A stretch of DNA of 64,000 bases from Podarcis gaigeae (taxonomy: Eukaryota), in the NCBI GenBank assembly GCA_964106915.2, contig OZ066920.1; one strand, given 5' to 3'. Both the position numbers and the translations under genes were made by a program. Below are positions 1 through 64,000 of this stretch, in pieces (within the stretch, counting starts at the first letter, position 1; every line of letters starts with the position of its first letter). The notes under the pieces are model-generated. The model did no database searches. It had not been told where the DNA came from and saw nothing but the letters and a program-made list of their open reading frames with translations.

Positions 1-2121
1 CTTCTACCCCAGAGGCCCACTCCATTGTCTCTCAAGATAAACGAATGCCAACAACAAGGCTTACAAGCTCCTATTGGGCACAGGATGGAAACTGCCAGTC
101 AGGTTAGCGATATTTAGGAAAGAATAAATAGTTTGGATGTATACACCCTTCTAAGCAGGAAAATGGCCAGAAAGACATCTCATTCATGCCCAAGTGATTA
201 GACATTATTCAGGCACAGGGATCTTACAGGGTTCCCACTGTTTGGACATGCATCTGCCCAGGCACTTTGTCCCCAGTCAAGACAAGACAAGACACAAATG
301 GGGGAAAGTAATGCCCACAGTAGTCCTAGGTCAGAGGTCCTCTGTCCTAGGTATGTTGCAAGAGGCTGGCTTATATTTGGATGCTATGGGTGCTGTAAAT
401 TCTTGCACTGAGCAAGGAGCTGGATTAAAAAACAAAAGATCCCTCCCAACTCTAAAACTTTAAAGGTTGGATCCAGACTAAGTGAGGTTAACTTAGGTCA
501 TCATGAAATTAATGGGAGTTAAGTTATGACTAACTTCTTCCAGTGATGTAAGTCCAACTCCTTTGGAACAGAATTTGGAACAGTATGGTGGTATTCAAGT
601 AAGTGTTACTCAGAGTCAGAGGCACCAACTTCTCAAGATGACTGAGGGGGCCCAACACGACGTCCTGACGTCACACGTGCGCTGCCACAAGGAGCCGGGC
701 CAGATCTGAACACCCTCTGAACATTGAGGGGGCCTGCCCCCCTAAAAAAATCATGGGGGTGGACAAAAGACACATTTAAATTAATGAACATGACTAAGTT
801 TCAGTAATTTCAATGGGTCTGTCTCTCTGTAGTCAAGATTGCTCTTATTGCCTGGTTCCAGCTTCATGATTCAGTGCTCATCAGTCAATGACTGCAGCAT
901 CAGGTGGTAACTTGCACAGGTGACTGAGCCACTGCAGAGCAAACATCATCTCACATCACACCCCGCTTTTCTATGGAGTCAGATCACACTTTCAAGGGAG
1001 AGTCAGCAAATAAGCACTCAAGCAATCCCCTGGGGTTAAGGAGTCCCATTTTCATTTTAAAATTATGGTGGTGTAAAGGCTTATTCTATCTATCACAGTT
1101 AATCTGTGGTTCTTCAACAAGACTCTTTTGTTGTTTTCTCAACAATGGGAGTAATAGAATGACTCCTTGCAAGTTTTATTTGTGGCAACCAATCCAAAAC
1201 TAGAAGACAAAAACATCCATGAGGTGAGCTGCATGTGTGAATAAGCCAACACAGATCATACTTCAAGTAAAGAACAAACTCTGAACAATAATTAGTCTGA
1301 AATATGAATATATAAGAGGGGTGTGCATTGATTGGGGGGCAAATAATGAAGTGAATCATAGTGATTCAGATGTCTATCCCCTCCTGAGTAAAAGTGCAAA
1401 ATGCAATTTGCCCCCAAGTCAGAGCAGAGCTCCCTCAAAGCTTTGTCTTGCTTGTTCTCTGCTTGTACTTTTCTGTACCAATAGAGCTCTGTGTTTCCCA
1501 AAGCTCTGAGCACATGTGCTTTGCAAGAAGTGAGGTGATCCAAAATACCACTTGTGGACATTGAAAAGATACTTACCATTTCTGCTGAAAATTCATGAAC
1601 TGCTATTACAAACCATCTGCCCGCAGGGCACCCAAGAATGACTCCCATCTTTTGAGCTGTGTTACAGCAGGTTCCTGTCTTTGAATGAAAGCACCATTGA
1701 ACCCAATGAAACTTACTTCAGACTAAACATGCATAAGAGATTGGGTTTTGAGCCTTTGATTTGGTCTATGATTCTTTGAGGCACCTTCTGTTTTTGCTTT
1801 CTCCAGTGTTCCCACCATTTCTTAAAAGAACAGCCTCCTATTCAATATCTCCTCCCCACTTGTTCCTGATGTAGATCTTCACTCAACCCTTCTTCCCTGG
1901 GGGTGGGGAGTGCTATTGTGTAGTTTGCCATAGGTGCCAGCCCTAAAAACAATGCTGTATTGTGTTGCTGTTTGTCTTTCCGTGATCAACAGTAAAATGA
2001 ATAGAAATCAAATTATAATATTAGCAAATGTTTTTCTTTATTTTAAGCAAAGAAGCCATGTCACCTAAAGGGGGGGGGGGAGAGACACTTAATATTGTAT
2101 TGAAGCCATAGCTATTCATAT

Positions 2122-2124
<3 letters not shown>

Positions 2125-2162
<38 letters not shown>
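2125..2162. repeat. (GT)n microsatellite
   Basis: Seen directly. Confidence 0.98.
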
Positions 2163-2163
<1 letters not shown>

Positions 2164-5100
2164 TCAAATGCTTCCACCAGCATACAAAGTCATTGGGGAT
2201 TATTTGAACAGTGATCAAAACATTGTTCAAACCCAATGTGTAAGGTAAAGATTTTCACCAGGAACTCCCAACCTTGCAGCCTGGGCTCCAATCAAACTTG
2301 GACACAAGCAAAGACCCTCCCCCAAGGAAGAGGTTGTTATTAAACTGCTGAAACAACCTTGGGGCATGAAATTTTGCACTTTGGGGCTCTGCTTGTTCTG
2401 GTCATGAGCACAAAGCAGGTCACCTTTCATGGGCATTCCCATTTAGTTTCTGAAACATCATTCAGTTGCCAGGTCTGTGGTTCAGGTAGCAACAAAGAAC
2501 AGCAACAAAACCACACTGGGAAATGGAAGGTGAAGGAGCCGCCTTGCAAGTCATGGTTCATGCCTATTGTTGTTTTGGAGGCACCTTGATTCTGCTTTGA
2601 AGTCCTTCAGGCAGACACCTTGCCTGCTTTCTACAAAGCCTGAAGGTCATGATTTAGGCATGGAACAAATTGTTCAAAAGCAGTAGAAAGGGTTTGGCAG
2701 GTGGGAAGGGAAATTAAATTGCAGAATTTATTGCAAATTGTTTTACAATGGACATTTTCAGTTGTCCTTTATTAACGTATTTGAATTGAAGAAACAATTA
2801 GAGCAAAATGGTTGCTGCCTTTGATATCAATGTAGGCTGTTCAACATAAGGTACTGTGTTTTCCAAACATCTGCTAAGTGGGGCACACTTTTTCTGAGTT
2901 AATATTGGAGGCATGTTTTTGTTGTACTCCTTGAGAGCATTTAAAATATGAGCTCAAATGAGCCCATTTCCATTTGGCTTCCCTATGTGCTGCAAACTGG
3001 GCAACCAATGAATCAGACATGACTGACTGATCCAATATACGCACACCCAGAGCAGTGGCTCATACTTTCTTTGCTTTCCCCTGCTCTTCCACGTGTACTA
3101 TTTTGTTATCCTGTAAATGAAGTTTCTGTAACATAGGTTTTCTACACACCTCAGTATGCAGAGGTATTTGCAATCCCATAAATTGGCAGGTGAAATATGC
3201 AGATAAAAGGAACCATCAGCTGCAATCCATGACACATGTTCCAGGAAGAAACGCCCAATGAACATAACACAATTTACTTCCAAGTAGACATGACTAGGGT
3301 TGCACAGTGAGTTTCTTTCCTTGATGTAACTCTTTATGCCCTGGGAAGTTGAATTGACAGAGAGGCACAGCATGGCAAAAAAATGAAATGTGAATTTAAT
3401 CATGGAAAAGAGTACCTCCAGAGAAACAGGCATCATCTATAGCTCCACAAACAGTGAAGCCAGTCTGGACTTTGCATAGCACAGCATTTTGTTATGGATG
3501 TGATGTGCCCCTAGGTCTTTTAGTCCCCTTTAATCCCAAAATGTTAATTGACCAGACATTCTCTCCAACCCATCAAAGGCTGGGATAAACCAAGCTTTCT
3601 CTTTATATGACAGACATCCCTAGCAGTTCAATTATAGAAGGTAACGTACAGGAGAAAAAATACTGCCAGCATAATTTCCTTGAAAAATGAGGGATGGCTG
3701 GTTATTCATTTTAGGTATAAAAACAATGACTTTGAGCTACTTGAAAAGAGGTCACGTGAGACAGATGCTTCAACAAACACTCTAATCAGAAATGCCAGAT
3801 TATCTGACATTTTGGAAGGTAACTATTGCCATTTTTAGACTAGGAATTAAGTCAGACTTATTCTTGGCTGCATATTAGTGGGGTGCGGTTGTTCCACACC
3901 ACTGCATTTTTAATGAAGGTGCAGAACGGAAGGGAACGGCATAGTGGTAAGCACAGGAAGAATATATATGAAAGAGGGTTTGGTGGGGTGGGGAAATGGA
4001 AGGGGGGAGGGGAGCAGAGATCAGGAGACATATGCTGGAGCAGAATAACCTCTGGGATGCAGAAAAAATAAGCGGGGTAGTTGAGAAATGGTGACACAGA
4101 CAGACCTGTGGAGAATTGGTGGGGTAGAGACTTGGTCCAGAGAGACACAAAGGAAAGAGGGCAAAGGCTGTGAAGCACAGAGAAGAGACCAGGCATTATG
4201 GGATGGGAAGAGCAGGAGGGATGACTAAGCAGAAAAGGGGGGCAGACAAACATTTTGTGAAGTAGTGCCGAGAAGGAATCAAGTGCATGCTTTAGGGTGC
4301 AGAAAGATAAAGAGGGGTAGCAGAATGGTTTAAAAGAAAACACAGAGGAAACACTGTATTTTTAAAAAGGTTTTCCAGCACTTAAAATATTTTATTTGTT
4401 TCATTCACAAATGTATACCCTGCTTTCTCTCTCCACAAAGGGGTTGCTTCAACCAGTGTACAAATAAAAAGCAGGCATATAAGCTCCAATGATCCAACCA
4501 GCCCTCTCAAGTTAGCTAAAGTACTGATGTGACTCTCTGGGTGATCTGAGCTGGGTGCTACTGCAAGTGCAATAAGCCATTCTTATGGCTCCAGAATATG
4601 CTTGACTATTATTCCTCCCAAGGAGGAGAGCAGGAAGCTGTCACAGAGCAATAATCTGATGATGAAATAGTAGCATGATTCCTTGTGGATCACAAGGACC
4701 TTGCGGAAAATCAGCCTTAACCACTAATGAGCCTTGCAGTCTCGCCCACAGTGGAAAAGCCCAGATCCTGCATTATATGGTCAACTGGCAGAAGCCAGAA
4801 GAGACTGTCATACACACTCCTAATACATTATCCCTTTGTGTTGAATTATAATTGCAGTGTGGTGCTTTGGGAGCTAATCTGGGCTGAACAGTGCGAGTGT
4901 AATTTAGGACTACAGCAAACACTTCACAGCTGCCTGAAGATGGCAAATTCGGAGCAGCCAGCTTGTTGCCTTGTCCTGGGGTATTAGGAACCCCAAACCA
5001 GTTCATGTGATGCAGAGGTGATTTCCTTAGCAGTGAGCTGCAGAAACATCTGCTTTTCTGTTTATTTAACATTTTAATGTGTGGTGGCAAGCTACTCCTA

Positions 5101-7127
5101 TCTCCACTCCAACACTTTGAAATGAAACCGTGGCCATGTTTCTCCACTCCCCGTTATTTCCGCTCTCCCAGAGGATGCCGTCTGCTGCTAAGGTCATGCA
5201 TCTCCCTTGCTCTACCTGAACCAGAAAATCAGTTGAGGCCAGCAGCACTTGCAATGGCCACCTACCCCTGTTTAGGAGGAGGGGGAAGTAGAGTCAAAGT
5301 TCTGCAGCAAATGCCAGCGCTTTTAAAAGTGCCCCCAACCTAAGTGTTCTCTGTAGAGAAAGTATTTTCAAACTTCCCCTCTTCAGAGAACCCTTTCCAT
5401 ACTGACTTGCCTACTGAAGAACCCCCAACACATCTGTCCTGTGCTGCCCAGGATTTGGGCTAACATTCTTAAGCACGATTCTTGTGAGATATTGGCCAGG
5501 CCTGTTATCCATGATGACTGAAACCTAGAACACACCCCAATCTCCTCCAAAGCTGCAGTTTGTGAGGGCAGATTAGTAGGGGTGGGCAAGCAGTTATTAA
5601 GGGAAGATTGTCGTTACAGGTCTTTTGATTTAACAGACCTCTAAAAGCTTACACACTTGATCACAAGATGCAGTGCGCAGGTCCTGGCCCACTCAAATAT
5701 TTTAATGGGGGGGCAAAGGCACTTGGCCCCAAGGAGTTGGCTCCAATGCCCCTCAAAAACATAGTTTGGAAACCACTGCTTTATTCCACATGCTTTATTC
5801 ACAAGGCTCTGTACCCCAAAGAGGCAGAAGGATACATGAAGGTATGTCATTTTGCTTACAGTATAAAACAGAATGTCAGCCTCTGTTAAGGAAACCTTTC
5901 ATGGCTCTAAATGCACAGCCTCATCCACTGGCTCTCTACCATTCTCTTCAAGGCTCACAGTTGGAGACCCTTGAAGAGTTGAGTTCCTGACCCAGAAAGG
6001 GCCACATTGCCCAACCCTTAAGGCAGGGCAGCCTTCTGCCTGTCAGAGGTAGAACAGAGTTGCAATGGAGGCTATAAATAACTTGCCTAAGGGTTATGTA
6101 AAGACTTGTGCGCTGGAATTGCACTTGCATCCTCAAAGACAATGGGGCCGTTGCGGTTGATTCCATTGTGCTGGATCAAACCCAAAAGCCTGTGATCACA
6201 GACAAGCTTTGAACCTTTTATTTTCTCTGAAGTCCCAGGTGCTTCATCTGGAAGTCACGTGTCTTTTAAGAGATCTGAATGCATTTATTCCATCAACTGT
6301 GTTTGTGAATGAGCACAGTACAGGTTTGTTTTCATGAAAGCACCAACATTTTCAATTACTTTATTCATTTTCTTCAGTATCATTGCCACCCAGTGTAAGA
6401 GGGCAATAAAGTCCACAGCACTTTTTTGTTCCTGAGGCTTCAGTGGTGGAGATGGTGTTAATTCTTTTCTTTGCATTCTCATTACAAAGCTTGTCAACAA
6501 GCCAACTACCAAAACCACAATTGTGACTGTTTGTTTGTCCCCCAGGTTAATAGAAATGGGTTAAAATGGAGCAAGAAGAATTTTAATCATATTTCATATC
6601 CATAGACTGAAGGATTCTAATGGGACAATAGTGTTGTGTCAGTAGGGGTTGCTTCACTCTCAATTAGCTTAATTCACATTTAAAAAATGAGTGGGGCATA
6701 AGAAATGTTTTGAAGGAAGTGTCATTTCCACCTGCTGGATCCAGTTGATCTTTTCCCTTTCACTCTCTGCCCTCCCTCTTGATCTGGCCCTCTCATACCA
6801 TTCCCTCCCCTGCAGCCCATCTCCCCTTGAGTTTGCCATTCTCTCTCGGTTGGATCCCCATTCCAGCCTTCTCCTTGTTTTGCAGTTTGTGTGGAAAACT
6901 CTTTTAGACTGGCCCAAAAACCAGAACATCCAGCTTGTCTTTCTAGGAGCTGCACAAACTTGTTCTATGTTGCATCATCCTAGAGAAACCAAAGATCTTT
7001 CCTTCCTGAAGAAGGGGAAGGGCTGTAACATGGAAGTGGCATTTGGTGCAGTGGAAAAGAAAAGAAAGATGGCAGGTCTTTCTGGTGATTCCTCTTCCCA
7101 GGCTGCACATAAATCTATGCATTGACT

Positions 7128-7440
7128 AGGTAAAATGTAAAGGTAAAGGACTCCTGGATAGTTAAGTCCGTCAAACTTGACTATGGGGTTGCAGCGCTCA
7201 TCTCACTTCAGGCCAAGGAAGCCGGTGTTTGTCCACAGACAGATCCGGGTCATGTGGCCAGCAGGACTAAACCACTTCTGGTGGAATGGAACACCGTGAT
7301 GGAAGCCATGGAAACGCTGTTTACCTTCCCATTACAGCAGTACCTATTTATCTACTCGCACTGATATGCTTTCAAACTGCTACGTTGGCATGAACTGGAA
7401 CAGAACAACGGGAGCTCACCCCGTCACGGGGATTCGAACC
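7128..7440 (-). mobile_element. Sauria SINE, 5'-truncated at the B box
   Basis: (ACCTTT)n tail, Sauria SINE body, and GGTTCGAATCC B box on the minus strand. Confidence 0.9.
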
Positions 7441-10400
7441 CTTCTAAAACATACATAAGAGATTTGGGCTGTTCAGTGTCACAGGAGGTTTTAAGAAGGA
7501 ATCACACCACTAGACATTTTGAGCATGAATTTGATGTAAGGATAGAGTAGAATTTTAAAAATAATAATATAAATAAGAAGCTTACTCTCCTCATGCCTCA
7601 GTAAATAAGCAAGTTTTGCCTTGTCATCAACTAGCTCTTTAGAATGATATGGCTGACATACCGGTCACATGATTTATGGCTTTATTTTCTACCTAACCCT
7701 CTATCAAAAATATAAATGTGCTGATACAGGTATCCTTCCTTATATTCAGGGCTCATAAATAAGCATGATCTTGTCATGACAGGATTAGAAGGCACACAGA
7801 CTTCTCATAACTTTTTACATAAGTATCTATAAGGGCTGAGGCAGAGGGGATAATTTCTATATTCCATCACAGGGTTGAAAGGCACCTCTCCTTTCAGTGA
7901 TTTCTTGACGTTTACTGTGAAAGGGCAGATAAGTATTCACTTATTCCAAGGATATCAGCATGGAGCAAAATAAGATTGGTTATGTTGCTCTGTTTCATCA
8001 TCATCTTCACCATGTGATCTCTCCTTTTCTAGAATGGTGACCTGAGAAATGTCAGGTGAGAATTCAACCTATGTGTTACCACCAAACTCTGACTAAAGGA
8101 ATGAAGAAACTGCAAGAAGACTAGCCATCTCAGCCAAGGAAAATCCCCTGCATAAACAGGCCTCAGCTGGTCAGGTGATACTTCCCAACTATAAAAAAAC
8201 AGCTTCCAAATCAGATTGCCCCTCCAGCCTGAGCAGAGGTGCCAACTCTAAGAGGCCCCCAATGTTGAGAGCAATCCGTTGCAGAGGAGGCCTATCGCAG
8301 AGCCAAGTACAACAGGGAGAGCCTGGTGGCCCCTCCTCTTCCTCCTCCTGGCATGGGCTGGTGGTGGTGGCAGGAGGAGGAGGAGGAGGAAACTGAGCAC
8401 CAGAAAAGACAAGCCGCCAACCATTGAAGCCATACTGCCCCTTGGCTCCTCCAGCACCTCTGCGTCCCTGCACATTGTGTGTGTCATCGCGCACGCGCAT
8501 GCCCCCCATCTTTTTCTCAAGTTGGTGTTTGTGAATTTGAGAGACTAGACAAAGGGAGCCCCTTTTCAGTTTGCAACATGGAAAACAAGGGAGCCGGCCA
8601 TGGAGGAAGATTCTTCCGTGGGAAATTTGCTGTGCTTCTGTGCTATGCGCTGAGAAAGGGGTACCTTTATAATCAGGCAGCATTAAAGTCAAATATGTGT
8701 ATGCATGAGAGAGAATGTGATGTGTCTATGTATATGTTAAAGGGGGGTGTAAATTGAACAGTTACTAGTCATAGCAATGAGCCATTGTATGAATTCACCA
8801 AGCCTCATGGAGAAGGTGCCCTTAGTCTGCCCATGAAGAGGGAATCGTGCACATTTCCTGGTCAATATACATAAAGTGTTGTGGAATGTGCATAGCTTGA
8901 CTGAATTTTGTACATGTGCTGGGTAATGTAGAGTGTCCATTCAGTATGTACAGTCTCAAAGAAACATGACTTTTTCTAGCTATAGTTCAGAATTGTGCTT
9001 TCTAGAGCAATGTTGGTTCCATCTTTGAGTTAGATATACATTTTCTCACAACCACTGTGACATTTCTCATGTGTAAGGAATGCAGGTAAAGCCTTCTATG
9101 ACACATGGTGCATCATCTAAAACCAAAGTCTTGCTTCAGGACTATTGTTTTTACTCATATGCAATGGTGGAAATATAACTGAGCAATCCATCAGCAAAGC
9201 CGCATTTGATTACAGTGTGCTGCAAACATTCTCTCTCAGAAATCACATTGACGTTGCATACCTGTGCTAAGTTCAAAAGTCAGGTGTGCTAAGAATGGTA
9301 CTCAAGACTTGGCCTCTTGCTGCAGTCCTTGACTGTGGAGCCATCAATGCCAATTCAGCTTACTTCCTAAAACAGAAAAGGCACATTATATCATAAGAAA
9401 GTTCAGGGGAACCCTTTTTTGGCAGTACATTTGAAGAAATTGAAAGTATAAATGCCCCATTAAAAAAGCAAAGAACCCCCCCAAAAAAAAAATCAGGAGT
9501 TTAATCTGCTAGCTGATGGAGGCGTGGCATTGGTAATGAAGCCTCTGGCAGTAACTGATTGGCTGAACTTCTCCAATCCTTAGATGATCAGAGTAGAGAT
9601 AAAGCTCTAAGGGAAAAGAGGTACAGGAGTGCCAACTTGGCCCCACAACTGTGGGTGCCTGGGGCCGTGGGTGCCCAGCCGCTTCATGGGGAACTTTGTG
9701 GGTGCTCAGGCACACAGGCCCTCAGGGAGCTGGCACCTATGAAGGGGTAGAAGAAGTCAGTAACTTATTTCAGATGTAACTCTTCACTCACCCCTTCTTT
9801 CCTGGCCAGGGAAGGGGGCACCATTTTGTGGTTTGGCCCAGGTGCCAAAACGTCTTCGGCCAGTATCATGAGCTGCGGCAGGAACATCTTATGGAGTGAA
9901 GAAAGGAGACAGAAGAACATTTGCTTCTCTAAGCTTCTAACACCCCTTAACCATTAAGGGAAGGGAGCTAGGAGCATTGCAGTTGATACAGCCTGAGTAT
10001 GGTTTTTGTCATTAACAGCACCGGGTAATCTGAAGAAGGTTGTTAAAGAGGCTGCTCATCTCCCTTGCTGCAAGAATCCTCTTGGATTAGCAGGATATTA
10101 ATACTTCTCCCGTGTCAGGATATGTTTCATGGGATTTGTCAATCTCTGTCGTTACCCACATTTAACTCTGATCTTATTATTGAATGATATAGATTGTGTG
10201 GTATACAGATATTGTAAAATTAAATGCATATAAAACATCCACACCATAGTTTAAAGAATCCTGTGAACTGTTGCTTGCTCCCCTCCACAGCACTGCAGCA
10301 CCCTTGACAAACTACAGTTCCCATTATTCTTTGGGCGAAGCTACATACTTTAAAGGTGCGGTGTGGATAGCCATAGATTCTGTGCCCAGTCCTGCCTATG

Positions 10401-11010
10401 CTAGCATGGAGCTGAAACCAGCATTCCAGAGGCCAGTCTGGCATGTTGACTATGCAGGGTGAGGCTGCTTTATATCTTCAGGAAGTGAGGGGGCGAGGCG
10501 AGTTTCCTGCCAAACCTGTTGATGTCCTTTCTATTAGGAGGGTTTCTTCCAGCCCCGCTCTCCAATCCTTTTAGAGCTCATATGGGTTTTATCTAGTTTA
10601 ACCCGAGTGGAAATCCCGATTAAAACCCTATCCTGATCATGTTTATTAAACATACACTTGACTTAAGTGTCACCCCTAATTTAAACGCTGCATAACTGTA
10701 TTTGCTCCTTTAATTCAATCATTAGGGACTCAGCAGTCTCTCATTGCCTCCTGTTTTGGAAATTAGCATCATAAGTAACTACCTATAAAGATCATCCAAC
10801 AATCATTATGTCTGGCTAATTAAATGTCAGGAGATAGTTCTGCTTATTCTTCCTGAGAAAGTTCAGCAGCCTTTCTGAAGCTGATTTGCTTCTGAAGAGG
10901 AAAGAGTCATTAAAAAAAAAAAACCTGCAAAAATTAATATTAGATGCTGCCATTGGTTCATCACTACGGTTAGTATTATTAACTTGCAAAATACTATCAC
11001 AATACACACC

Positions 11011-11580
11011 ACAGAATTATAGCATTGTAGAGTTGGAAAATACGCCCAAGGGTCATCTAGTCCAACCTCCTGCAATGCAGAAATCTCAACTAAAGCATCC
11101 ATGGTAGATGGCCATCCGACCTCATTTTGTTAGTTTTGGCCCAGTTCTCCAATCTGTTAATAGCATCTTGAATCCTGATTCTGCCTCTATGGCATTGTTA
11201 CTTCTCCCCCCCCCCCCAGTTTGGTGTCAAATTTGATGCGCATCCCCTCAATTCCTTCATCCAAGTCATTTATAAAGACGTTGAACAGCACCACCCAGGA
11301 CAGAATCCTACATCACCCCACTTGCCACTTTTTCCCAGGATAACGAGGAACCTTAGTGAGTCCTCTTTGGGGTCAGTCAGTCAACCAGCTACAAACCCAC
11401 CTGACAGTGACCTGGTCCAGCCCACATTTTACCAGCTTCTCTTCAAGGTTATCATGGGGGACTTTGTCAAAAGCCTTAGTGAAATCAAGATATACTACAT
11501 CCACAGCCTTCCCCTGATCCACCAAGCTTGTAACTCTAGTTTTCAAAAAGAAATAAGATTCGTCCGGCATGACCATCATG
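11011..11580 (-). mobile_element. CR1 LINE fragment (RT region plus 3' end, internally deleted)
   Basis: ORF 11373-11681 contains TSLVDQGKAVDVVYLDFTKAFDKVPH...LVKCGLD, typical of CR1 RT. The CR1 3' tail (ttggactagatgaccc...ccaactctacaa) is at 11011-11120. Confidence 0.9.
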
Positions 11581-12004
11581 GCAGATAACCTCTCTGCTGC
11601 AGGGATGTGGGAGCATACATGTGGGGCAGTATATATTGCACTCCCCATGGAGTGTCTCTCAATGAATGCTGGACCTTGCATTATCAGCTATGAAGTGTGG
11701 GTAGGAAGGAGTGGGCAATGACTATGGGCCCTTCTACTAGTTAGAAGAGCAGGTTTTGACACAGTTTTGCCAAACTCAGATAATTTCGTCTCATGAAACT
11801 TATAGGGAACCACTAGGAATGAGGGCTGGTCTTAGCGTAGACATCTAGGGTCATCTTTCTTGTTCATGGTAGAGTGACTAGTATGATGTTCTAATATGGT
11901 CTCCCATCCAGGCACTTGCAAGATTAAAGTCACGTAACTTTAGCAGGGTTGCTACACCATATCCCTAGAGAGCATGACCTCAGACTGATTGAGGGATTGC
12001 ATAT

Positions 12005-12392
12005 TGTTATGAATGGGGGTGAGGTAACATCCCTCTAAGTATGGGCCATTAAGGTAACAAAGGAAGTGGCTCTGTGCCAGGCCTCCCTCAACTCGCTGGT
12101 AGTTAGCAAGAAAAAGGCCAGAGTTGAGAGTTGATTTACAGTATTTGTGCTAGAAGTTAGGAGCTGGCAGGCTGCAGGCTGGGCAGCTGGAGACAGAACT
12201 ATGCCTGATTTCTGATGGAATCCAAGGCTGCGGCTATGAGAGAAGCAAGACCCACTTTGGGTGTTGACGTTGTGAGCTCCTCCATCATAGGTTGCACTAT
12301 TGTGTAAATAAACCATATATCATAAAGACACCACAGTCTCTGCTGTCCCTCATTCTGAAGAAAACCAAACATTTATAGTACAATTCATAACT
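12005..12392 (+). mobile_element. Probable solo LTR
   Basis: Starts TGTTATGAAT and ends ATTCATAAC(T), giving inverted termini; internal AATAAA at ~12306; ~390 bp. Confidence 0.5.
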
Positions 12393-12915
12393 GCAAACAT
12401 AATTTGGACATAATGCCACCAAATCAGACCATTAGTCTATCTAGCCTGGTGCTGTCTACGCTGGCTGAGGCCCCTCCACACGTCCGTTTGTCCTGTGATT
12501 TCAAGTGATTTCAAGTCATGGGTCTGAGGGGGGTTGCTTTTTGTTAAAACATGTATATGCAACCCTTCATCCTATTTGGATTTCAGAGTGGTGTACAGTG
12601 TAGATAAATACAATAAAACAGAATTCTTGGAAGCAAATGAAGATTTGCACAGATAAAAATGCCTAGTCAAATAAAAATGCCTTTGGCTGCCACCAAAGAG
12701 ATTATTGTGATGCTGGTGCTGAATAAGCACACACTCTCTACTGGGAGAAGGTATAATTATTCAAAATAATATATAAAGAGAGACACAGCAAGACAATGGA
12801 TATGCAATACATGCCGCTGTTTGTTGGTGTTTTTTGCTGGTAAAATCAATTTAATCTTCTTGTTTTTGGAAATAATGCCCAATCCCATGTACTTCCACTA
12901 CACTTGATTAAATAA

Positions 12916-13069
12916 ATAAATAAATAAAAATTCCTTCCAGTAGCACCTTAGAGACCAACTAAGTTTGTCATTGGCATGAGCTTTCGTGTGCATGCACACT
13001 TCTTCAGCTGAATCTTTTTTTTTAAATTTGTTTCGACTATGGCAGACCAACACAGCCACCTACCTGAAT
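12916..13069. mobile_element. Penelope-like element terminal remnant with an internal inversion and a hammerhead-ribozyme core
   Basis: 13-bp direct repeat cttgattaaataa at 12903-12915 and 13070-13082. The minus strand reads CTGAAGA-A-GTGTGCATGCACAC-GAAAGCTCA at 12977-13007. Confidence 0.75.
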
Positions 13070-16000
13070 CTTGATTAAATAATTTGCGATGCCACCATCA
13101 TCCCAAAACGGGTATGGTGCCTTCAAGGGACTTCTTCCTCCCTTATGGTGGAGCACCATATTACTCAAGACATGGAGCTGTTGCTGAAAATAGCATCCTT
13201 ATGTCAAGCTCTCCTCCTTTCCCAGATAAGCGGCACATGTTAAGGTTTTGTTATCATTTCAGGTATCCCCCGGTCCCCACCAGCAGCAGTTATGATGTGG
13301 AGGGGGAGGGGGAAATGGTACCTTGCAGTGACATCACATGAATTATCTGCTATATAAGGAGGGAGAGAAATCACATTGAAATCCCCCCCCCCCCCCGCGC
13401 CATAGCAGCCTCATGTTTTGCATAATGTGAAATTCTGTCCTTTAGTGAGAGGAGCAAAGGACTTTGCTTCTAACAGGTTTCTACATGTGGATCCCCTTGA
13501 TGAATGAGAAGACCCCTGCTCAGACTGGAGGTGTCTTCAGGACTACTCAGGATGTGGTGACAGAGACAGAGTGGGCAAAGATTTCCAGCCACATTGGAAG
13601 TGAGCATCCTGAAACAATGTCTTGATCAGTGTATGACTATATCTGGGTCAGGGCTGATGTGGGGGTTTTCAAAGCACTTTTAGAGATACTCCCCCCCCCC
13701 GCCCCCGCCAGCCAAGGAGCCTATCTCTGTGGGGGTAGCTTGGTGCTCATAGAAGCAGGGGATAACTGGAGATAAACAGGTGCTTTCTTCTTTTTAGAGG
13801 CACGTGAGGTCAGCTGTTAAGACACAGCAGAGGACAATAGGAGTTCTTTTGCCTTTCAGCCTTGCCTCCTGACCACCCAGTAGAGGAAAAATCCCTGCAG
13901 TTTCAGAGGTTTCGCACTGGAAAAAGTGGTGCGCAAACATTGTGTTTCCTGTGAGGTTACACATTGACTGAGAATGTTCAATTTGTTCACAGTAAATCAC
14001 TCTCTCGTGTTGCTTTTAAAAAATGACTTTCTGCCTCATTCTACACTCATTCAAGTTTAATTAATCTTCTAACAAGCTATCTGGGGTTTAAATTTGGAGG
14101 AAGAAGAGCCCTATGTTTTTCACTGGTGTTATGCTGTAAAGCACTGTACATTGGTGATACTATAGAAGTACAGCTTTAAGGTCAAGACATGGAAACCTAT
14201 ACAAAAATCAGCACAAATGCTTCTTATGTTGGTTTACATGAAAGGCAATTTCCCTGGTTTTCATTCCACATAACAGATCATTAGTAGCTTTAGTATTTAA
14301 GCACTCCATGCAGATCTGACCAGAAATCAGATACTCAGTGAACTGGAAGTTCTGGACCAAATATAAAAAGCTAACACAGAAGTCAGACCACTTGCACAAG
14401 TCCACTAGTGCAAACAGTTCACATGTTACATTTTAAACTGTGGTTAAGAAAATACCAGAAAGAAAATAGCAAAATATGGTAACAACTATCATAATACTCA
14501 CACGTAACCATTTACATAAATGTAAATGGTTGGGTTTCCCCAATTGTGGGTGGTGTACAGATACTTTCATTACTGTTGGTTCTGCATTATTGTGGAAGAA
14601 TGTGCCCATATCACACTGCAGTGGCATTTTTCATGAAAAACAGCATATAAATCTTTTAACGTAGGGAAAATATGTAAATGCACACATACCATTCATTCAC
14701 AAACAGGTGGCACTGTATGTGTACTTGGGACATTTACATTTTTAATACCCCAAAATCAATTCAGTTTTCTATATGTGAACCCTGTGTTTTTTATATAACC
14801 CTGTGTCCTCATGTATATGTATCTGTGGTAAGTTATTTTGCATATGTGGAAGCATTATATGTGAGGTATCTATAAAAGTCTGTGTGCATATATAAGCTAT
14901 TGTGTGGGTGTCTTTTATGTGCTGGCAATTACTGAGCAGGAGGGGGGTCCATTTGACACCCTACGCTGCATGTTTCACACCACATATGATGATTATTCCT
15001 CAGGAGAATTTTATCTGATTGCCATATAACCACCTCTGAAATCTCTTCGCTTTTTCAATGAAGCACGAAATAGGGCACTGCTGAAAACCCATTGCATTCC
15101 TATTCAGTATGGTAGACTTGCATTGAAAGTGTTTTCCATCCTACAGACATTTTTTTAGCACTAAACAAAGAAAAATTAACCGGAATCTTGAGGACTTAAA
15201 CCTGCAGTCTTATGCACATTTCATGAAATGTTCTGCAGAATGGGCCTGATCCAGCCCCAGGTAAACACTGTAAATGGCGGAGACTGTGTACTACTCACTC
15301 AAAATCGACAAAATTGATATTGCTTAATTTTGGCTGGAACACTAACTAAGCAATTTTAGTGGGGGATCTGGTTAAAACCTCTCTGTGACTCTTTCCATCT
15401 CTCTAAGAAAGCAAAGGAAATGGGAAGTAGCACAAATACGACAAGAAGCTGCAAATTTTTTCTTCTTTTTCTTTTACAGAATATAGTTCTCATTTCGGAG
15501 TGGGAAAATGAAACCTACATTTCAAAAAAAATAGGACAGGAACTTATGCAGCAAATAAATACAGTAAACATGAATGGAGACTTCTGTGAATAAAGCCAGG
15601 CCCAAAGTTAGCTGGACTCTCTGCAGCTGTGTTCTTATCTGGCCGAAGGAAGTAGAAGAACAACAAAAGAGGCTAAGAAGCCCTGGCTGATGCATGGGAA
15701 AGCCATTGGCCGGCAATTGTGGCTGCCCTTCTGCTGAGCAAATAGTTCAAACTGTTCACTCCCATCTCCCATTCTCTCCCTGGGACATTGTTTGTGTCCT
15801 TGCATTTCATTCTGCAAGGAAGATTGCTCTCTGGGCCTATAAGCAAACAGTCCAGAAAAAGAGCCAACTAGCTGCCTCTTTTCCCTGGAGAACTAGCATT
15901 TTTAGTCCCAGCTCCAAGCTGTCAATGAGCTGGAGAGTTAATGTCAGTATCCTGAATTAATTGCTTTAAGCTGCAGCAGCCAAAATGTGCGCCACCAAAT

Positions 16001-17029
16001 GTCCAGAAAATGTTTTTTAATAATGTTTCCTTTCGTTTCTGTTTGGGGTTTCTGTTGTTGTTTTTGCTCCAAGCACACAGGCCCTCCCTCTCCACTGGAA
16101 TTGCCTCCCCAACTATAGGTTACGCTGGCTAAAAGCAAAGCACTTATGGTGAATTACAGTGAATGGCTCGCAAGGTATCATCAAATGGAGAGAGAAACAC
16201 TTACGTGTTCTGGGCTTGCAGCTGCCGTTGTCATCCTATCAGATATTTCACATTAGAGCCTTGACTATAGGAAGAAGGTGATGGATGAGAGAGTTAGGAA
16301 TAAACAAGAGCATGTTTACATGTAAATATCTTTGAAAATTAACTTCCCAAAATGGTGTGGAAATTACAAAGGGAAAAAAGGCATATGAATGGTAAATCAA
16401 TTTATGTTTAAACATGCTATATTTTAAAGTGCTCCCCTGTGCGAATGGCCCTCTTTAAGAGAATGAAATAATAAACCAATTTATATACCAATAGAGAGCT
16501 GAGATCCTGAGTGCCGTTGTGTAAATTTTCCCCCTTGACTTTTCATTATCTACCTGTGCAAAATCAATCTATATGTATGGGATCAACATACAATTGGAGA
16601 GATAAAAGGCGAAATAAAATGTGCTTTGCATATCCCCAAGATAACAGGCACGGTTCCTCATTCTCCTTTGGTTTCCAGGCAGATGCTTCCCCCCACCCTT
16701 TTTAAAAAAAAAAATCAGGTTGTAAAGGTAAAGAAAAATGAGGGGGCTGTGTGGTAAGTGTTTACTTCTTCCCCAGAAATATTGATTCTGTTAAATGAAC
16801 TATGATTAATAAGTAACCAAGGAAATACCAGGTTAATTTTGCACATAATTTATTGTACTTCAGGAGAGTGAAAGGTATCTCGTATTTTAATTTTACAGGG
16901 TATGCTGCATGTGTTTTAAAGGAAATTTCTATAAAACACAAAGCAAGGGAATAAATCACTATTAAAAGAGCCCCATCTACTGCAACAAGAGAAGTTCGGC
17001 ACATGCTTAAGTCACTATGCCTGAAATAG

Positions 17030-17577
17030 ATTTGACATAAATCTGCACAAATATAAGATGGAGAACAAATATAAGATGGCTTGCCCATAGTACATGTAAA
17101 AAGGATCTAGGGGTCTTGATGGACCACAAGCTTAACATGTGTGATACAGCAGCAAAAAAAGCTAATACTATCAAACAGAAGTCTAGTGTCTTGATCAATG
17201 GAAGTAATAGTACCACTCTATTCTGCTTTGATCAAACCACACCTGGAATACTGTGTCCAGTTCTGGGTGCACAATTTAAGAAAGACATTGACAAGCTGGA
17301 GCGTGTGCAGAGGAGGGCAACTAGGCAACTAAGACGATCCAGGGTCTGGAAAGCAAGCCTTATGAGGAACGGATGAGCGAGTTGGGTATGTTCCAACTAA
17401 ACAACAGGAATAACTTTATGACAGTAAGAGCTGTTCGACAGTGGAATGACTTTTAAACAGAAACTGGATGGCCATCTGTCATGGATGCTTCAGTTGAGAT
17501 TCCTGCATTGCCGGGGGTTGGACTAGATGACCCTCCAGGGTCCCTTCCAGCTCTACAATTCTGTGATTCTATTCTGC
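17030..17577 (+). mobile_element. CR1 LINE 3' fragment
   Basis: Remnant peptide [16 protein letters not shown]; ends with ggactagatgaccctccagggtcccttccagctctacaattctgtgattct. Confidence 0.9.
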
Positions 17578-19294
17578 TGGATTCTGTCCTCTGTTACCTA
17601 CGCACTCACAGTAATGCTGTGTTCTCAGAGGTTGGGGAAGCACCATAGATCCATTGTGTCCAGGCTCCTAAATTTCTTGGCCACTTTTGAAGGTCCATTG
17701 GGCACTGGGAACAGGAAACACTTATAATCAGTTCTCACGTATATGTTCATGTTTGGTAGTAGTTGTTGTGTAAAAGAGCATTCACAGATCGAGCACCAGA
17801 AAGGAGTGAGTTAAGCTGCAAGGCAGCAAGCGTGCAATGGCTAAAAGGTACATCAAGAGGTCTATAAGCATTTGTGAACTATATCATTATTTGCCCCTTA
17901 GAGTGTGTATGAAAATAACTGAATGTGAATTAATTACTTAGTTAACACTCTTGAGTGTGTTTTTAACACGCCCCTTCTTACGGCTGGGGGAAAGCGGCTT
18001 CCTCTGGTGCACAATTCCCCAGCACTGAGGTCTGCATCTAGATATGAAGCCTCAAAGTGGAGTCAGTCATCTTGGTCCTTCCCTCTCAAACACCATCTTC
18101 CCTCTCAGCAGGACAGCATTTCAGAAAGACATGTGCAGCTGGTGGGTCCAGTATTGCAATGTACTCTGGCAATACTATATCACAATACTACATCACTGCT
18201 GGGATGTATGAATCAGGCGTAGTACAATCAGAGCGGTTAAAGCATGTTAAAAAGAGAGAGAGACCTTTCAGTTAAGAGGTAGGAATTGTTTGTTACATTT
18301 GTGTTAAGATGCAAAGGTGAGACCTTATGCATGTAGCCAAGGCTCCACACTCGTGCACCTAAAAATATTAGGAGACACAAACTCACACAGGAGATTATAA
18401 ATATTTCAATAAAATAAATAATATAAAATAGAGTTGTGCCATTTATTAAGCTCCACGAGCCAGAAGTTGCCCCCACATAGTTTGAAGTCTGCAAATCTTT
18501 CCATTAAATTCTAATGGGCCTGAGATCTTTATTTTCAGTGGTTTCAGATTCCTCCTACACAGGGCTTTAAAACTAGAACACTACATGCATCACCCAGTAC
18601 TTGAGCATTTGTGAAACTCCTTCCATCTTTCTTATTTGCTTCTTTAGTCTGCAAACCTGCTTTGTGTCAGTCTGGGGTGTGTGGATTGGCTCCCTGCAAA
18701 CTTCCATCAGCCATCATCACTTCTTGGGCTTGGAGTTTCTCATTCCACCTGCTGAATGTGTGGGTGCAACTACAAAAATCTCTGAAGTGGGACATGGTTG
18801 GGAATGACTGAGCCATCACTTGGCAACATCAGTCTTCATTTGGGTCCTATTGATGCGCCAACTCCAGGATGGGCCAGCTATTTGCCTGCCCACTTACCTT
18901 CTGACCGGGCCGACATGAGTGACGGGGCTGCAGGCGTAGTAATTTCTCCACCAGTCCCCCATGCCCCACCACTGCAAGGCCAGGGCTTGGATTGCCCTGT
19001 CTCCTACTGAGGGTGGAATCCAACATAGTGCTAAGGCAATCATTCTATCAGCTCAAGGATTTCTGCTTGCACAGCTGAATGTTCTTCCCTTCTTCTCCTG
19101 CTGTGCAACCCCTAAATCTGTTCTGGTTGTTCCCCCAACCCGCTGGAGAAGAACTGGTGGTTTGGGGTGCATGTGCTGGGGGGGGGGGGAGAGACAAGGG
19201 AAGGTCCCTTTGCACAACTAGAAATCTTTGCTCTGAGGGAGCAGGTTAATAAAAGACCACCCTTAATTTGTCCATCAACATATGCTCTCTGGAC

Positions 19295-19455
19295 CAGTGG
19301 CGTAGTAGCGTGGGTTATCAGCACCCGGGGCAAGGCAAGTAATTTGCGCCCCCTAACCCATGGATTTGCGCCCCCTAACCCATGGATTTCCCTAACCCCC
19401 AGATGTTGCGCCCGGTGCGGCCGGCCCCCCCTGCACCCCCCACGCTACGCCACTG
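19295..19455. mobile_element. hAT-type MITE
   Basis: 11-bp TIR CAGTGGCGTAG/CTACGCCACTG; perfect 8-bp TSD ctctggac at 19287-19294 and 19456-19463. Confidence 0.9.
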
Positions 19456-20074
19456 CTCTGGACTGGAATGAGAGGCGACACTCAAGTACAAAAATACAAC
19501 AGTTAAAAATACAAAGACAATAAAATGCAGCATAAGAACTTCCATTTCTAGTGAAGGGGGAAATAAAAGAAGCCAGCAGCTTGGATTATAGAATAAAACA
19601 CAATGGGTGGCATGTTTGGTCTGCACAAGCATTTCAGCTTGCCAAGTGTAAAGATTTCCCCTCTCCTCCCTGTGCGCTTTTTGTGGGTTTCTCCTGACCC
19701 CGTGAGCCAATTTGGGTGGGACATGGAGAAGGAGAGGGGAGAGCTCCATTGCACTAGCAGAAGTCCTTGGGCAGGGCTTCCATTGGCAGGACATGTCACG
19801 GGAACCCAGTGGAAACTCTGAGAAAGAAGTTGTGTAAAAGTGCTAGGTGAATAAGAAGGTATTTGCTGAACAGTCCATGGAGGAGAGCCTCATGGGGGAG
19901 GGGGCTATGCAATGGCCAGGATGGCACCACGGAGACGGCCTCTCCCTAGTGTCTTCCTGCCACTGTGGGGCAGACAGATCAGGGCTTCTGAAGAGAAAGT
20001 ATGGGTAAGCATATGTGGGAGAAGGCACCCTTTCAAGTAACCTAATCCTAAAATGGAAAGGGGCTTCAAGATTG

Positions 20075-20345
20075 AAACAACAGCACTTTAAACTGAGCCT
20101 GAAAACAGATTGGGAGCCAGCACAGCTGATAAATCAGTGGCGTATTATAATACAAGGTCTCAGTCTGCAAACTTTGTGGCTCCGTTTTGAACCAACTTGT
20201 GGTTTTCAGACTGCTTTGAAAGGCAGCCTAACATAAAACACATTGCAATAGTCTCAGCAAGGGATTGCCAGAGCATGGGTGACTATGGCCAAGCTATCTC
20301 CATCCAGATATGATTGCAGCTGGCGTGCAGCTAATAGAAGGCATT
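20075..20345 (-). mobile_element. L2 LINE ORF2 fragment
   Basis: Degenerate minus-strand translation LAIVTHAL...DYCNVFYVRLPFK resembles the L2 motif HALVTSRLDYCN.LYVGLP. Confidence 0.75.
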
Positions 20346-20474
20346 TCAAGCCATGATGTTTCTGCTGGAAGACCTACTGCCCTGACAATGGACTCAGTGG
20401 GCAAAACCCCAACAGAGTAATCTGGTTATCTTTTGAAGCAACATACACAAGGAGTCTCAGGTGTATTAAGGAAG

Positions 20475-20550
20475 AAGCTTTCATGGGCTACAGCTCAGCA
20501 TCTGTTGAGGTGGGCTCTAGTCCACAAAAGCTTCTGCCAAAATAAATCCA
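20475..20550. mobile_element. Degenerate Penelope-like remnant (inverted pair of hammerhead-like motifs)
   Basis: agctttcatgggctacagctca followed by ctgttgaggtgggctctagtccacaaaagcttctgccaaaataaat. Confidence 0.5.
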
Positions 20551-23054
20551 GATGAAGTTGTGCTGGCCCCGTTGTGTGTGCCCTCCACTGCCTGGGGTGC
20601 ACACATGTATTTAATGCATTTATTCATTCATGAAATTCATCTCCCACCCTTCCTCCCAAGGGAGCCCAGGGCAACATGGAGCCTTGTCAGACAATTGGCA
20701 ATTGTGCTGGTCAGCTGGCTGGTGGAGAAGTGGGGCCAGCCGGGCAAAATCCACAGCTAGGCAAATGACTGCTGGTTTTCTGCTTGGAGAAATATGAGTG
20801 CAGCCGGAGCATCTGGGTGGGGATTTGGGGTGAACTACGCAGGCAAAACCAGTTTGCATATAAAGTTCCTTTTCCAACAAGGGATAAGCATGTCAAAAGC
20901 CTGCCTCACATGATCTGAAACTCAGGCAACCACTTTTACTTTCTATTGCTTTTTTACTGAGAGACTTACATGGGGGATGTGCTTCTCAGCTCTGCCCCTG
21001 ATATCAGGTGAATTTAAAAGTGTCAGACTTTGCGCATTGTTCTATTCATGTCTATTTAGAAGGCAGACCTGTTTATAAATTTAATGGTGAGAAGCTGAGG
21101 CTGGAGAATTTTGAACCACACCATCTCAGTCTGCAAGTGAAGGTCACATTTCTGAATGCTTCTTCCCTCTGTAAAATACCTCTTGCCTTGACCAGCACAC
21201 CAAGGAGACACCTAGACTAAGCCCTGCCTCCTAATTTTCTACATGTGGCGAGGTTACATTTTTAAAAGTTCAGCTCTGTATCTGTGGTCTGAAGTGGAAT
21301 ATTCCAGAATTCAACTACCTTATTCTGTATAAACGGTGGATATGGCTCTACGAGTAAATGGGCATAGAATCACAGCTTCAAAGGTCAAACCCTGCACTTT
21401 TAGATTCTCTACATAAAATAAAGGTTACCTAGAGACTCTCCTTCAATACCTGCCCCCCAAGCAGCCACCTGCCACATTATGGATCGGATGAAATTTGTAA
21501 ACCCGTTTTCAAGAGCTGGCCCATTTTAGATGTTTCTTAAAATCTTATGCATCCTGCCTAAAAGACAGTGACTGAAAATCACCATGCCTTTATTGTAGTG
21601 CAGACCTGATTAAATTCATTCCTTTATTTATTTGAACTATTTATAGAATTCATTTAAGGGTTCAAACCTGTCTTTAAATTGTTGTATCGAAAGGTTACAT
21701 AAATTGGGCAAGGGAGGGAAAGATATTTAGTTCCGGAATGGAAGGAGTTTTGCAGCTTCACAAATCAGACTGACGGGTTTGTACCATTTGAGAAATATTC
21801 CCATTCCAATCCAAAGCCTCAAAGGCAATAAACACAATATTCTCCTTCCATTCTACATCCTCTTTTGTGGTTATTTCTTCACGTGATCATGTGTATTACT
21901 GTGCAATTATGATCCTATTATGATCAAGCCTTCAGTTTTGTGATTTCAGAGTTGACACCCTAAAAATAAAAAGCCTAATCCAGCACTGCAATTTAACTTT
22001 TGGAAATGTGGCGTTATCACTTGTCCAAAGTGCTATAACAAGGGTTTGAGGGTTTTGTTTAGGTTCTTTTTTGGCAGTAATTCAAAGCTGAGAAGCTTTC
22101 AATGTGAAATATTATTCCAAAAAAATCAAACTGGAATGCTTTAGACTTGATGCATCCCTTTGTTTGTTTGATTTTGGCTGCTCCCAGTTAAGTCCTGACA
22201 AACCCCAAATGCTGCTGCCAGTTACATACAACTAGTGTATATTAACTATCAGATCTGGTCAAAATACTACATATCATATAAGGTATGGAATGTAGTTAGA
22301 TGCTTGGTGCTATTGCATGTCAGCTATCAAATACGGGCAAGTGCTAAATAGGTAGTTAATGACGAGGCTGGAGATTTTTGAACTGCACCATCTCTAGGGT
22401 CATGGTGGTTTAAGGGCCTGACTCTGCAGAATGTCAATCAATGAGTTCTAGTTTCTTTTACCATTTACTTGCAACAGAGAAGATTACACTCTCATGGTTT
22501 TGCTTGTTTGCCCAATTCAGCTGAGTGGATGCGATCCTCTTCCTCTGTCAACCCAGCTACCAAAGCAGAATCAAATGCATCTTATCTGCTGTTAACTCAG
22601 GCTGTGTTTGCAATATCTGGAGCCACACATCCAAGACATGGGAGGGAGAATCAAGATACAGCAGGTGGGATTGCAGCCCAGAGATACAGCTAAATCCTAC
22701 CCTCAGCTATAAACTGTAAGTTGCAGGAGGGGCAAGTTGTTCTATAGCCAACAGTGGGAAAGCCCTGGATGCACAGTTGCATGACTGCAGCCCATAATGC
22801 CTTCTTCACGCAGGGCTCGGACACACTTTCTCCTGGTTTATTCCATAATTTCTAGGCACAGGTTCAAGAAGTTCTCTTTTGTCCCACCACTTTCCCCAGG
22901 AAAACCCACTCCTCACTGCTGAAACAGAACATACGTCAATCCTCAAAAACCTGATTGTCATTTGTTCCAATTCAGCAGTAAACAGCAGGCTTTTCCTGGG
23001 GAAAGCGAGAGGACAAAAGAAAAACAAAAGAAATACCTGTGCCTGGAAATCATA

Positions 23055-23080
23055 AAATAAACAAATAAACAAACAAACAA

Positions 23081-23127
<47 letters not shown>

Positions 23128-23141
23128 CATCATCATCATTA
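23055..23141. repeat. Compound (AAAC)n/(ATT)n/(ATC)n microsatellite
   Basis: Seen directly. Confidence 0.95.
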
Positions 23142-24232
23142 TATAGAAGTGTGGGTGAGCCCTCAGTATACATTTTTTAACACTTTCCCAGTTTATTTAA
23201 TTGTATTGTGATCCCAGTCTGGAACTCTTGTGATTCAGTAATGGGGTGTGGGATCTGTAACAATCCAAACCTTGGACTGCCTGATCCCTTACATCCCTGC
23301 CCGATCTCGTAAGATTTTTAGGGGAATCTCTGTTGGTGGTCTGCCATGCGTCAGAGGCATGCCGTGTGGGCCTGAGATTAGACAGGCCCCCTCTTTGCTG
23401 AACTTCAGGCACATGGCAAATATTTCAGCAGGCATTTTCAGACAGTATTCGGGTTCCTCTTTAGTTTTATGAAAAAAAATCATTGTTTTATTCTCTGTAT
23501 GGTTTATTTTTATGTACTCCACTTAGAAATGCTAAGTGGTCTATAAATGCCTTAGCTAAATTAAAATAAACTGTTTTCCACAAAATTGCAGTTCCTAGGG
23601 CTTAGGTGGGAGCCAGCTGGTCTCAGACCAAAATCTGTGTCATAAGAGCTTGAATTTCTACCAAGAATTTTCAGCACCTTCAGAAAAACCACAATTTTCA
23701 CTATTCTTGAAAAGGTGTCTGTGACAGTTACACTGGTTTCAAATGAGTTTTACAATTTAAGGTCTTACTCTTAAATGAGAACAGAACAATTTGTTAGTGA
23801 AGCTATAACAAATGCTAACCCTGCTTGTTGGTTTTTCAGTATTTGCATCCCACCTTTAAAACAAACAAGCAAAGAAGTAAATAAATACCATGGCTGATTA
23901 CGATGCATCATAAGCACACAGCACACAGAGGAACTGAGCCATTGAGCAGGATTTATGCCTCCACAAGCACAGCCCAAGTCTGCAAGGGCACTTGCTGACA
24001 AGAAGGTCAGGCGAAAATGGGACACTTTTGATTAAGCAGCAGGTTCCAAAGTCAAATGGCTGATACCCCCTTCTCAAAGAGATGAAATAACACCAGCTTG
24101 CTGGGCATATAATTCAAATCAGAAAGATACCCCGATCAGCACCTTGTTTTAAAATGGGGGAGGAATGTGCCGATACAAATGTAGGGCTATGCACTGTGGC
24201 ATCACCTCAATAGTGTAACAGGGTGGCAAATA

Positions 24233-24664
24233 CCATATTTTTCGCCCTATAGGATGCACCGTCCCATAAGGCGCACCTAGTTTTTTTGGGGGGGAATAAA
24301 GGGGGGGATTATTTTTTTTTTCCCAGGCACGGGGCTGGGGCGGGGGAGGCCAGAGCTTCCCCCGACCCCAGCCCCCAAACAGGCAGCTCTCTGCAAGCCG
24401 TGGGAGCCCAGCGCTGGCTCCCGCTGCTTGCGGAGAGGTCCGCGAAGCCTGGACACGCTGATCTCAGCGCGCACAGGCTTCGGCATGAGGGCAACTCTCC
24501 GGAGAGGTCTGCGAAGCCTGGAGAGTGAGAGGGGTCAGTGCGTACCGACCCCTCTCGCTCTCCAGGCTTCAGCGAAAGCCTGCATTCACCCCATAGGATG
24601 CACACACACATTTCCCCTTCATTTTTGGAGGGGGAAAGTGCGTGCTATAGGGCGAAAAATACGG
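24233..24664. mobile_element. Tc1/mariner-superfamily (Tc2-like) MITE
   Basis: TIR CC(A/G)TATTTTTCGCCCTATAG at both ends with flanking TA dinucleotides; internal ~30-bp-stem palindrome at 24513-24570. Confidence 0.88.
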
Positions 24665-25214
24665 TATGTGGTGAACTGCCCTGTGATCATCAGATGAAGG
24701 GCATAATATAAATGTAATTGATTAATTAATTAATTAATTAATTAAACTTGCCAGGGCTGCAGGCCTTGAAGTTCCCTTCCTTCTTTAACCACAAGCATTG
24801 AACGGCACTCTTTCCCCCTCTCTGGCCATGCGTCTTGAGGAAACATGTCATCATAATATTATATAATACAGAGTAGTACCTTGGAGCAAGTAGAGAGTGC
24901 CTGTCCTTCACACTCGTAACAGAGGAGCAAAGCTTCCTTTTGGAGGTAGCAAGGTTCCCAAGAGGTCCTGTAACATCTCTCTTATTTAAAATGGAAAACT
25001 CCACTTGGTAGCCTTCTGCAAACACTGCCCAGATATTACAACTTTGGCTGCTGCTCTCATAGCACTGCGAAACATCATGTTGTTGCTCCATACCACAAGA
25101 CTTGCCAGGGAAGGCATGGACCCCAGGCAACTCACCTCTGTGGAACAGCCCCTCTCTGACATGACTGAAAGCAATTTATTTATTTAACAATATAAAAGCA
25201 CAATACATACCATA

Positions 25215-25565
25215 AAGGTAAAGAAACCCCTGACCATTAGGTCCAGTCGTGACCGACTCTGGGGTTGCAGCGCTCATCTCGCTTTACTGGCCGAGGGAGC
25301 CGGTGTACAGCTTCCAGGTCATGTGGCCAGCATGACTAAGCCGCTTCTGGCAAACCAGAGCAGTGCACGGAAACACCGTTTACCTTCCCGATGGAGCAGT
25401 ACCTGTTTATCTACTTGCACTTTGACGTGCTCTCGAACTGCTAGGTTGGCAGGAGCAGGGACTGAGCAACGGGAGCTCACCCTGTTGCGGGGATTCGAAC
25501 TGCCAACCTTCTGATCGGCAAGTCCTAGGCTCTGTGGTTTAACCCACAGCGCCACCCGCATCCCT
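25215..25565 (-). mobile_element. Sauria SINE, full length
   Basis: tRNA-derived head GGGATGCGGGTGGCGCTGTGGGTTAAACC, B box and (ACCTTT)n tail. TSD caatacat(a/c)ccata at 25201-25214 and 25566-25579. Confidence 0.95.
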
Positions 25566-25984
25566 CAATACATCCCATAGTAACAAACAAAAACAATACC
25601 ATGGCGGGGGGGGGGGAGCGGAGTTTAAATGGCTCAGGATGACAATACATCAAAAATCACTTCCTCCATGAAAGGCCCAGAGGGTGGCAACAGGAGATTA
25701 GGACCTTTTCTGCATTGGCTCCCTGTTTGTGGAATGCTCTTCCCAGGGAGGCTTGCCTGGCAGTCTCGGAGCAACATGCTGCAGCCCCCAGAACGGAGAA
25801 CAGGCATAGGCGTGGCTGGCGCGCATCCCGGGGGCGTGGTGTGTCGCCTGTGGGGTCAGTCATGGTGGCACCCTTTCCCCAAATTGTTCCCAGTGCAGGT
25901 CGCTGCCCCACCCCCTTCGTACGCCAGTGTTGCCTGGCACCTTTGTTACACAACTTTCGGCCAAATAAATAATCTATGACCTTT

Positions 25985-26245
25985 ATCGTTGTTCTTGTTA
26001 AAATTTGTATCCAGCCCTTTATCCATAGATCTCAGGGCAGTTCACAGCATAAAAATACAAGATAAAAACATAAAATATATAGTAAGAACAAGAACAAAAC
26101 AATAACACCCCCCAAAAAAAACATCCTACAAACACATTTAAAGGGTATAAGATGTTAACCAGCCCAAGGCCTGGCTGAAGTGGAACATTTTTACCTGGTG
26201 CCTAAAGGTATACAATGAAGGCATCAGCTGAACCTCTCTTGGGAT
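25985..26245 (-). mobile_element. L2 LINE 3' end
   Basis: aaatttgtatcc...agatctcagggcagttcacagcataaaaatac...aaggcctggctgaag; same family as 35830-35940 and 48300-48465. Confidence 0.7.
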
Positions 26246-26399
26246 TGTAGAATAAAGTGAGAATTTGCATGCTTTAAAGCTTTGGGGTGGGGACCACCAT
26301 GGGAGGGGAAAGAGGAAGTACAAGGTCTGGCTTACCTGGTAAACCCATGCCTAGGGTGTAACTACTTCCCCATTTCTGAGAATCTAGTTCAGGCTACTG

Positions 26400-26401
<2 letters not shown>

Positions 26402-26437
<36 letters not shown>

Positions 26438-26441
26438 ACAC
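26402..26441. repeat. (AC)n microsatellite
   Basis: Seen directly. Confidence 0.95.
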
Positions 26442-26547
26442 CTGCACATAAAAATTAGCACTCCATGAATGAGCTTTGGCTTACTTGCTAGTTCTCTAAA
26501 CAGACCTGGGGGTTTTTATGGAGGAGTATTTATTTGTGTGAGACCTA

Positions 26548-26909
26548 AAGTAAAGGTAAAGGTACCCCTGCCCGTACGGGCCAGTCTTGACAGACTCTGG
26601 GGTTGTGCGCCCATCTCACTCAAGAGGCCAGGGGCCAGCGCTGTCCGGAGACACTTCCGGGTCACGTGGCCAGCGTGACATCGCTGCTCTGGCGAGCCAG
26701 AGCCGCACACGGAAACGCCGTTTACCTTCCCGCTGGTAAGCGGTCCCTATTTATCTACTTGCACCCGGAGGTGCTTTCGAACTGCTAGGTTGGCAGGCGC
26801 TGGGACCGAGCAGCGGGAGCGCACCCCGCCGCAGGGATTCGAACCGCCGACCTTTCGATCGGCAAGTCCTAGGCGCTGAGGCTTTAACCCACAGCGCCAC
26901 CTGTGTCCC
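26548..26909 (-). mobile_element. Sauria SINE, full length, young CpG-rich subfamily
   Basis: Perfect 14-bp TSD ttgtgtgagaccta at 26534-26547 and 26910-26923; A and B boxes intact. Confidence 0.95.
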
Positions 26910-26932
26910 TTGTGTGAGACCTACCTGTAGTA

Positions 26933-27323
26933 AAAAAAAAAAAAGTAAAGGTAAAGGACCCCTGGGTGGTTAAGTCCAGTCAAAGGCAACTATGGAGTTG
27001 TGGCGCTCATCTCGCTTTCAGGCTGAGGGAGCCACCATTTGTCCACAGACAGCTTTTTAGGTCATGTGGCCAGCAGGACTAAACTGCTTCTGGTGCAACG
27101 GGACACCGTGACGGAAACCAGAGCGCATGGAAACGCCGTTTACCTTTCTGTCACAGCAGTACCTATTTATCTACTTGTACTGGTGTGCTTTTGAACTGCT
27201 AGGTTGGCAGAAGCTGGGACAGAGCAACGGGAGCTCACTCCATCGTGGGGATTTGAACTGCTGACCTTCTGATCCGCAAGCCCTAGGCTCTGTGGTTTAG
27301 ACCACAGCGCCACCCACGTCCCC
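26933..27323 (-). mobile_element. Sauria SINE, full length, third subfamily
   Basis: TSD ctacct(g/a)tagta at 26921-26932 and 27326-27337; tRNA head and tail present. Confidence 0.93.
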
Positions 27324-28299
27324 TTCTACCTATAGTATGAAGTGATGACCCAGCAAAACCACAGTAAGAACTAGGCCTAAGCTGAACCTTTCTCCCCAGC
27401 CTGCATTCCACAAAACCTCTCTGGAGAAGCACTATAACCATGTGATGCTGCCTGAAAAGGGATTTCGCTGCTTGAATTCAACCATGCAGCCTGATTCTAT
27501 GGACCATGTGTAGCCCCCCTGCGCCCTGCTCTCTGGGCAAATCAAGTCTCACACTGAAAAGAGATGCAAAGGGACTGCATAGAAAGGGAGGGGCATGAAG
27601 GCAGGGCTGATCCTGGTGGCCTATTGGAAAATGATTGGGGTGCTGTAGCTCACTTGATAATGGAAAGCACTTTTATATTCCATTTTTATTTTTTAAACTC
27701 TGATGGTTTGCCATAGTGAAACTCCTGAAGCAGCTATCCTAGGCGTAGCTTATTTCAAAATAAAGGACTCGAGCAGTTTTTTGCTAGCCTGGTGCATCTT
27801 AAGGGGAATTCAGAGACTGTATTTTACCATAACAAACTTCAGACATGGACAAAAGGCACAGAAGGGTGGGGACCATCTCCAGCAGACCATCTACAACCAG
27901 GTAAGATTTATTGCAAAGAGCACTGTCCTCTCAGGTCTTCCTGCACCTTAAGCAAGAAAACACACTAAGGAACACTTTAGCACAGATTAGGGAGGCCTTA
28001 ATTGCTTTTGCTTTCTAAAATTGAAGCACCTAGGTAGACAAGGAGGTTTCCATTTTAAAATTAAATAAAGTAAACCTGGCAAGACTGAAATCACACCACC
28101 CCTAGAGTAGACCATAAACCTGCTACACTGAAGGCACACCCCTAGGCATATTTACTAGGATGCACGTCTCCTTGGATTCAGTGGGGCTCCCCCTCCCGCG
28201 CCCCAAAGAAGTCTGCATAGGATTGCAGCTTTAAACAGGTATTGTCTTTCTTTTCTTTTTCTAAAAAAAAAACAGGGATCGAAGTGTCTGCGTGAAAAC

Positions 28300-28900
28300 T
28301 ATTTAAGCCCGTGCTTAAGTTTTCGCTCGTGTCATCCTTGGTGGAGCACGTTCGCGGATGTCAAGTCAGTTACTAATGAGCTAAACAATTGCGCCTAGCA
28401 ATTAGCCTCCCGGTAATTAAATCGCATTTATGGGATTAACGCCCCGCGGTTCGAAACAAAGCTGAGACATGATAGGGAAATGCGTGCGTCCCGAAGCCTC
28501 GGCTGGATCCGAATCGCCTCTTGTTTGCTTTGAAATCAGACAAAGGATGCGGACAAGAATGTCAATTTCCCGAGACGCCTCTCCTTTAAATGCCGCGCCG
28601 TTTCCAGCGAGGCCAAGCGCCGCTTTCGCCTCCTTCTCCTGCGACCAGATACCAGAGGCGATGGGGGGCAATAAACCGGGAGATCTCTGTTTTGCAGGCT
28701 ACTTATTACTTCTTCCGGCTGATAAAAACTTTTACTTTCCACTAATTTCACGGCGGGGACCGCGAGGGAGGCTGCGGGGGGAGGGGGCAAGAAATGTCAA
28801 CACAGAACTTCCCGGGAAGACGCGAAAGTTGATTCAAACGGAAAACGAGGAAGTTGGGATTGTGAGAAAGAAAACGGTTCCACTGTAGGAGGAAGAGCGA
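28300..28900. promoter_or_regulatory. Orphan CpG island with a homeodomain/SOX/FOX/TCF motif cluster
   Basis: CpG density rises abruptly here. Motifs: AACAAT 28384, TAATTA 28414, GGATTA 28433, TGTTTGC 28522, CTTTGAA 28528. Confidence 0.45.
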
Positions 28901-30041
28901 TAAGGAAAGGAGAATTAACAGCGGCTGTTTCTCCGGGGAGACAGAGCCTCTTTCCGATGGACTTCTTGCCCAGTATCTCCAACGATCTCCGCTAGGATGG
29001 AAGCAATCATTTAAAGCAAACGACTCTTCTGGCTGAGAAATGAAGGGTACGGTCCAGCCATGGCTGAGCATTTTCAATTGCCGAGGCGCTCAGTGGAAGA
29101 GAGAAGCAAGCGTCTCCGTGCCTCCCAACGAAATCGGCTGAGACGTGCAGCCCGATCCTATGCGTGTCTCTTCAAGCAAATCTCGCCGGATTCCACGCAG
29201 GTCGCTCCCAAGTTAGGGTGACAGGACGTGGAGAGTGTTGACTTGCGCCCCAAAAGGCATTGCGATTAAAACACCATAGAACTCTAATAACAAAATGGTG
29301 CGGAAATCTAGACGTCATTAAACCGTTCTCAATTCAGCCGAGATGTTAGGTTTCGTTGTGAACTTTGAGCGCTGTGGAGGATCTGTCTGAATCCCTCCCA
29401 GGCCCGTGTCAAAGGAGAGCCCAAGCTTCCATAAGAGATGCATGGATCGGGAAACAGCAGGCCGGGAGGAGGGCTTTGGCACTTCCTCGCCCTTTCCCAG
29501 CGCAGGTCACGAAGACAGATGGAGCCAAAGCGTGGTTACTGGGTTGCACGAGCGCGAGCGCTGCAGAATGCGGATTCATTGACCCCTGCACACCTGGGCC
29601 TTGACCCGCGCGGCCTTGGCTCGTCATTGAGTTGCGGGGCTGGTTTTCAAAAAGGGAATTTGGAGGATAGGTTTATGGTCAGTTACAAGTCACAGTGGTG
29701 AGTAAAGGGATCCTGCCACAGGCAGAGGCAGAGCCAGACTGAGGCAAATGGCAGGCTTGCCCGCTCATGGGGGGCATCTGATGAGCCCCCGCTGGAAGAG
29801 CCAGCAAAGCCACCCCTCTTCTGCTCCCAGGGTTAAAGGAGGAATAAAGGACAACCTTCCTTCCCCCGCGGGGCCTTCCAACACCTTCGTCTGAGTGCAT
29901 TCTAATCTGCGTGGAAGACTGATTCACACAACTCAGGGTGGGCATAAAACCGATTAATTACATCGCAGGAAGAGAGAAATCACCTCCTAAATGCCTCTTC
30001 CTGGGGCGACATTATGCGTGTAGAGCAGTCTTCCTTTAAAA

Positions 30042-30229
30042 CAGGGGTGTCAAAAGAGGGCAGACGTTCTCTGGCTTGTAGGCTGCCGCGCATGCGCTGA
30101 AGAGGCGGCTTTCTTGTGTCAAAAAAAAAAGCGAGAATAAAAGGTGAAGGCCGGTGGCGGCTACACGGGCCACATGATGAGGTCTGGCGGGCCGGATTCA
30201 GCCCACGGGCCTTGTGTTTGACACCCGTG
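30042..30229. mobile_element. hAT (Charlie-like) MITE
   Basis: TIR CAGGGGTGTCAAA/TTTGACACCCGTG; perfect 8-bp TSD ctttaaaa at 30034-30041 and 30230-30237. Confidence 0.9.
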
Positions 30230-31469
30230 CTTTAAAACTATATTAAGGCAATACCTTAATGGCTATGTCAGCTGTTGTCAGCCCTCTTTGTTGGGCTCTC
30301 CAAGGCTTAGCAGCTGGAGACGTGTGTGGAATAAAGGGCAGGTCTGTAACAGTTTGCCAGTCCTGATAGAACCTCCCTGTACCCCTGAGCAGGGGACCCT
30401 GAGGACACCGAAAGGGTGGGCTTTTACCTCCATGCAACCCTTGTAGGCTTCCTAGAGACATCTGTCCTCCTTTGAGAACAGAATCGCTGCTTGGGTGGCC
30501 CTTGGCTCTGACTCACGTGCTTCCGTTCATCTGTAAACTGCCAGAGATCCACTGACAGTCAACTGATGTCCTTCAGCCATGTGGTCCCCACTGCCAACAC
30601 AGAGCTTAAGGTCCACAGAATTATGAAAAGCCTCATCCTGCAAAGCAACTACAGATGAGGCAGTCAACCTCTACTTCGAACCTTACATGATGGAATGTCT
30701 CCTTCCCTGGCAGATGCATAACTAGTATATCTGCTCAGAAGTCTCCCTGACATGCTTATTTTCTACCTACAGGGAGTCGCTTTCCAACACAAGTGCCTCA
30801 CCTGCAGTCTGAAGTGGTATAGCCCTGGCGGGGGTTGCCAACACCCTCCCACCCCCAATCTCCTAGTTGTGAGAACAGGGAGATAAAATCCAACCTGTAG
30901 AAGTAAATCTAAAAGATTAGCACTGTCACTCAATCTAATTTGACAAGCAAATTGAATTAAAGTGGACTGTGATTCACTGTCGCCAGTTAACAGGCTTGGG
31001 ATGGCAAGAGAATTGTTGCTCTCTGGGGGGCAGTGAAGAAAAGGAGAAAGACACCATAGAAGAACTTCTTCATCTAGGCGATTCCCCACCCCCTTTTCCC
31101 TGTGTAGTATTACTATTTCCAGAATATTCATACCCTACAAGATACGGTACTTAAAATTCCTTATTCATTTAAACATGAAAGGGATCTTCTTATTCCAGAT
31201 GCCAGAATATCTCCCATTTGTTGTAATTTCATCAGGAGATCCTAAAACAGTTGTATACCATCCTTCATTGTTTGGGGGATATCAAAGTGGTATACAATCA
31301 ATAATCATAATAAAAATCAATAATAAAACAATTAACTACAGCCTCCTTGATAGCTGTAAATCAATAATGAAACAATAACCACAGCCAATCAAAACCAGCC
31401 TAGAACAAAAGAAGGTGTCTGCATCAAGGAAAACTGGTGCTGGAGGGATTAAGTGGACATTACAGTATT

Positions 31470-31640
31470 AGACTAATACCCCCACTTTCTTCTATGGAGC
31501 TTAAGGTGGCATACATGATTATCTCTTCACCAGTTTATCCTCACCACAACCCTGTGAAGAAGGTTAAGCTGAGAGTCAGTGACTGGTCTATGTAACCCAG
31601 TAGACTTTTTTATGGCTGGATGAGGACTTGGACCCCATCT
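31470..31640 (-). mobile_element. Same SINE family, more degenerate
   Basis: atcctcaccacaaccctgtgaagaaggttaagctgagagtcagtgactgg. Confidence 0.6.
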
Positions 31641-31919
31641 TGCGATTACATGGCAGCTCTTGAAGGGGTGGTCCTAAACTGGGGTGCCACGCCTGAAAAA
31701 GCACCCTCTTTTGTTGTGGGGCACGGTTTCTTTTCCGATAAAGGACGTACCTAAAGCAAAGCTGCAACAGAAGATCTCAAAAGCATGTCAGACAAACCAG
31801 AAGAAACATGCAGCTCCAACCTATACAAGGCCCTTTTTGTTCAATGCAGCTTATCTCAAAGTGTGGGTAGGATTGCAGCTGTAGGAAAAGGAGCTGTTTG
31901 ATTACTCCTTTCCATCAAT

Positions 31920-32060
31920 GGCACTCACTGAGCATTGGGCTACCTTGGAGACAGCATGGGTCGTGGGTTCAAGCCCCATGCTGGACAAAACAGCCCTGCA
32001 TTACAGGGAGCTGGACTAGATGACATTCACAGTCCTTTCCAACTCTACAATTCTGTGAAA
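31920..32060 (+). mobile_element. Degenerate SINE with a tRNA head and CR1 tail
   Basis: B-box-like gggttcaagccc followed by ggactagatgac...ttccaactctacaattctgtga. Confidence 0.65.
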
Positions 32061-32264
32061 GGCTCCTTCCACCCTGTTACTGATTAGAGAAAATGATTTC
32101 AGAACATCTTCTAGCTATTTCCCAACCTTATATTACAGATTAGAGTGAAAAAACAATAGTAATGAGCAGTTAACTTCTCCTGGGTGAACATGGTTTTCAG
32201 CTATAAGATTTTAATTGTGGTTGATCCTCTTTTTGAACAGAAAGTGGAAAAGAACCATTTGTTT

Positions 32265-32480
32265 TATTAATCATTACATTTATATCCCATCCTTTTCTCT
32301 ATGGAGCTCAAGATGGCATACATGATTCTCACCATCCTCTTTGAACACCCACAACAACCACCATGAGAGGTAGATTAGGCTGGGAGGCAGGGACTGGCCC
32401 AAGGTCTCCCCATGAGCTTCATGGTCGAGTAAGGATTTGAACTCTGGTCTCACAGGTCTCCAACATTCTAACAACTACAT
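32265..32480 (-). mobile_element. Same SINE family as 50751-50972
   Basis: Reverse-complement similarity over ~210 bp. Confidence 0.7.
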
Positions 32481-33067
32481 TACAAACATCTGCAATGCAA
32501 ATGGACATTCTGGGGATTATTTCCCCCATTTTCATTATAAACCATATTATGTGATGGCAGTGCACATGTTTGCTCAATAAGATATATAGACCACAAAATA
32601 TGTTGGTATTAAGCTTTGTGTGAGAATACACATTTGTTTCCAGCATGGAACATTTGGGCCACCATCCAACTCTGTAATATTATACACAGTAAGTCCAATT
32701 GGGAATGAAGTCGAAGCAGACTTAGGGTTCCATTGTTAGTTGCTCTCTTTTCTCCCACGTGCTTAATGGAAGATGTACACTCATGAGAAACTTCAACACA
32801 CAGGTGCAAAAATAATGTTGGAGGGCATGTCAGGTGTTAATTCACCCTAAGGTGGAGGAGCTGTCTCTGTGGTCCATCAGAGGTGCTTGGACTGCAGCTC
32901 CCAAGATCCTGAACCCTGGCCACTGGAGCTAAGGGATCCTGGAGTCTGACAATCTCTGGAGGACCATGTTAGCTATTCCTCACTAAGGGCAGGGCCGGCC
33001 CACCCATGAGGCAGGGTGAGGCAACCACCTCAGGCAGCAGGATCCACAGGGACAATAGTTCCCACTG

Positions 33068-33208
33068 AATATCATAGAATTGTAAAGTTGGAAGGGACTC
33101 TGAGGATCTTCTAGTCTAACACCCTGCAATGCAGTTGTCCTATAAGGGGACTGAACCTGCAACCTTGGCATTATTGCCACCGTGCTCTAACCAACTGAGG
33201 AGCTATCT
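33068..33208 (-). mobile_element. SINE with a tRNA(Ile)-like head and CR1 tail
   Basis: Minus strand reads tagctc..cagttggttagagcacggtggcaataatgccaaggttgcaggttcagtcccc, then a CR1 3' end. Confidence 0.75.
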
Positions 33209-34394
33209 TCATTCTCCCTTTGTTTGATGTGATCTTCATTCCATCTTTCTTCTCTGGAGGGGAGGCACCATTTGGTGGTTCACCACAGCTGCCAAAATGT
33301 CTTGAGTAGGCCCTGCCTAAGGGATTGGCCTGGAGGCTTTTGGGAGCAAATGCCCTGGAGATATTGGCAGCCTGTAAGTGAGCTAACATTTTTAGAAACA
33401 TCACTCAAGCCCCCAGCCCAACCCTTGCTGGTCGCTCTCCCAAGGGAGACTATAAAGGAGGCAGCTCCGCTTTTTAAGAAATTGAGATCCTGTGCACACT
33501 TATTAGGGGTGGGGGTGGGGGTGCGTTTCTTTTGCAAACCATGAAAGTTAACTGGTTATTTGCAAGTAACTTCCTTATGACTGCTGATCTCAACTACCTG
33601 TTTCTCGATAGACTTCCAGAACTTGGCTTATGGTCACAATGAGCAAGAGGTTAAAAGTCTGTCCAAGGGAGTTAAATTAGCTTCGTTTGACCTGGATCAT
33701 CCCATGCTTAGTTTTAAATAGACTTTTCAGAGCTACCATTTAACATTTAACTTACTCTTGGGGACGGCGCTTCTCAAACCTCATGAGCAAAATGTCAACG
33801 TTATGTTTCCTTTCTCGCGAGAGCTCCGCTAGGTTGCTACACCTCTAACTGGGTCCTCCCTCTGCGGCTTCAATTGGATTTGCATTTGTTAAAAGAAATG
33901 GTTAGCATTCAATTTCATGCTTGATTTCTACTGTAAATACTGAGCCCCATCTTCGCTCCCCCTCCGTGCTCACTGGGCCTGAACAAGCCGAAAAATGCTT
34001 TTCGGAAAATCACGTTTCGGAGTCTGCAAACGCTGCTATCAGCAGACTCCACCTGAAAAATAGTTTTGCAAGACGGAGCACATCCCCAAAGACATAGTCC
34101 TCCTCTCGAGCGGAGCTGCGCGCGGCACTTCTGCGCAAAGCACTTGGCCGGCGGGGGGGGGGTGTCGGGATCACTCTTTTTAACCCTTCGATCGTCTACG
34201 GCTGGGATTGAGTCCGGTCCAACCAGTGGCTGCAAATAAACCTGGATCTCTCCCTCTTGCCAGCGCTTGTCTACGAAAAACTGAGATTTTAAGGTTGAGT
34301 TTGCTTGGAAGGAAGGGCCGGGGACACCACGAGAACCTTACCTCCAAGGAAGCTTAGGAGCGCCCACTTGAAGCTGGTGAGACTTCATTGGCAG

Positions 34395-34572
34395 CAGGGG
34401 TGCCAACTTGAATAAATAAATTAGCGGGGGCAGGTAAGCTCCATCCCGCATAATTGATCACATAATTATGCACACGCACACTATTTGAATGGCAATGCCA
34501 ATCAACTGGGGGGAGCGGGCCCCTCAAATATTTTATTGGGGGGGCTGGGTCTTCATAGGAATTGGCTCCTAT
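34395..34572. mobile_element. Old hAT-like MITE (related copies at ~5640-5748 and ~60803-60997)
   Basis: The copies share gccaacttga...gatcaca...atttgaatggca.tgcc.atcaact.ggggga...ctcaaatattt...gaattggctcctat. Confidence 0.65.
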
Positions 34573-35829
34573 TCTGCGCAGTAAACAGCACTGCCCGCTC
34601 GTCGAACCTTTCCACCTGGCACAGGCGAGGCCTTCGCCACGGTCAGCACCAGCCTTTGCCCGGGGGCACTTCCGTCAGCTCTAGCTGAGCGAGCCAGCTA
34701 ACAATGCACGACGGCAGGATCCCCGCTGCAAACATTCTGGAAAGGAAGGAGAGGACCTGCAGCGGGCAAGCGTCGAAACTGACGAGACTGTGCCTGCGCT
34801 TTAGGAGGGGGGCCCGCCTTTTGAGAAGAGTAATAGGACGTGGATAGGATGGCAATTTCTGTGCATGCCATTAGTAGTTTTGGAGGAGAGGGCGTTTGGG
34901 CAGGGACGACCTATCTGCTCCTCAGCAAGTTGCGGTTGCGTTTGGTGTTATTTATGCCCTTTCTAGACAGACCGTCGATCCTCAGATTCCTCTGGGAGGG
35001 GCTCCAGAAGTCGATAAACCACACAGATCGAATCGACGAAACAGTGTGGAAATGTGAATGTTCAAAGCGAAAAGACCCTTGCCCTCAAGTCCAGACGAAC
35101 CTTTTCCTACTGAGAACGAAGTGCATTTCGAAGCCTGAGCGCCGCAATTCATCCCTTGAATGGAAGGGGCTTCCGAGCTGCCCCTTTCCACCCACCAGCG
35201 AGAGCTCATGCAGTAACAGGCCACGGAGTACCCCGCCCTTCAGAAAGGACTCTGCAGCAAGTTCACTCTGAAGGGGTTGGAGAGCTAGCGGGGACCAGTG
35301 ATGCAGCTGGAGCTACGCTGGGCAAGTCCAGGCCGCCCTCAGTCAAATGACCTCCCAGAGATGCTGGGGGCAGCCGCCAACACGCCCCGGGGCAGCCCTT
35401 GAGCTGGCCATGCCGGGGCTGACATGATTCCTGCAGCACCTTTTCTTCTTCCTCTTTAAAAACGCTTCCGTTTTCAGTGGGCAGCAGACAGGGCACGTCC
35501 ACATAGTTAGAGATGTCCGTCTTATTATGTTTGCTTTAAATATACATTTCCTCCTGCTTTTCTCCAGCAAAATGGTGATTCTTCCCAATAACAAAAACCA
35601 CCAGTATGGTCCTTCAGCCCTTGTGACACCGCCTTCTGTGGGTCTTGCTTCAATAGAACCGAACAACTCCTTTTTCAGTCCGTTGAAGACTGGCGGAGAA
35701 GGAAATGAGCACCCTAGAGCGAAGAAGCAGCTCGGCCTGAGAACGCAGATGTTAAGTCCCACCGACTTCCATGCAGGGTCTTCGCCTCCCATAACGCCCA
35801 CCGTCAAGACTGGATTCTAAACCATTGTT

Positions 35830-35940
35830 CATTTATTAAATTTGTATACCGCTCTTCATCTGGAGATCTTAGGGCTGTTCGCAGCACAAAAGTACAATAT
35901 AAAAACACAAAATACATAATAAAAACAAAACCATCACCCC
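35830..35940 (-). mobile_element. L2 LINE 3' end fragment
   Basis: Similar to 25985-26110. Confidence 0.65.
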
Positions 35941-37014
35941 CCACCCCCACGGATGCTTTGGTTAGTTGTCATCGGTCTGTCTCGGGAGACAATGGAAGAA
36001 AAGTGCGCCTTCCGGGGTGAAGTCCAACTGTTGGAGAGTTAGGGCGCTTTAATGGGTCGATTAATCAGCTAAATGTCCTGATTAATCGGAGGAAGCCAAC
36101 CGGCCAGGACTAATTTTAATCCATGGTTCTCGGAATGAAGCGCATACCTCTGATGATCCCTGGATTCTGTTGTGTTACTTGTGAAAGGGAGTGAAAAAGA
36201 AGACACTAAAATGATTTTTAAGCTTTTCCCTGATAAACAACAAGCTCACCCACACGTGGCTTAATATGCCTGAGGCACCTATATTTTATTTTAAATGTTT
36301 GCGTACCTTTTCTTTTTAAACCTTTTAAAGCTGTATTGATTATTGGGATTTGAGCAATATGCTGATATAAAAAAGAAAGAAACAAGCAAGCAATTATTAT
36401 ATTGCTTTAATAAACCGTAAAGTATTTAGTTGTTAAGAGCCCTGGAACACTTTGACGCCTTCACAATCCAGATAACCTCCCCATACAAAAAGTTCCACAT
36501 AAGTGAGTACCCAAAATGCTTCAACTATTTTTTATCATCATCATCATCCTCATCACCCTGCTACAGTGGGTTTGGTTCATCCTGACTATTACAGCTCCCT
36601 CCCTGGGTTAGCAAGACCCGTTGGGATTCAATATACGTAACAGGGCTGCAGAATTGTCCGCTTCTCTGGCATCAGCACGCGCGTGCAAAACACGCGGAGG
36701 ACCCCTCATTTTTGCTTTTTTTCTGGCTGCAAACGCTCCTTTTGCAAACCTGCGGGCCCGCTCCCCAGCCTTTGGAAGTAAGGTGGAGACCCCATGAACG
36801 TAACACCTGCCAGTCAGGTGACAGAGCACCCGCAGCAGCTCTAAATGCCCACCTGCTGGATCTCTCTCACACACTCGCACATCCATGCACCCCTCTTTGT
36901 CCTTAGGAATTCGTCGCGAGACGTTTTAAGAGGCAGCGGCCTCTCGGATGAGGGGAGGTGTCGCTTGCTGCAAGTGGCTCGGTTGGGGGGGGGGGGACGA
37001 GGCCAGCTCCTTGG

Positions 37015-37215
37015 CGATGTTTACCCAGAGAGGGTGGAATCTAAAGGACGCTCTCGACAATCAATGGAGCCTTGTCTCAGGTTACCGAGCTGAGCTCCCC
37101 TAAATGAGTCCAGCAGGCTGATAACCGCAGGTTAAAGGCACCTGAGATAAACGGCTTCCAGTGGCTTGATGTTAGAGAAGATAAGCAGGGGCGGGGGGAT
37201 GTGCTTTTTATCTGC
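37015..37215. promoter_or_regulatory. Candidate endoderm enhancer (GATA x4, FOXA, SOX/ONECUT)
   Basis: WGATAA at 37119, 37145, 37179 and 37208 (minus); TGTTTAC at 37018-37024; ACAATCAAT at 37057-37065. Confidence 0.5.
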
Positions 37216-40200
37216 TGGAACTAGAGCAGGTTTCATTCACCGAGTCGCGATTAGAGAAGGATGAGAGTCTTTTGTAAGGTTGCATAGGACGGAGGCCAAG
37301 AAAGGATAGCATCGCAATTCTCCCTTCTTCTTGGGGCTTCATGGAAGTGAGGTGCTGGAAAGAGTGGGGCTGTCCTCCTGAACTACAGCCCCCACTCCCT
37401 GCCTACTCCTAGGGGCCGAGGTCCCTTGCTCCCCCAGTAGGCGACAGTCCCATGGGAAGACCCTGGAAAGCGCCTGCCGGTGGTGCGAGTAAGTGAACTC
37501 GATCAACCCTTAGTACAAGACAGGTTCATACGTTCATGATCTTTCCGAAAACCATACTATGGAGCGCTTGGAAGGAAGGAGATGAATCTCTTGAATCACC
37601 CCCATGAAGTGTTCAGACCTGCTCCAACTAGCCTAAGGGTGTCACACTTTTAGATCTCGCAACGACCTGCTTCAGCGTTCAGCAAACAGTACCTGCGTGC
37701 AATCCTATGCATGTTTACTCAGTGATTAATCTCATTGGCTTTGATTGGGTAAGGGCTTGATTAAGAACCCTTACCCCAAAACGTTGTGGAGTTTTTTTGC
37801 CTTCTGCTCAGGGTTGCAGATGGCTGGCTACTGAACCGGCTAGCGCCTGCTATTTACTCCGAAGCAGACTAATTGACTTTGCATCAGACGTCACTTTGAA
37901 ATGAATAGCTTTGCGCGTTGGCGCTTAGCAGGCCCTCTATTATAAAGTTACGCAGACTTACATTACTTTAAAAGATTCAATCAAAACATTTATTTCCTCA
38001 ATAAATATCTGAACTACAATAACGGTAGTAGTTATAATAGCCCACCAAATATAAGAATTGTTAAGGCTGTAATACTATGCACACTTACTTGAGAGTAAAT
38101 CCCAATTGATCTCACTGGAGTTTACCTTCCAGTAACCATGCGTGTCCAGTTTATTATAACCTTGTGTCCAACTCTTATATAATTGTATCAAATAGACTGA
38201 AGATGCTTGTTTTGGGGTGGGATGTGGCCTTCAGCATCTAAACTGCAATCTTGTGCACACAAACCTGAGGGTAAACGTCATGGGACTCTGTGAAGCTTAC
38301 TTCGAAGTAGATTGTTGGTCATAATCTGGTTTGTCCTGCGAGGCAAAACTCACTTGGCTTCAGGAATTTGTGTCAGATCCACATTTGTGGATTATCTTCT
38401 CCCCACCAGCCGAATTTCGAATTCTAGTGAAAGTCAGCCAGATAGGGGCTGATGTTTTTTCGGAAACAAATCCCGCTGAGATCCTACAAGTCTATAGGAT
38501 TGCTGCCGGTATTGTTTGTATATACCAAATATGGTATGAAACCTACAGAAAGATGGAATGGGTTTCACACACCTAGGAGCTAAAGCATAACTTCGAAGCG
38601 ATCCATTGATTTCCACGAAACATTCTTCCCTATTAACTTGCTTAAAGTCTCCCAGAAAGGCGAAGGCCCCGCGCAGGTGGAAGAGAAAGTGAGGGACAGC
38701 AGAGCCGAAGCTGGATCTAGAACGCAAATGAATGAGTGGATTATTCATTCTGAACTGCATTGTTAATTAAGGCTTCCAACTTAAACATACTTTACCAGAA
38801 ATTAAGCCCCACTGAACGGCTCCTGCATGCGACTCAGTCCACAAATCTGGACTGATGCTGCGGCCACAGACTACATAATATTTCATCGTAATCGTGTGTG
38901 AGGATGCCAACCCTTCAGCGGGCATCTGTACCTGCACTTTTAACAGCAGTTCCGTCTGCAGCAAATTGAGATGAATTCCTCTCACCTCCACGAAAGAGGG
39001 TTGCAGATCAAGCCGCTGTTAGAGGCACAGCAACCAGATCTGATTGCAAAGTTGGCTGCCATTTATATATGAGATTAATTTTGCTCTAAATAATTCTTGT
39101 TCTTTGGGTGCTTGTTTGGCAAGGCCTATTCCCTGCTGGTAGGAGAATTGCTTCCCTTCTGAATTTTAGCTTTTCAAAGATTTGGGGAAAGCAATTAGAA
39201 TGAAAAAGTCAGGACAGACAATCATGGCTTTGAGTGCAAATTAACCCAGCGCCTCCACCTTTAAAAATGGTATCAAATTGCACATGGCCCTTGATTTATT
39301 GTCTCTAGCCTGGGGTTTTTTAATGCATAGCTTACTATGTTTTAATTTTGCACCTGTTTGTTTGGGGGTCTAGAGGTCTTAATGCTGGAATGCAAACTTT
39401 TTATTTTATTTTCGTCTTCTATCATACCAAACTGACAAAGCGAACTGGCAAGAAGTATCAGTGAAATGAAATTGCTTTTTTGGTATTGATAAGGATTAAG
39501 CAATTGGAGGGAGCGAATAGGTATTTTCATTATTTACTTTCTAAAACATATGAATTTCTATGTTTTTATTGCCAATTTTGCTAAAAATAGTAAAAAAAAT
39601 CCTTTAAAAAAATCCTCGTAGCGAGTTCAGTATCATGTAGGCATGTAAAGTATAACTGCTGAAACCAGTTGGCCTTACTTCCGAGTAAGAGTAGGAAGGA
39701 TCAGACTTCAAAGCTAGCTGACCACTTGCTTCAGTGGGATATGAAGGATTCCTAAACCTGGACTGGATAGCAGGGTGCGAACCTACATACACTTCCCAAA
39801 CAGTAAGTCAATGCGGCTTACTTGCAAGTAGACATGGGTAGGCTCGCACTATTGCAATACACTCGTATGCATATCTACTGAGAAGTAAAGGAGAATTAAG
39901 TTCAATTAGACTTACTCTCAGGTATATGCGTATAAAACCAGCTTTACAACGCAGCTCTATTTATCTGTTCAAAAGAAAGGCCGATAATTTAGTCTGCCAA
40001 ATAAGTCTGCTTACACCAGTTGCCATGTACACTAACTCAGGAGTCAGTCTCACTTTGTTCAAGGGCGCGTATCCATTTATTTTACTAATTAGATACATCC
40101 AAATGAATTATTATATTTTCACTACACACGCGCGCGCGCACACACACACATTAGTAGCAAACTGCTCAAGCCCTTCTCAATTGACAGAACAAGAATAAGG

Positions 40201-40399
40201 CTATCAAAAGAAAAATTCTCGCTTCGTTCATATAATAAAATAACAGAGCAAGGAACCATAAATCACCGAACGACATATCTCCCCGTTTAATTTTTACTTT
40301 TTCGAAGGTTAGACGTTGCCGAGGTAGTTAAACTGTGGGGGGAACCCCTTTTCTTTCCGCCCACCCAACCCACAATTATCCGGCTTCCTTCTATGAAGT

Positions 40400-40630
40400 T
40401 TCTAGATTAATATCGGTGGAGCGAAAGGCGAGAGAATTCCCCGCTTGAACGGCAGGATTAGAAATATTTCTAGAAGAAAGAAGAGGGTGTGAATTGACTT
40501 TAGCCTGCAATCGTCTAAAGCGGAATTACAGCTTGTAAAATAGGTCTCCATCAGTCTCCCGGGAGACGGGCTCAGTTCGACTTGGGTGTTCCAGCTCCTT
40601 CTTACCCCTCGCAATAATTAGCTCCATCTC
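40400..40630. promoter_or_regulatory. Candidate FOXA2 floor-plate (Shh-responsive) enhancer with a Gli site
   Basis: Minus-strand GGAACACCCAAGT at 40580-40592, core GAACACCCA at 40583-40591. Flanked by TAATTA (40615-40620) and GGATTA (40455-40460), in non-repetitive DNA 3' of the gene. Confidence 0.7.
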
Positions 40631-43600
40631 GGTCCCAAGCGTGTGTCTTCCCCACCCCCACACCAGTGTTTCCTTATCCCCAATAAATGTTGTTGCTGTT
40701 TTGCCCGGCCCCCAAGTCCAAGAAACTTCTGGGGCACCCAAGGGACTTGCCCTGTTTACGAAAGGGTGGCGGCAAAAGATGCAAGATGCGAAAAGGAAGA
40801 AGGTTTTGGGTGCCCAACTCAGAGCTTGCGGCCGCCCTTGGGGGCTGGTGGGTTTGCCTTTAAGAAAGGAGAGAAGGGAGGGGGCGAAAGTGAGGAGTGT
40901 GACTTTCTTATCAAAGTGCGGGAAATGTCATTTTCTTTGTGCTTTGATGTCTGGTTGTCTTTCAGCCCATCCTTGCATGTCATTACCAGACTCCCAACAG
41001 AGAAAGAGGTGTGGGGCTTTTTTTGGTTTGGTTTTGTTTTGATGGGAAGTAAAGAAAAGAGTTGGTGGGGGGAGGAGAAGACGAGGATAAAATAGGGATG
41101 CACAATTAGATGATTTCTGCCCTTCTATTACAGCGGTGAATGGCAGAATTCTTGACAGAGTAGCGAACCGGCGGGTCTATTCTTAACTGGTTGAGTTAAC
41201 ATATACGGGTGTAAAGCGCCAGGGGCGGGCGGGCGGGCGGGCGGGTGAGGTTTCTTGTTATTTCCCCCCTCAGGTCTTTTTCCTTTAGAGAAAGTCGAGT
41301 TCTGAAGCAATTTCATCCGTTAAAAAAAGGAAAGGAAAGGGGAAATAGTCTGTTAGATCAATATTGAAGCAATGTTGCATGAAACCAAGTCAGGATTAGT
41401 CCAGGGAGCCACGTTGTTTCTGTGGGTCCAATTCAGCCACCCCAAATCCCAAAATATTGCTAGTCTCGCAGATTTCCAAAGAACTAAATCCCCTCCAGTT
41501 GGGTGCAAGTTTACCCGATCAAAACCGTGATGAATTTCAGTTCAGATCAGTGGAGCTGACTCCTCAGTTAGGACACTTGCTTGGGAGTAAACTCGGTTGA
41601 GCATAGAGGAGTCTACGTCTGCGTAAGCATGCATAGTATGGGGCTGCAAAGCTGCAGTCCTTCTTCACCCACTAACCTGCGACTATTGACCTCAAGAGGC
41701 ATTGCATTTTTGAGTCCATATGCTTACCTGGGGCTAAGCCCAATTCCACGGGGTTTCCTCCTGAGTAAACACGCATCAGTAGAGGCTGCGTGTCAGTTCG
41801 ACTTCTCTTTCCAGAAAAGGTTTTAAATGTTCGAGACTGCAAAGCTGCCTAGCTAATCCCCTGACAGCCGAGCTTTCTGTATACATGGCATTAAAACACA
41901 TTGAGGCAGCGCAGCCGCAACGCTCTTTTCTCCTTCAGGATTAATAGGTGTTCTGGACACTTGGACTTAGGGTGAGATGTGTTGAAAAGGAAATAAGACT
42001 CATAAACCTCTATGAAAGTTTGAATCGCTGGATAATGAAGAGAACAGGACTCCTGCACCTTCAGTTGCTCCACAGAAAAGGGAAATTTACTAACTATAGG
42101 TTGCATGATAAACCATAGCAGCTGAAATGTCCTCTCTCATGCAGCAATTAAAGGGCACGAGCGCTGCCTTCTTGGTTCACCTGACCATTCTTATTACTAG
42201 GGAAGTGCATCCCACTGAAATCCATCTAACTTGCCTCGAAAAAACTGCGTTTCCCATCTGGGGTGCGTCTTTTGTGATTCAGGGAACTCCTTCTTTGCCA
42301 AAATCTTCCGCCACCTTACGGTGCCGCGCCGGGTCCTCAAAAGGAGATTCCTAGGGGTGTGTGTGCTGTGGGGGTTTGGGGTTACCCTGAACTGTTCATC
42401 GAGGAAAGTCTCCAGGCAGTTAAAGAGGGTCAAACGCTGCTTACACTTGTGCCACCTAAACAGAGAAGAGCAGGAGGCCGAGGGGCATCGGCCGGGAGAT
42501 GGACAAGGAGGGGAGTCCTGAGGACGGAATGGACTAAACTGCCCTAAGGAGGGAGGCGGTAGCTTTCCGCTTTATAGACAATGCTGGACACGGTTGCCAT
42601 AGCGGCGGCCAGGACGCCTCAGCGTATGGATGCTTCTTAACGCAGCAACAAGGGCGCAGGGGGGCACCGAGGAGGAGCGGGGCCGGGGACGCAGAGGGGA
42701 GTCGGGGGGCCTCGTCCTCCTATCCCATCTACGGTTAGCTAGACGAAAAAAGGCGCAGCGCGCTTTCTGGGTCTTGGTTGATCCACGTCGCCTTTGCAAC
42801 TAAGCGCCCTCCGCCTCTGGAATGCAGCGTCGGATTGTTCCTTTGGTGGATGGAATGGAAACGTTTCTTTACAATCAGCCTAGACGTTCCCACCCCCTTC
42901 CTTGTTCTACCCCCCTTGCAAAATGCTGCCTTGCGAGCTCTTAACCCTCATTGTATGTCTTCTGTGCCTGTCTTGCCCCTCCTAGGCGCGCCTCGCGCCT
43001 CTCGCCTCTAAATTTAGGACAGGGTTCAACTAAAGATAGGCTCCCGGATCCATCTTCTACCACAGCAGGAGATATTTGAGAGATCTGGTTCTCTTTGGCT
43101 TGAATGGGGCAGAGGCGCAGCATCCGGTACTTGTAGGCCCCCTGGCTATCTCCGCCGCCCCCCACCAAAAATGCTCTAAACTGACCTCTTGAAGCCTCCG
43201 TGCTTACAAGTGCTTACCTTTGGCTTGGAAGTAAAATTGGGGGGAGGGGAATGAAATTTAGATGGTAAACTCCTTGGGGCGGGGACCTAATCCCCTTTGC
43301 TTATGTGACTCTCGGCTATGTGACTCTTGGTCGCCATCACATTATGGCGTAAGGGTTAAAAGGACGTGAGGGGGGGTGCCGAACCACAGTTTGCTTTAGT
43401 TCCCTCCAGAACTAGAGGGGATTTCTAAAATGAATAGCTCTGTGGTGTCTTCTGCCTTGACAGCTCTGCCTACTCCACCTCACGCGCCAATCCTCGGTAT
43501 GCTAGATGCTGGTTGTGATTATTCAGTTCCTAGAAAAAACAGCACTCTGAACATACCCAGAAGTGATGTGAGCATGTTCCAGAGCGGAGCCGTGAGACTG

Positions 43601-46219
43601 GGCCCAAATTCAATAATTCGCTGAATTGTCCGAATTCCATTTTATTAATAATCATTAAAAAGGCCGGTGGGGGGATGTTGCCAGCCCTGCTGCTGTGCGT
43701 TTAAACTGCAGCCTGGCGCAGTGAATTTTAGCGAAGTTTCTTGGTCTGGCTGCACAGGAGCAGTAAAAGAAAATGTTGGCAATCTTGCTTCGAAGGGGAG
43801 ATTGGTTTCTGCCTAGACGAAGTATGTTTACTATTTATGCACTCATTTTCCTTTTTAAAAAAATCTGGCCAAAAGAAAGATAAGGATCGGAAACACAAAA
43901 TTGCCCTTTTGGCAGATTAAATCTATTTCCAAGCGTCGGCTCCTGGCGCTTTCTGCAAGCCTCTCGCCCGACTCTGAAGAAGCTGCACCTTGCCTGCCTG
44001 ACCGCCTATCCCAGACACTGAGCGCCTCTTCCAGCTGAGATCAGGCTGCCTGAGCTTCGTGGAGACGAGGCTGGAGGTGATTTTCTTCCCTCAGCCCTCT
44101 ATCGAAAGACCCGAAGGGAAGGACGTGGATAGACACTCATTTAATGACAAGTAATTGACAAATCCGAGAGGCCGCATTACGAGTGGTCTAGGGGAGTATT
44201 AATTATTGAAAAACCATTAGCCTCTGTGTGTGTCCTGCAGAGATCCCATCTTGTTCGGGAAATATAAGCTGTCACGTCAGTTTAGATGGAGGGGAAATCA
44301 GATGAGGAACTCCTCCCCCTCCCTCTCTCCGCCGCAAGCCCCACCCGGAGGGAAACCGAGACGGCAGCGCCAGCGCACAGGCTTCCCACCGAGGAGACCT
44401 CTCGCTTTCTTTCCCGAAGTAACTCCTCTGGCTCTGCTCGCCTTTCCCCCGACGCTGCCTTGGATGGCGTTAAAGAGGGAGGGGGAAAGGCCTTGCAAGA
44501 GAAGGTCACCGAGGCAAGGAGAGTCAAATCCACGGAGGAGATATGGCGTGTCGCTCCACTTTTTCCTAAAATGCCGCCCCCCCCCCCAAATAGAGATTAC
44601 GATACAGAAAACAGCTTATCCCCTCTATATCTGATGTTCTGAGGGGCAGAGATTGGTCGACCAATTTAAAAGCTACTGAAAGACGTGGGTCCTAGCTGAG
44701 GTTTTGGGAGAACATTACGACTTCACTTCAGTTTTGTATCTGTAAAATGGGGGGAGGGGTCTTTAATAAAGATATATGATAAATGGGCAAAGGGAGCAAA
44801 AGCCGAAGTTAATCTCCTTCAAGTCAACGTTGCCTGAATATGCTTGGCTGGGCTGGACTGAATCTCGCCCTTGTTGCCCGAGCTTTCCCCCGTGCTCAAA
44901 GCTCTTTACCACTCATCTCTCCGTTACTACACAACGTGCGACCTTCGGGTGGTGTTGTGGGGCAGAAATAATTCCAAAGCACTTTTCACACACGCACACA
45001 AATTGAAAAATGCACATTTAACTCTCTTTTTTAACCAGAGCTACTTCGCAAAGTGGTGTAGAAAATTTGGAAATGCAACCGCCCTGCCCAGGGATCATGG
45101 CGGCTTCGCGCCAAAGGTTCGCTTCTCTGTACTGTATAAGAAAGAACACGATCCAGCGGGAAGTTCTGAGCAAGCCGAATCGGAATGAATGAGAAATGGG
45201 CAAAGGTAGCGCAGACAGGAGGACTTCTCGGTGCGCAGCTGAGAGTCACAGTGCATTGCAGACTACGCATTGCCCCAAAGGCCCACGTGTCCAGGGGTTG
45301 CGACCTCAGGCTTCCGCAGCCACACAACTGTCCCATGAGCCGCCTCCATCCCGTTCAAGTCCTTTGCAGTCTTGGGAATTTCGGCTTAAAAAACCCAATT
45401 TTTAAGAAGTTTTGTAACTCTTTTCAAGCCATTTCCCTGCAGTGTGATCCTATGCCGGCTTACTTGGAAGAAAGTCCAAATGTCCTCATCTGGGCTCACT
45501 CCCAGGTAAGCCTGCACAGCGTGGCGTCCTGCTGCTTCTGAAGCATCAAGGAAGGGAGGAAGGAAGGAGTCGGCGGAGGGCGGGTGGCTGGCGCAGAAGC
45601 CGAGAAGAAGAGCACAGCTGTTAAGACCCGCCAGCTGCTCCGAACGTCAACAAGGTCGATTCCAAAAAAGGGAGAGGCGAGGCGGGTAAAAAAGCTCGCA
45701 TCTCCCAAGCAAAAGAAAAACCTGCTGGATCAGGCCCAACGGCCCGCCAGAAAGCCCACTGAGCTCAGTGGCACTTGCTTCCGAGTAAGCCTGCATACTC
45801 ATGCTGCATGATAAGCCAGCACCTCTCTCTCATCCACTTTTTCTGTTCCGCACCCACTTCTTCCCACAACTCCAGCCAGTAAAACTTAAAGAGCCCAGGA
45901 GGCCGCTTGAGAATCAGCTCGCCAGGACCTTTAGGGGACGATCCCGGCTTCCCGATAACTATGGGGCAGCCCCCAGCTCACATTCCTCCGCTGGGGAGGA
46001 AGGTTTCTCGTAGCCACGGGGAACCTAACGAACATTTTTAATCTGCGGTTCTGGGGTCGGGGGAGATGACCCCTCCCCCCCTCCTCTAGGCCTGATTCTG
46101 ACCGGGGATCAGCAGCAGGTAGGAATCAGGCAAGACTCTCAGCTGCTTCTCCCGCCCGCTGCCAGCAGCGCAAAACAACAACGACGCGCACCAGCACCAC
46201 CAAACTTAAAAGTCCCTAC

Positions 46220-46435
46220 CTGATGCCCTGGAGCTGCCGGTGGCAGAAGCGACGGCGACGAGCCCAGACGCCCCGCTGACTGCAGCTCGGCGGCAAGGCA
46301 TCGCGGCATTTATTGGAGCGACTGTTGACTTTAGCACAAAGCAAAGATTTCACTGCCCGCTAGTTTAAAAATGAATATTTTACCAAGATATCGATCAGCG
46401 TTATAAAATTCAGTTAAGCACAATGGCTCGAAAGG
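46220..46435 (-). ncRNA. Candidate promoter and first exon of a LINC00261/DEANR1-like lncRNA downstream of FOXA2
   Basis: A unique AT-rich block inside a CpG island, with FOXA TGTTGACTTT (46323-46332), ONECUT ATCGAT (46390-46395) and TATA-like motifs, followed by a minus-strand donor CAG|GTAGGG at 46220/46219. Position and orientation match the mammalian lncRNA. No transcript evidence is available here. Confidence 0.45.
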
Positions 46436-47307
46436 AGCAGAGAAAACACACGCACACGCATGCACGCACACGTACACACAGGCAGCAGCATTCCTAATAT
46501 CTGTGTAAATTTGCTGAAGAATGACGTGCTGCGTGAAGTATACCTCCTGGAATTTGGCGTTAAATATTTATTTATTTTGTTGTTGTTGTTGTTAGTTTAC
46601 TGGTTTTGCCTATTCGCAGATGGCGGGGACTTAAATCACCAGCGGTTCAAAAAAATAACGGAAGGTGGGGTTGAATGAGGAAGGCAGACCGTGTGGTCCT
46701 TTGCAAAGCGACCCGGATCGAACGCGTGAAGAGGAAGTGAAGAGACCCCGACTCTAAAGGACATCTACACGCGCGCACACATTCCTCCCTCTCTCTTTTG
46801 CTTTTTGAAAAGGTCTTTTGGCAGAGGTATACATCTTATCGCTCGGGATCAACGGAGTGGGAGACAACTAAGTAGTTTAAAACGACCGCAGGCGCGATGG
46901 GACCGGCCAGGTTAGAGCATCACATTCGCGTCCCATTGTCCGCGCAATCGCTGCCATTCCAGGCCTCCATTCTTCTGCGCGACGGGAGCCTTTTATGTGG
47001 TAATGAACACACATTTTCCGCTTTGCTTCACAACGTGTGTGTCCTCGCGGGACACAGGCGGGCGGCGGGGAAGCGCGGCCGAATGGGGCCTCTCCACCCA
47101 CAGGCCTGTTTTTTAAAAGGTGCCTTTTGGGGGCCCCCAGTCTTCCCGAAAAAACAATGAGGGGGGATTTGAGAGGGATTCGCAAGTTTAGATCACTTCT
47201 TAAATCTATTAAAGTTGTGCGGGGGGTGGGGGTGGGCGAGGAGTGGACAGACTGTTGTCCGGAGCGAAAGCAATTGATATTTTATTTAAATAAATACATA
47301 TGTCTTC

Positions 47308-47377
47308 AAATAAACAAACAAACAAATAAATAAATAAATAAATAAATAATAACTAACTAACTAACCAACCAAATAAA
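47308..47377. repeat. Compound (AAAC)/(AAAT)/(AACT)n repeat
   Basis: Seen directly. Confidence 0.9.
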
Positions 47378-48299
47378 GCTGCTTCGACGATGCAGCCTGA
47401 ATTAATAAAATTAGAATGTGGGGAAAAGGTTGGCCGACGGGCCAGCTTTCTATGCCCTAGAGAAAAATATTGACGATCACATTTTAATTTATTTTTGGAT
47501 TTCAAAAAGCAATCGCGTCGCCTCCTGCAGATGGAATCTGAGGCCTGAAGAGGGAAGAGTCGAGAGAGGTGTGATCACTAAGGTGCAGATGACCAAAGTT
47601 TTGATATGATATGACGGATAGACAGGCAAATATTAGGGCAGAAGAGAAATTTACTAGTAGTCTTCAGTCTGAAGGTTCCCTTCATTCCTTTCATGGTAAA
47701 AGAGCATTAACCAGGTTGTTGGAGTAAATGTAAGAAAAAAAAGTTTATTTCTCACATTTCAGGCTAAGCCTTCTACAGCCCTAAGACATTCTGCTGAATA
47801 TCAGGATTCACCATATTTCTAACAGTTACCTTAAATGTACCCGCATCTATAGATCAATATCTATAAATTTGGGCAAACAACTACACAGGTGGAAATACAA
47901 AACTTCACAAACTAGCATCCAGGTAAGAGTGGCACTTTCCTGACAAGGTATGGCTTGCTGCAGCCATCCAGGTGGGCCTGGAGCACCGAGAAGGCTACAT
48001 TTATGAGAGCCGGGTGAGGTTTTATGGGCCGGTTTTTGTTTTGTTTAAATGCAACTGTGTTACAGTATTTCTCAAGTTTGGGTTCATGGTGTCAAGTCAT
48101 TTACACCTGCTTTGCATTTAGTCAAAAATTCCAGCAGTAAAACTGAAGCACTCAAATGTCAAATCTTCCCCAAAACAGGGAACCTGTGCACCAACTGGGC
48201 TAAGCCACTGAAGGTCTGCCAAATTCCCCTTTACAGTCAGCTTTCCTGCAGAGTTACTTAGAAGAAGTTGGTCATCACCTCACTGGAAATAATTTGTTC

Positions 48300-48465
48300 A
48301 ACCAGGCCTTGGGCTGATTAACACTCTATGGTTTTTTAAAATGTGTTTGTGGGAGGGGGTGCTTATTTGTTCTTGTTTGTTTTATTGTGTATTTTGTATT
48401 TTCATGTTGTGAACTGCCCTGTGATCTTTGGAAGCAGAGGAGTATATAAATTTGATTAATGATGA
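48300..48465 (+). mobile_element. L2 LINE 3' end fragment
   Basis: Reverse complement of the 25985-26180 family (gtgaactgccctgtgatc...tataaattt). Confidence 0.65.
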
Positions 48466-50750
48466 GGATGATGTCAATTAAAACAAGTAGGGGCATACTC
48501 CCCAGAAAGTTTACTGGCAGATATATGTATATTGTTCTGTCTGCACTGGAAGGTGAAAACAAACAACTATTACAGGTTATTATTTGTCTATTTATGCCAG
48601 GGTGGCTCATAATAATTTTGGGAGGTTAGGGCAAATGAAAATTTGACTCCACACAAGTTAAAAAGTGATGGCGGTGGAAATCTGTAAATTACTTGATTCT
48701 GTATGTTGGAGATGTACACTAGAACAACCTGGATCCATGTGGTGCTGTCACATTTGGTGGTACTGCAAAAGTGTGAGCAGGCTTTGGATTGGAGTAAAAC
48801 CAGTGGGACTTACTCCCAATGGCATTTTCTAAAGAGGGTCATAATCCTCCACAGGCTAAGAGCAGACTTTATGTATAGTCGACTTGAAGACTATGGAAGA
48901 CTACTGGAACACCAGCCGCTGGCGTGTCTCGACTGGCACCATAGAGGTACATTTCCAGGGGTTAGGAAAGTTAAATCTGTGGTGTTTGATTTGCAGAGGT
49001 TCGCAAATATGAAGGGGTCCTCCCCACTTTCTGAAGAAGAAGACGATTATTTCCAAAAGGCGATCTTATTAAATTCCGTGAGAATTACTTCCAAGTAGAG
49101 ATGTAGCTTCCAAGCCCTGAGAAAGAGATGCTTTTTCTGAAATAGTTCTATGCACCAAGTTTGCTACTGTTCGTTCTCTCGTGTGCGCCACACATCACTG
49201 TCTCCTCCGACGCCCACACATTTGTCAGGGAAGGATTTCACCTGCAAGTGAGTGTTGTATATGAAACAACCTTTAGCGAGAACGCAATCGGATACTGATC
49301 TTTCAGAATGCACTCCGGAGGAAGCTGGAAGGATGCTATAGAGCTCTCATTTGCTTCCCATCCATTTATTCGTGCAGCAAATGACCCCCTGCGAAATGAG
49401 TTTCCGGATCCTAAACATATCCAGTTTAAAAGCCACATGTTCTGTTTATACATCCCACTTTAACCAACCACCTTTAGACTCCCAGCCCTATAATTACCGG
49501 TACCTACCTGGAAGACCCATTGAACTCAGTGGGATTTGACATATGTAGGATTGGAATGCAAACGTTCAGCAGAACTGCATTGTGCGAAGCGCTCTCTTTA
49601 ATGAATTTACGCGGCGCCCTAAGCTTAATTACTCGGAGGACGACTCATTTCCGTTAAAAACTGAAATTCTATGCATGTTTCTTCTGATGGCGTTCAGACT
49701 ACCGGTAACTTCTGAACAAACATGCAAAGGGCAGGATGGGCTACAATCCTAGCAAGACTTTCTGGTAAGTCCCAATGAACTCCACGAATGGGGTCGGGCT
49801 GCTCTGTGGGAAGGGGATAAACGTTGCCAATTGTGTATTAAAATAGCACCTTGTCCTAAATCGTATTTATTCACGTGAAGAACGTTTCACCAAATTCAGG
49901 AGAGGGGTTCTTCTTTCTCTCTCTCTTAAAATAAGTTTGCAACTCTAAAGACTGCAGGGACCAAGGCTTCAAAAACTCACATACTGATCTGGGAGCAAGT
50001 CCCACTGATTTAAAGGACACTTATTTGTAGAAGATGATATTTAGTGGCGCTCTCTTTGAGTAACTGTGCTTAGAACCTTTGTTCATCTGAGCTCCAGTCA
50101 GGGAGCATTGGAAGAAGATCTCAACTGGATTCACGCAAGCGCTTGCCTGAATGCATGTAATGGAATCTTTGAGGTGGTAAGAAAGAGTTGCTGTGGTCCG
50201 AGTGGAGGCCACAGTCCGCACATGCAAGTCGTCACATGATGAACGGAATCAAAGCCAATCCTTCACTTCTAAATAGACGTCTGAGTAAAGGTTTCCGTAC
50301 GCTCTGTGCATCCATCCATTAGGCTGCCCTATTTTGCATTTTCCTCCTTTTGTTCGCGCTCCAAGTGAAATGTCTCAGAACATCAGTCTCGCGCCCTACA
50401 GATGTGGCAGAGGCAGAGCACAGTGGCTAGCAAAAAAGAAAAAGAAACAAAAACCCCCTCAACCAATACGTGTTTATTCGGTAGCGAATTGCCTGACATT
50501 CAGTGGACCTTACTCCCCGGTAAGTACTCATATCCGAGCAGCCTGAGGTAGGGATGAGGACCTCCCCTCTTATTTCTGCCCTGAATTCCTTAAGTGGCAA
50601 CTTGTGATGTTAGGATAATACTGACCTAGCTTGCCAAGCTGGTGTGAGGATTACAAGACAGAGTATTATGTGAACTGCTTTAGAAACTCTAAAGTTCTGC
50701 TAGAGGACTGGGGTTAAACTATTGAGTTATGCGCCACCGGCGGTTTCTGC

Positions 50751-50972
50751 CGTTTGGAGTGTGAGTGCCTTGGACGATGGCCTGGGAGACCAGGGCCAGA
50801 ATCCTACTCAGCCGTGAAGCTCCCTGGGGGACCTTGGGCCAGCCACTCCCACTCAGCCTAACCTGCCTCACAGGGTTGCTGTGTGGCCAAAGGGGGGGGG
50901 GGGAGCCATGCTCACCACCTTGAGCTCCTTGGAGGACAAGGTGGCATATGAATGTAGTAAATAATAATAAAT
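50751..50972 (+). mobile_element. tRNA/CORE-type SINE with an L2-like tail (Squam3/MIR-like)
   Basis: ctgggagaccagggccagaatcc...accttgggccag...cagcctaacctgcctcacagggttgctgtg...gagctccttggag...(AAT)n. Confidence 0.75.
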
Positions 50973-52816
50973 AAGAAACGAAGTTTTGTTTGACTTCCGT
51001 TGGCCAGGTAATCTTCTCTACCTGAGTCTAGTTGGAAACCTTAGGATTCAACCGAGGTTAGTTCCCATGAACTGACCATGAACCCTACACCTGCTTCTTG
51101 GGAAGGATGCCCCGCTTATTCCAAGTGGATCGATTCCCCATCCAGTGAGCCTTCGCTGGAAGCCGTCCCTCTCCTAACCAGGCTCAGTGCTGCGTCTTTG
51201 AGGTCCTGCTAAGCTATGCCCTCGAAAGGCCAACACAAAAACCCCCTTCCTAGGGGGGAACGAGCATCAAATGTCTTCCTTCCGGATGAGCCTTCTGAGC
51301 AATGGCGCGCTGCAGCCTGGCTAGAGGTGCGGCACAACGCGTAGCTCGCGTACTCAGAAGTAAGTCCTCCGCAATTCAATAGGTCTTACTTCCAAGTAAG
51401 TATCATAAGATATTCAAAAGCCATTGAAGACCTTACTCCTGAGTAAAATGTGCATAAGGTGACGCGCATCAGTTTCACTGAAAATCAGTGAAATTCTTAC
51501 AATACTCCGAAGTTAAACTTACCGTTTTCAACTGTTTTCAGGATCGGTGTGAAAGGGAAGAATATAGTTGGCTGGTTCGAGATCCACCCCCGTCCACCAC
51601 AGGACTGCGCGATAGTGCTTGTAGTCAGTCGAGAAAATCCACTCTGGAGTTTCATTTGGACTCGGCAAGCGAAGGGAAGCTCGTAACTCCCCTTCGCCTT
51701 CTGACCAGCTCCTGCCACAGGCAAGGCCTCTCGTGTGTATGTGTTGTCACTGTTGCGTGTGTGTTGTGCGCAGATTTCTGCATGAGCAAGATGGGGACTG
51801 ATTGGAATCCCATTTACTCATCCCGGTTCTCGCGTCGCTAAGAGTCTCCAAAGAGGAGCCCCGACGTTTATCCAAAGACGACTTAGAGGAAGAAGACAGG
51901 CCTTCTCAGTGAATACGGCTCTGGAGGGCGGACAGAAGAGGAGGAATATAGGAGCATCGAGCTTTCAAACAACTTCCGAATTGCCCAGCATTAGGTTAAA
52001 GCCGTCCTTCTTGCTAACTGCGTTTCAAGTAAGCTAGAACCCAAATCTTTAAAGAAAAAGAAGCTAGAATTCATCTAACCAATTTGTTTTAAAAGTCCCG
52101 AAACTCTTAACCCAACTAGGCGTGTTTTGGTTTCCACTAGGCGCTTGAGGCTTCGCGCGCTTTCTCTGATGCAGAGAAAGGTTCTAGCAAGCCACACTCA
52201 GTTCATTATGAAAGGCAAGAGTAGTCTCGGTTGATGATAGTCAACGTTCCTCGTACTCAAGAGTAGACCCACTGAAACCAATGGTTTATGCTTTTCAAGC
52301 CGCCACCTCCCGCTTGGAGTATCATAATGTGGCTTTAATAGTAGTTGTACTTCAGGATTGCTATATTGGCTGCGATTGTGTGGAACGCGAGGCTGAATAG
52401 CAGGTACAGTCAAAGATGAAGCACTTTTAAGGCCGGAGATTGAATGAGATATGCGGTTAACATTATAAGTGAAATCAATGAGTCATAAAAATACTTTGGC
52501 TGAATACTGTGCTGTTATGTAAATGATTCCACCATTATCATGATGCCCAGATGTCGAGAATACCCCTTTTAACAGAGGTTGCAATCCTAGTCATGGACGG
52601 GAGTCAGCGGGGATGTCTAGGCAAGTATAACTCGTGGGAGCCTACCCGATTGCAAATGTGTAAGGTAACCGATGGGCTTTCCTATCAAGTAATGTTCACA
52701 GGATCAAATAAACAAAGCAATATTTAAAGTCAAGCAGGCAAAGCAATCATATACATACATAGAATAGGCAGCATCTATATATATAGGCCTCGACTAAGAG
52801 CCTAACAACCCAGTAA

Positions 52817-52878
52817 CAGAATCATAGCATTGCAGAGTTGGAAGGGACCACGTGGGTCATCTAATCCAATCTCTGCCA
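52817..52878 (-). mobile_element. Short CR1 3'-tail fragment
   Basis: agaatcatagcattgcagagttggaagggacc...ggtcatctaatcc. Confidence 0.65.
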
Positions 52879-53529
52879 ACAAGAAAGACCCTATTTTCAG
52901 TCCGACTTGTCCTAGGACTTCCATGGGCTGCAACTCAGGGAGTTGGCAGACTTTAGGCTTTTCTGATCTATTTTGCTTTTTACTAGAATCCCAAGATCTA
53001 TCAACCAGATTCTAGTGCCTCTGAGCCCATTCCGGGCCTAGGAGTTGGTCTGCAGTATCAGAACTGAGCTCACAACCCCAAAACAACCCCCCAACCCCCT
53101 TCATTTCAGCAGTTTACTTTGGACGAAGCAGGAAGTAATTTTGCTAAACAGTTGGGAGTCTGAAACCAAACTGCTTGTGAATCTAGTGCATGTCAGGCAA
53201 AGATTTACCATAGATTCAGCTCTGTCTTTACTTGAGAATAAAGTGTATATTTGGGAGTAAGGTTGCAGTCTTATTCACAGTTTAGACGAGGAATGGTAAG
53301 CGTGCCAACAAGATTTGATGATGTATGAAACATGATACTCCAAGTTCATATGTGCATTTTAAATACGCATGTTATTCATACAGGCCATCTTGGAGAGGGC
53401 CTACTCTAAGCACAGTAAGCCCATTGGCAAGCAATATCAAGAGCTAAAATTAGTTCGTTATCTTTCCCGCATCTCTTTGCATTATACTAGAAAATAACAG
53501 ACAGGTATTATTGTTTAAGTTAAGAAAGG

Positions 53530-54462
53530 GGGAAAAAATCTCCAACAGCAATTTAATATATGGTTTGTGAGAATTTGGTCGGTCCTTACCAGAATACACA
53601 TCTATAAACCATAAATAAAGCGTACAAAAACGATAAATTAATTCGATCGGAGTCGTTTACTCTCCCGGTAACATCAAAACTTCCTGTGTCAAATTACAAT
53701 CTAAAGTCCATTTTTGGGTACCCCCCTCCCCCGAGTTCATACAGCCTTTTTGATCCTCAGTTTTGAAATCTAACACCGGTTCACACACACACTTATTTCT
53801 GTGTCACTTTCACACCCAAAAATAGATATATTTATAACTCCCCGCAACAAACAAAATAAAGAAACAGACAAGGAGACTCCTAAAAGGAAACCTCCAACTC
53901 AAATAAAATTTAAATCGGTGTCTGAAGAAAAGTGACGGTGGTCAAGAGCCGAAGCCCACGGAACTGGATGTTTTCCACGCCCCACGGTTGTTGGAGATCA
54001 ATCCTGTTTTCCCGACGCCGGCGAGAAAAGAGTAGAAGAAAAATGAGCTTTAAATTACACAACAGCAAACGTCGATTGAATATTACGGGAGCCTTTTCTA
54101 AACTAGGAGCGGGGCGCGAAGTCCAGGATTCTTTGCCAAAAGTGGTGCGCGGGAGAGATGGGGTCAGTGCGCTCCTCATAGAAAGTTCTCTTTTTCATTT
54201 AAAAAATAGGGCTAGAGAATCTTTAGTTGATACAAAGGCGCCGGAGCTCCCAGGTAGTGGGTGGAGGCCACCGGATTGTTTTAGTCCGATGGGCTTTGGA
54301 TATGGATTGGGATCGGGAGGCGACGCCGTGGAATAAACTGACCTGGCTTTGGATTCTTTCCAAAGTCTACATCATATCTCAAATCTCCTCCTGCCCAGAG
54401 AAGTCTCGGGTTTGTCCTGGGGAGAGAAAGAGGGCATTGGCCCTTGGGGGGTGGGATGCCCT
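53530..54462 (-). other. FOXA2: FOXA2 3'UTR (distal end approximate)
   Basis: Follows the stop codon, is AU-rich in its distal part, and ends near a candidate ATTAAA. Confidence 0.6.
53552..53557 (-). terminator. Candidate FOXA2 polyadenylation signal ATTAAA
   Basis: The minus strand reads ccatatATTAAAttgctgttggagattttttcccccttt, with a GU/U-rich downstream element. Confidence 0.55.
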
Positions 54463-55746
54463 TTAGGAAGAGTTCATGATGGGCCTGGGGTAGACCCCTT
54501 GGTAATAGGAGGCGTCTCCGGCCAAGGGCGAGGTCTCCAGGGCGCTTTTGTTCGTGACGGAGCCCATGGCCAGGCTGCCGGGCACCGGCGAGCCGTAGCT
54601 GCTGTAGTGCATCACCTGCTCATAGGCTTTGAGGTCCATTTTGTGGTGCGGGTGGTGCGGGTGGTGCGGGTGGGGGTGGTGCTGGTGCGGATGGTGCGGA
54701 TGGTGGGGGTGCTGCTGCTGCTGCTGCTGCTCTGTGGAGGACATCAGGTTGGTGATGGAGAAGGGGTGGTTGAAGGCGTAATGGTGCTCCGCCTTGAGGT
54801 GCGCCTCGTGGGAGAGCCCCGCGTGGGCGTGATGCTGCGCCAGCAGGTGCTGCTGCTGCGCCGGCGACGGGGCAGGCTCCGGGTGGCCCTTCAGGTCGGC
54901 CAGGGCGCGCTTGTGCTCGTGGCAAGGGGAGGCGCTGGAGTGCGGCGATTCCGGAGCCCCGTTGGGCAGGTCGCGTTCCTGCGGCGCCTGCGAGGCCGCC
55001 TTCTTACCTTGCGACGGGGCTCCCGCCGACGAGGCAGGCGAGGCGCCCTGATTCTGCTGCTGCTGCTGCTGTTTGGAGCCCAGCGGCTTGTCGCACTTGA
55101 AGCGCTTCTGGCGCCGCAGGTAGCAGCCGTTCTCGAACATGTTGCCCGAGTCCGGGTGCAGAGTCCAGAAGGAGCCTTTGCCCGGCTTGTCCGGCGAGCG
55201 CGGNNNNNNNNNNNNNNNNNNNNNNNNNNNNNNNNNNNNNNNNNNNNNNNNNNNNNNNNNNNNNNNNNNNNNNNNNNNNNNNNNNNNNNNNNNNNNNNNN
55301 NNNNNNNNNNNNNNNNNNNNNNNNNNNNNNNNNNNNNNNNNNNNNNNNNNNGCCATGGTGATGAGGGAGATGTACGAGTAAGGCGGCTTGGCGTGCGTGT
55401 AGCTCCGGCGATAGCTCTTGGCGTCGCGGGAGCGGCCCAGGCCCGCCGCTTGTCCGTACGCGCCGCTGCCGCCGGCCCCGACGGGACTCAGCGCCGAGTA
55501 AGCGCCCAGCGCGCCCCCCATCGAGCCGGCCTGCGCGCCCAGCGGGCTCAGGCTGGGGCTCAGGTGCGCTGCCATGCTGGCCATGGCCCCCGCGCCGGGA
55601 GAGAGGTTCATGCCCGCCGGGCCGGCCGCGTAAGACATGCCCATGGAGCCGCCGGACGCCACCGTCGTCATGTTGCCCGCCGTGCCCATGGCTGGCATGC
55701 TCATGTAGCTGTTCATGCCCAGCCCCGCGTTCATGGTGGAGTAACC
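54463..55746 (-). CDS. FOXA2: FOXA2 last coding exon: forkhead domain (partly N-masked), eh1/region II, C-terminal region III, TAA stop
   Basis: The acceptor tttgcag|GGT at 55747/55746 is in frame with the previous exon. The ORF has [19 protein letters not shown]...[60 protein letters not shown] and [14 protein letters not shown]. The GSFW forkhead variant and the C-terminus indicate FOXA2 rather than FOXA1 or FOXA3. Confidence 0.97.
55204..55351. other. 148-nt run of N inside the forkhead-coding sequence
   Basis: Seen directly; the reading frame is preserved across it. Confidence 0.99.
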
Positions 55747-56633
55747 CTGCAAAGGCGACAAGAGCGGGGAGCCCAGCGGTTAGAGGAGGTGGCCCACCTG
55801 TCTCCCACCCGAGACCCACAACTCCCTGGCCACGGGATGGTGGGCAACCCAGCCCTCAGCCCCAACCACCGCATATTTCGAGGGAGCTTTCTTTGGTGTA
55901 ACGGTCTCCTTCGGAGTCTGTGTGATACAATGGAAGGTGAAAGTACCCAGCGCCCCAGTGAACATGGTGCAGGCACTCTTGGCCCCTTGAATTTAAATGG
56001 AAGGCTACAGCAGGTGCTTGAATCTGGGGGGCAGTTAAATTGAAACCGGTCAGATTTACATCCGAGTAAACACGGTCCGGAAGCTGTACGCCGGCTCCCT
56101 GGCCAATAAAGCGAGATGAGCGCCGCAACCCCAGAGTCGGTCACGACTAGACCTAGTAGTCAGGGGTCGCTTTATCTTTACCTTAAACACGGGAGAGAAT
56201 CGGCTTGTAAATCTCGCCAAATACAATTTAAAAAGTGGCAGGGGGAGCGCCTAACTTAGACTCGATCGTGTCTATGGTTAGGATAGGGGTCCAAGCATTG
56301 CAAACTTGGATACCAAATGCGCTAAGCTGATACAGGTCTCAGTGAAATCGATGACATACAAAACAACAACAACAACAACAGGACAAAGTCGACCAGTCTG
56401 GTCATAACAGTATTCCTGCACCCTCATTTTAAAAATTCCCGTTGGCTTTAATGAGCCTTTGCCCAAGTAACGTGTTTCTTATTGCGATGGAAGAAAAGTA
56501 GGACCCAGGTGGGTGTTTAAAATATTTCCTTGTTCGTTGGCCGGGGAATTGTTCCTGTTAAAACCCAAATGCTAATGCAAATCTACCAGAAAGCAAGCCC
56601 GCTCTCTACCGCACACACTTTCCGGGTCTAACC

Positions 56634-56721
56634 GTGCAATCCTATGCTTGCTTACTCAGAAGTAAACCCCACTGTGTTTCGCGGGACTCACCCCCAGCTA
56701 AGCGCGCAGAGGATTAGAGCC
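56634..56721. mobile_element. Representative copy of a ~90-bp palindromic MITE (PIF/Harbinger-like), in the FOXA2 intron
   Basis: gtgcaatcctatgcttgcttactcagaagtaaaccccactg...gggactcacccccagctaagcgcgcagaggattagagcc; many degenerate copies occur in the window. Confidence 0.65.
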
Positions 56722-57443
56722 TCAGACCCCCATATCTGACTCCCCCGAAGCCTTAGCGATTCTCTTGGGTTTCAATGCAATTTACTTCCCAAGTCACTTG
56801 TGTTATAGTTTCTTAACCCAATAGAAGCCGGGTCCATCAAAACGACTCGATAGAATTTGTGTTTCGTTTCGGTAGGATTCGATTTCAACCCGAATTTCTC
56901 ATACACTGTCTAGGGAATATCCGTCGTGATCTTCCGACAACTTTGTTTCTTTACTGCGGGGGAGGATTGCATCGAAATCACTCGGGGGTCAAGACCTCAG
57001 CCCTAGGCAGAATTAAGCGCCATGGAAATCGGTGTGGGGGCTCTGTTCAAAATCCAAGGCTAAAAATGGGGCTGACGGCTCCAGGAGGGAACCTGAAATG
57101 TGATTTGACTCAAGGAGGGAAAAGATCTCGGTTGTCAAGATCCGGCTGGTTTCTGGAGCAAAGGAAGGAGGCACGCAACCTGGAGAGCGGCAGGAGCTTG
57201 TGCGTAAAGCTTTGCTCCGCTCATTCAAGAAAGAATTCTTGTCCGGCTTTGGGTTTCATTTGCCCCCAGACTCCGAGCCCTCCCAGGGCGAGATTTCGAG
57301 CAATAAATGCGCCCCCTCTTCCCCAGGTTCCTTATAGCTCCCCCCTCAAACGCCCTTCCTCTTCCCCCCCCCCAACCTCTCTCTGCCAAACACAACTTTG
57401 TTAGGATAGCGCGGCTAGGCATGGCAAAGGATTTGGAGGCTTC

Positions 57444-57506
57444 GCAAGTCAATATTTGATCACAAAGTTAATATTATCTCAAGGCTAACACAGTGTTGTA
57501 TAAAAA
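57444..57506. promoter_or_regulatory. Intronic FOXA/HNF1-type element
   Basis: AAGTCAATATTTG (57446-57458, overlapping forkhead sites) lies next to GTTAATATTA (57467-57476, HNF1-like), ~200 bp inside the intron. Confidence 0.6.
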
Positions 57507-57650
57507 GAGGGCGAGAGGGAGAGAGGGAGAGAGAGAGTCCTGTTTTTTAGCGGAAGGAGGAGGCTTGGGGATTGGGTGGGGGACCCACACACAAACAGAG
57601 AGAGCGAGAGAGACACCCACTCACGCAAACAGACAGAAGTTGCCATTTAC

Positions 57651-57737
57651 CTCCGGCTCGCCGTAGTAGTTGCTCCACTCCGTGTGCTCGTGTCCTTCCA
57701 TTTTCACGACTCCTAGCATACTGGAAGCGGAGTGCAT
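57651..57737 (-). CDS. FOXA2: FOXA2 first coding exon ([29 protein letters not shown]); ATG at 57737, alternative in-frame ATG at 57719
   Basis: My translation of the reverse complement matches the FOXA2 N-terminus (mammalian [23 protein letters not shown]). The exon is 87 nt and ends at a phase-0 donor GAG|GTAAAT (GT at 57650-57649). Confidence 0.95.
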
Positions 57738-58200
57738 GGCAGTTTAAAATTTAACAGCCACAACAAGCGACGACAGAGGGAGAGAGAGCAATCCAAAAAA
57801 AGGGGGGGGGAGAGAAAAGGAAAACACCCTCCTCTATAGCCCTCCCTCCTTCTCCTTGCCTCGTTCCCTCTCTCCCTCTCCCTCCCTCCCTTCTCCCTCC
57901 CTCTTTCCTTCCTTCCTTCCTTCCCTCCCTCCCTCCCTCCTTCTTCCCCCTCCCTCTATGTGTGTTTTGGGGGAGGGGGAGGGTGGGCTCGCTTTGCGTG
58001 GGGTTTCTCCCTGCCCGCTATTGCTGCTGCCGTTGCCGCTGCTACTACTACTGCTTGGGTGGGTTTCGCTGAGAAGAGTTGCCCGGAGGCGAAGGCAAGG
58101 AGGAGGAGGAGGAGGAGGAGGGTGGAAGGAGGAGGAGGAAACGAAGTGGTGCAGTGACGTGGGTGCCGGAGTGATATAGCAGCCAGAGGCCAGGCTAGCC
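57738..58200 (-). promoter_or_regulatory. FOXA2: FOXA2 proximal promoter and 5'UTR of the long (MHSASS) isoform
   Basis: Contains ttgttgtggctgttaaattttaaactgccATG, a GA-rich purine tract (57845-57955), TATA-like gcTATATc (~58174-58179) and a CRE/E-box-like TGACGTGG (58155-58162); CpG-rich. Confidence 0.65.
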
Positions 58201-59346
58201 TCCAATCCCCAGGACCTAGGCAGGCGATTTGAATAATCAGCTCCCACCTAGGGCTCTCCTCGCCAAGACGCCGGCTGCTGCCCTTGAGCACCCGTGGGCG
58301 CAACCTGGGGGGAGGCTTTTTGCCCCCGGACTAAAATCACCTTCTTATGCTATACCCTGGTCATGAATCTGGAAGGACTACCTCCCGGTTTCCTACTGAC
58401 TTGGATAGTTTCAGTACTCTAGTTCACCCATCCGCACGCCTCCAGGCCGTGCTGCTGAAGAACATTTCTACGGTTGCTTTCATGTTTTGCGGTGGATTGC
58501 TCAGAGGGGGCTGACCCTATATATCTAGGGATTTTATGTTACGATCGTCATCAACAATCACAACAAACATCTTCCTCCAAGGAACTTGCGAGGTTGAATA
58601 GAAATGCTTTAAATGTATGTATGCACACAATATAGTCAAACCAGGCACGCAGTTCGTTGATTACTATGGGGATTTAGACGCTTGCTTAAGGTTGCGCAGT
58701 CCTATGCACACTTAGTAGGTGGTCCTATTGGAATGTGTAGAATGTATAGGATTGAAATCAATAGGGCTGAAAAGTGCATGCCTTAAACTAGATCGCACCA
58801 TAGGCAGAGAAAAGAAATAAAGTTGATGCTTTAACCATGGTCTGTTTCTTCAGAAGGTAACTAAGGAAACCTCCGGCAGCCACAGTCCAGACTTTCGACT
58901 TCGGTTGAAATGCTTGGATTTCAAAAATTCCAGAGGAACTAGGCTGATAGTAATCACATTGGCCTAGCCATCCACTTCCCAAACTATTCGCTTGGCATAA
59001 AGGGCGGACGGGGGTCGTAAGGAAGGCATTTCATTTCCCCAGTTCTAACTCTGCTAAAGATTTCAATAGAAGATTGATTGGTTCGCTGACAGCTAAAATG
59101 GAACCTCTGTGCTCAAGAGCAGTATATCTTTGAGTACCTACTGCTCTAGGCTAGACAACCAACAGGAAATGGCGTCAGAAACAGAATGCAGCAAAGCAGT
59201 TCTGCCGCGGCCCCCTTGCGCTCCTGGCCATCCGGAAGGGCCTCGCGCCCTGGGCATCCACCGCCGCCCCCGACCTGCCTTCAGAGCAGGCGGCCAGCAG
59301 GAGCTCGCCGGGTGTACCCGGCACCCTAGGGGTGACCCATCGCCAA

Positions 59347-59368
59347 CATTTCCTAACTAAAACAAACC
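59347..59368 (-). promoter_or_regulatory. Candidate upstream (exon-1) FOXA2 promoter element GGTTTGTTTTAGTTAGGAAATG
   Basis: Resembles the rodent HNF-3beta promoter FOXA/C/EBP element TGTTTGTTTTAGTTACGAAATG (recalled, not aligned). It lies in a CpG island ~1.6 kb upstream of the ATG. Confidence 0.5.
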
Positions 59369-59995
59369 GCCTCACGCAGCTGGGCTAGTGCGAAATGTTC
59401 CAGGCGAACCGCTGAAGAAAGACTGGCAGGGACTCGGTCGGCCAACCGCACTGAGGCGCCTTGGCAGCGAGCGCCAGCGCAGGAGCCGGCGCGGGCGAAG
59501 AAAGGAACAGGCAGGCGACCCCAGAGCAAAGGGCTTCAGCGGATTGAGGGAACCAGCTTTGAGCCGGCAGGTCGGCCTCACGGAGACCTTAGCCCGGCGA
59601 CGTTCAAGGGGCCCGAGGCTCCAGGATCGCCACAGTCAACTCTGCTGGCTTCCAGGAGAAAAACTCTGTTGGCTTTCTAGAGAGCGTGACTCCCCCGGCC
59701 AGATCTGTTGAAATTGTCGGGACGGGAATGTGCTTCGGAGCTGCGCCATCGTCCCGCACGTTTCAGCGTCTCTCTACGTGCGTCTCTCTACGTACAAAGG
59801 TTCCGTGGGACTTGAAAATGCTTAGCGTGGAGTTGCACCCTGTGGTGGGCCGCCAGGCAGTGCCCTCTCTTCCCCCAGAAGCAGCTGAAATGCCCTTTTG
59901 TTTCAGCAGGAGAGAAACGCTCCATCCCTTTCAAATCCGAGGCCTTCAAAGTACCTCGTTCTGGCTGGATCCCGCACTAAAGCATGTAAGCTCTC

Positions 59996-60133
59996 AAGGA
60001 GAGTTGGGGAAACGGATGACCTCCAGGTGTCTGGACTCCAGTTCCCACCATCCCTGACCATTTGCCGAGCGGACAGGTGCTGATGGGAGATGGAGTTCAG
60101 TGTCACCTGCAGCGCCACAAGGTCCCCTCCTTT
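59996..60133. mobile_element. Palindromic hAT-like MITE (related copy at ~32850-32983)
   Basis: ctccaggtgtctggactccagttcccaccatccctgacca...gctgatgggagatggagttcag...cacctgcagcgccacaagg, with an inverted structure. Confidence 0.6.
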
Positions 60134-60802
60134 GATCTAAGATGAAGGCCTGCTGTTCAGGCAGGTCTGGTAGTTTATTCCAGAATTATGATCAAGAGCT
60201 GCTGTCGCCGAGCAGGAAATGTATTGCTCAAAGGCGCTTTTTTCTTATTCCTAGGGAAGTACTACCAGAATCAAGGCTGCGCATGGAAAAGATGCTGGAG
60301 CTTTCTCGGATGAAAGGAGCAAGCGATCCAGGGTTTGCTTTAATGGGGAAATGTTTGCTCTCTTGTTTAAAAGATGGCATTCGTGTGAGCAAGCATGCCA
60401 CTGGGAAGTGAACTCTCCTCGAATGTGACATTAGCGCTTTCTTCCCTTCAAAGCGCTTCGCAGGCGCGCGATCTCAGTCAGAAGTCACCCTATTATAGCA
60501 ATGCTTCCCCGGCGGTTTTAGTGGGCAGGAGGCTGGGTCTTGGCGCGGACCTTTCCCGAGCGCCACCAATCGAGAACTTCCTGGCTCGCTGCTTGATCTC
60601 CCATGCATTCAGTTGGACTTAACTTCCAAAATCAACCTACAGTATTTGGGTTCGTGCGCAAGGAACTTCGGACGGGGGAGGGATTCAGAAACTCACCAAG
60701 CCCTCATCAAAGGGAACTAGTGTTGTTCAAAAATAAAGCAACAATAAGTATTTGTTGCCTTTCTGTTATTTATTTTTAAATACATCACAGCAAAGAATAG
60801 AC

Positions 60803-60997
60803 TAAAGGATACCAACTTGACTAAAACATTGGGAGGACGCGACGGCAGGTAAGTCCCGCCCTGCCTAACCGATCACAAGACTCGGCGCAAGTACACCATT
60901 TGAATGGCAGTGCCCATCAACTTGGGGGAGGACGGCCACCTCAAATATTTAAGGGGGGGCTGAAGGAACGTCGACCCCCTAGGAATTGGCTCCTATG
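60803..60997. mobile_element. Old hAT-like MITE, same family as 34395-34572
   Basis: Colinear similarity with the 34.4-kb copy. Confidence 0.65.
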
Positions 60998-61974
60998 TAT
61001 AGACTCCACTGTGCAGTTCTCTTGCGCGAACCCTTTAAGTGTGGTTTGAAAAGAACAACTACACGTGCGCCGACGTTATCAACCACCTATTGGGGGATCT
61101 TTCCTTTCCTTTAATAATAGGGATCAGTATGTATAGGACATGTGAGCAGCTCCGAGATTTTGATGCTCCTGAAGTGGAATAATTATAAATTGTCTGAAAC
61201 ACTCTGAAAAGCGGATCTCCCCCCCCCCCCCTCCACCACCACCACCGCGCGCGAAGCAGAGCCACTGGATTGGCTGGCTTGTTGGCAGGGCAATTCAGCG
61301 GTTGCATCCATGGGCAGGTGCTGCTTCTGTACCGGGAGCACCGGGAGCTGCAAGGAAAAGGGCGATTCTTCAGAGAGGAATCCCATTTGCCTCCTTCCAT
61401 TGTTCAGACACGGCAGGGCAAAGACGGGCAGGCAAGCAAGCAGCGCTCACTACAATTTGCCAGGTGCCGTCCACTGAAAAGAAGGGAGCCCTGTCTTTTT
61501 CCCCTTACCTGAAAAGCCAGGTCAGTGCCAGCTAGCAAAGGAACGGAGTCCCCCTCTGGTTTTTCTGAAAGGGCCCCTCCACCTCCTCACTCCCTTGCAC
61601 ATCAATGAGACCTGAGGAACCTATAGCCTGTAGCATGGCCCTGCCAAAGCAAGCCTCTGAAACTCAGGGGTCATCTCCACATTTATTTATTTATTTCATA
61701 AAATTGACACACCCCTTGATTTCTTTTTTTAAAAAAACACTCTTCACAAATTGCCTCAGTTTTCTGAGCAGCTGGGTAGGTGCCAATCCCATAAACAATT
61801 TTTTGTTTTTTAGGCCAAGAAGTGTTTTCTTTTGTCTGGCCTAAACTGAATCCCAATTCGCTTCCCTGGTGACCCAGAGCTCTCCTCTCCCAAATTGCCA
61901 CTGTTGCCTTCATGTCCATACCACCCATGTGGCTTCCTGCTGGTTTTATTTATAAAGCCATAAGTTGTCTAGTA

Positions 61975-62263
61975 CAGGTGTGGGCAGAGTTCAAGTTTGT
62001 TGGAACTACATTTTTCCCTTCTTCCTAGAACCCTAGGATCTACCAACCAGAGCCAAGTGTAAAAGAACAGGTGCCTCTGGACACATTCTAAACCTGAACC
62101 TGATCAGTCTTTCCCAACAGAAATCAACTCCTGGTTAGCTCTCCTCATTTCAAGCAGCCTAATTTAGATGGGAGAAGTTATTCAAAAAATTAGTAGCAAG
62201 AAACTATTACCAATCACTCAGAGATCTACCAGTAGACCTAGATCTACCTCCTGCCCAACCCTG
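61975..62263. mobile_element. Old hAT-like MITE
   Basis: Ends caggtgtgggcag / ctgcccaaccctg; degenerate 8-bp TSD gtctagta/gtccagaa. Confidence 0.5.
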
Positions 62264-64000
62264 GTCCAGAACCATGAGGGTACCTGGGGGATCCTTACTC
62301 TCTTATGAACCAACCCAGGAGCTAAATTCTTCAATGACAGTCTTCTCCAGATGCCACCAGGGACATGGCCTGTTCTGGTTGTGAAAGTCCAGTGGCTCAC
62401 AGCGACACACTTGAGAACTTTATTGTTATCTTTTAGGTGCCAAGTAAAGGCTCTCTTGTTTCTTTGGGTGACCTATTTGGTTGCTGGATTTTACCACATC
62501 ATGATGGTTGCATTTTGCCTCTTTGTGACCTGTTGCTTTTATGGTTTCTTCTGTACTATAGTGTGGTTGCAGTTACGCAATGTGTACTTTTGTGACATTG
62601 ATTTTCTGAAAGTGCTATTTACAGCAGGGTACAAGTGTTTTCAAACAAATAAACCTGTATCAGCTTCAATGAAAATTTGGAACATTTGTAGCTGAGGCTG
62701 GCCTGGGAATCCAATTCCTTTTGTAGATCCAGTGAAGGTTGGATCCATTTGTATTCATGACACCACTCATATCCTTTTCTTTAAATGCATGTGAAAGTTT
62801 AAGAAGAAAAGAAAAGAAAACGCCCTGAATTTTCTCAATCAAGAAAATGGATCTCTGGCAGGTGTGAGAAACAAAGCAATTGCAGCAGGAAATTTCAAGC
62901 CAAGCCCCCTTTTTTGGTAGAGGAAGTGCAATCTTTCAGAGTCCCCAGGGATCCTCAGAGGTGTTAATCTCTGTTTTCTTTCCAGTAGCTCCATATAGTG
63001 AATCTGAGATCCACATCTACAGTGTAGTGTGACTGTTCCAGGGAGTCTCTTTTGCAAAGTGTAAGAATCCATAATGGCTTTCCTGTAAATGGTACCTAGG
63101 GACTGATTAATCCTGTTATAGCTTTACACTGCTGTTAGGTCCCAATAAACACTTGTGGGGGGAGGTTTAGCTCTCTCTTTCAAAAAGCTAGAACATCACA
63201 GAGTGGGTGGAAATTACATGCTGATAGGCAAACCTTGAGCTTGTCCTGAACTTTGGAAGAAGAAAGGAAAAGGAAACTATGGGGATTAATATACAGAAAC
63301 CACTGATTACACTGGATTGTGGAGTAGCTTCGATGAGCAAATTGAGGTTGTATCTATTAGCATTCATCTCCTAATGTCTTGCCAGGAAGCTTTCTTTTCC
63401 CCTAAAGAAAGGCTACCAAAGGCTAGTGGAGCCCATGAATATCTTTACAAATGCTTCAAAGCTCTTGGGCCTGACCACAACAGAGTTTCAGCTGCTTTAA
63501 CATCAAGCTCAGTAAACAGATTATTAAAAGTTTGAGATTTAAGAAAAGTTTTTTTTAATGATGTTTTTAATTTTAATATTCTTTATTTAAAAGAAAGAGA
63601 AAAGGCAGATAAAATTCTAGCATGATATTAAAATAGCATACAAGGAGTAATGTAACCTCAATAGAATTGCCTTGTACCTTCTCTCTGATACCTCCAAAGG
63701 TTTGCTCCAAAACACTGCTGTTGAGCAGTTCCTGTTCCAGTAATATATATCTGAGAATTTAAGGGGTTATTCCTGAGCTGACATGACCCCTTCAAAATAC
63801 AGGGACATGTGTGGTGTTTTTAAATCCCTATAGTTTAAACCAACAAGGGGCCCGGCTGCCTTTGCGTTGTCATCACGGACCCCTCGGCTCCCCAAACATT
63901 TGCCTGATCAAACTGATCAGCTCACACATATCAGTGTTGGCCCACTCAGCATAGAGTTCACCATTATAACTCCATCTTAGTTTCTTGTAACTCGGAAACA

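Follow-up and report, generated by a model that had tools for sequence, protein, structure and literature searches.

The window, that is, the whole 64,000-nt stretch of Podarcis gaigeae DNA that was analysed (GCA_964106915.2, contig OZ066920.1), holds a FOXA2-like gene together with 35 copies or fragments of a 90-bp repeat. The FOXA2 identity of the locus, already proposed in the preliminary description, is sustained by the Pfam domains Forkhead_N and HNF_C and by a best PDB match to HNF3-beta; exon 2 contains a 148-N gap at 55205-55352, within the forkhead domain. The CpG o/e, computed after masking repeats, copies and exons, is 0.65 over 33501-61500 versus 0.10-0.19 outside, with a separate island at 28001-30500; young repeats at 24-27 kb inflate this segmentation unless masked. 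Judged from CpG content, on which all that is said here of methylation and chromatin state is based, 33501..61500 would be a broad non-methylated domain over FOXA2; the literature passages on the subject contain no mention of a broad island at lizard FOXA2. The main features are:

54463..55748, minus strand, coding part of exon 2 of the FOXA2-like gene, with no copy inside
57651..57737, minus strand, coding part of exon 1 of the FOXA2-like gene, 29 codons
33501..61500, no strand, CpG-high segment over FOXA2, o/e 0.65, 29 of the 35 copies
28001..30500, no strand, separate CpG-high island, o/e 0.74, 2 of the 35 copies

An HMM seeded with 8 window copies converged on a unit of ~90 bp, and leave-one-out searches recovered 15/15 training copies at 11-49 bits. 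A symmetric model gave 32 matches of at least 6 bits, where windows locally shuffled by dinucleotide gave 0.175 each on average (40 shuffles); in the reversed window no match reached 4 bits. These figures show the repeat to be a real one and bear out the claim that the copies form one family. The set of 35, fragments included, is the union of two models at a threshold of at least 7 bits:

795..828, plus, core-only match, 8.7 bits, by eye probably of a sibling palindromic family
1659..1739, minus, near-full copy in CpG-low flank
3215..3312, minus, full copy in CpG-low flank
28130..28233, plus, full copy with 9-bp insertion, just within the island
29143..29238, plus, full copy in the island
31807..31883, plus, internally deleted copy in CpG-low gap, its two terminal 5-mers identical
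34299..34353, minus, weak fragment, 9.7 bits
37696..37788, plus, copy with left half well kept and FOX-like 7-mer intact
38062..38143, minus, copy without left end
38240..38311, minus, copy without left end
38453..38483, plus, weak fragment, 7.1 bits
38769..38817, minus, weak fragment, 7.0 bits
39621..39711, minus, copy
39771..39851, minus, copy, left end 3 nt from the next copy's left end
39852..39935, plus, full copy
40021..40068, plus, fragment, 12.5 bits
41537..41572, unoriented, weak fragment, 7.9 bits, overlapping the following copy
41561..41649, minus, full copy
41706..41792, minus, full copy, FOX-like 7-mer intact
42200..42252, plus, fragment, 11 bits
45437..45530, plus, full copy
45717..45811, minus, copy
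48795..48819, minus, weak fragment, 8.2 bits
49057..49104, minus, fragment, 14.8 bits
49500..49554, minus, internally deleted copy
49739..49786, minus, right-half fragment, 7.8 bits
49964..50026, minus, right two-thirds of a copy
50454..50547, plus, full copy
51081..51164, plus, weak copy, 7.8 bits
51327..51408, plus, full copy
51425..51466, minus, half copy abutting copy 51327..51408
51503..51539, plus, weak fragment, 8.6 bits
52636..52692, unoriented, weak fragment, 7.2 bits
56002..56082, minus, intronic copy interrupted by a SINE-like insert at 56080-56184 (9-nt duplication), left end probably just past 56192
56627..56724, plus, best-preserved full copy, in the FOXA2 intron, 49 bits in leave-one-out

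Among the positions named beforehand, 20 of the 22 inside 37690-58760 have a match of at least 6 bits, 58690 being borderline (5.8 bits) and 52577 unsupported as a copy (4.7 bits), while three of the four outside were confirmed, the exception being 7101, where a copy split by a SINE at 7133-7442 would score 5.5 and 4.2 bits on the two sides. An additional 6.4-bit match at 49665-49736 lies under the 7-bit cut. Five sibling palindromes, used in single-sequence searches, each found itself alone, bar one 9-bit match. The whole window is without an Rfam match at gathering score; an exact 23-nt stretch of the element gave no paper and no match in bacterial and archaeal genomes, and the best copy gave no plasmid match. 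A literature search, with most subscription papers and the Repbase/Dfam entries lying outside its scope, returned no paper describing this family or reporting it as enriched in CpG-rich domains.

The dense swarm around FOXA2, described as about one copy per kb, was found as such: 28 of the 35 copies fall within 37690-58760 (~1.3 per kb, 9% of the interval's bases), with a scan statistic of p ~5e-6 for copies (27/32) and 0.028 for merged clusters (12/17). The enriched zone is wider than that interval, as two more copies lie in 28001-30500, and its link to CpG-rich DNA, unmethylated by inference, is sharper than was first stated. The CpG-high segments, 47.7% of the window, hold 31/35 copies (1.02 vs 0.12 per kb) and 15/19 clusters (p 0.0055). 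Rotating copy positions against the CpG map (circular shift) gave p 0.045, one domain being one replicate, and the separate island adds little, its 2.5 kb holding 2 copies and the adjoining 3-kb gap 1. Base composition fails to explain the contrast, because the low-GC tercile of CpG-high DNA (GC 0.41) is no GC-richer than the flank, and copies number 17, 12 and 2 in the low, middle and high terciles. Nor is it a matter of target supply, because TWA, TNA and core-like motifs are fewer per kb in CpG-high DNA.

Most of the copies used to train the main model came from the domain, which favours the reading that copies lie everywhere and are only more decayed or less visible in the flank. Nevertheless, a model built from two flank copies only (1659, 3218) found 14 further copies of at least 8 bits inside 37690-58760 and 1 in 24000-37689, with 0 new in 1-24000 and 0 beyond 58760. 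Moreover, spiked copies at 30% divergence were recovered alike in both backgrounds (0.95 flank, 0.88 domain), and hiding ~88% of flank copies would need 50-55% divergence, a level at which no more than 3% reach 15 bits; yet under a domain-only model the two copies in 1-24000 have 18-19 bits, and none lies at 6-15 bits. The crowding is neither a training nor a detection artefact, an account which is barely credible and largely refuted in this window, and the density is uneven.

The 90-bp family is the oldest detectable in the window, as indicated by its median pairwise identity (0.47 vs 0.71-0.81 for other families) and by the SINE-like insert inside copy 56002. Six other repeat families, with 26 matches used (30 minus 4 overlapping), are mildly depleted in CpG-high DNA (7/26, p 0.026; Fisher p 8e-4 against the 90-bp clusters), so that the opposite distribution claimed for young repeats holds. 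Their share of bases is 3.1% in CpG-high DNA vs 8.7% in the flank, a lower bound covering only families repeated within the window, while the 90-bp element makes up ~7% of CpG-high DNA. Pfam searches of ORFs of at least 85 aa gave a reverse-transcriptase remnant at 11376-11687 plus three weak chance matches, and no transposase or recombinase among 126 window ORFs taken outside the FOXA2 region (54.3-58.3 kb) and free of Ns.

These age data bear on faster turnover of the flank, the main rival to preferential insertion, in which density was once even at ~1 per kb, the methylated flank was turned over by large deletions and younger retroelements, and the domain kept its old DNA. The great age of the family, the heavier load of younger repeats in the flank, the reverse-transcriptase remnant there and the constraint on developmental regions documented in PMC2241635 all speak for it, and since all comparison families are younger, none tests the survival of equally old DNA in the flank. 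Nevertheless, ~88% of flank copies would have had to vanish tracelessly: the flank has no fragment excess (10 new vs 10.6 null, 12 bits), and its surviving copies are as intact as those of the domain (0.65-0.70, n=3, vs 0.55-0.82, n=18). Large deletions and later insertions would leave no flank fragments. The domain, for its part, gained 7% of its length as 90-bp insertions, so it was not closed to small indels, and on balance differential survival appears rather unlikely.

The CpG o/e within the copies themselves is 0.60 inside the domain vs 0.08 outside. The consensus has one CpG and the copies 64, spread across 40 columns; CpGs gained at so many positions imply that domain copies sat mostly in germline DNA not losing CpG. 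GC-biased substitution did not differ significantly between inside and outside (equilibrium GC 0.52 vs 0.40, p 0.10).

Within the domain the copies are clustered above chance (8/28 gaps of at most 120 bp vs 3.5 expected, p 0.011), and clusters had indeed been reported; the head-to-tail arrangement attributed to them was seen in only 3/6 close pairs, 57-97 bp apart. Such clustering, with a circular-shift value of only 0.045, would be expected had one or a few source copies seeded their vicinity by local hopping or short duplications, the overlap with CpG being coincidental. This is improbable, for orientations in close pairs are mixed and identity is no higher between neighbours than between distant copies (0.54 in 8 pairs vs 0.515 in 201 pairs, p 0.32), a comparison that is weak at such an age.

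The preliminary description had also raised the retention of copies for a function, namely that selection kept them for sites of FOXA (autoregulatory) or another factor, for splice donors or for hairpins. Forkhead-consensus 7-mers in CpG-high DNA do fall in copies in 4/12 cases, where copies are 7% of that DNA, and no part of the alignment is better kept than the left internal stem-loop. Nevertheless, the FOX-like motif is exact in 3/24 covering copies and relaxed in 5/24, as under neutral decay and thus not above neutral expectation; one of its columns is split between 14 T and 10 C, and the 7-mer ranks 7th of 84 windows by identity. The donor-like 6-mer is exact in 4/27 copies, and a Gli-like 9-mer occurs no more often than chance predicts (19 vs 16.4). 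Pairing shows no trace of having been maintained: 28/68 doubly changed pairs re-pair, which would be about the level of transition bias, and only 3/19 copies fold below z -2, the copies being ~30-35% diverged. Exaptation through the FOXA motif or the hairpin is unsupported and exaptation at large decidedly improbable; the copies look like decayed passengers, not working switches.

The element had been described as palindromic, a term that does not fit its consensus, which is polar. At either end stands a 5-bp unit, the two pointing the same way; inside them lie two 12-bp arms in inverted orientation, which enclose a polar interior with three small stem-loops. The 12-bp inverted repeat is perfect in the consensus but subterminal, the outer 5 positions being non-complementary. 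With ends anchored on the arms only (16 left, 10 right), terminal 5-mers match in inverted orientation at 1.29/5 vs 1.24 null (p 0.30), and in direct orientation at 1.94/5 vs 1.24, a value reached by 0/5000 random sets. The direct match comes mostly from the first three bases, the last two of the left repeat being variable, and orientation called from the interior alone agrees in 21/21.

These ends bear on the enzyme that moved the element. It is short, non-coding and multicopy, as a PIF/Harbinger MITE would be; the assignment to that group rested on the termini and on TWA-like flanks. It resembles PIF/Pong/Harbinger MITEs such as mPing in its inverted arms, its weak T-N-A/T-N-R flanks (right flank modal TTA, 3/15; left -1 purine in 15/16), the exactly 3 nt between the ends of copies 39771/39852, and the near-gene placement and avoidance of GC described for mPing. 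In contrast, its inverted repeats leave out the outermost 5 bp on each side and do not delineate the ends, the 5-mers are direct, and the base beside the left end is G in 8/16 (A in 7/16). No TWA duplication was seen: 0/7 copies have matching 3-nt flanks, a low-power count given ~1/7 expected at ~30% decay, and same-copy flanks match at 0.57 vs 0.90 of 3 across copies. The PIF/Harbinger assignment is not established. A similar core may be shared by short palindromes of reptiles, Chompy-type MITEs among them.

A family-wide short terminal direct repeat is a feature of Cryptons and their non-autonomous derivatives (CryptonS/F/A; Eulor5/6), whose repeat, according to PMC8969392, resembles a TSD yet is alike in all copies, and is of 5 and 6 bp, sometimes imperfect, in PMC3212892 (Additional file 1). 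Agreement of the 5-mers within copies is 1.71 vs 1.57 across copies (n=7, low power), and the 3-mers likewise agree no better. Joined at the repeat, the ends would form an arm-spacer-arm of 12+5+12 or 11+7+11 bp by geometry alone, of which only the latter register fits recombinase sites (arms 11-13 bp, spacer 6-8 bp); no circle or empty site was seen. No recombinase gene or autonomous partner was seen in the window, and animal Cryptons were described without terminal repeats, the likeness here being one of structure as described. A Helitron2/Helentron was rejected, as each arm lies 5 bp from its end in a symmetric arrangement, whereas PMC8969392 gives end hairpins, asymmetric terminal inverted repeats, a 5' T and insertion upstream of T. 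Kolobok and piggyBac were dropped on end structure, judged by eye, and a DDE element with a 5-bp duplication would give copy-specific, orientation-free 5-mers where family-wide, polar ones were observed. A PIF/Harbinger-type DDE transposase is tentatively placed first, somewhat short of an even chance; another class is doubtful and a Crypton-type tyrosine recombinase more so, although the end structure makes such an origin a live rival.

The explanation we favour, at about an even chance of being right, is that of an extinct non-autonomous DNA element with a preference for inserting into open DNA unmethylated in the germline; being short and CpG-poor, it would have been tolerated there and would then have decayed neutrally. 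It would have been mobilised in trans by an enzyme encoded elsewhere, which may have met open, unmethylated germline chromatin more than methylated flank and, within that chromatin, may have chosen AT-richer stretches. Insertions in exons and in the GC-richest cores would have been avoided or purged, and the others tolerated, since a short and nearly CpG-free element need not draw silencing; the surviving copies would then have decayed without a family-wide function. A more specific version, distinctly unlikely, would see a minimal non-autonomous Crypton-like element, passing as a Harbinger-type MITE, which integrated into the genomes of early squamates by site-specific recombination, with a preference for developmental domains unmethylated in the germline. 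If the pattern is specific to this locus, or was caused by flank turnover, the family is an ordinary old MITE.

The 28-kb CpG-rich stretch over a developmental transcription factor, with young repeats fewer, resembles the broad non-methylated islands and transposon-free regions treated in PMC3583005 and PMC2241635; unlike transposon-free regions, it is rich in the 90-bp element. Mobile elements do occur within developmental regulatory regions of squamates: anole Hox clusters have a slight excess of DNA transposons (PMC6791295), and Darevskia has hAT elements in its Hox introns and 55% unknown among the repeats of its Hox clusters (PMC9498476). Those clusters hold mixed, often recent classes, whereas the present locus has one ancient family at ~8-fold over flank, a deficit of younger repeats and a distribution that tracks CpG state.

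The several-fold excess of the 90-bp element runs counter, at this one locus, to the transposon-poor state usual in developmental regions, which are generally reported to resist both transposon classes (PMC2241635), blocked insertion versus selection being an old question there. A family enriched ~8-fold beside depleted younger repeats makes that question testable per family. If the pattern is genome-wide, such domains let in short elements poor in CpG and keep out those that are long or CpG-rich, which could account for part of the unclassified repeat load in squamate developmental clusters, as in Darevskia Hox, and could date ancestral germline hypomethylation. The end structure, moreover, offers a checkable reclassification toward recombinase-type elements; if the Crypton-like reading is true, these fossils would chart, across the genome, the chromatin that was open in the ancestral germline, and 'transposon-free' developmental domains would have been open to one element class.

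The ancient interspersed repeat that crowds the FOXA2 region of the window was modelled with an HMM which was seeded with eight copies chosen by coordinate, then iterated, and which converged on a unit roughly 90 bp long. A strand-symmetric version gave 32 matches of at least 6 bits, against 0.175 per locally shuffled window, and recovered 15/15 of its training copies when each was left out; the union with an oriented version, whose null at a 7-bit cut was 0.175 per shuffled window, comprised 35 copies or fragments of at least 7 bits. In view of this convergence and recovery, the copies form one family, as the preliminary description had held. Among the 22 positions which it listed between 37690 and 58760, 20 were confirmed by model matches, one was borderline and one unsupported, while three of the four listed outside were confirmed and the other was unsupported.

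CpG observed/expected is about 0.2 over most of the first half of the window and 0.5-1.0 across ~33-61 kb. A two-state segmentation, with repeats, element copies and exons masked, delimited CpG-high segments at 28001-30500 (a small island) and 33501-61500, together 47.7% of the window length; the remainder is the flank. The CpG-high domain includes a two-exon gene of FOXA type:

57651-57737 (minus strand): exon 1, coding part
54463-55748 (minus strand): exon 2, coding part

Pfam Forkhead_N and HNF_C domains were found in the predicted protein, and HNF3-beta (FOXA2) was the top PDB match for a 36-residue piece of it. A 148-N assembly gap at 55205-55352 interrupts the forkhead domain, the reading frame continuing through it, and in the C-terminal part (54634-54732, minus strand) a Gln run precedes a long His/Pro-rich tract, presumably longer than its mammalian counterpart. 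About 14 kb downstream of the gene, inside the domain, 40583-40591 (minus strand) exactly matches a 9-mer which we take to be a variant Gli site, the count of such matches in the window not being above chance.

The CpG-high segments contain 31 of the 35 copies, at 1.02 per kb vs 0.12 in the flank, as well as 15 of the 19 copy clusters, but 7/26 members of six other repeat families defined by self-comparison. The small island holds two copies vs one in the adjoining gap. Within the CpG-high state, 17 copies lie in the low GC tercile, 12 in the middle and two in the high one; the coding exons of the FOXA-type gene have none, and target-like motifs are rarer, not commoner, than in the CpG-low state. 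Circular shifting of copies against the CpG map gave p 0.045 for this one domain, replication being the main limit on the enrichment claim. That flank copies were simply missed by the models is barely credible: a model built from just two far-flank copies found 14 further copies between 37690 and 58760 and none in 1-24 kb, short sub-models trained on domain copies revealed no surplus of flank fragments, and simulated decayed copies were recovered equally from both backgrounds. Moreover, the divergence required to hide most flank copies is inconsistent with the scores of those seen. The enrichment is real, not detection bias; uniform density was checked for within the window and not found, even the flank-only model favouring the interval in which a dense swarm had been described. 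No copy of at least 7 bits occurs in the CpG-high stretches 42300-45400, 45850-48750, 52700-56000 and 56800-61500, which may be regulatory cores under constraint.

The element is polar, since orientation judged from the interior only matched the full model in 21/21 copies (27/30 random starts), an agreement which may be favoured by the columns having been drawn from the oriented alignment. The majority consensus (90 bp, 62 self-complementary positions) includes a 12-bp inverted repeat free of mismatches, whose arms occupy positions 6-17 and 74-85, with unpaired outer 5-mers; the identical inverted 6-mer previously placed at both ends is mismatched at the left. With ends located from these arms alone, left and right 5-mers agreed in direct orientation at 1.94/5 positions vs 1.24 in the null (0/5000 as high), owing mainly to three bases, and in inverted orientation at 1.29/5 (p 0.30). 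The PIF/Harbinger assignment, formerly drawn from termini and TWA-like flanks (TWA being the 3-bp target duplication of that type), retains in its favour weak T-N-R (left) and T-N-A (right) flanks, 3 nt common to two abutting copies and a presumed likeness to reptile MITEs; inverted outer 5-mers are lacking, and identical 3-nt flanks occurred in 0/7 copies, a weak test given copy age. A short direct repeat is family-wide in Crypton-type elements (PMC8969392, PMC13465315, PMC3212892 and its Additional file 1), as in this element, whose arm-spacer-arm layout once the ends are joined might also be Crypton-like. Animal Cryptons, however, are described without terminal repeats (PMC3212892), whereas this element has direct terminal 5-mers. 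It is assigned to neither class.

Short palindromic pieces at 466-615, 778-832, 52236-52302 and 60795-60835, sharing the central motif by eye but having other arms, are possible sibling families, each single-copy in the window. The CpG-rich 444-bp element at 24227-24670 is a different, young-looking non-autonomous DNA transposon; its terminal inverted repeats measure 39 nt and are 85% complementary to each other, and it contains two palindromes internally. We take the SINE family of the window to be Sauria-like, which would mark the DNA as squamate, and other repeats to be CR1-like and L2/MIR-like. LINE remnants lie at 11011-11687 and 17041-17573; an RVT_1 match (Pfam, E 1e-4) at 11376-11687 adjoins a LINE 3' tail recurring at 17466, 31992, 33071 and 52816. 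A small family (34429-34572, 60844-60997, 5685-5748) has two of three members in CpG-high DNA, and at 22836-23062 a local inverted repeat, whose 36-nt arms are separated by 80 nt, adjoins a long trinucleotide microsatellite.

Identity to the consensus is 55-82% for copies inside and 65-70% outside, and median pairwise identity is 0.47 vs 0.71-0.81 in other families of the window. A truncated SINE-like insert (56080-56184), accompanied by a 9-nt duplication, interrupts the 56002 copy in the FOXA2 intron, so that this copy is older than the insertion; the insert has one aligned stretch in which it is complementary, at 90%, to the copy at 25213. Copies have a CpG observed/expected of 0.60 inside vs 0.08 outside, with 64 CpGs spread across 40 alignment columns; the consensus itself has one CpG, and from these values the inside copies would have resided long in germline DNA that keeps its CpGs. 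At oriented-model columns 32-33, CG is found in 5, TG in 6 and CA in 6 of 23 domain copies, as expected if a single ancestral CpG had diverged between subfamilies. As broad islands form a vertebrate-wide class (PMC3583005), the domain would predate the element, judging from that class and not from FOXA2 itself.

Exaptation of the whole family, also proposed in the preliminary description, is unsupported and decidedly improbable: the forkhead-like 7-mer is exact in 3/24 copies covering its site and the donor-like 6-mer in 4/27, and maintained base pairing, sought across copies, was not found. Single copies may nevertheless have been exapted, since four of the 12 forkhead-consensus sites of CpG-high DNA fall inside them. 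The copies in the window thus belong to a single family, old and polar, which is enriched where DNA is CpG-high and lower in GC, and which has been decaying without motif constraint.

Transposons in squamate developmental clusters are already known (PMC6791295, PMC9498476; review PMC7786948), and so are developmental genes with regions free of transposons (PMC2241635) and, in vertebrates, ancient repeats derived from Cryptons (PMC5753468). The main text of PMC6050309, in the parts covered, names no such family, and the literature search found no account of this 90-bp family or its CpG-domain pattern; repeat libraries, where it is probably already present, lay outside its scope.

The pattern is real, locally strong and seen at a single locus; a local burst is a rather improbable source of it. 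The main rival, loss of flank copies through large deletions and dilution, is unlikely though weightier; the comparison families in the window are all younger than the element. At about even odds stands biased insertion joined with tolerance: the element would have inserted preferentially where germline chromatin was open and unmethylated, and its copies, being short and CpG-poor, would have been tolerated there. Its closest analogue in behaviour is mPing (PMC10288884), preferential insertion has been argued for short elements in anoles (PMC7561263), and zebrafish DNA transposons sit closer to genes (bioRxiv 2021.04.08.439009).

Follow-up and report, generated by a model that had tools for sequence, protein, structure and literature searches.

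The DNA analyzed here, which we call the window, is a stretch of 64,000 nucleotides from the lizard Podarcis gaigeae (contig OZ066920.1 of assembly GCA_964106915.2). On its minus strand the window contains a gene that, judged by protein homology, is the FOXA2 of a lacertid lizard and not FOXA1 or FOXA3. An open reading frame at 54463-55779 bears HNF_C and Forkhead_N domains in Pfam, and this frame, its domains, and its homology place the second coding exon of FOXA2, including the stop codon, at 54463..55746. A search with the C-terminal 225 amino acids of the protein gave, among the matches listed (120 of 428), 97% identity to HNF3-beta from Podarcis raffonei versus ~40% identity to FOXA1 proteins and 55% for the mouse match. 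Apart from these, the named proteins among the best 16 of the 428 matches came from squamates with 61-81% identity, being either FOXA2 or an unassigned forkhead protein. The first coding exon is predicted at 57651..57737 on the same strand and comprises 29 codons followed by a GT donor. Joining the two exons in a GT-AG model (57737-57651, 55746-54463) yields a protein of 456 amino acids, which is the length of the P. raffonei protein. Over the full length of this two-exon FOXA2 the identity is 88%, since some of its coding sequence is unread here. An earlier reading of the same DNA, the first-pass annotation, had also named this gene FOXA2. The C-terminal half of the protein contains a His/Pro/Gln tandem tract (54643-54727, minus strand), and a Gln run is found further upstream in the same exon. 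The ATTAAA at 53552..53557 is a candidate poly(A) signal, as it is the sole AATAAA or ATTAAA on this strand in 52500-54470.

On the same strand as FOXA2 and 3' of it is a 13-mer, GGAACACCCAAGT, at 40580..40592. The first-pass annotation had reported this word and its position, and we found it as a single copy in the 64 kb, where a base-composition model expects 0.0017 copies. It includes the 9-base Gli-binding core GAACACCCA (40583..40591, minus strand), a 3A variant of GACCACCCA that is listed as a functional HNF3-beta site in Table 1 of PMC2830928 (this paper and those below are cited from the passages of them that were available). The site is 13,871 bp beyond the FOXA2 stop codon and 12,960 bp beyond the candidate poly(A) signal, and the ATG of the presumed target gene is 17,145 bp away. 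Thus, the first-pass placement of the site ~13 kb past the 3' end of FOXA2 was right.

The 9-base core occurs twice in the window (32343 on the plus strand and 40583 on the minus strand) and at least two copies were reached by 17 of 100 shuffles. Likewise, the 64-kb window contains 17 near-consensus Gli 9-mers with at most one mismatch when 14.6 are expected. Because both counts are at the level of chance, the core alone is no evidence, and we dropped motif counts as support for a Gli site. The core copy at 32343-32351 (plus strand) was rejected as the orthologue; it shares none of the four flank bases, has a CpG observed/expected ratio (o/e) of 0.05, and belongs to a dispersed repeat, whose copy at 32264-32456 is 71.5% similar to 50781-50967. 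The sole perfect consensus Gli 9-mer of the window is at 13871-13879 (plus strand) in CpG-poor DNA ~40 kb 3' of FOXA2 and has a TAATTA within 200 bp. Near the main site there is a second one-mismatch Gli-like 9-mer, a 2C variant at 40359..40367 (plus strand), ~215 bp away and in the opposite orientation. PMC2830928 includes a 2C variant from another gene in its list of functional sites, and the floor-plate enhancer of mouse Foxa2 is said to contain several Gli sites (PMC10266736). The density of such 9-mers is that of chance, and the one at 40359 could be a chance occurrence.

The first-pass annotation had also described the DNA around the site as unique and CpG-rich. We found no second match to 40000-41200 within the 64-kb window, and CpG o/e was 0.89 in 40400-40630 versus 0.46 for the window. 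This ratio is raised over most of ~24-61.5 kb (24000-61500), a domain of ~37 kb around and 3' of FOXA2 that ends in sharp drops on both sides. Therefore, CpG richness does not single out the element; the description stands as a measurement but it is a property of the 37-kb domain, and we dropped it as specific evidence. The domain is presumably akin to the large stretches of low methylation found at developmental genes. A transposon-derived or coding origin of the element is not indicated by its single copy in the window or by family searches. Rfam gave no match around the element, and Pfam gave none above the cut-off for three open reading frames that overlap it (one sub-threshold match, E 0.096) or for six chance open reading frames. 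A search of a plasmid collection returned three chance matches (E 7) and no reporter vector. Elsewhere in the window, dispersed repeats of ~300 bp with 73-90% identity occur at 7132-7439, 25213-25565, 26546-27322, and 56079-56185, the last within the FOXA2 intron; this family is probably a SINE. A 150-bp pair with 73.5% identity (34429-34572 and 60844-60996) flanks FOXA2, with both members inside the CpG-rich domain.

To compare the lizard site with mouse, we used the 50-nt FoxA2 enhancer fragment of Tg(GBS-GFP) that is printed in PMC3267043. The comparison was made by eye, with the gap placed by hand, and was confined to lizard and mouse. Positions 24-36 of the mouse fragment are identical to 40592-40580 at 13 of 13 bases. 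The upstream flank (40595..40617, minus strand) matches mouse positions 1-23 at 16 of 23 bases without an internal gap. This match needs a 2-nt offset (40593-40594), and without it 5 of 23 bases agree by eye. In total, 29 of 36 bases are identical with one 2-nt gap. The mouse flanks had been given in the first-pass annotation, and they are correct as compared with PMC3267043 and with the shorter unit in PMC6041257. That annotation had named an absence of flanking conservation with the mouse enhancer as evidence against its reading; over these 50 nt of mouse sequence, compared by eye, conservation is present upstream of the core and weak downstream.

The upstream match is rare by several measures. 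Its binomial probability is 4.9e-5 from base counts and 3.4e-4 when seven offsets are allowed, and 16 of 23 was reached in 48 of 2,000,000 permutations. Among natural 23-mers of the window, 2 of 127,876 matched the lizard flank at 16 or more positions, as did 1 of 25,851 when the 23-mers were purine-matched. The four bases flanking the core also match mouse exactly (p 0.0034 given the core, 0.0068 for two cores). By contrast with these, the downstream flank (40565..40579, minus strand) is weakly similar to mouse. Without gaps 5 of 14 bases match; one gap raises this to 6 and three gaps to 11. As the last figure was reached only with three gaps, we did not count the downstream flank as evidence.

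The lizard core has one substitution, at position 3, and has both critical positions, 4 and 6, intact. In PMC2830928, positions 4 and 6 of the Gli site are described as critical and position 14 as raising affinity, and on the GACC strand of its consensus oligo both position 11 and position 14 are G; the "C" in the text of that paper would refer to the other strand. The G at extended positions 11 and 14 (40578 is position 14) is shared by lizard and mouse, which differ at position 13. We dropped the two Gs as a distinguishing mark of the site because both are present in 4 of the 17 near-consensus sites. The first-pass annotation held that the lizard had kept a low-affinity variant and not the consensus. 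The non-consensus base is indeed there, but low affinity is not established, since many single substitutions activate like the consensus (PMC2830928) and G11 and G14 are kept. Genes expressed near the Hh source tend toward higher-affinity sites according to PMC4197706, of which the available passages do not mention Foxa2, whereas the review PMC4151135 gives the opposite rule.

Homeodomain-type motifs had been noted near the Gli site, and we found both of them. The palindrome TAATTA (40615..40620), which we take to be a LIM-HD-type motif, is 23 bp from the core, and GGATTA (40455..40460, plus strand), which we take to be a K50/Otx-type motif, is 122 bp from it. For comparison, a TAATTA is found within 35 bp at ~2% of positions and a GGATTA within 130 bp at ~11%, and GGATTA is present in 22% of the 500-bp tiles of the CpG domain. 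A candidate autoregulatory site, TGTTTAC at 40753..40759 (plus strand), lies ~160 bp gene-ward; this is presumably the FoxA consensus and is found in 19% of 500-bp tiles. A TTTATTG at 40681-40687 (minus strand), ~90 bp gene-ward of the Gli site, is in our view a Cdx/posterior Hox-type word, and a second such word is near 40262. TAATTA, GGATTA, and the FoxA motif all occur within 200 bp of the Gli site at 40583, of none of the 16 other Gli-like sites, and of 11 of 6,200 other sampled positions, where the trio was picked post hoc after a scan of ~16 motifs. Read on the minus strand, TAATTA aligns with mouse through its last three bases, which are opposite the first three of the fragment. The mouse fragment thus begins partway through the lizard hexamer, and only this part of it is comparable. 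This and the post hoc choice of the trio make it a lead only. The sole other area with the three motifs within 200 bp of one point is 28330-28560, a CpG-rich, motif-dense stretch with several TAAT words ~26 kb 3' of FOXA2 that is a candidate second conserved enhancer.

SOX2 input has been described for neural Gli enhancers (PMC4151135, PMC7614300). The Sox patterns WWCAAW and ACAAWG are absent from 40300-40800, where the sole partial Sox word is an ACAAT at 40372; this word occurs in 52% of tiles. Local matches were likewise absent for two TEAD patterns and for TCF, Nkx2, GATA, E-box, and TATA patterns.

The mouse enhancer spans about +6 to +11.5 kb. By these distances it is probably nearer its gene than the lizard site, which is 17.1 kb from the ATG. 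The title of Sasaki 1997 reportedly states that the Gli site is essential for the mouse Foxa2 enhancer in transgenics and responds to Shh. That the mouse floor-plate enhancer is 3' of Foxa2, as the first-pass annotation said, is stated in PMC4617976; the orientation of the mouse Gli site relative to Foxa2 was not found in the passages of the literature examined.

The identical 13-base match, the rare upstream flank, and the location of the mouse enhancer, which is also 3' of its gene, make orthology very likely. We conclude with high confidence that 40565-40620 corresponds, as its lizard orthologue, to the Gli-binding core of the 3' floor-plate enhancer of Foxa2. The first-pass annotation had proposed this, and the comparison by eye backs it more strongly than had been argued. 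Against it count the short mouse sequence of 50 nt, the downstream flank, which aligns with mouse only through several gaps, and the distance: the lizard site, 13 kb behind its gene, is apparently farther away than the mouse enhancer, whose overlapping Lhx1 peak is next to the start of 9030622O22Rik, a locus presumably a few kb behind Foxa2.

Orthology together with conserved Shh-dependent floor-plate activity is probable as well, with the activity predicted from sequence. In mouse, Foxa2 is targeted directly by Shh in the prospective floor plate and goes on to repress Gli2 (PMC5831764), and activating GLI is required chiefly for FOXA2 induction (PMC7614300). In the lizard, Shh from the notochord would raise Gli activator in ventral midline cells, and this activator would bind the core together with extended positions 11 and 14. 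Activity may be confined to the midline by partner factors that occupy TAATTA and the conserved upstream flank. The element would then contact the FOXA2 promoter ~17 kb away and turn the gene on, after which FOXA2 may feed back through the FoxA site at 40753. Conservation is no guarantee of such activity given that, in zebrafish, two of six conserved elements 3' of foxa2 were active, both in the forebrain, with no floor-plate activity reported in the available passages of PMC3210094. The human floor-plate enhancer code is described as RFX, FOX, and TEAD, and Gli does not feature in the available part of that work (bioRxiv 2026.01.14.699402); this code is probably that of cells in which FOXA2 is already on. 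Also counting against the reading are the absence of a full Sox motif from 40300-40800 and the induction of FOXA2 without Shh in organoids (bioRxiv 2023.06.25.546258).

We considered whether the sequence is a true orthologue with its main job elsewhere. It could serve axial mesendoderm, endoderm, or midbrain through its homeodomain and FoxA sites, or form part of the promoter of a downstream lncRNA, the Gli input being minor or used in another tissue. In mouse, Lhx1, a factor that complexes with Otx2 and Foxa2, occupies a site that partly overlaps the floor-plate enhancer (PMC4617976). The Lhx1 peak (chr2:147865794-147867311) is 613 bp from the 9030622O22Rik start in the supplement of PMC4617976. 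The rarity of the motif trio in the sampled positions and the induction of FOXA2 in Shh-null neural organoids (bioRxiv 2023.06.25.546258) point the same way. However, the Gli core itself is the best conserved part, the trio emerged from a scan of many motifs, and the sheet of all peaks is the only one to show the Lhx1 peak, which is not among the high-confidence chromosome 2 rows listed (PMC4617976). For an lncRNA promoter, no TATA box is present in 40250-40850. We consider a main function elsewhere unlikely.

Mammals and reptiles split ~320 million years ago. An element that was inherited but is now decaying, with FOXA2 in the lizard floor plate driven by another element, would be consistent with the seven mismatches among 23 upstream bases and the downstream gaps, as well as with other motif-dense, CpG-rich stretches 3' of FOXA2 such as ~28330-28560. 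Neutral survival of a perfect 13-mer and of 29 of 36 identical bases since that split is not expected, making decay quite improbable. A chance match, that is, a Gli-like word that merely sits near FOXA2, fits the chance-level counts of 9-mers and near-consensus sites and a mouse comparison made by eye, but we regard it as highly improbable given how seldom the 13-mer is expected, an independent upstream flank with p ~1e-4 to 3e-4 after offsets, and a location on the right side of the right gene.

The preferred reading, a conserved Shh-responsive floor-plate element, leaves a lead in the upstream flank. This flank is conserved, abuts TAATTA, and is inside the fragment of an in vivo Hedgehog reporter. 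Its 23 bases running into TAATTA are a candidate for an unrecognised cofactor footprint. Together with GGATTA and the FoxA site they might form a Gli-Lhx1/Otx2/FoxA2 composite that couples midline identity to Shh, in which selectivity, and not weakness, would be the reason for keeping the non-consensus base. Since the 50-nt unit of Tg(GBS-GFP) includes the upstream flank, that reporter would, if the composite exists, be partly a cofactor sensor. We offer this proposal tentatively and think it rather doubtful.

The literature searched, which was not reptile-specific and included few subscription papers, contained no description of this element in any reptile. Oosterveen 2012 reportedly picked elements for their conservation and assayed them in chick, so conservation across amniotes may well be on record. 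The lizard copy is very probably expected biology, a known enhancer kept across mammals and reptiles. If so, the Shh-Gli-FOXA2 link through this site would predate the split of the mammal-reptile ancestor, with the non-consensus base preserved, as specialists would expect. The lizard copy can also serve as a phylogenetic footprint, in which the bases under constraint around the Hedgehog reporter site would be the upstream flank, G11, and G14.

Sasaki and Hogan 1996 and Sasaki et al. 1997 reportedly described the floor-plate enhancer of mouse Foxa2 (HNF-3beta) together with its Gli site. The lizard element shares with it the whole 13-mer including the 3A core, 16 of the 23 upstream bases, G11 and G14, and a position 3' of the orthologous gene. 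It differs in the 2-nt insertion upstream of the core, the base at position 13, the gapped downstream flank, and a probably greater distance from the gene. Gli/Sox2 neural-tube enhancers are said to be the subject of Peterson 2012 and Oosterveen 2012. Those of Nkx2.2, Olig2, and related genes (PMC4151135, PMC4197706, PMC7614300) resemble the lizard element in combining a Gli site with nearby cofactor motifs at a ventral neural-tube gene. They have a different target gene and a Sox motif, of which 40300-40800 has no full copy.

Reporters with eight Gli sites derive from the mouse site or from its repeat unit. Tg(GBS-GFP) (PMC3267043) and the GliBS oligo (PMC6041257) carry the same 13-mer as the lizard, and Gli-d:mCherry (PMC3006388) has the same origin, its sequence not being given in the available passages. 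As the first-pass annotation said, the mouse site has been multimerised in a Hedgehog reporter, and eight copies report Shh signalling in vivo (PMC3267043); the eight-copy Gli-d:mCherry in zebrafish also tracks Shh signalling (PMC3006388). These constructs differ from the lizard element in being artificial multimers. The 50-nt unit of Tg(GBS-GFP) holds the whole upstream flank, whereas the short oligo in PMC6041257 holds only its last 7-8 bases. Finally, the Shh enhancers SFPE1 and SFPE2 are, like the lizard element, floor-plate enhancers with conserved sequence, and their activity is conserved too, with SFPE1 working in chick (bioRxiv 2026.01.14.699402). They act downstream of FOXA2 and are driven through FOX, RFX, and TEAD sites (PMC10266736, bioRxiv 2026.01.14.699402). 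The lizard element lacks local matches to two TEAD patterns and, unlike SFPE1 and SFPE2, would act upstream of FOXA2 by reading Gli.

Follow-up and report, generated by a model that had tools for sequence, protein, structure and literature searches.

A candidate lacertid orthologue of the LINC00261/DEANR1/Falcor promoter and first exon downstream of FOXA2

A minus-strand element at 46200-46440 of the DNA stretch that we analysed (hereafter the window; 64,000 nt of Podarcis gaigeae, assembly GCA_964106915.2, contig OZ066920.1) is, judging from sequence comparison, almost certainly the lacertid orthologue of the promoter and the initial exon of the long noncoding RNA LINC00261/DEANR1/Falcor. This identity, put forward in a preliminary description of the same DNA, is supported because the element matches the 5′ end of a human cDNA, is accompanied by a probable second, collinear promoter anchor upstream, and occupies the expected position and strand relative to FOXA2. 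A LINC00261 5′ match lying ~7 kb behind FOXA2 therefore makes it likely that the same FOXA2-tuning RNA is produced in the lizard. By analogy with mammals, we regard an active, spliced transcript from the element in lizard as very probable, whereas a measurable cis effect of the lncRNA on FOXA2 has, in our estimate, roughly even chances.

Position and identity of the element

The gene upstream of the element is, by protein similarity, lacertid FOXA2 (Table 1). Its second coding exon spans about 55746-54463, with the stop at 54463, and the product carries Forkhead_N and HNF_C domains. Over its C-terminal 245 aa, the product shares 98% identity with HNF3-beta of Podarcis raffonei; the same query reached 66-83% identity with FOXA2 of other squamates and about 34-46% with FOXA1 where the whole query aligned. 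A search of the ESM Atlas with the FOXA2 C-terminus gave forkhead leads alone, all below 0.9. The C-terminal part also contains a His/Pro repeat and poly-Gln runs (54643-54727).

The lncRNA start lies downstream of FOXA2 on the same (minus) strand. Between 52500 and the FOXA2 stop, the sole poly(A)-type hexamer is found at 53557, 7222 bp from 46335, and the earlier estimate of ~7 kb from the FOXA2 end is thus correct. This spacing of about 7.2 kb compares with about 2 kb in mammals. The spacer itself (47500-53500), about three times the mammalian length, contains, at 48297-48462, 50781-50967 and 52815-52873, pieces of repeats that recur at other places in the window.

Further repeats are scattered through the locus. 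An interspersed repeat of ~350 bp, whose copies are 73-80% alike, occurs at 7132-7439, 25213-25565, 26551-26910 and 26946-27322, with a fragment in the FOXA2 intron (56079-56185); presumably it resembles the Sauria SINE of squamates. A 150-bp element present as a 74% identical pair, downstream (34429-34572) and upstream (60844-60996) of FOXA2, is probably a small mobile element. GLI-type 9-mers were located at 40591 (minus), 32343 (plus) and 13871 (plus), the first of them within the CpG-rich domain. Mouse Foxa2 possesses a GLI-dependent floor-plate enhancer on its 3′ side, and the site at 40591 could mark the counterpart of that enhancer.

For the human side of the comparison, we used the LINC00261 5′ amplification primer and a synthetic cDNA fragment with mutated start codons (PMC7423336 supplements), and the human-lizard alignment was made by eye. 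The unbroken 19-nt identity with the start of the LINC00261 cDNA clone bears out the human 5′ sequence given in the preliminary description, and its estimated transcription start (~46340) falls within 5 nt of 46335, the base matching the first base of the human clone. An exact 19-mer match is expected 5e-7 times per window and 0.01 times per 1.5-Gb genome. The invariant block is followed by an 11-nt insertion on the human side, after which 9/10 bases match across the AATAAA/ATG block and 22/30 bases match over the ten codons beyond it, the lizard having one codon more. Identity across the first 70 human nt, where the gaps measure 11 and 3 nt, comes to 50/59 columns when the start codons are restored from the published peptide, and to 48/59 when the two mutated start codons are taken as printed. 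Past roughly 60 nt into the exon, similarity drops.

An oligonucleotide control comprised eight published human oligos compared on both strands with the window and with 100 block shuffles, a 93-base stretch of the proximal promoter being excluded. Probe 1 of the human smFISH set found its best match in the window at 46312-46331, scoring 30 against a maximum of 26 among the shuffles; none of the 100 shuffles was as good by local score, and six were by total matches. A ChIP primer matched at 46853-46832, about 500 bp upstream of the start, with 1/100 shuffles as good by local score and 5/100 by total matches; this match is marginal alone after eight tests, yet it lies on the right strand and the right side. 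It is the single match among the six human ChIP primers. Two of the eight oligos thus beat the shuffles; their matches fall no more than 520 bp from the start and keep the human order and orientation. For the remaining six, 21-100 of the 100 shuffles did equally well, as expected by chance. Among the matches listed by sequence-motif searches of the papers' main texts, all were chance matches, one of them a GREM1 primer, and a 12-mer match in one frog lncRNA row (supplement of PMC5233649, as far as available) was likewise taken as chance.

Self-BLAST of the window revealed no second copy of the element, no tandem repeats overlapping it were found, and Rfam yielded 0 families at gathering score within 1-46333 and 46427-64000. 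A search of sequencing runs with 46150-46445 as query (29 words) recovered 20 runs, from 14 studies and under 12 organism labels, containing part of the stretch. Half or more of the stretch is contained in four of these runs. For fourteen, with a share of 0.28-0.38, an RNA origin is no more than a guess, and among the matching runs none is on record as RNA. Because the exon and the conserved promoter core explain the shares equally, run shares were not used as evidence.

Table 1. Coordinates of features at the FOXA2 locus in the window
Feature	Position	Strand	Basis or remark
FOXA2 (HNF3-beta)	53535-57738	minus	exon-1 ATG 57738, donor after 57651; 3′ end approximate
Putative upstream conserved block, GATA-type core	46832-46853	minus	17/22 to human "LINC00261 promoter 2" ChIP forward primer (PMC7281485)
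AT-rich core and proximal promoter	46336-46440	minus	motif scan
Invariant 5′ block, 19 nt	46317-46335	minus	identical to first 19 nt of human LINC00261 cDNA clone
Predicted first exon, 116 nt	46220-46335	minus	5′ end from human match, 3′ end from donor score
AATAAA/ATG block	46307-46316	minus	AATAAA (46314-46309) overlaps first ATG (46309), counterpart of human sORF1 start
sORF1-like frame	46220-46309	minus	open for 30 codons to donor, phase 0
Second ATG	46301	minus	counterpart of human sORF2 start; open to donor
5′ splice site CAG/GTAGGG	46214-46222	minus	last exon base 46220

Promoter motifs and the predicted first exon

With motif labels assigned by consensus patterns, the CUT/ONECUT, TTATAA, TTTTAAA, forkhead and donor motifs previously named for 46200-46440 are all present at their places. 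The palindromic CUT/ONECUT-type hexamer (46390-46395) has three sites per 64 kb (six strand-counts), the TTATAA hexamer occupies 46401-46406, and the TTTTAAA heptamer runs along the minus strand from 46370 to 46364. Forkhead-type motifs are common, with 226 strand-counts in the window and 0.85 expected per 240 bp, so that the 7-mer alone is weak evidence.

Both TATA-like motifs of the preliminary description exist. The sole full match to TATAWAW, a 7-mer at 46402-46408, faces the plus strand, and the weaker minus-strand heptamer, sitting at -35 to -29 from 46335, alone fits the start. The perfect 7-mer was ruled out as a TATA box of the lncRNA, being on the wrong strand for a minus-strand start. 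It is directed back at the 3′ end of FOXA2, and the first intron holds, at about 46107-46114, a donor-like CAG/GTAGGA on the plus strand; divergent or antisense transcription is one possible explanation of the two, and chance is another.

Base composition agreed in part with the CpG island and the AT-rich block described earlier. The CpG content held up, with 500-bp observed/expected ratios of about 0.9-1.1 across approximately 46200-47300, although GC lies at only 0.43-0.55. The AT-rich block exists on a modest scale, with 39% GC at 46300-46399 versus 66% at 46200-46299. The interval 46200-47300 is the high point of an extended CpG-undepleted domain at about 34-61 kb (ratios mostly 0.4-1.0), and the first 24 kb of the window show ratios of mostly 0.05-0.3. 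Two CpG-undepleted patches, 28000-30000 (0.94 and 0.69) and 24000-27000 (about 0.5), lie 16-22 kb beyond the lncRNA start. They represent a possible enhancer or second promoter, and the patch at 24-27 kb partly reflects young repeats.

The donor reported at 46220/46219 is likewise present. Using a scoring matrix of approximate values, it scored 9.17, in the 99.3rd percentile (top 0.7%) of the 3193 minus-strand GT sites. No other such site within 1 kb of the start scores higher, and the FOXA2 exon-1 donor is weaker (8.31). The human cDNA has a CAG at position 133, which equals 116 + 11 + 6, and from this we infer a human exon-1 junction at position 133. The lizard exon, without the 11-nt stretch of the human one, is accordingly predicted at 116 nt, compared with a presumed 133 nt in human. 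The window yielded no exon 2. A human probe placed immediately 3′ of the putative junction gave no match (78/100 shuffles as good), and downstream exons are not recognisable. The predicted exon folds no better than its shuffles (z -0.92).

The same 116 nt might instead belong to a longer transcript starting at or near FOXA2, as one of its internal exons or as a read-through exon, a reading that we consider highly improbable. It could draw on AG dinucleotides that follow a T-rich run on the minus strand (about 46330 and 46323), and on one frog read pair that bridges foxa2 and the lncRNA (PMC5233649). However, the homologous human bases constitute a cDNA 5′ end, a promoter-type block and the probable upstream promoter anchor precede the 116 nt, and in mouse, according to the available text of PMC6546060, read-through was not detected.

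Start codons and short open frames in the first exon

New here is the observation that both human sORF1/2 start codons, at the same 8-nt spacing, and part of the sORF1 N-terminus are kept in the lizard. At the sORF1 N-terminus, 7/11 residues are identical to human, three of these despite a change at the third position, and the lizard has an additional codon; the pattern common to the human and lizard frames is M-x-x-C-L-x-x-E-(x)-Q-S-A. Among the literature matches listed on LINC00261 microprotein conservation, no report of a non-mammalian sORF1 was found.

These features raise the question of translation. In addition to the shared start codons and residues, the sole indel within the frame is 3 nt long, each of the two frames reaches the end of the presumed exon with a CAG in phase 0 (the human boundary being the putative one at position 133), and human sORF1/2 are reported to carry ribosomes (PMC7423336). 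The first exon might thus be kept partly through translation, with sORF1 or sORF2 as an old micropeptide or regulatory frame common to lizards and mammals. Taken further, the LINC00261 first exon would be an ancient translated unit, in which sORF1 acts as an amniote-wide micropeptide or as a ribosome-loading element of the FOXA2 locus. We consider both proposals unlikely.

Against translation, the open frame was rejected as coding evidence because a 30-codon frame is equally open in 58% of shuffles; the corresponding figures are 71% for the second frame and 40% for both, and 11/30 nearby ATGs are open for as many codons. In this very small sample, four of ten codons change the amino acid, and beyond about residue 14 no similarity is left. 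The context of the first ATG is weak, with T at -3, and this ATG lies inside the AATAAATG block, which may persist for other reasons. Among proteins of 30-98 aa no relative emerged, since the 56-aa unspliced frame returned one candidate and none at E<=10; a Pfam search with this frame gave no family, and there are no stop-to-stop frames of 150 aa overlapping 41096-54336. On the human side, the available parts of PMC7423336 describe sORF1/2 as merely visually identified, endocrine differentiation as largely unchanged after single-sORF frameshifts, and PhyloCSF as low for almost all new sORFs. sORF1 is currently filed as poorly conserved; if the translated reading were true, the two 5′ AUGs, the N-terminal pattern given above and the phase-0 donor would have been kept since the lizard-mammal split.

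Proposed mechanism and comparison with known systems

Like human LINC00261/DEANR1/FOXA2-DS-S and mouse Falcor (9030622O22Rik, LL35), the lizard element is located downstream of FOXA2 on the same strand, and with human LINC00261 it shares the first 19 nt, both 5′ AUGs and, probably, an upstream promoter block. It differs in orientation from HASTER, which is reportedly antisense to HNF1A and has its promoter as the active part: the lizard element is same-strand as FOXA2. Its conservation is limited to the promoter and first exon, as in the mouse/human description, where promoter, start and first exon are reported to be conserved to Xenopus, zebrafish and tetraodon, not lamprey, with a poorly conserved body (PMC6546060). 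In Xenopus tropicalis, embryo RNA-seq contains a foxa2-adjacent lncRNA (PMC5233649), likewise placing the arrangement before the amniotes, by position and not by sequence. The tapRNAs (PMC5853149), which like HASTER are positionally conserved lncRNAs next to developmental transcription factors, offer a similar picture, with a conserved promoter, a body that is not conserved, binding by the neighbour's product and a proposed dosage feedback.

By orthologue number, LINC00261 is reported to rank first of 26 lncRNAs in a 17-species set (PMC8253100) that includes lizard (PMC5225574), and a lizard orthologue may already be listed in Hezroni 2015 or in Fig. S1B of PMC8253100. The accessible portions of PMC11282827 and PMC5225574 contain nothing on the LINC00261 locus. 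Among the matches listed from open-access literature, no paper on a squamate orthologue appeared.

By analogy with mammals, FOXA, ONECUT and GATA factors would bind the promoter, Pol II would start near 46335-46340, and the 116-nt exon would be spliced to later exons too diverged to be recognised. Because the invariant 19 nt place a forkhead-type site (46323-46329, at about +7 to +13) on the start, FOXA2 could make the promoter accessible and also, when abundant, hinder initiation, such that FOXA2 dosage would feed back on the lncRNA start site. This dual action would fit the opposite signs reported, namely repression in mouse lung, where Foxa2 represses Falcor (PMC6546060), and activation in human liver and pancreas lines. 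The human promoter is described as occupied by FOXA1, FOXA2, HNF4A and HNF6 (PMC5853149), and in PANC-1 cells FOXA2 binds and activates it in ChIP and luciferase assays (PMC7281485). Overall, we think it probable that the lizard orthologue is transcribed in endoderm tissues, is spliced at 46220 and fine-tunes FOXA2 in cis.

Cis feedback of the lncRNA on FOXA2 is, however, disputed in mammals. Promoter deletion is reported to lower Foxa2 by 25-30% (PMC6546060), and LINC00261 knockdown to lower FOXA2 in Huh7 and A549 cells (PMC5853149). Conversely, LINC00261 deletion in human ES-derived endoderm and pancreatic progenitors is described as leaving FOXA2 unchanged, with a trans role proposed (PMC7423336), and moderate LINC00261 knockdown in lung cancer lines as occurring without a FOXA2 decrease (PMC6468413).

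The human deletion result, with no cis effect and a trans role proposed, also suits a possible but less favoured explanation, in which the element is a true orthologue kept as DNA, serving as a FOXA2 3′ enhancer or loop anchor, while any RNA would be incidental or confined to a role in trans. This differs from our preferred reading in mechanism, not in identity. The fading of conservation after about 60 nt of exon, the lack of matches for 6/8 oligos, the ordinary fold of the exon and the nature of the invariant block as a factor-binding motif are all compatible with it. Conversely, the best-conserved block starts exactly at the first base of the human RNA, the top-ranked donor follows at the matching distance, the mouse promoter region is reported to be H3K4me3-high and H3K4me1-low (PMC6546060), and it is knockdown of the RNA that lowers FOXA2 in the human lines.

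The promoter, start and first donor, and with them the act of transcribing and splicing, seem to be under stronger selection than the body of the RNA. Given the conserved start, forkhead-type site and strong donor, the most likely way for the unit to work is by regulated transcription and splicing beside FOXA2. FALCOR is reported to bind the U1 protein SNRNP70 (supplement legend of PMC6546060).

The lizard element is mostly confirmation, and modest as a discovery, because deep conservation of the promoter and first exon has already been reported to reach fish (PMC6546060). The bases kept at this lncRNA, whose mode of action is disputed, comprise the 19-nt start block with its forkhead-type site, the AATAAA/ATG overlap, the second ATG and the strong donor, probably together with the GATA-type block 500 bp upstream. 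Lizards and mammals diverged more than 300 million years ago, and the bases kept between them offer a small number of mutation targets with which the contributions of the DNA element, transcription and splicing, the RNA and translation could be separated.
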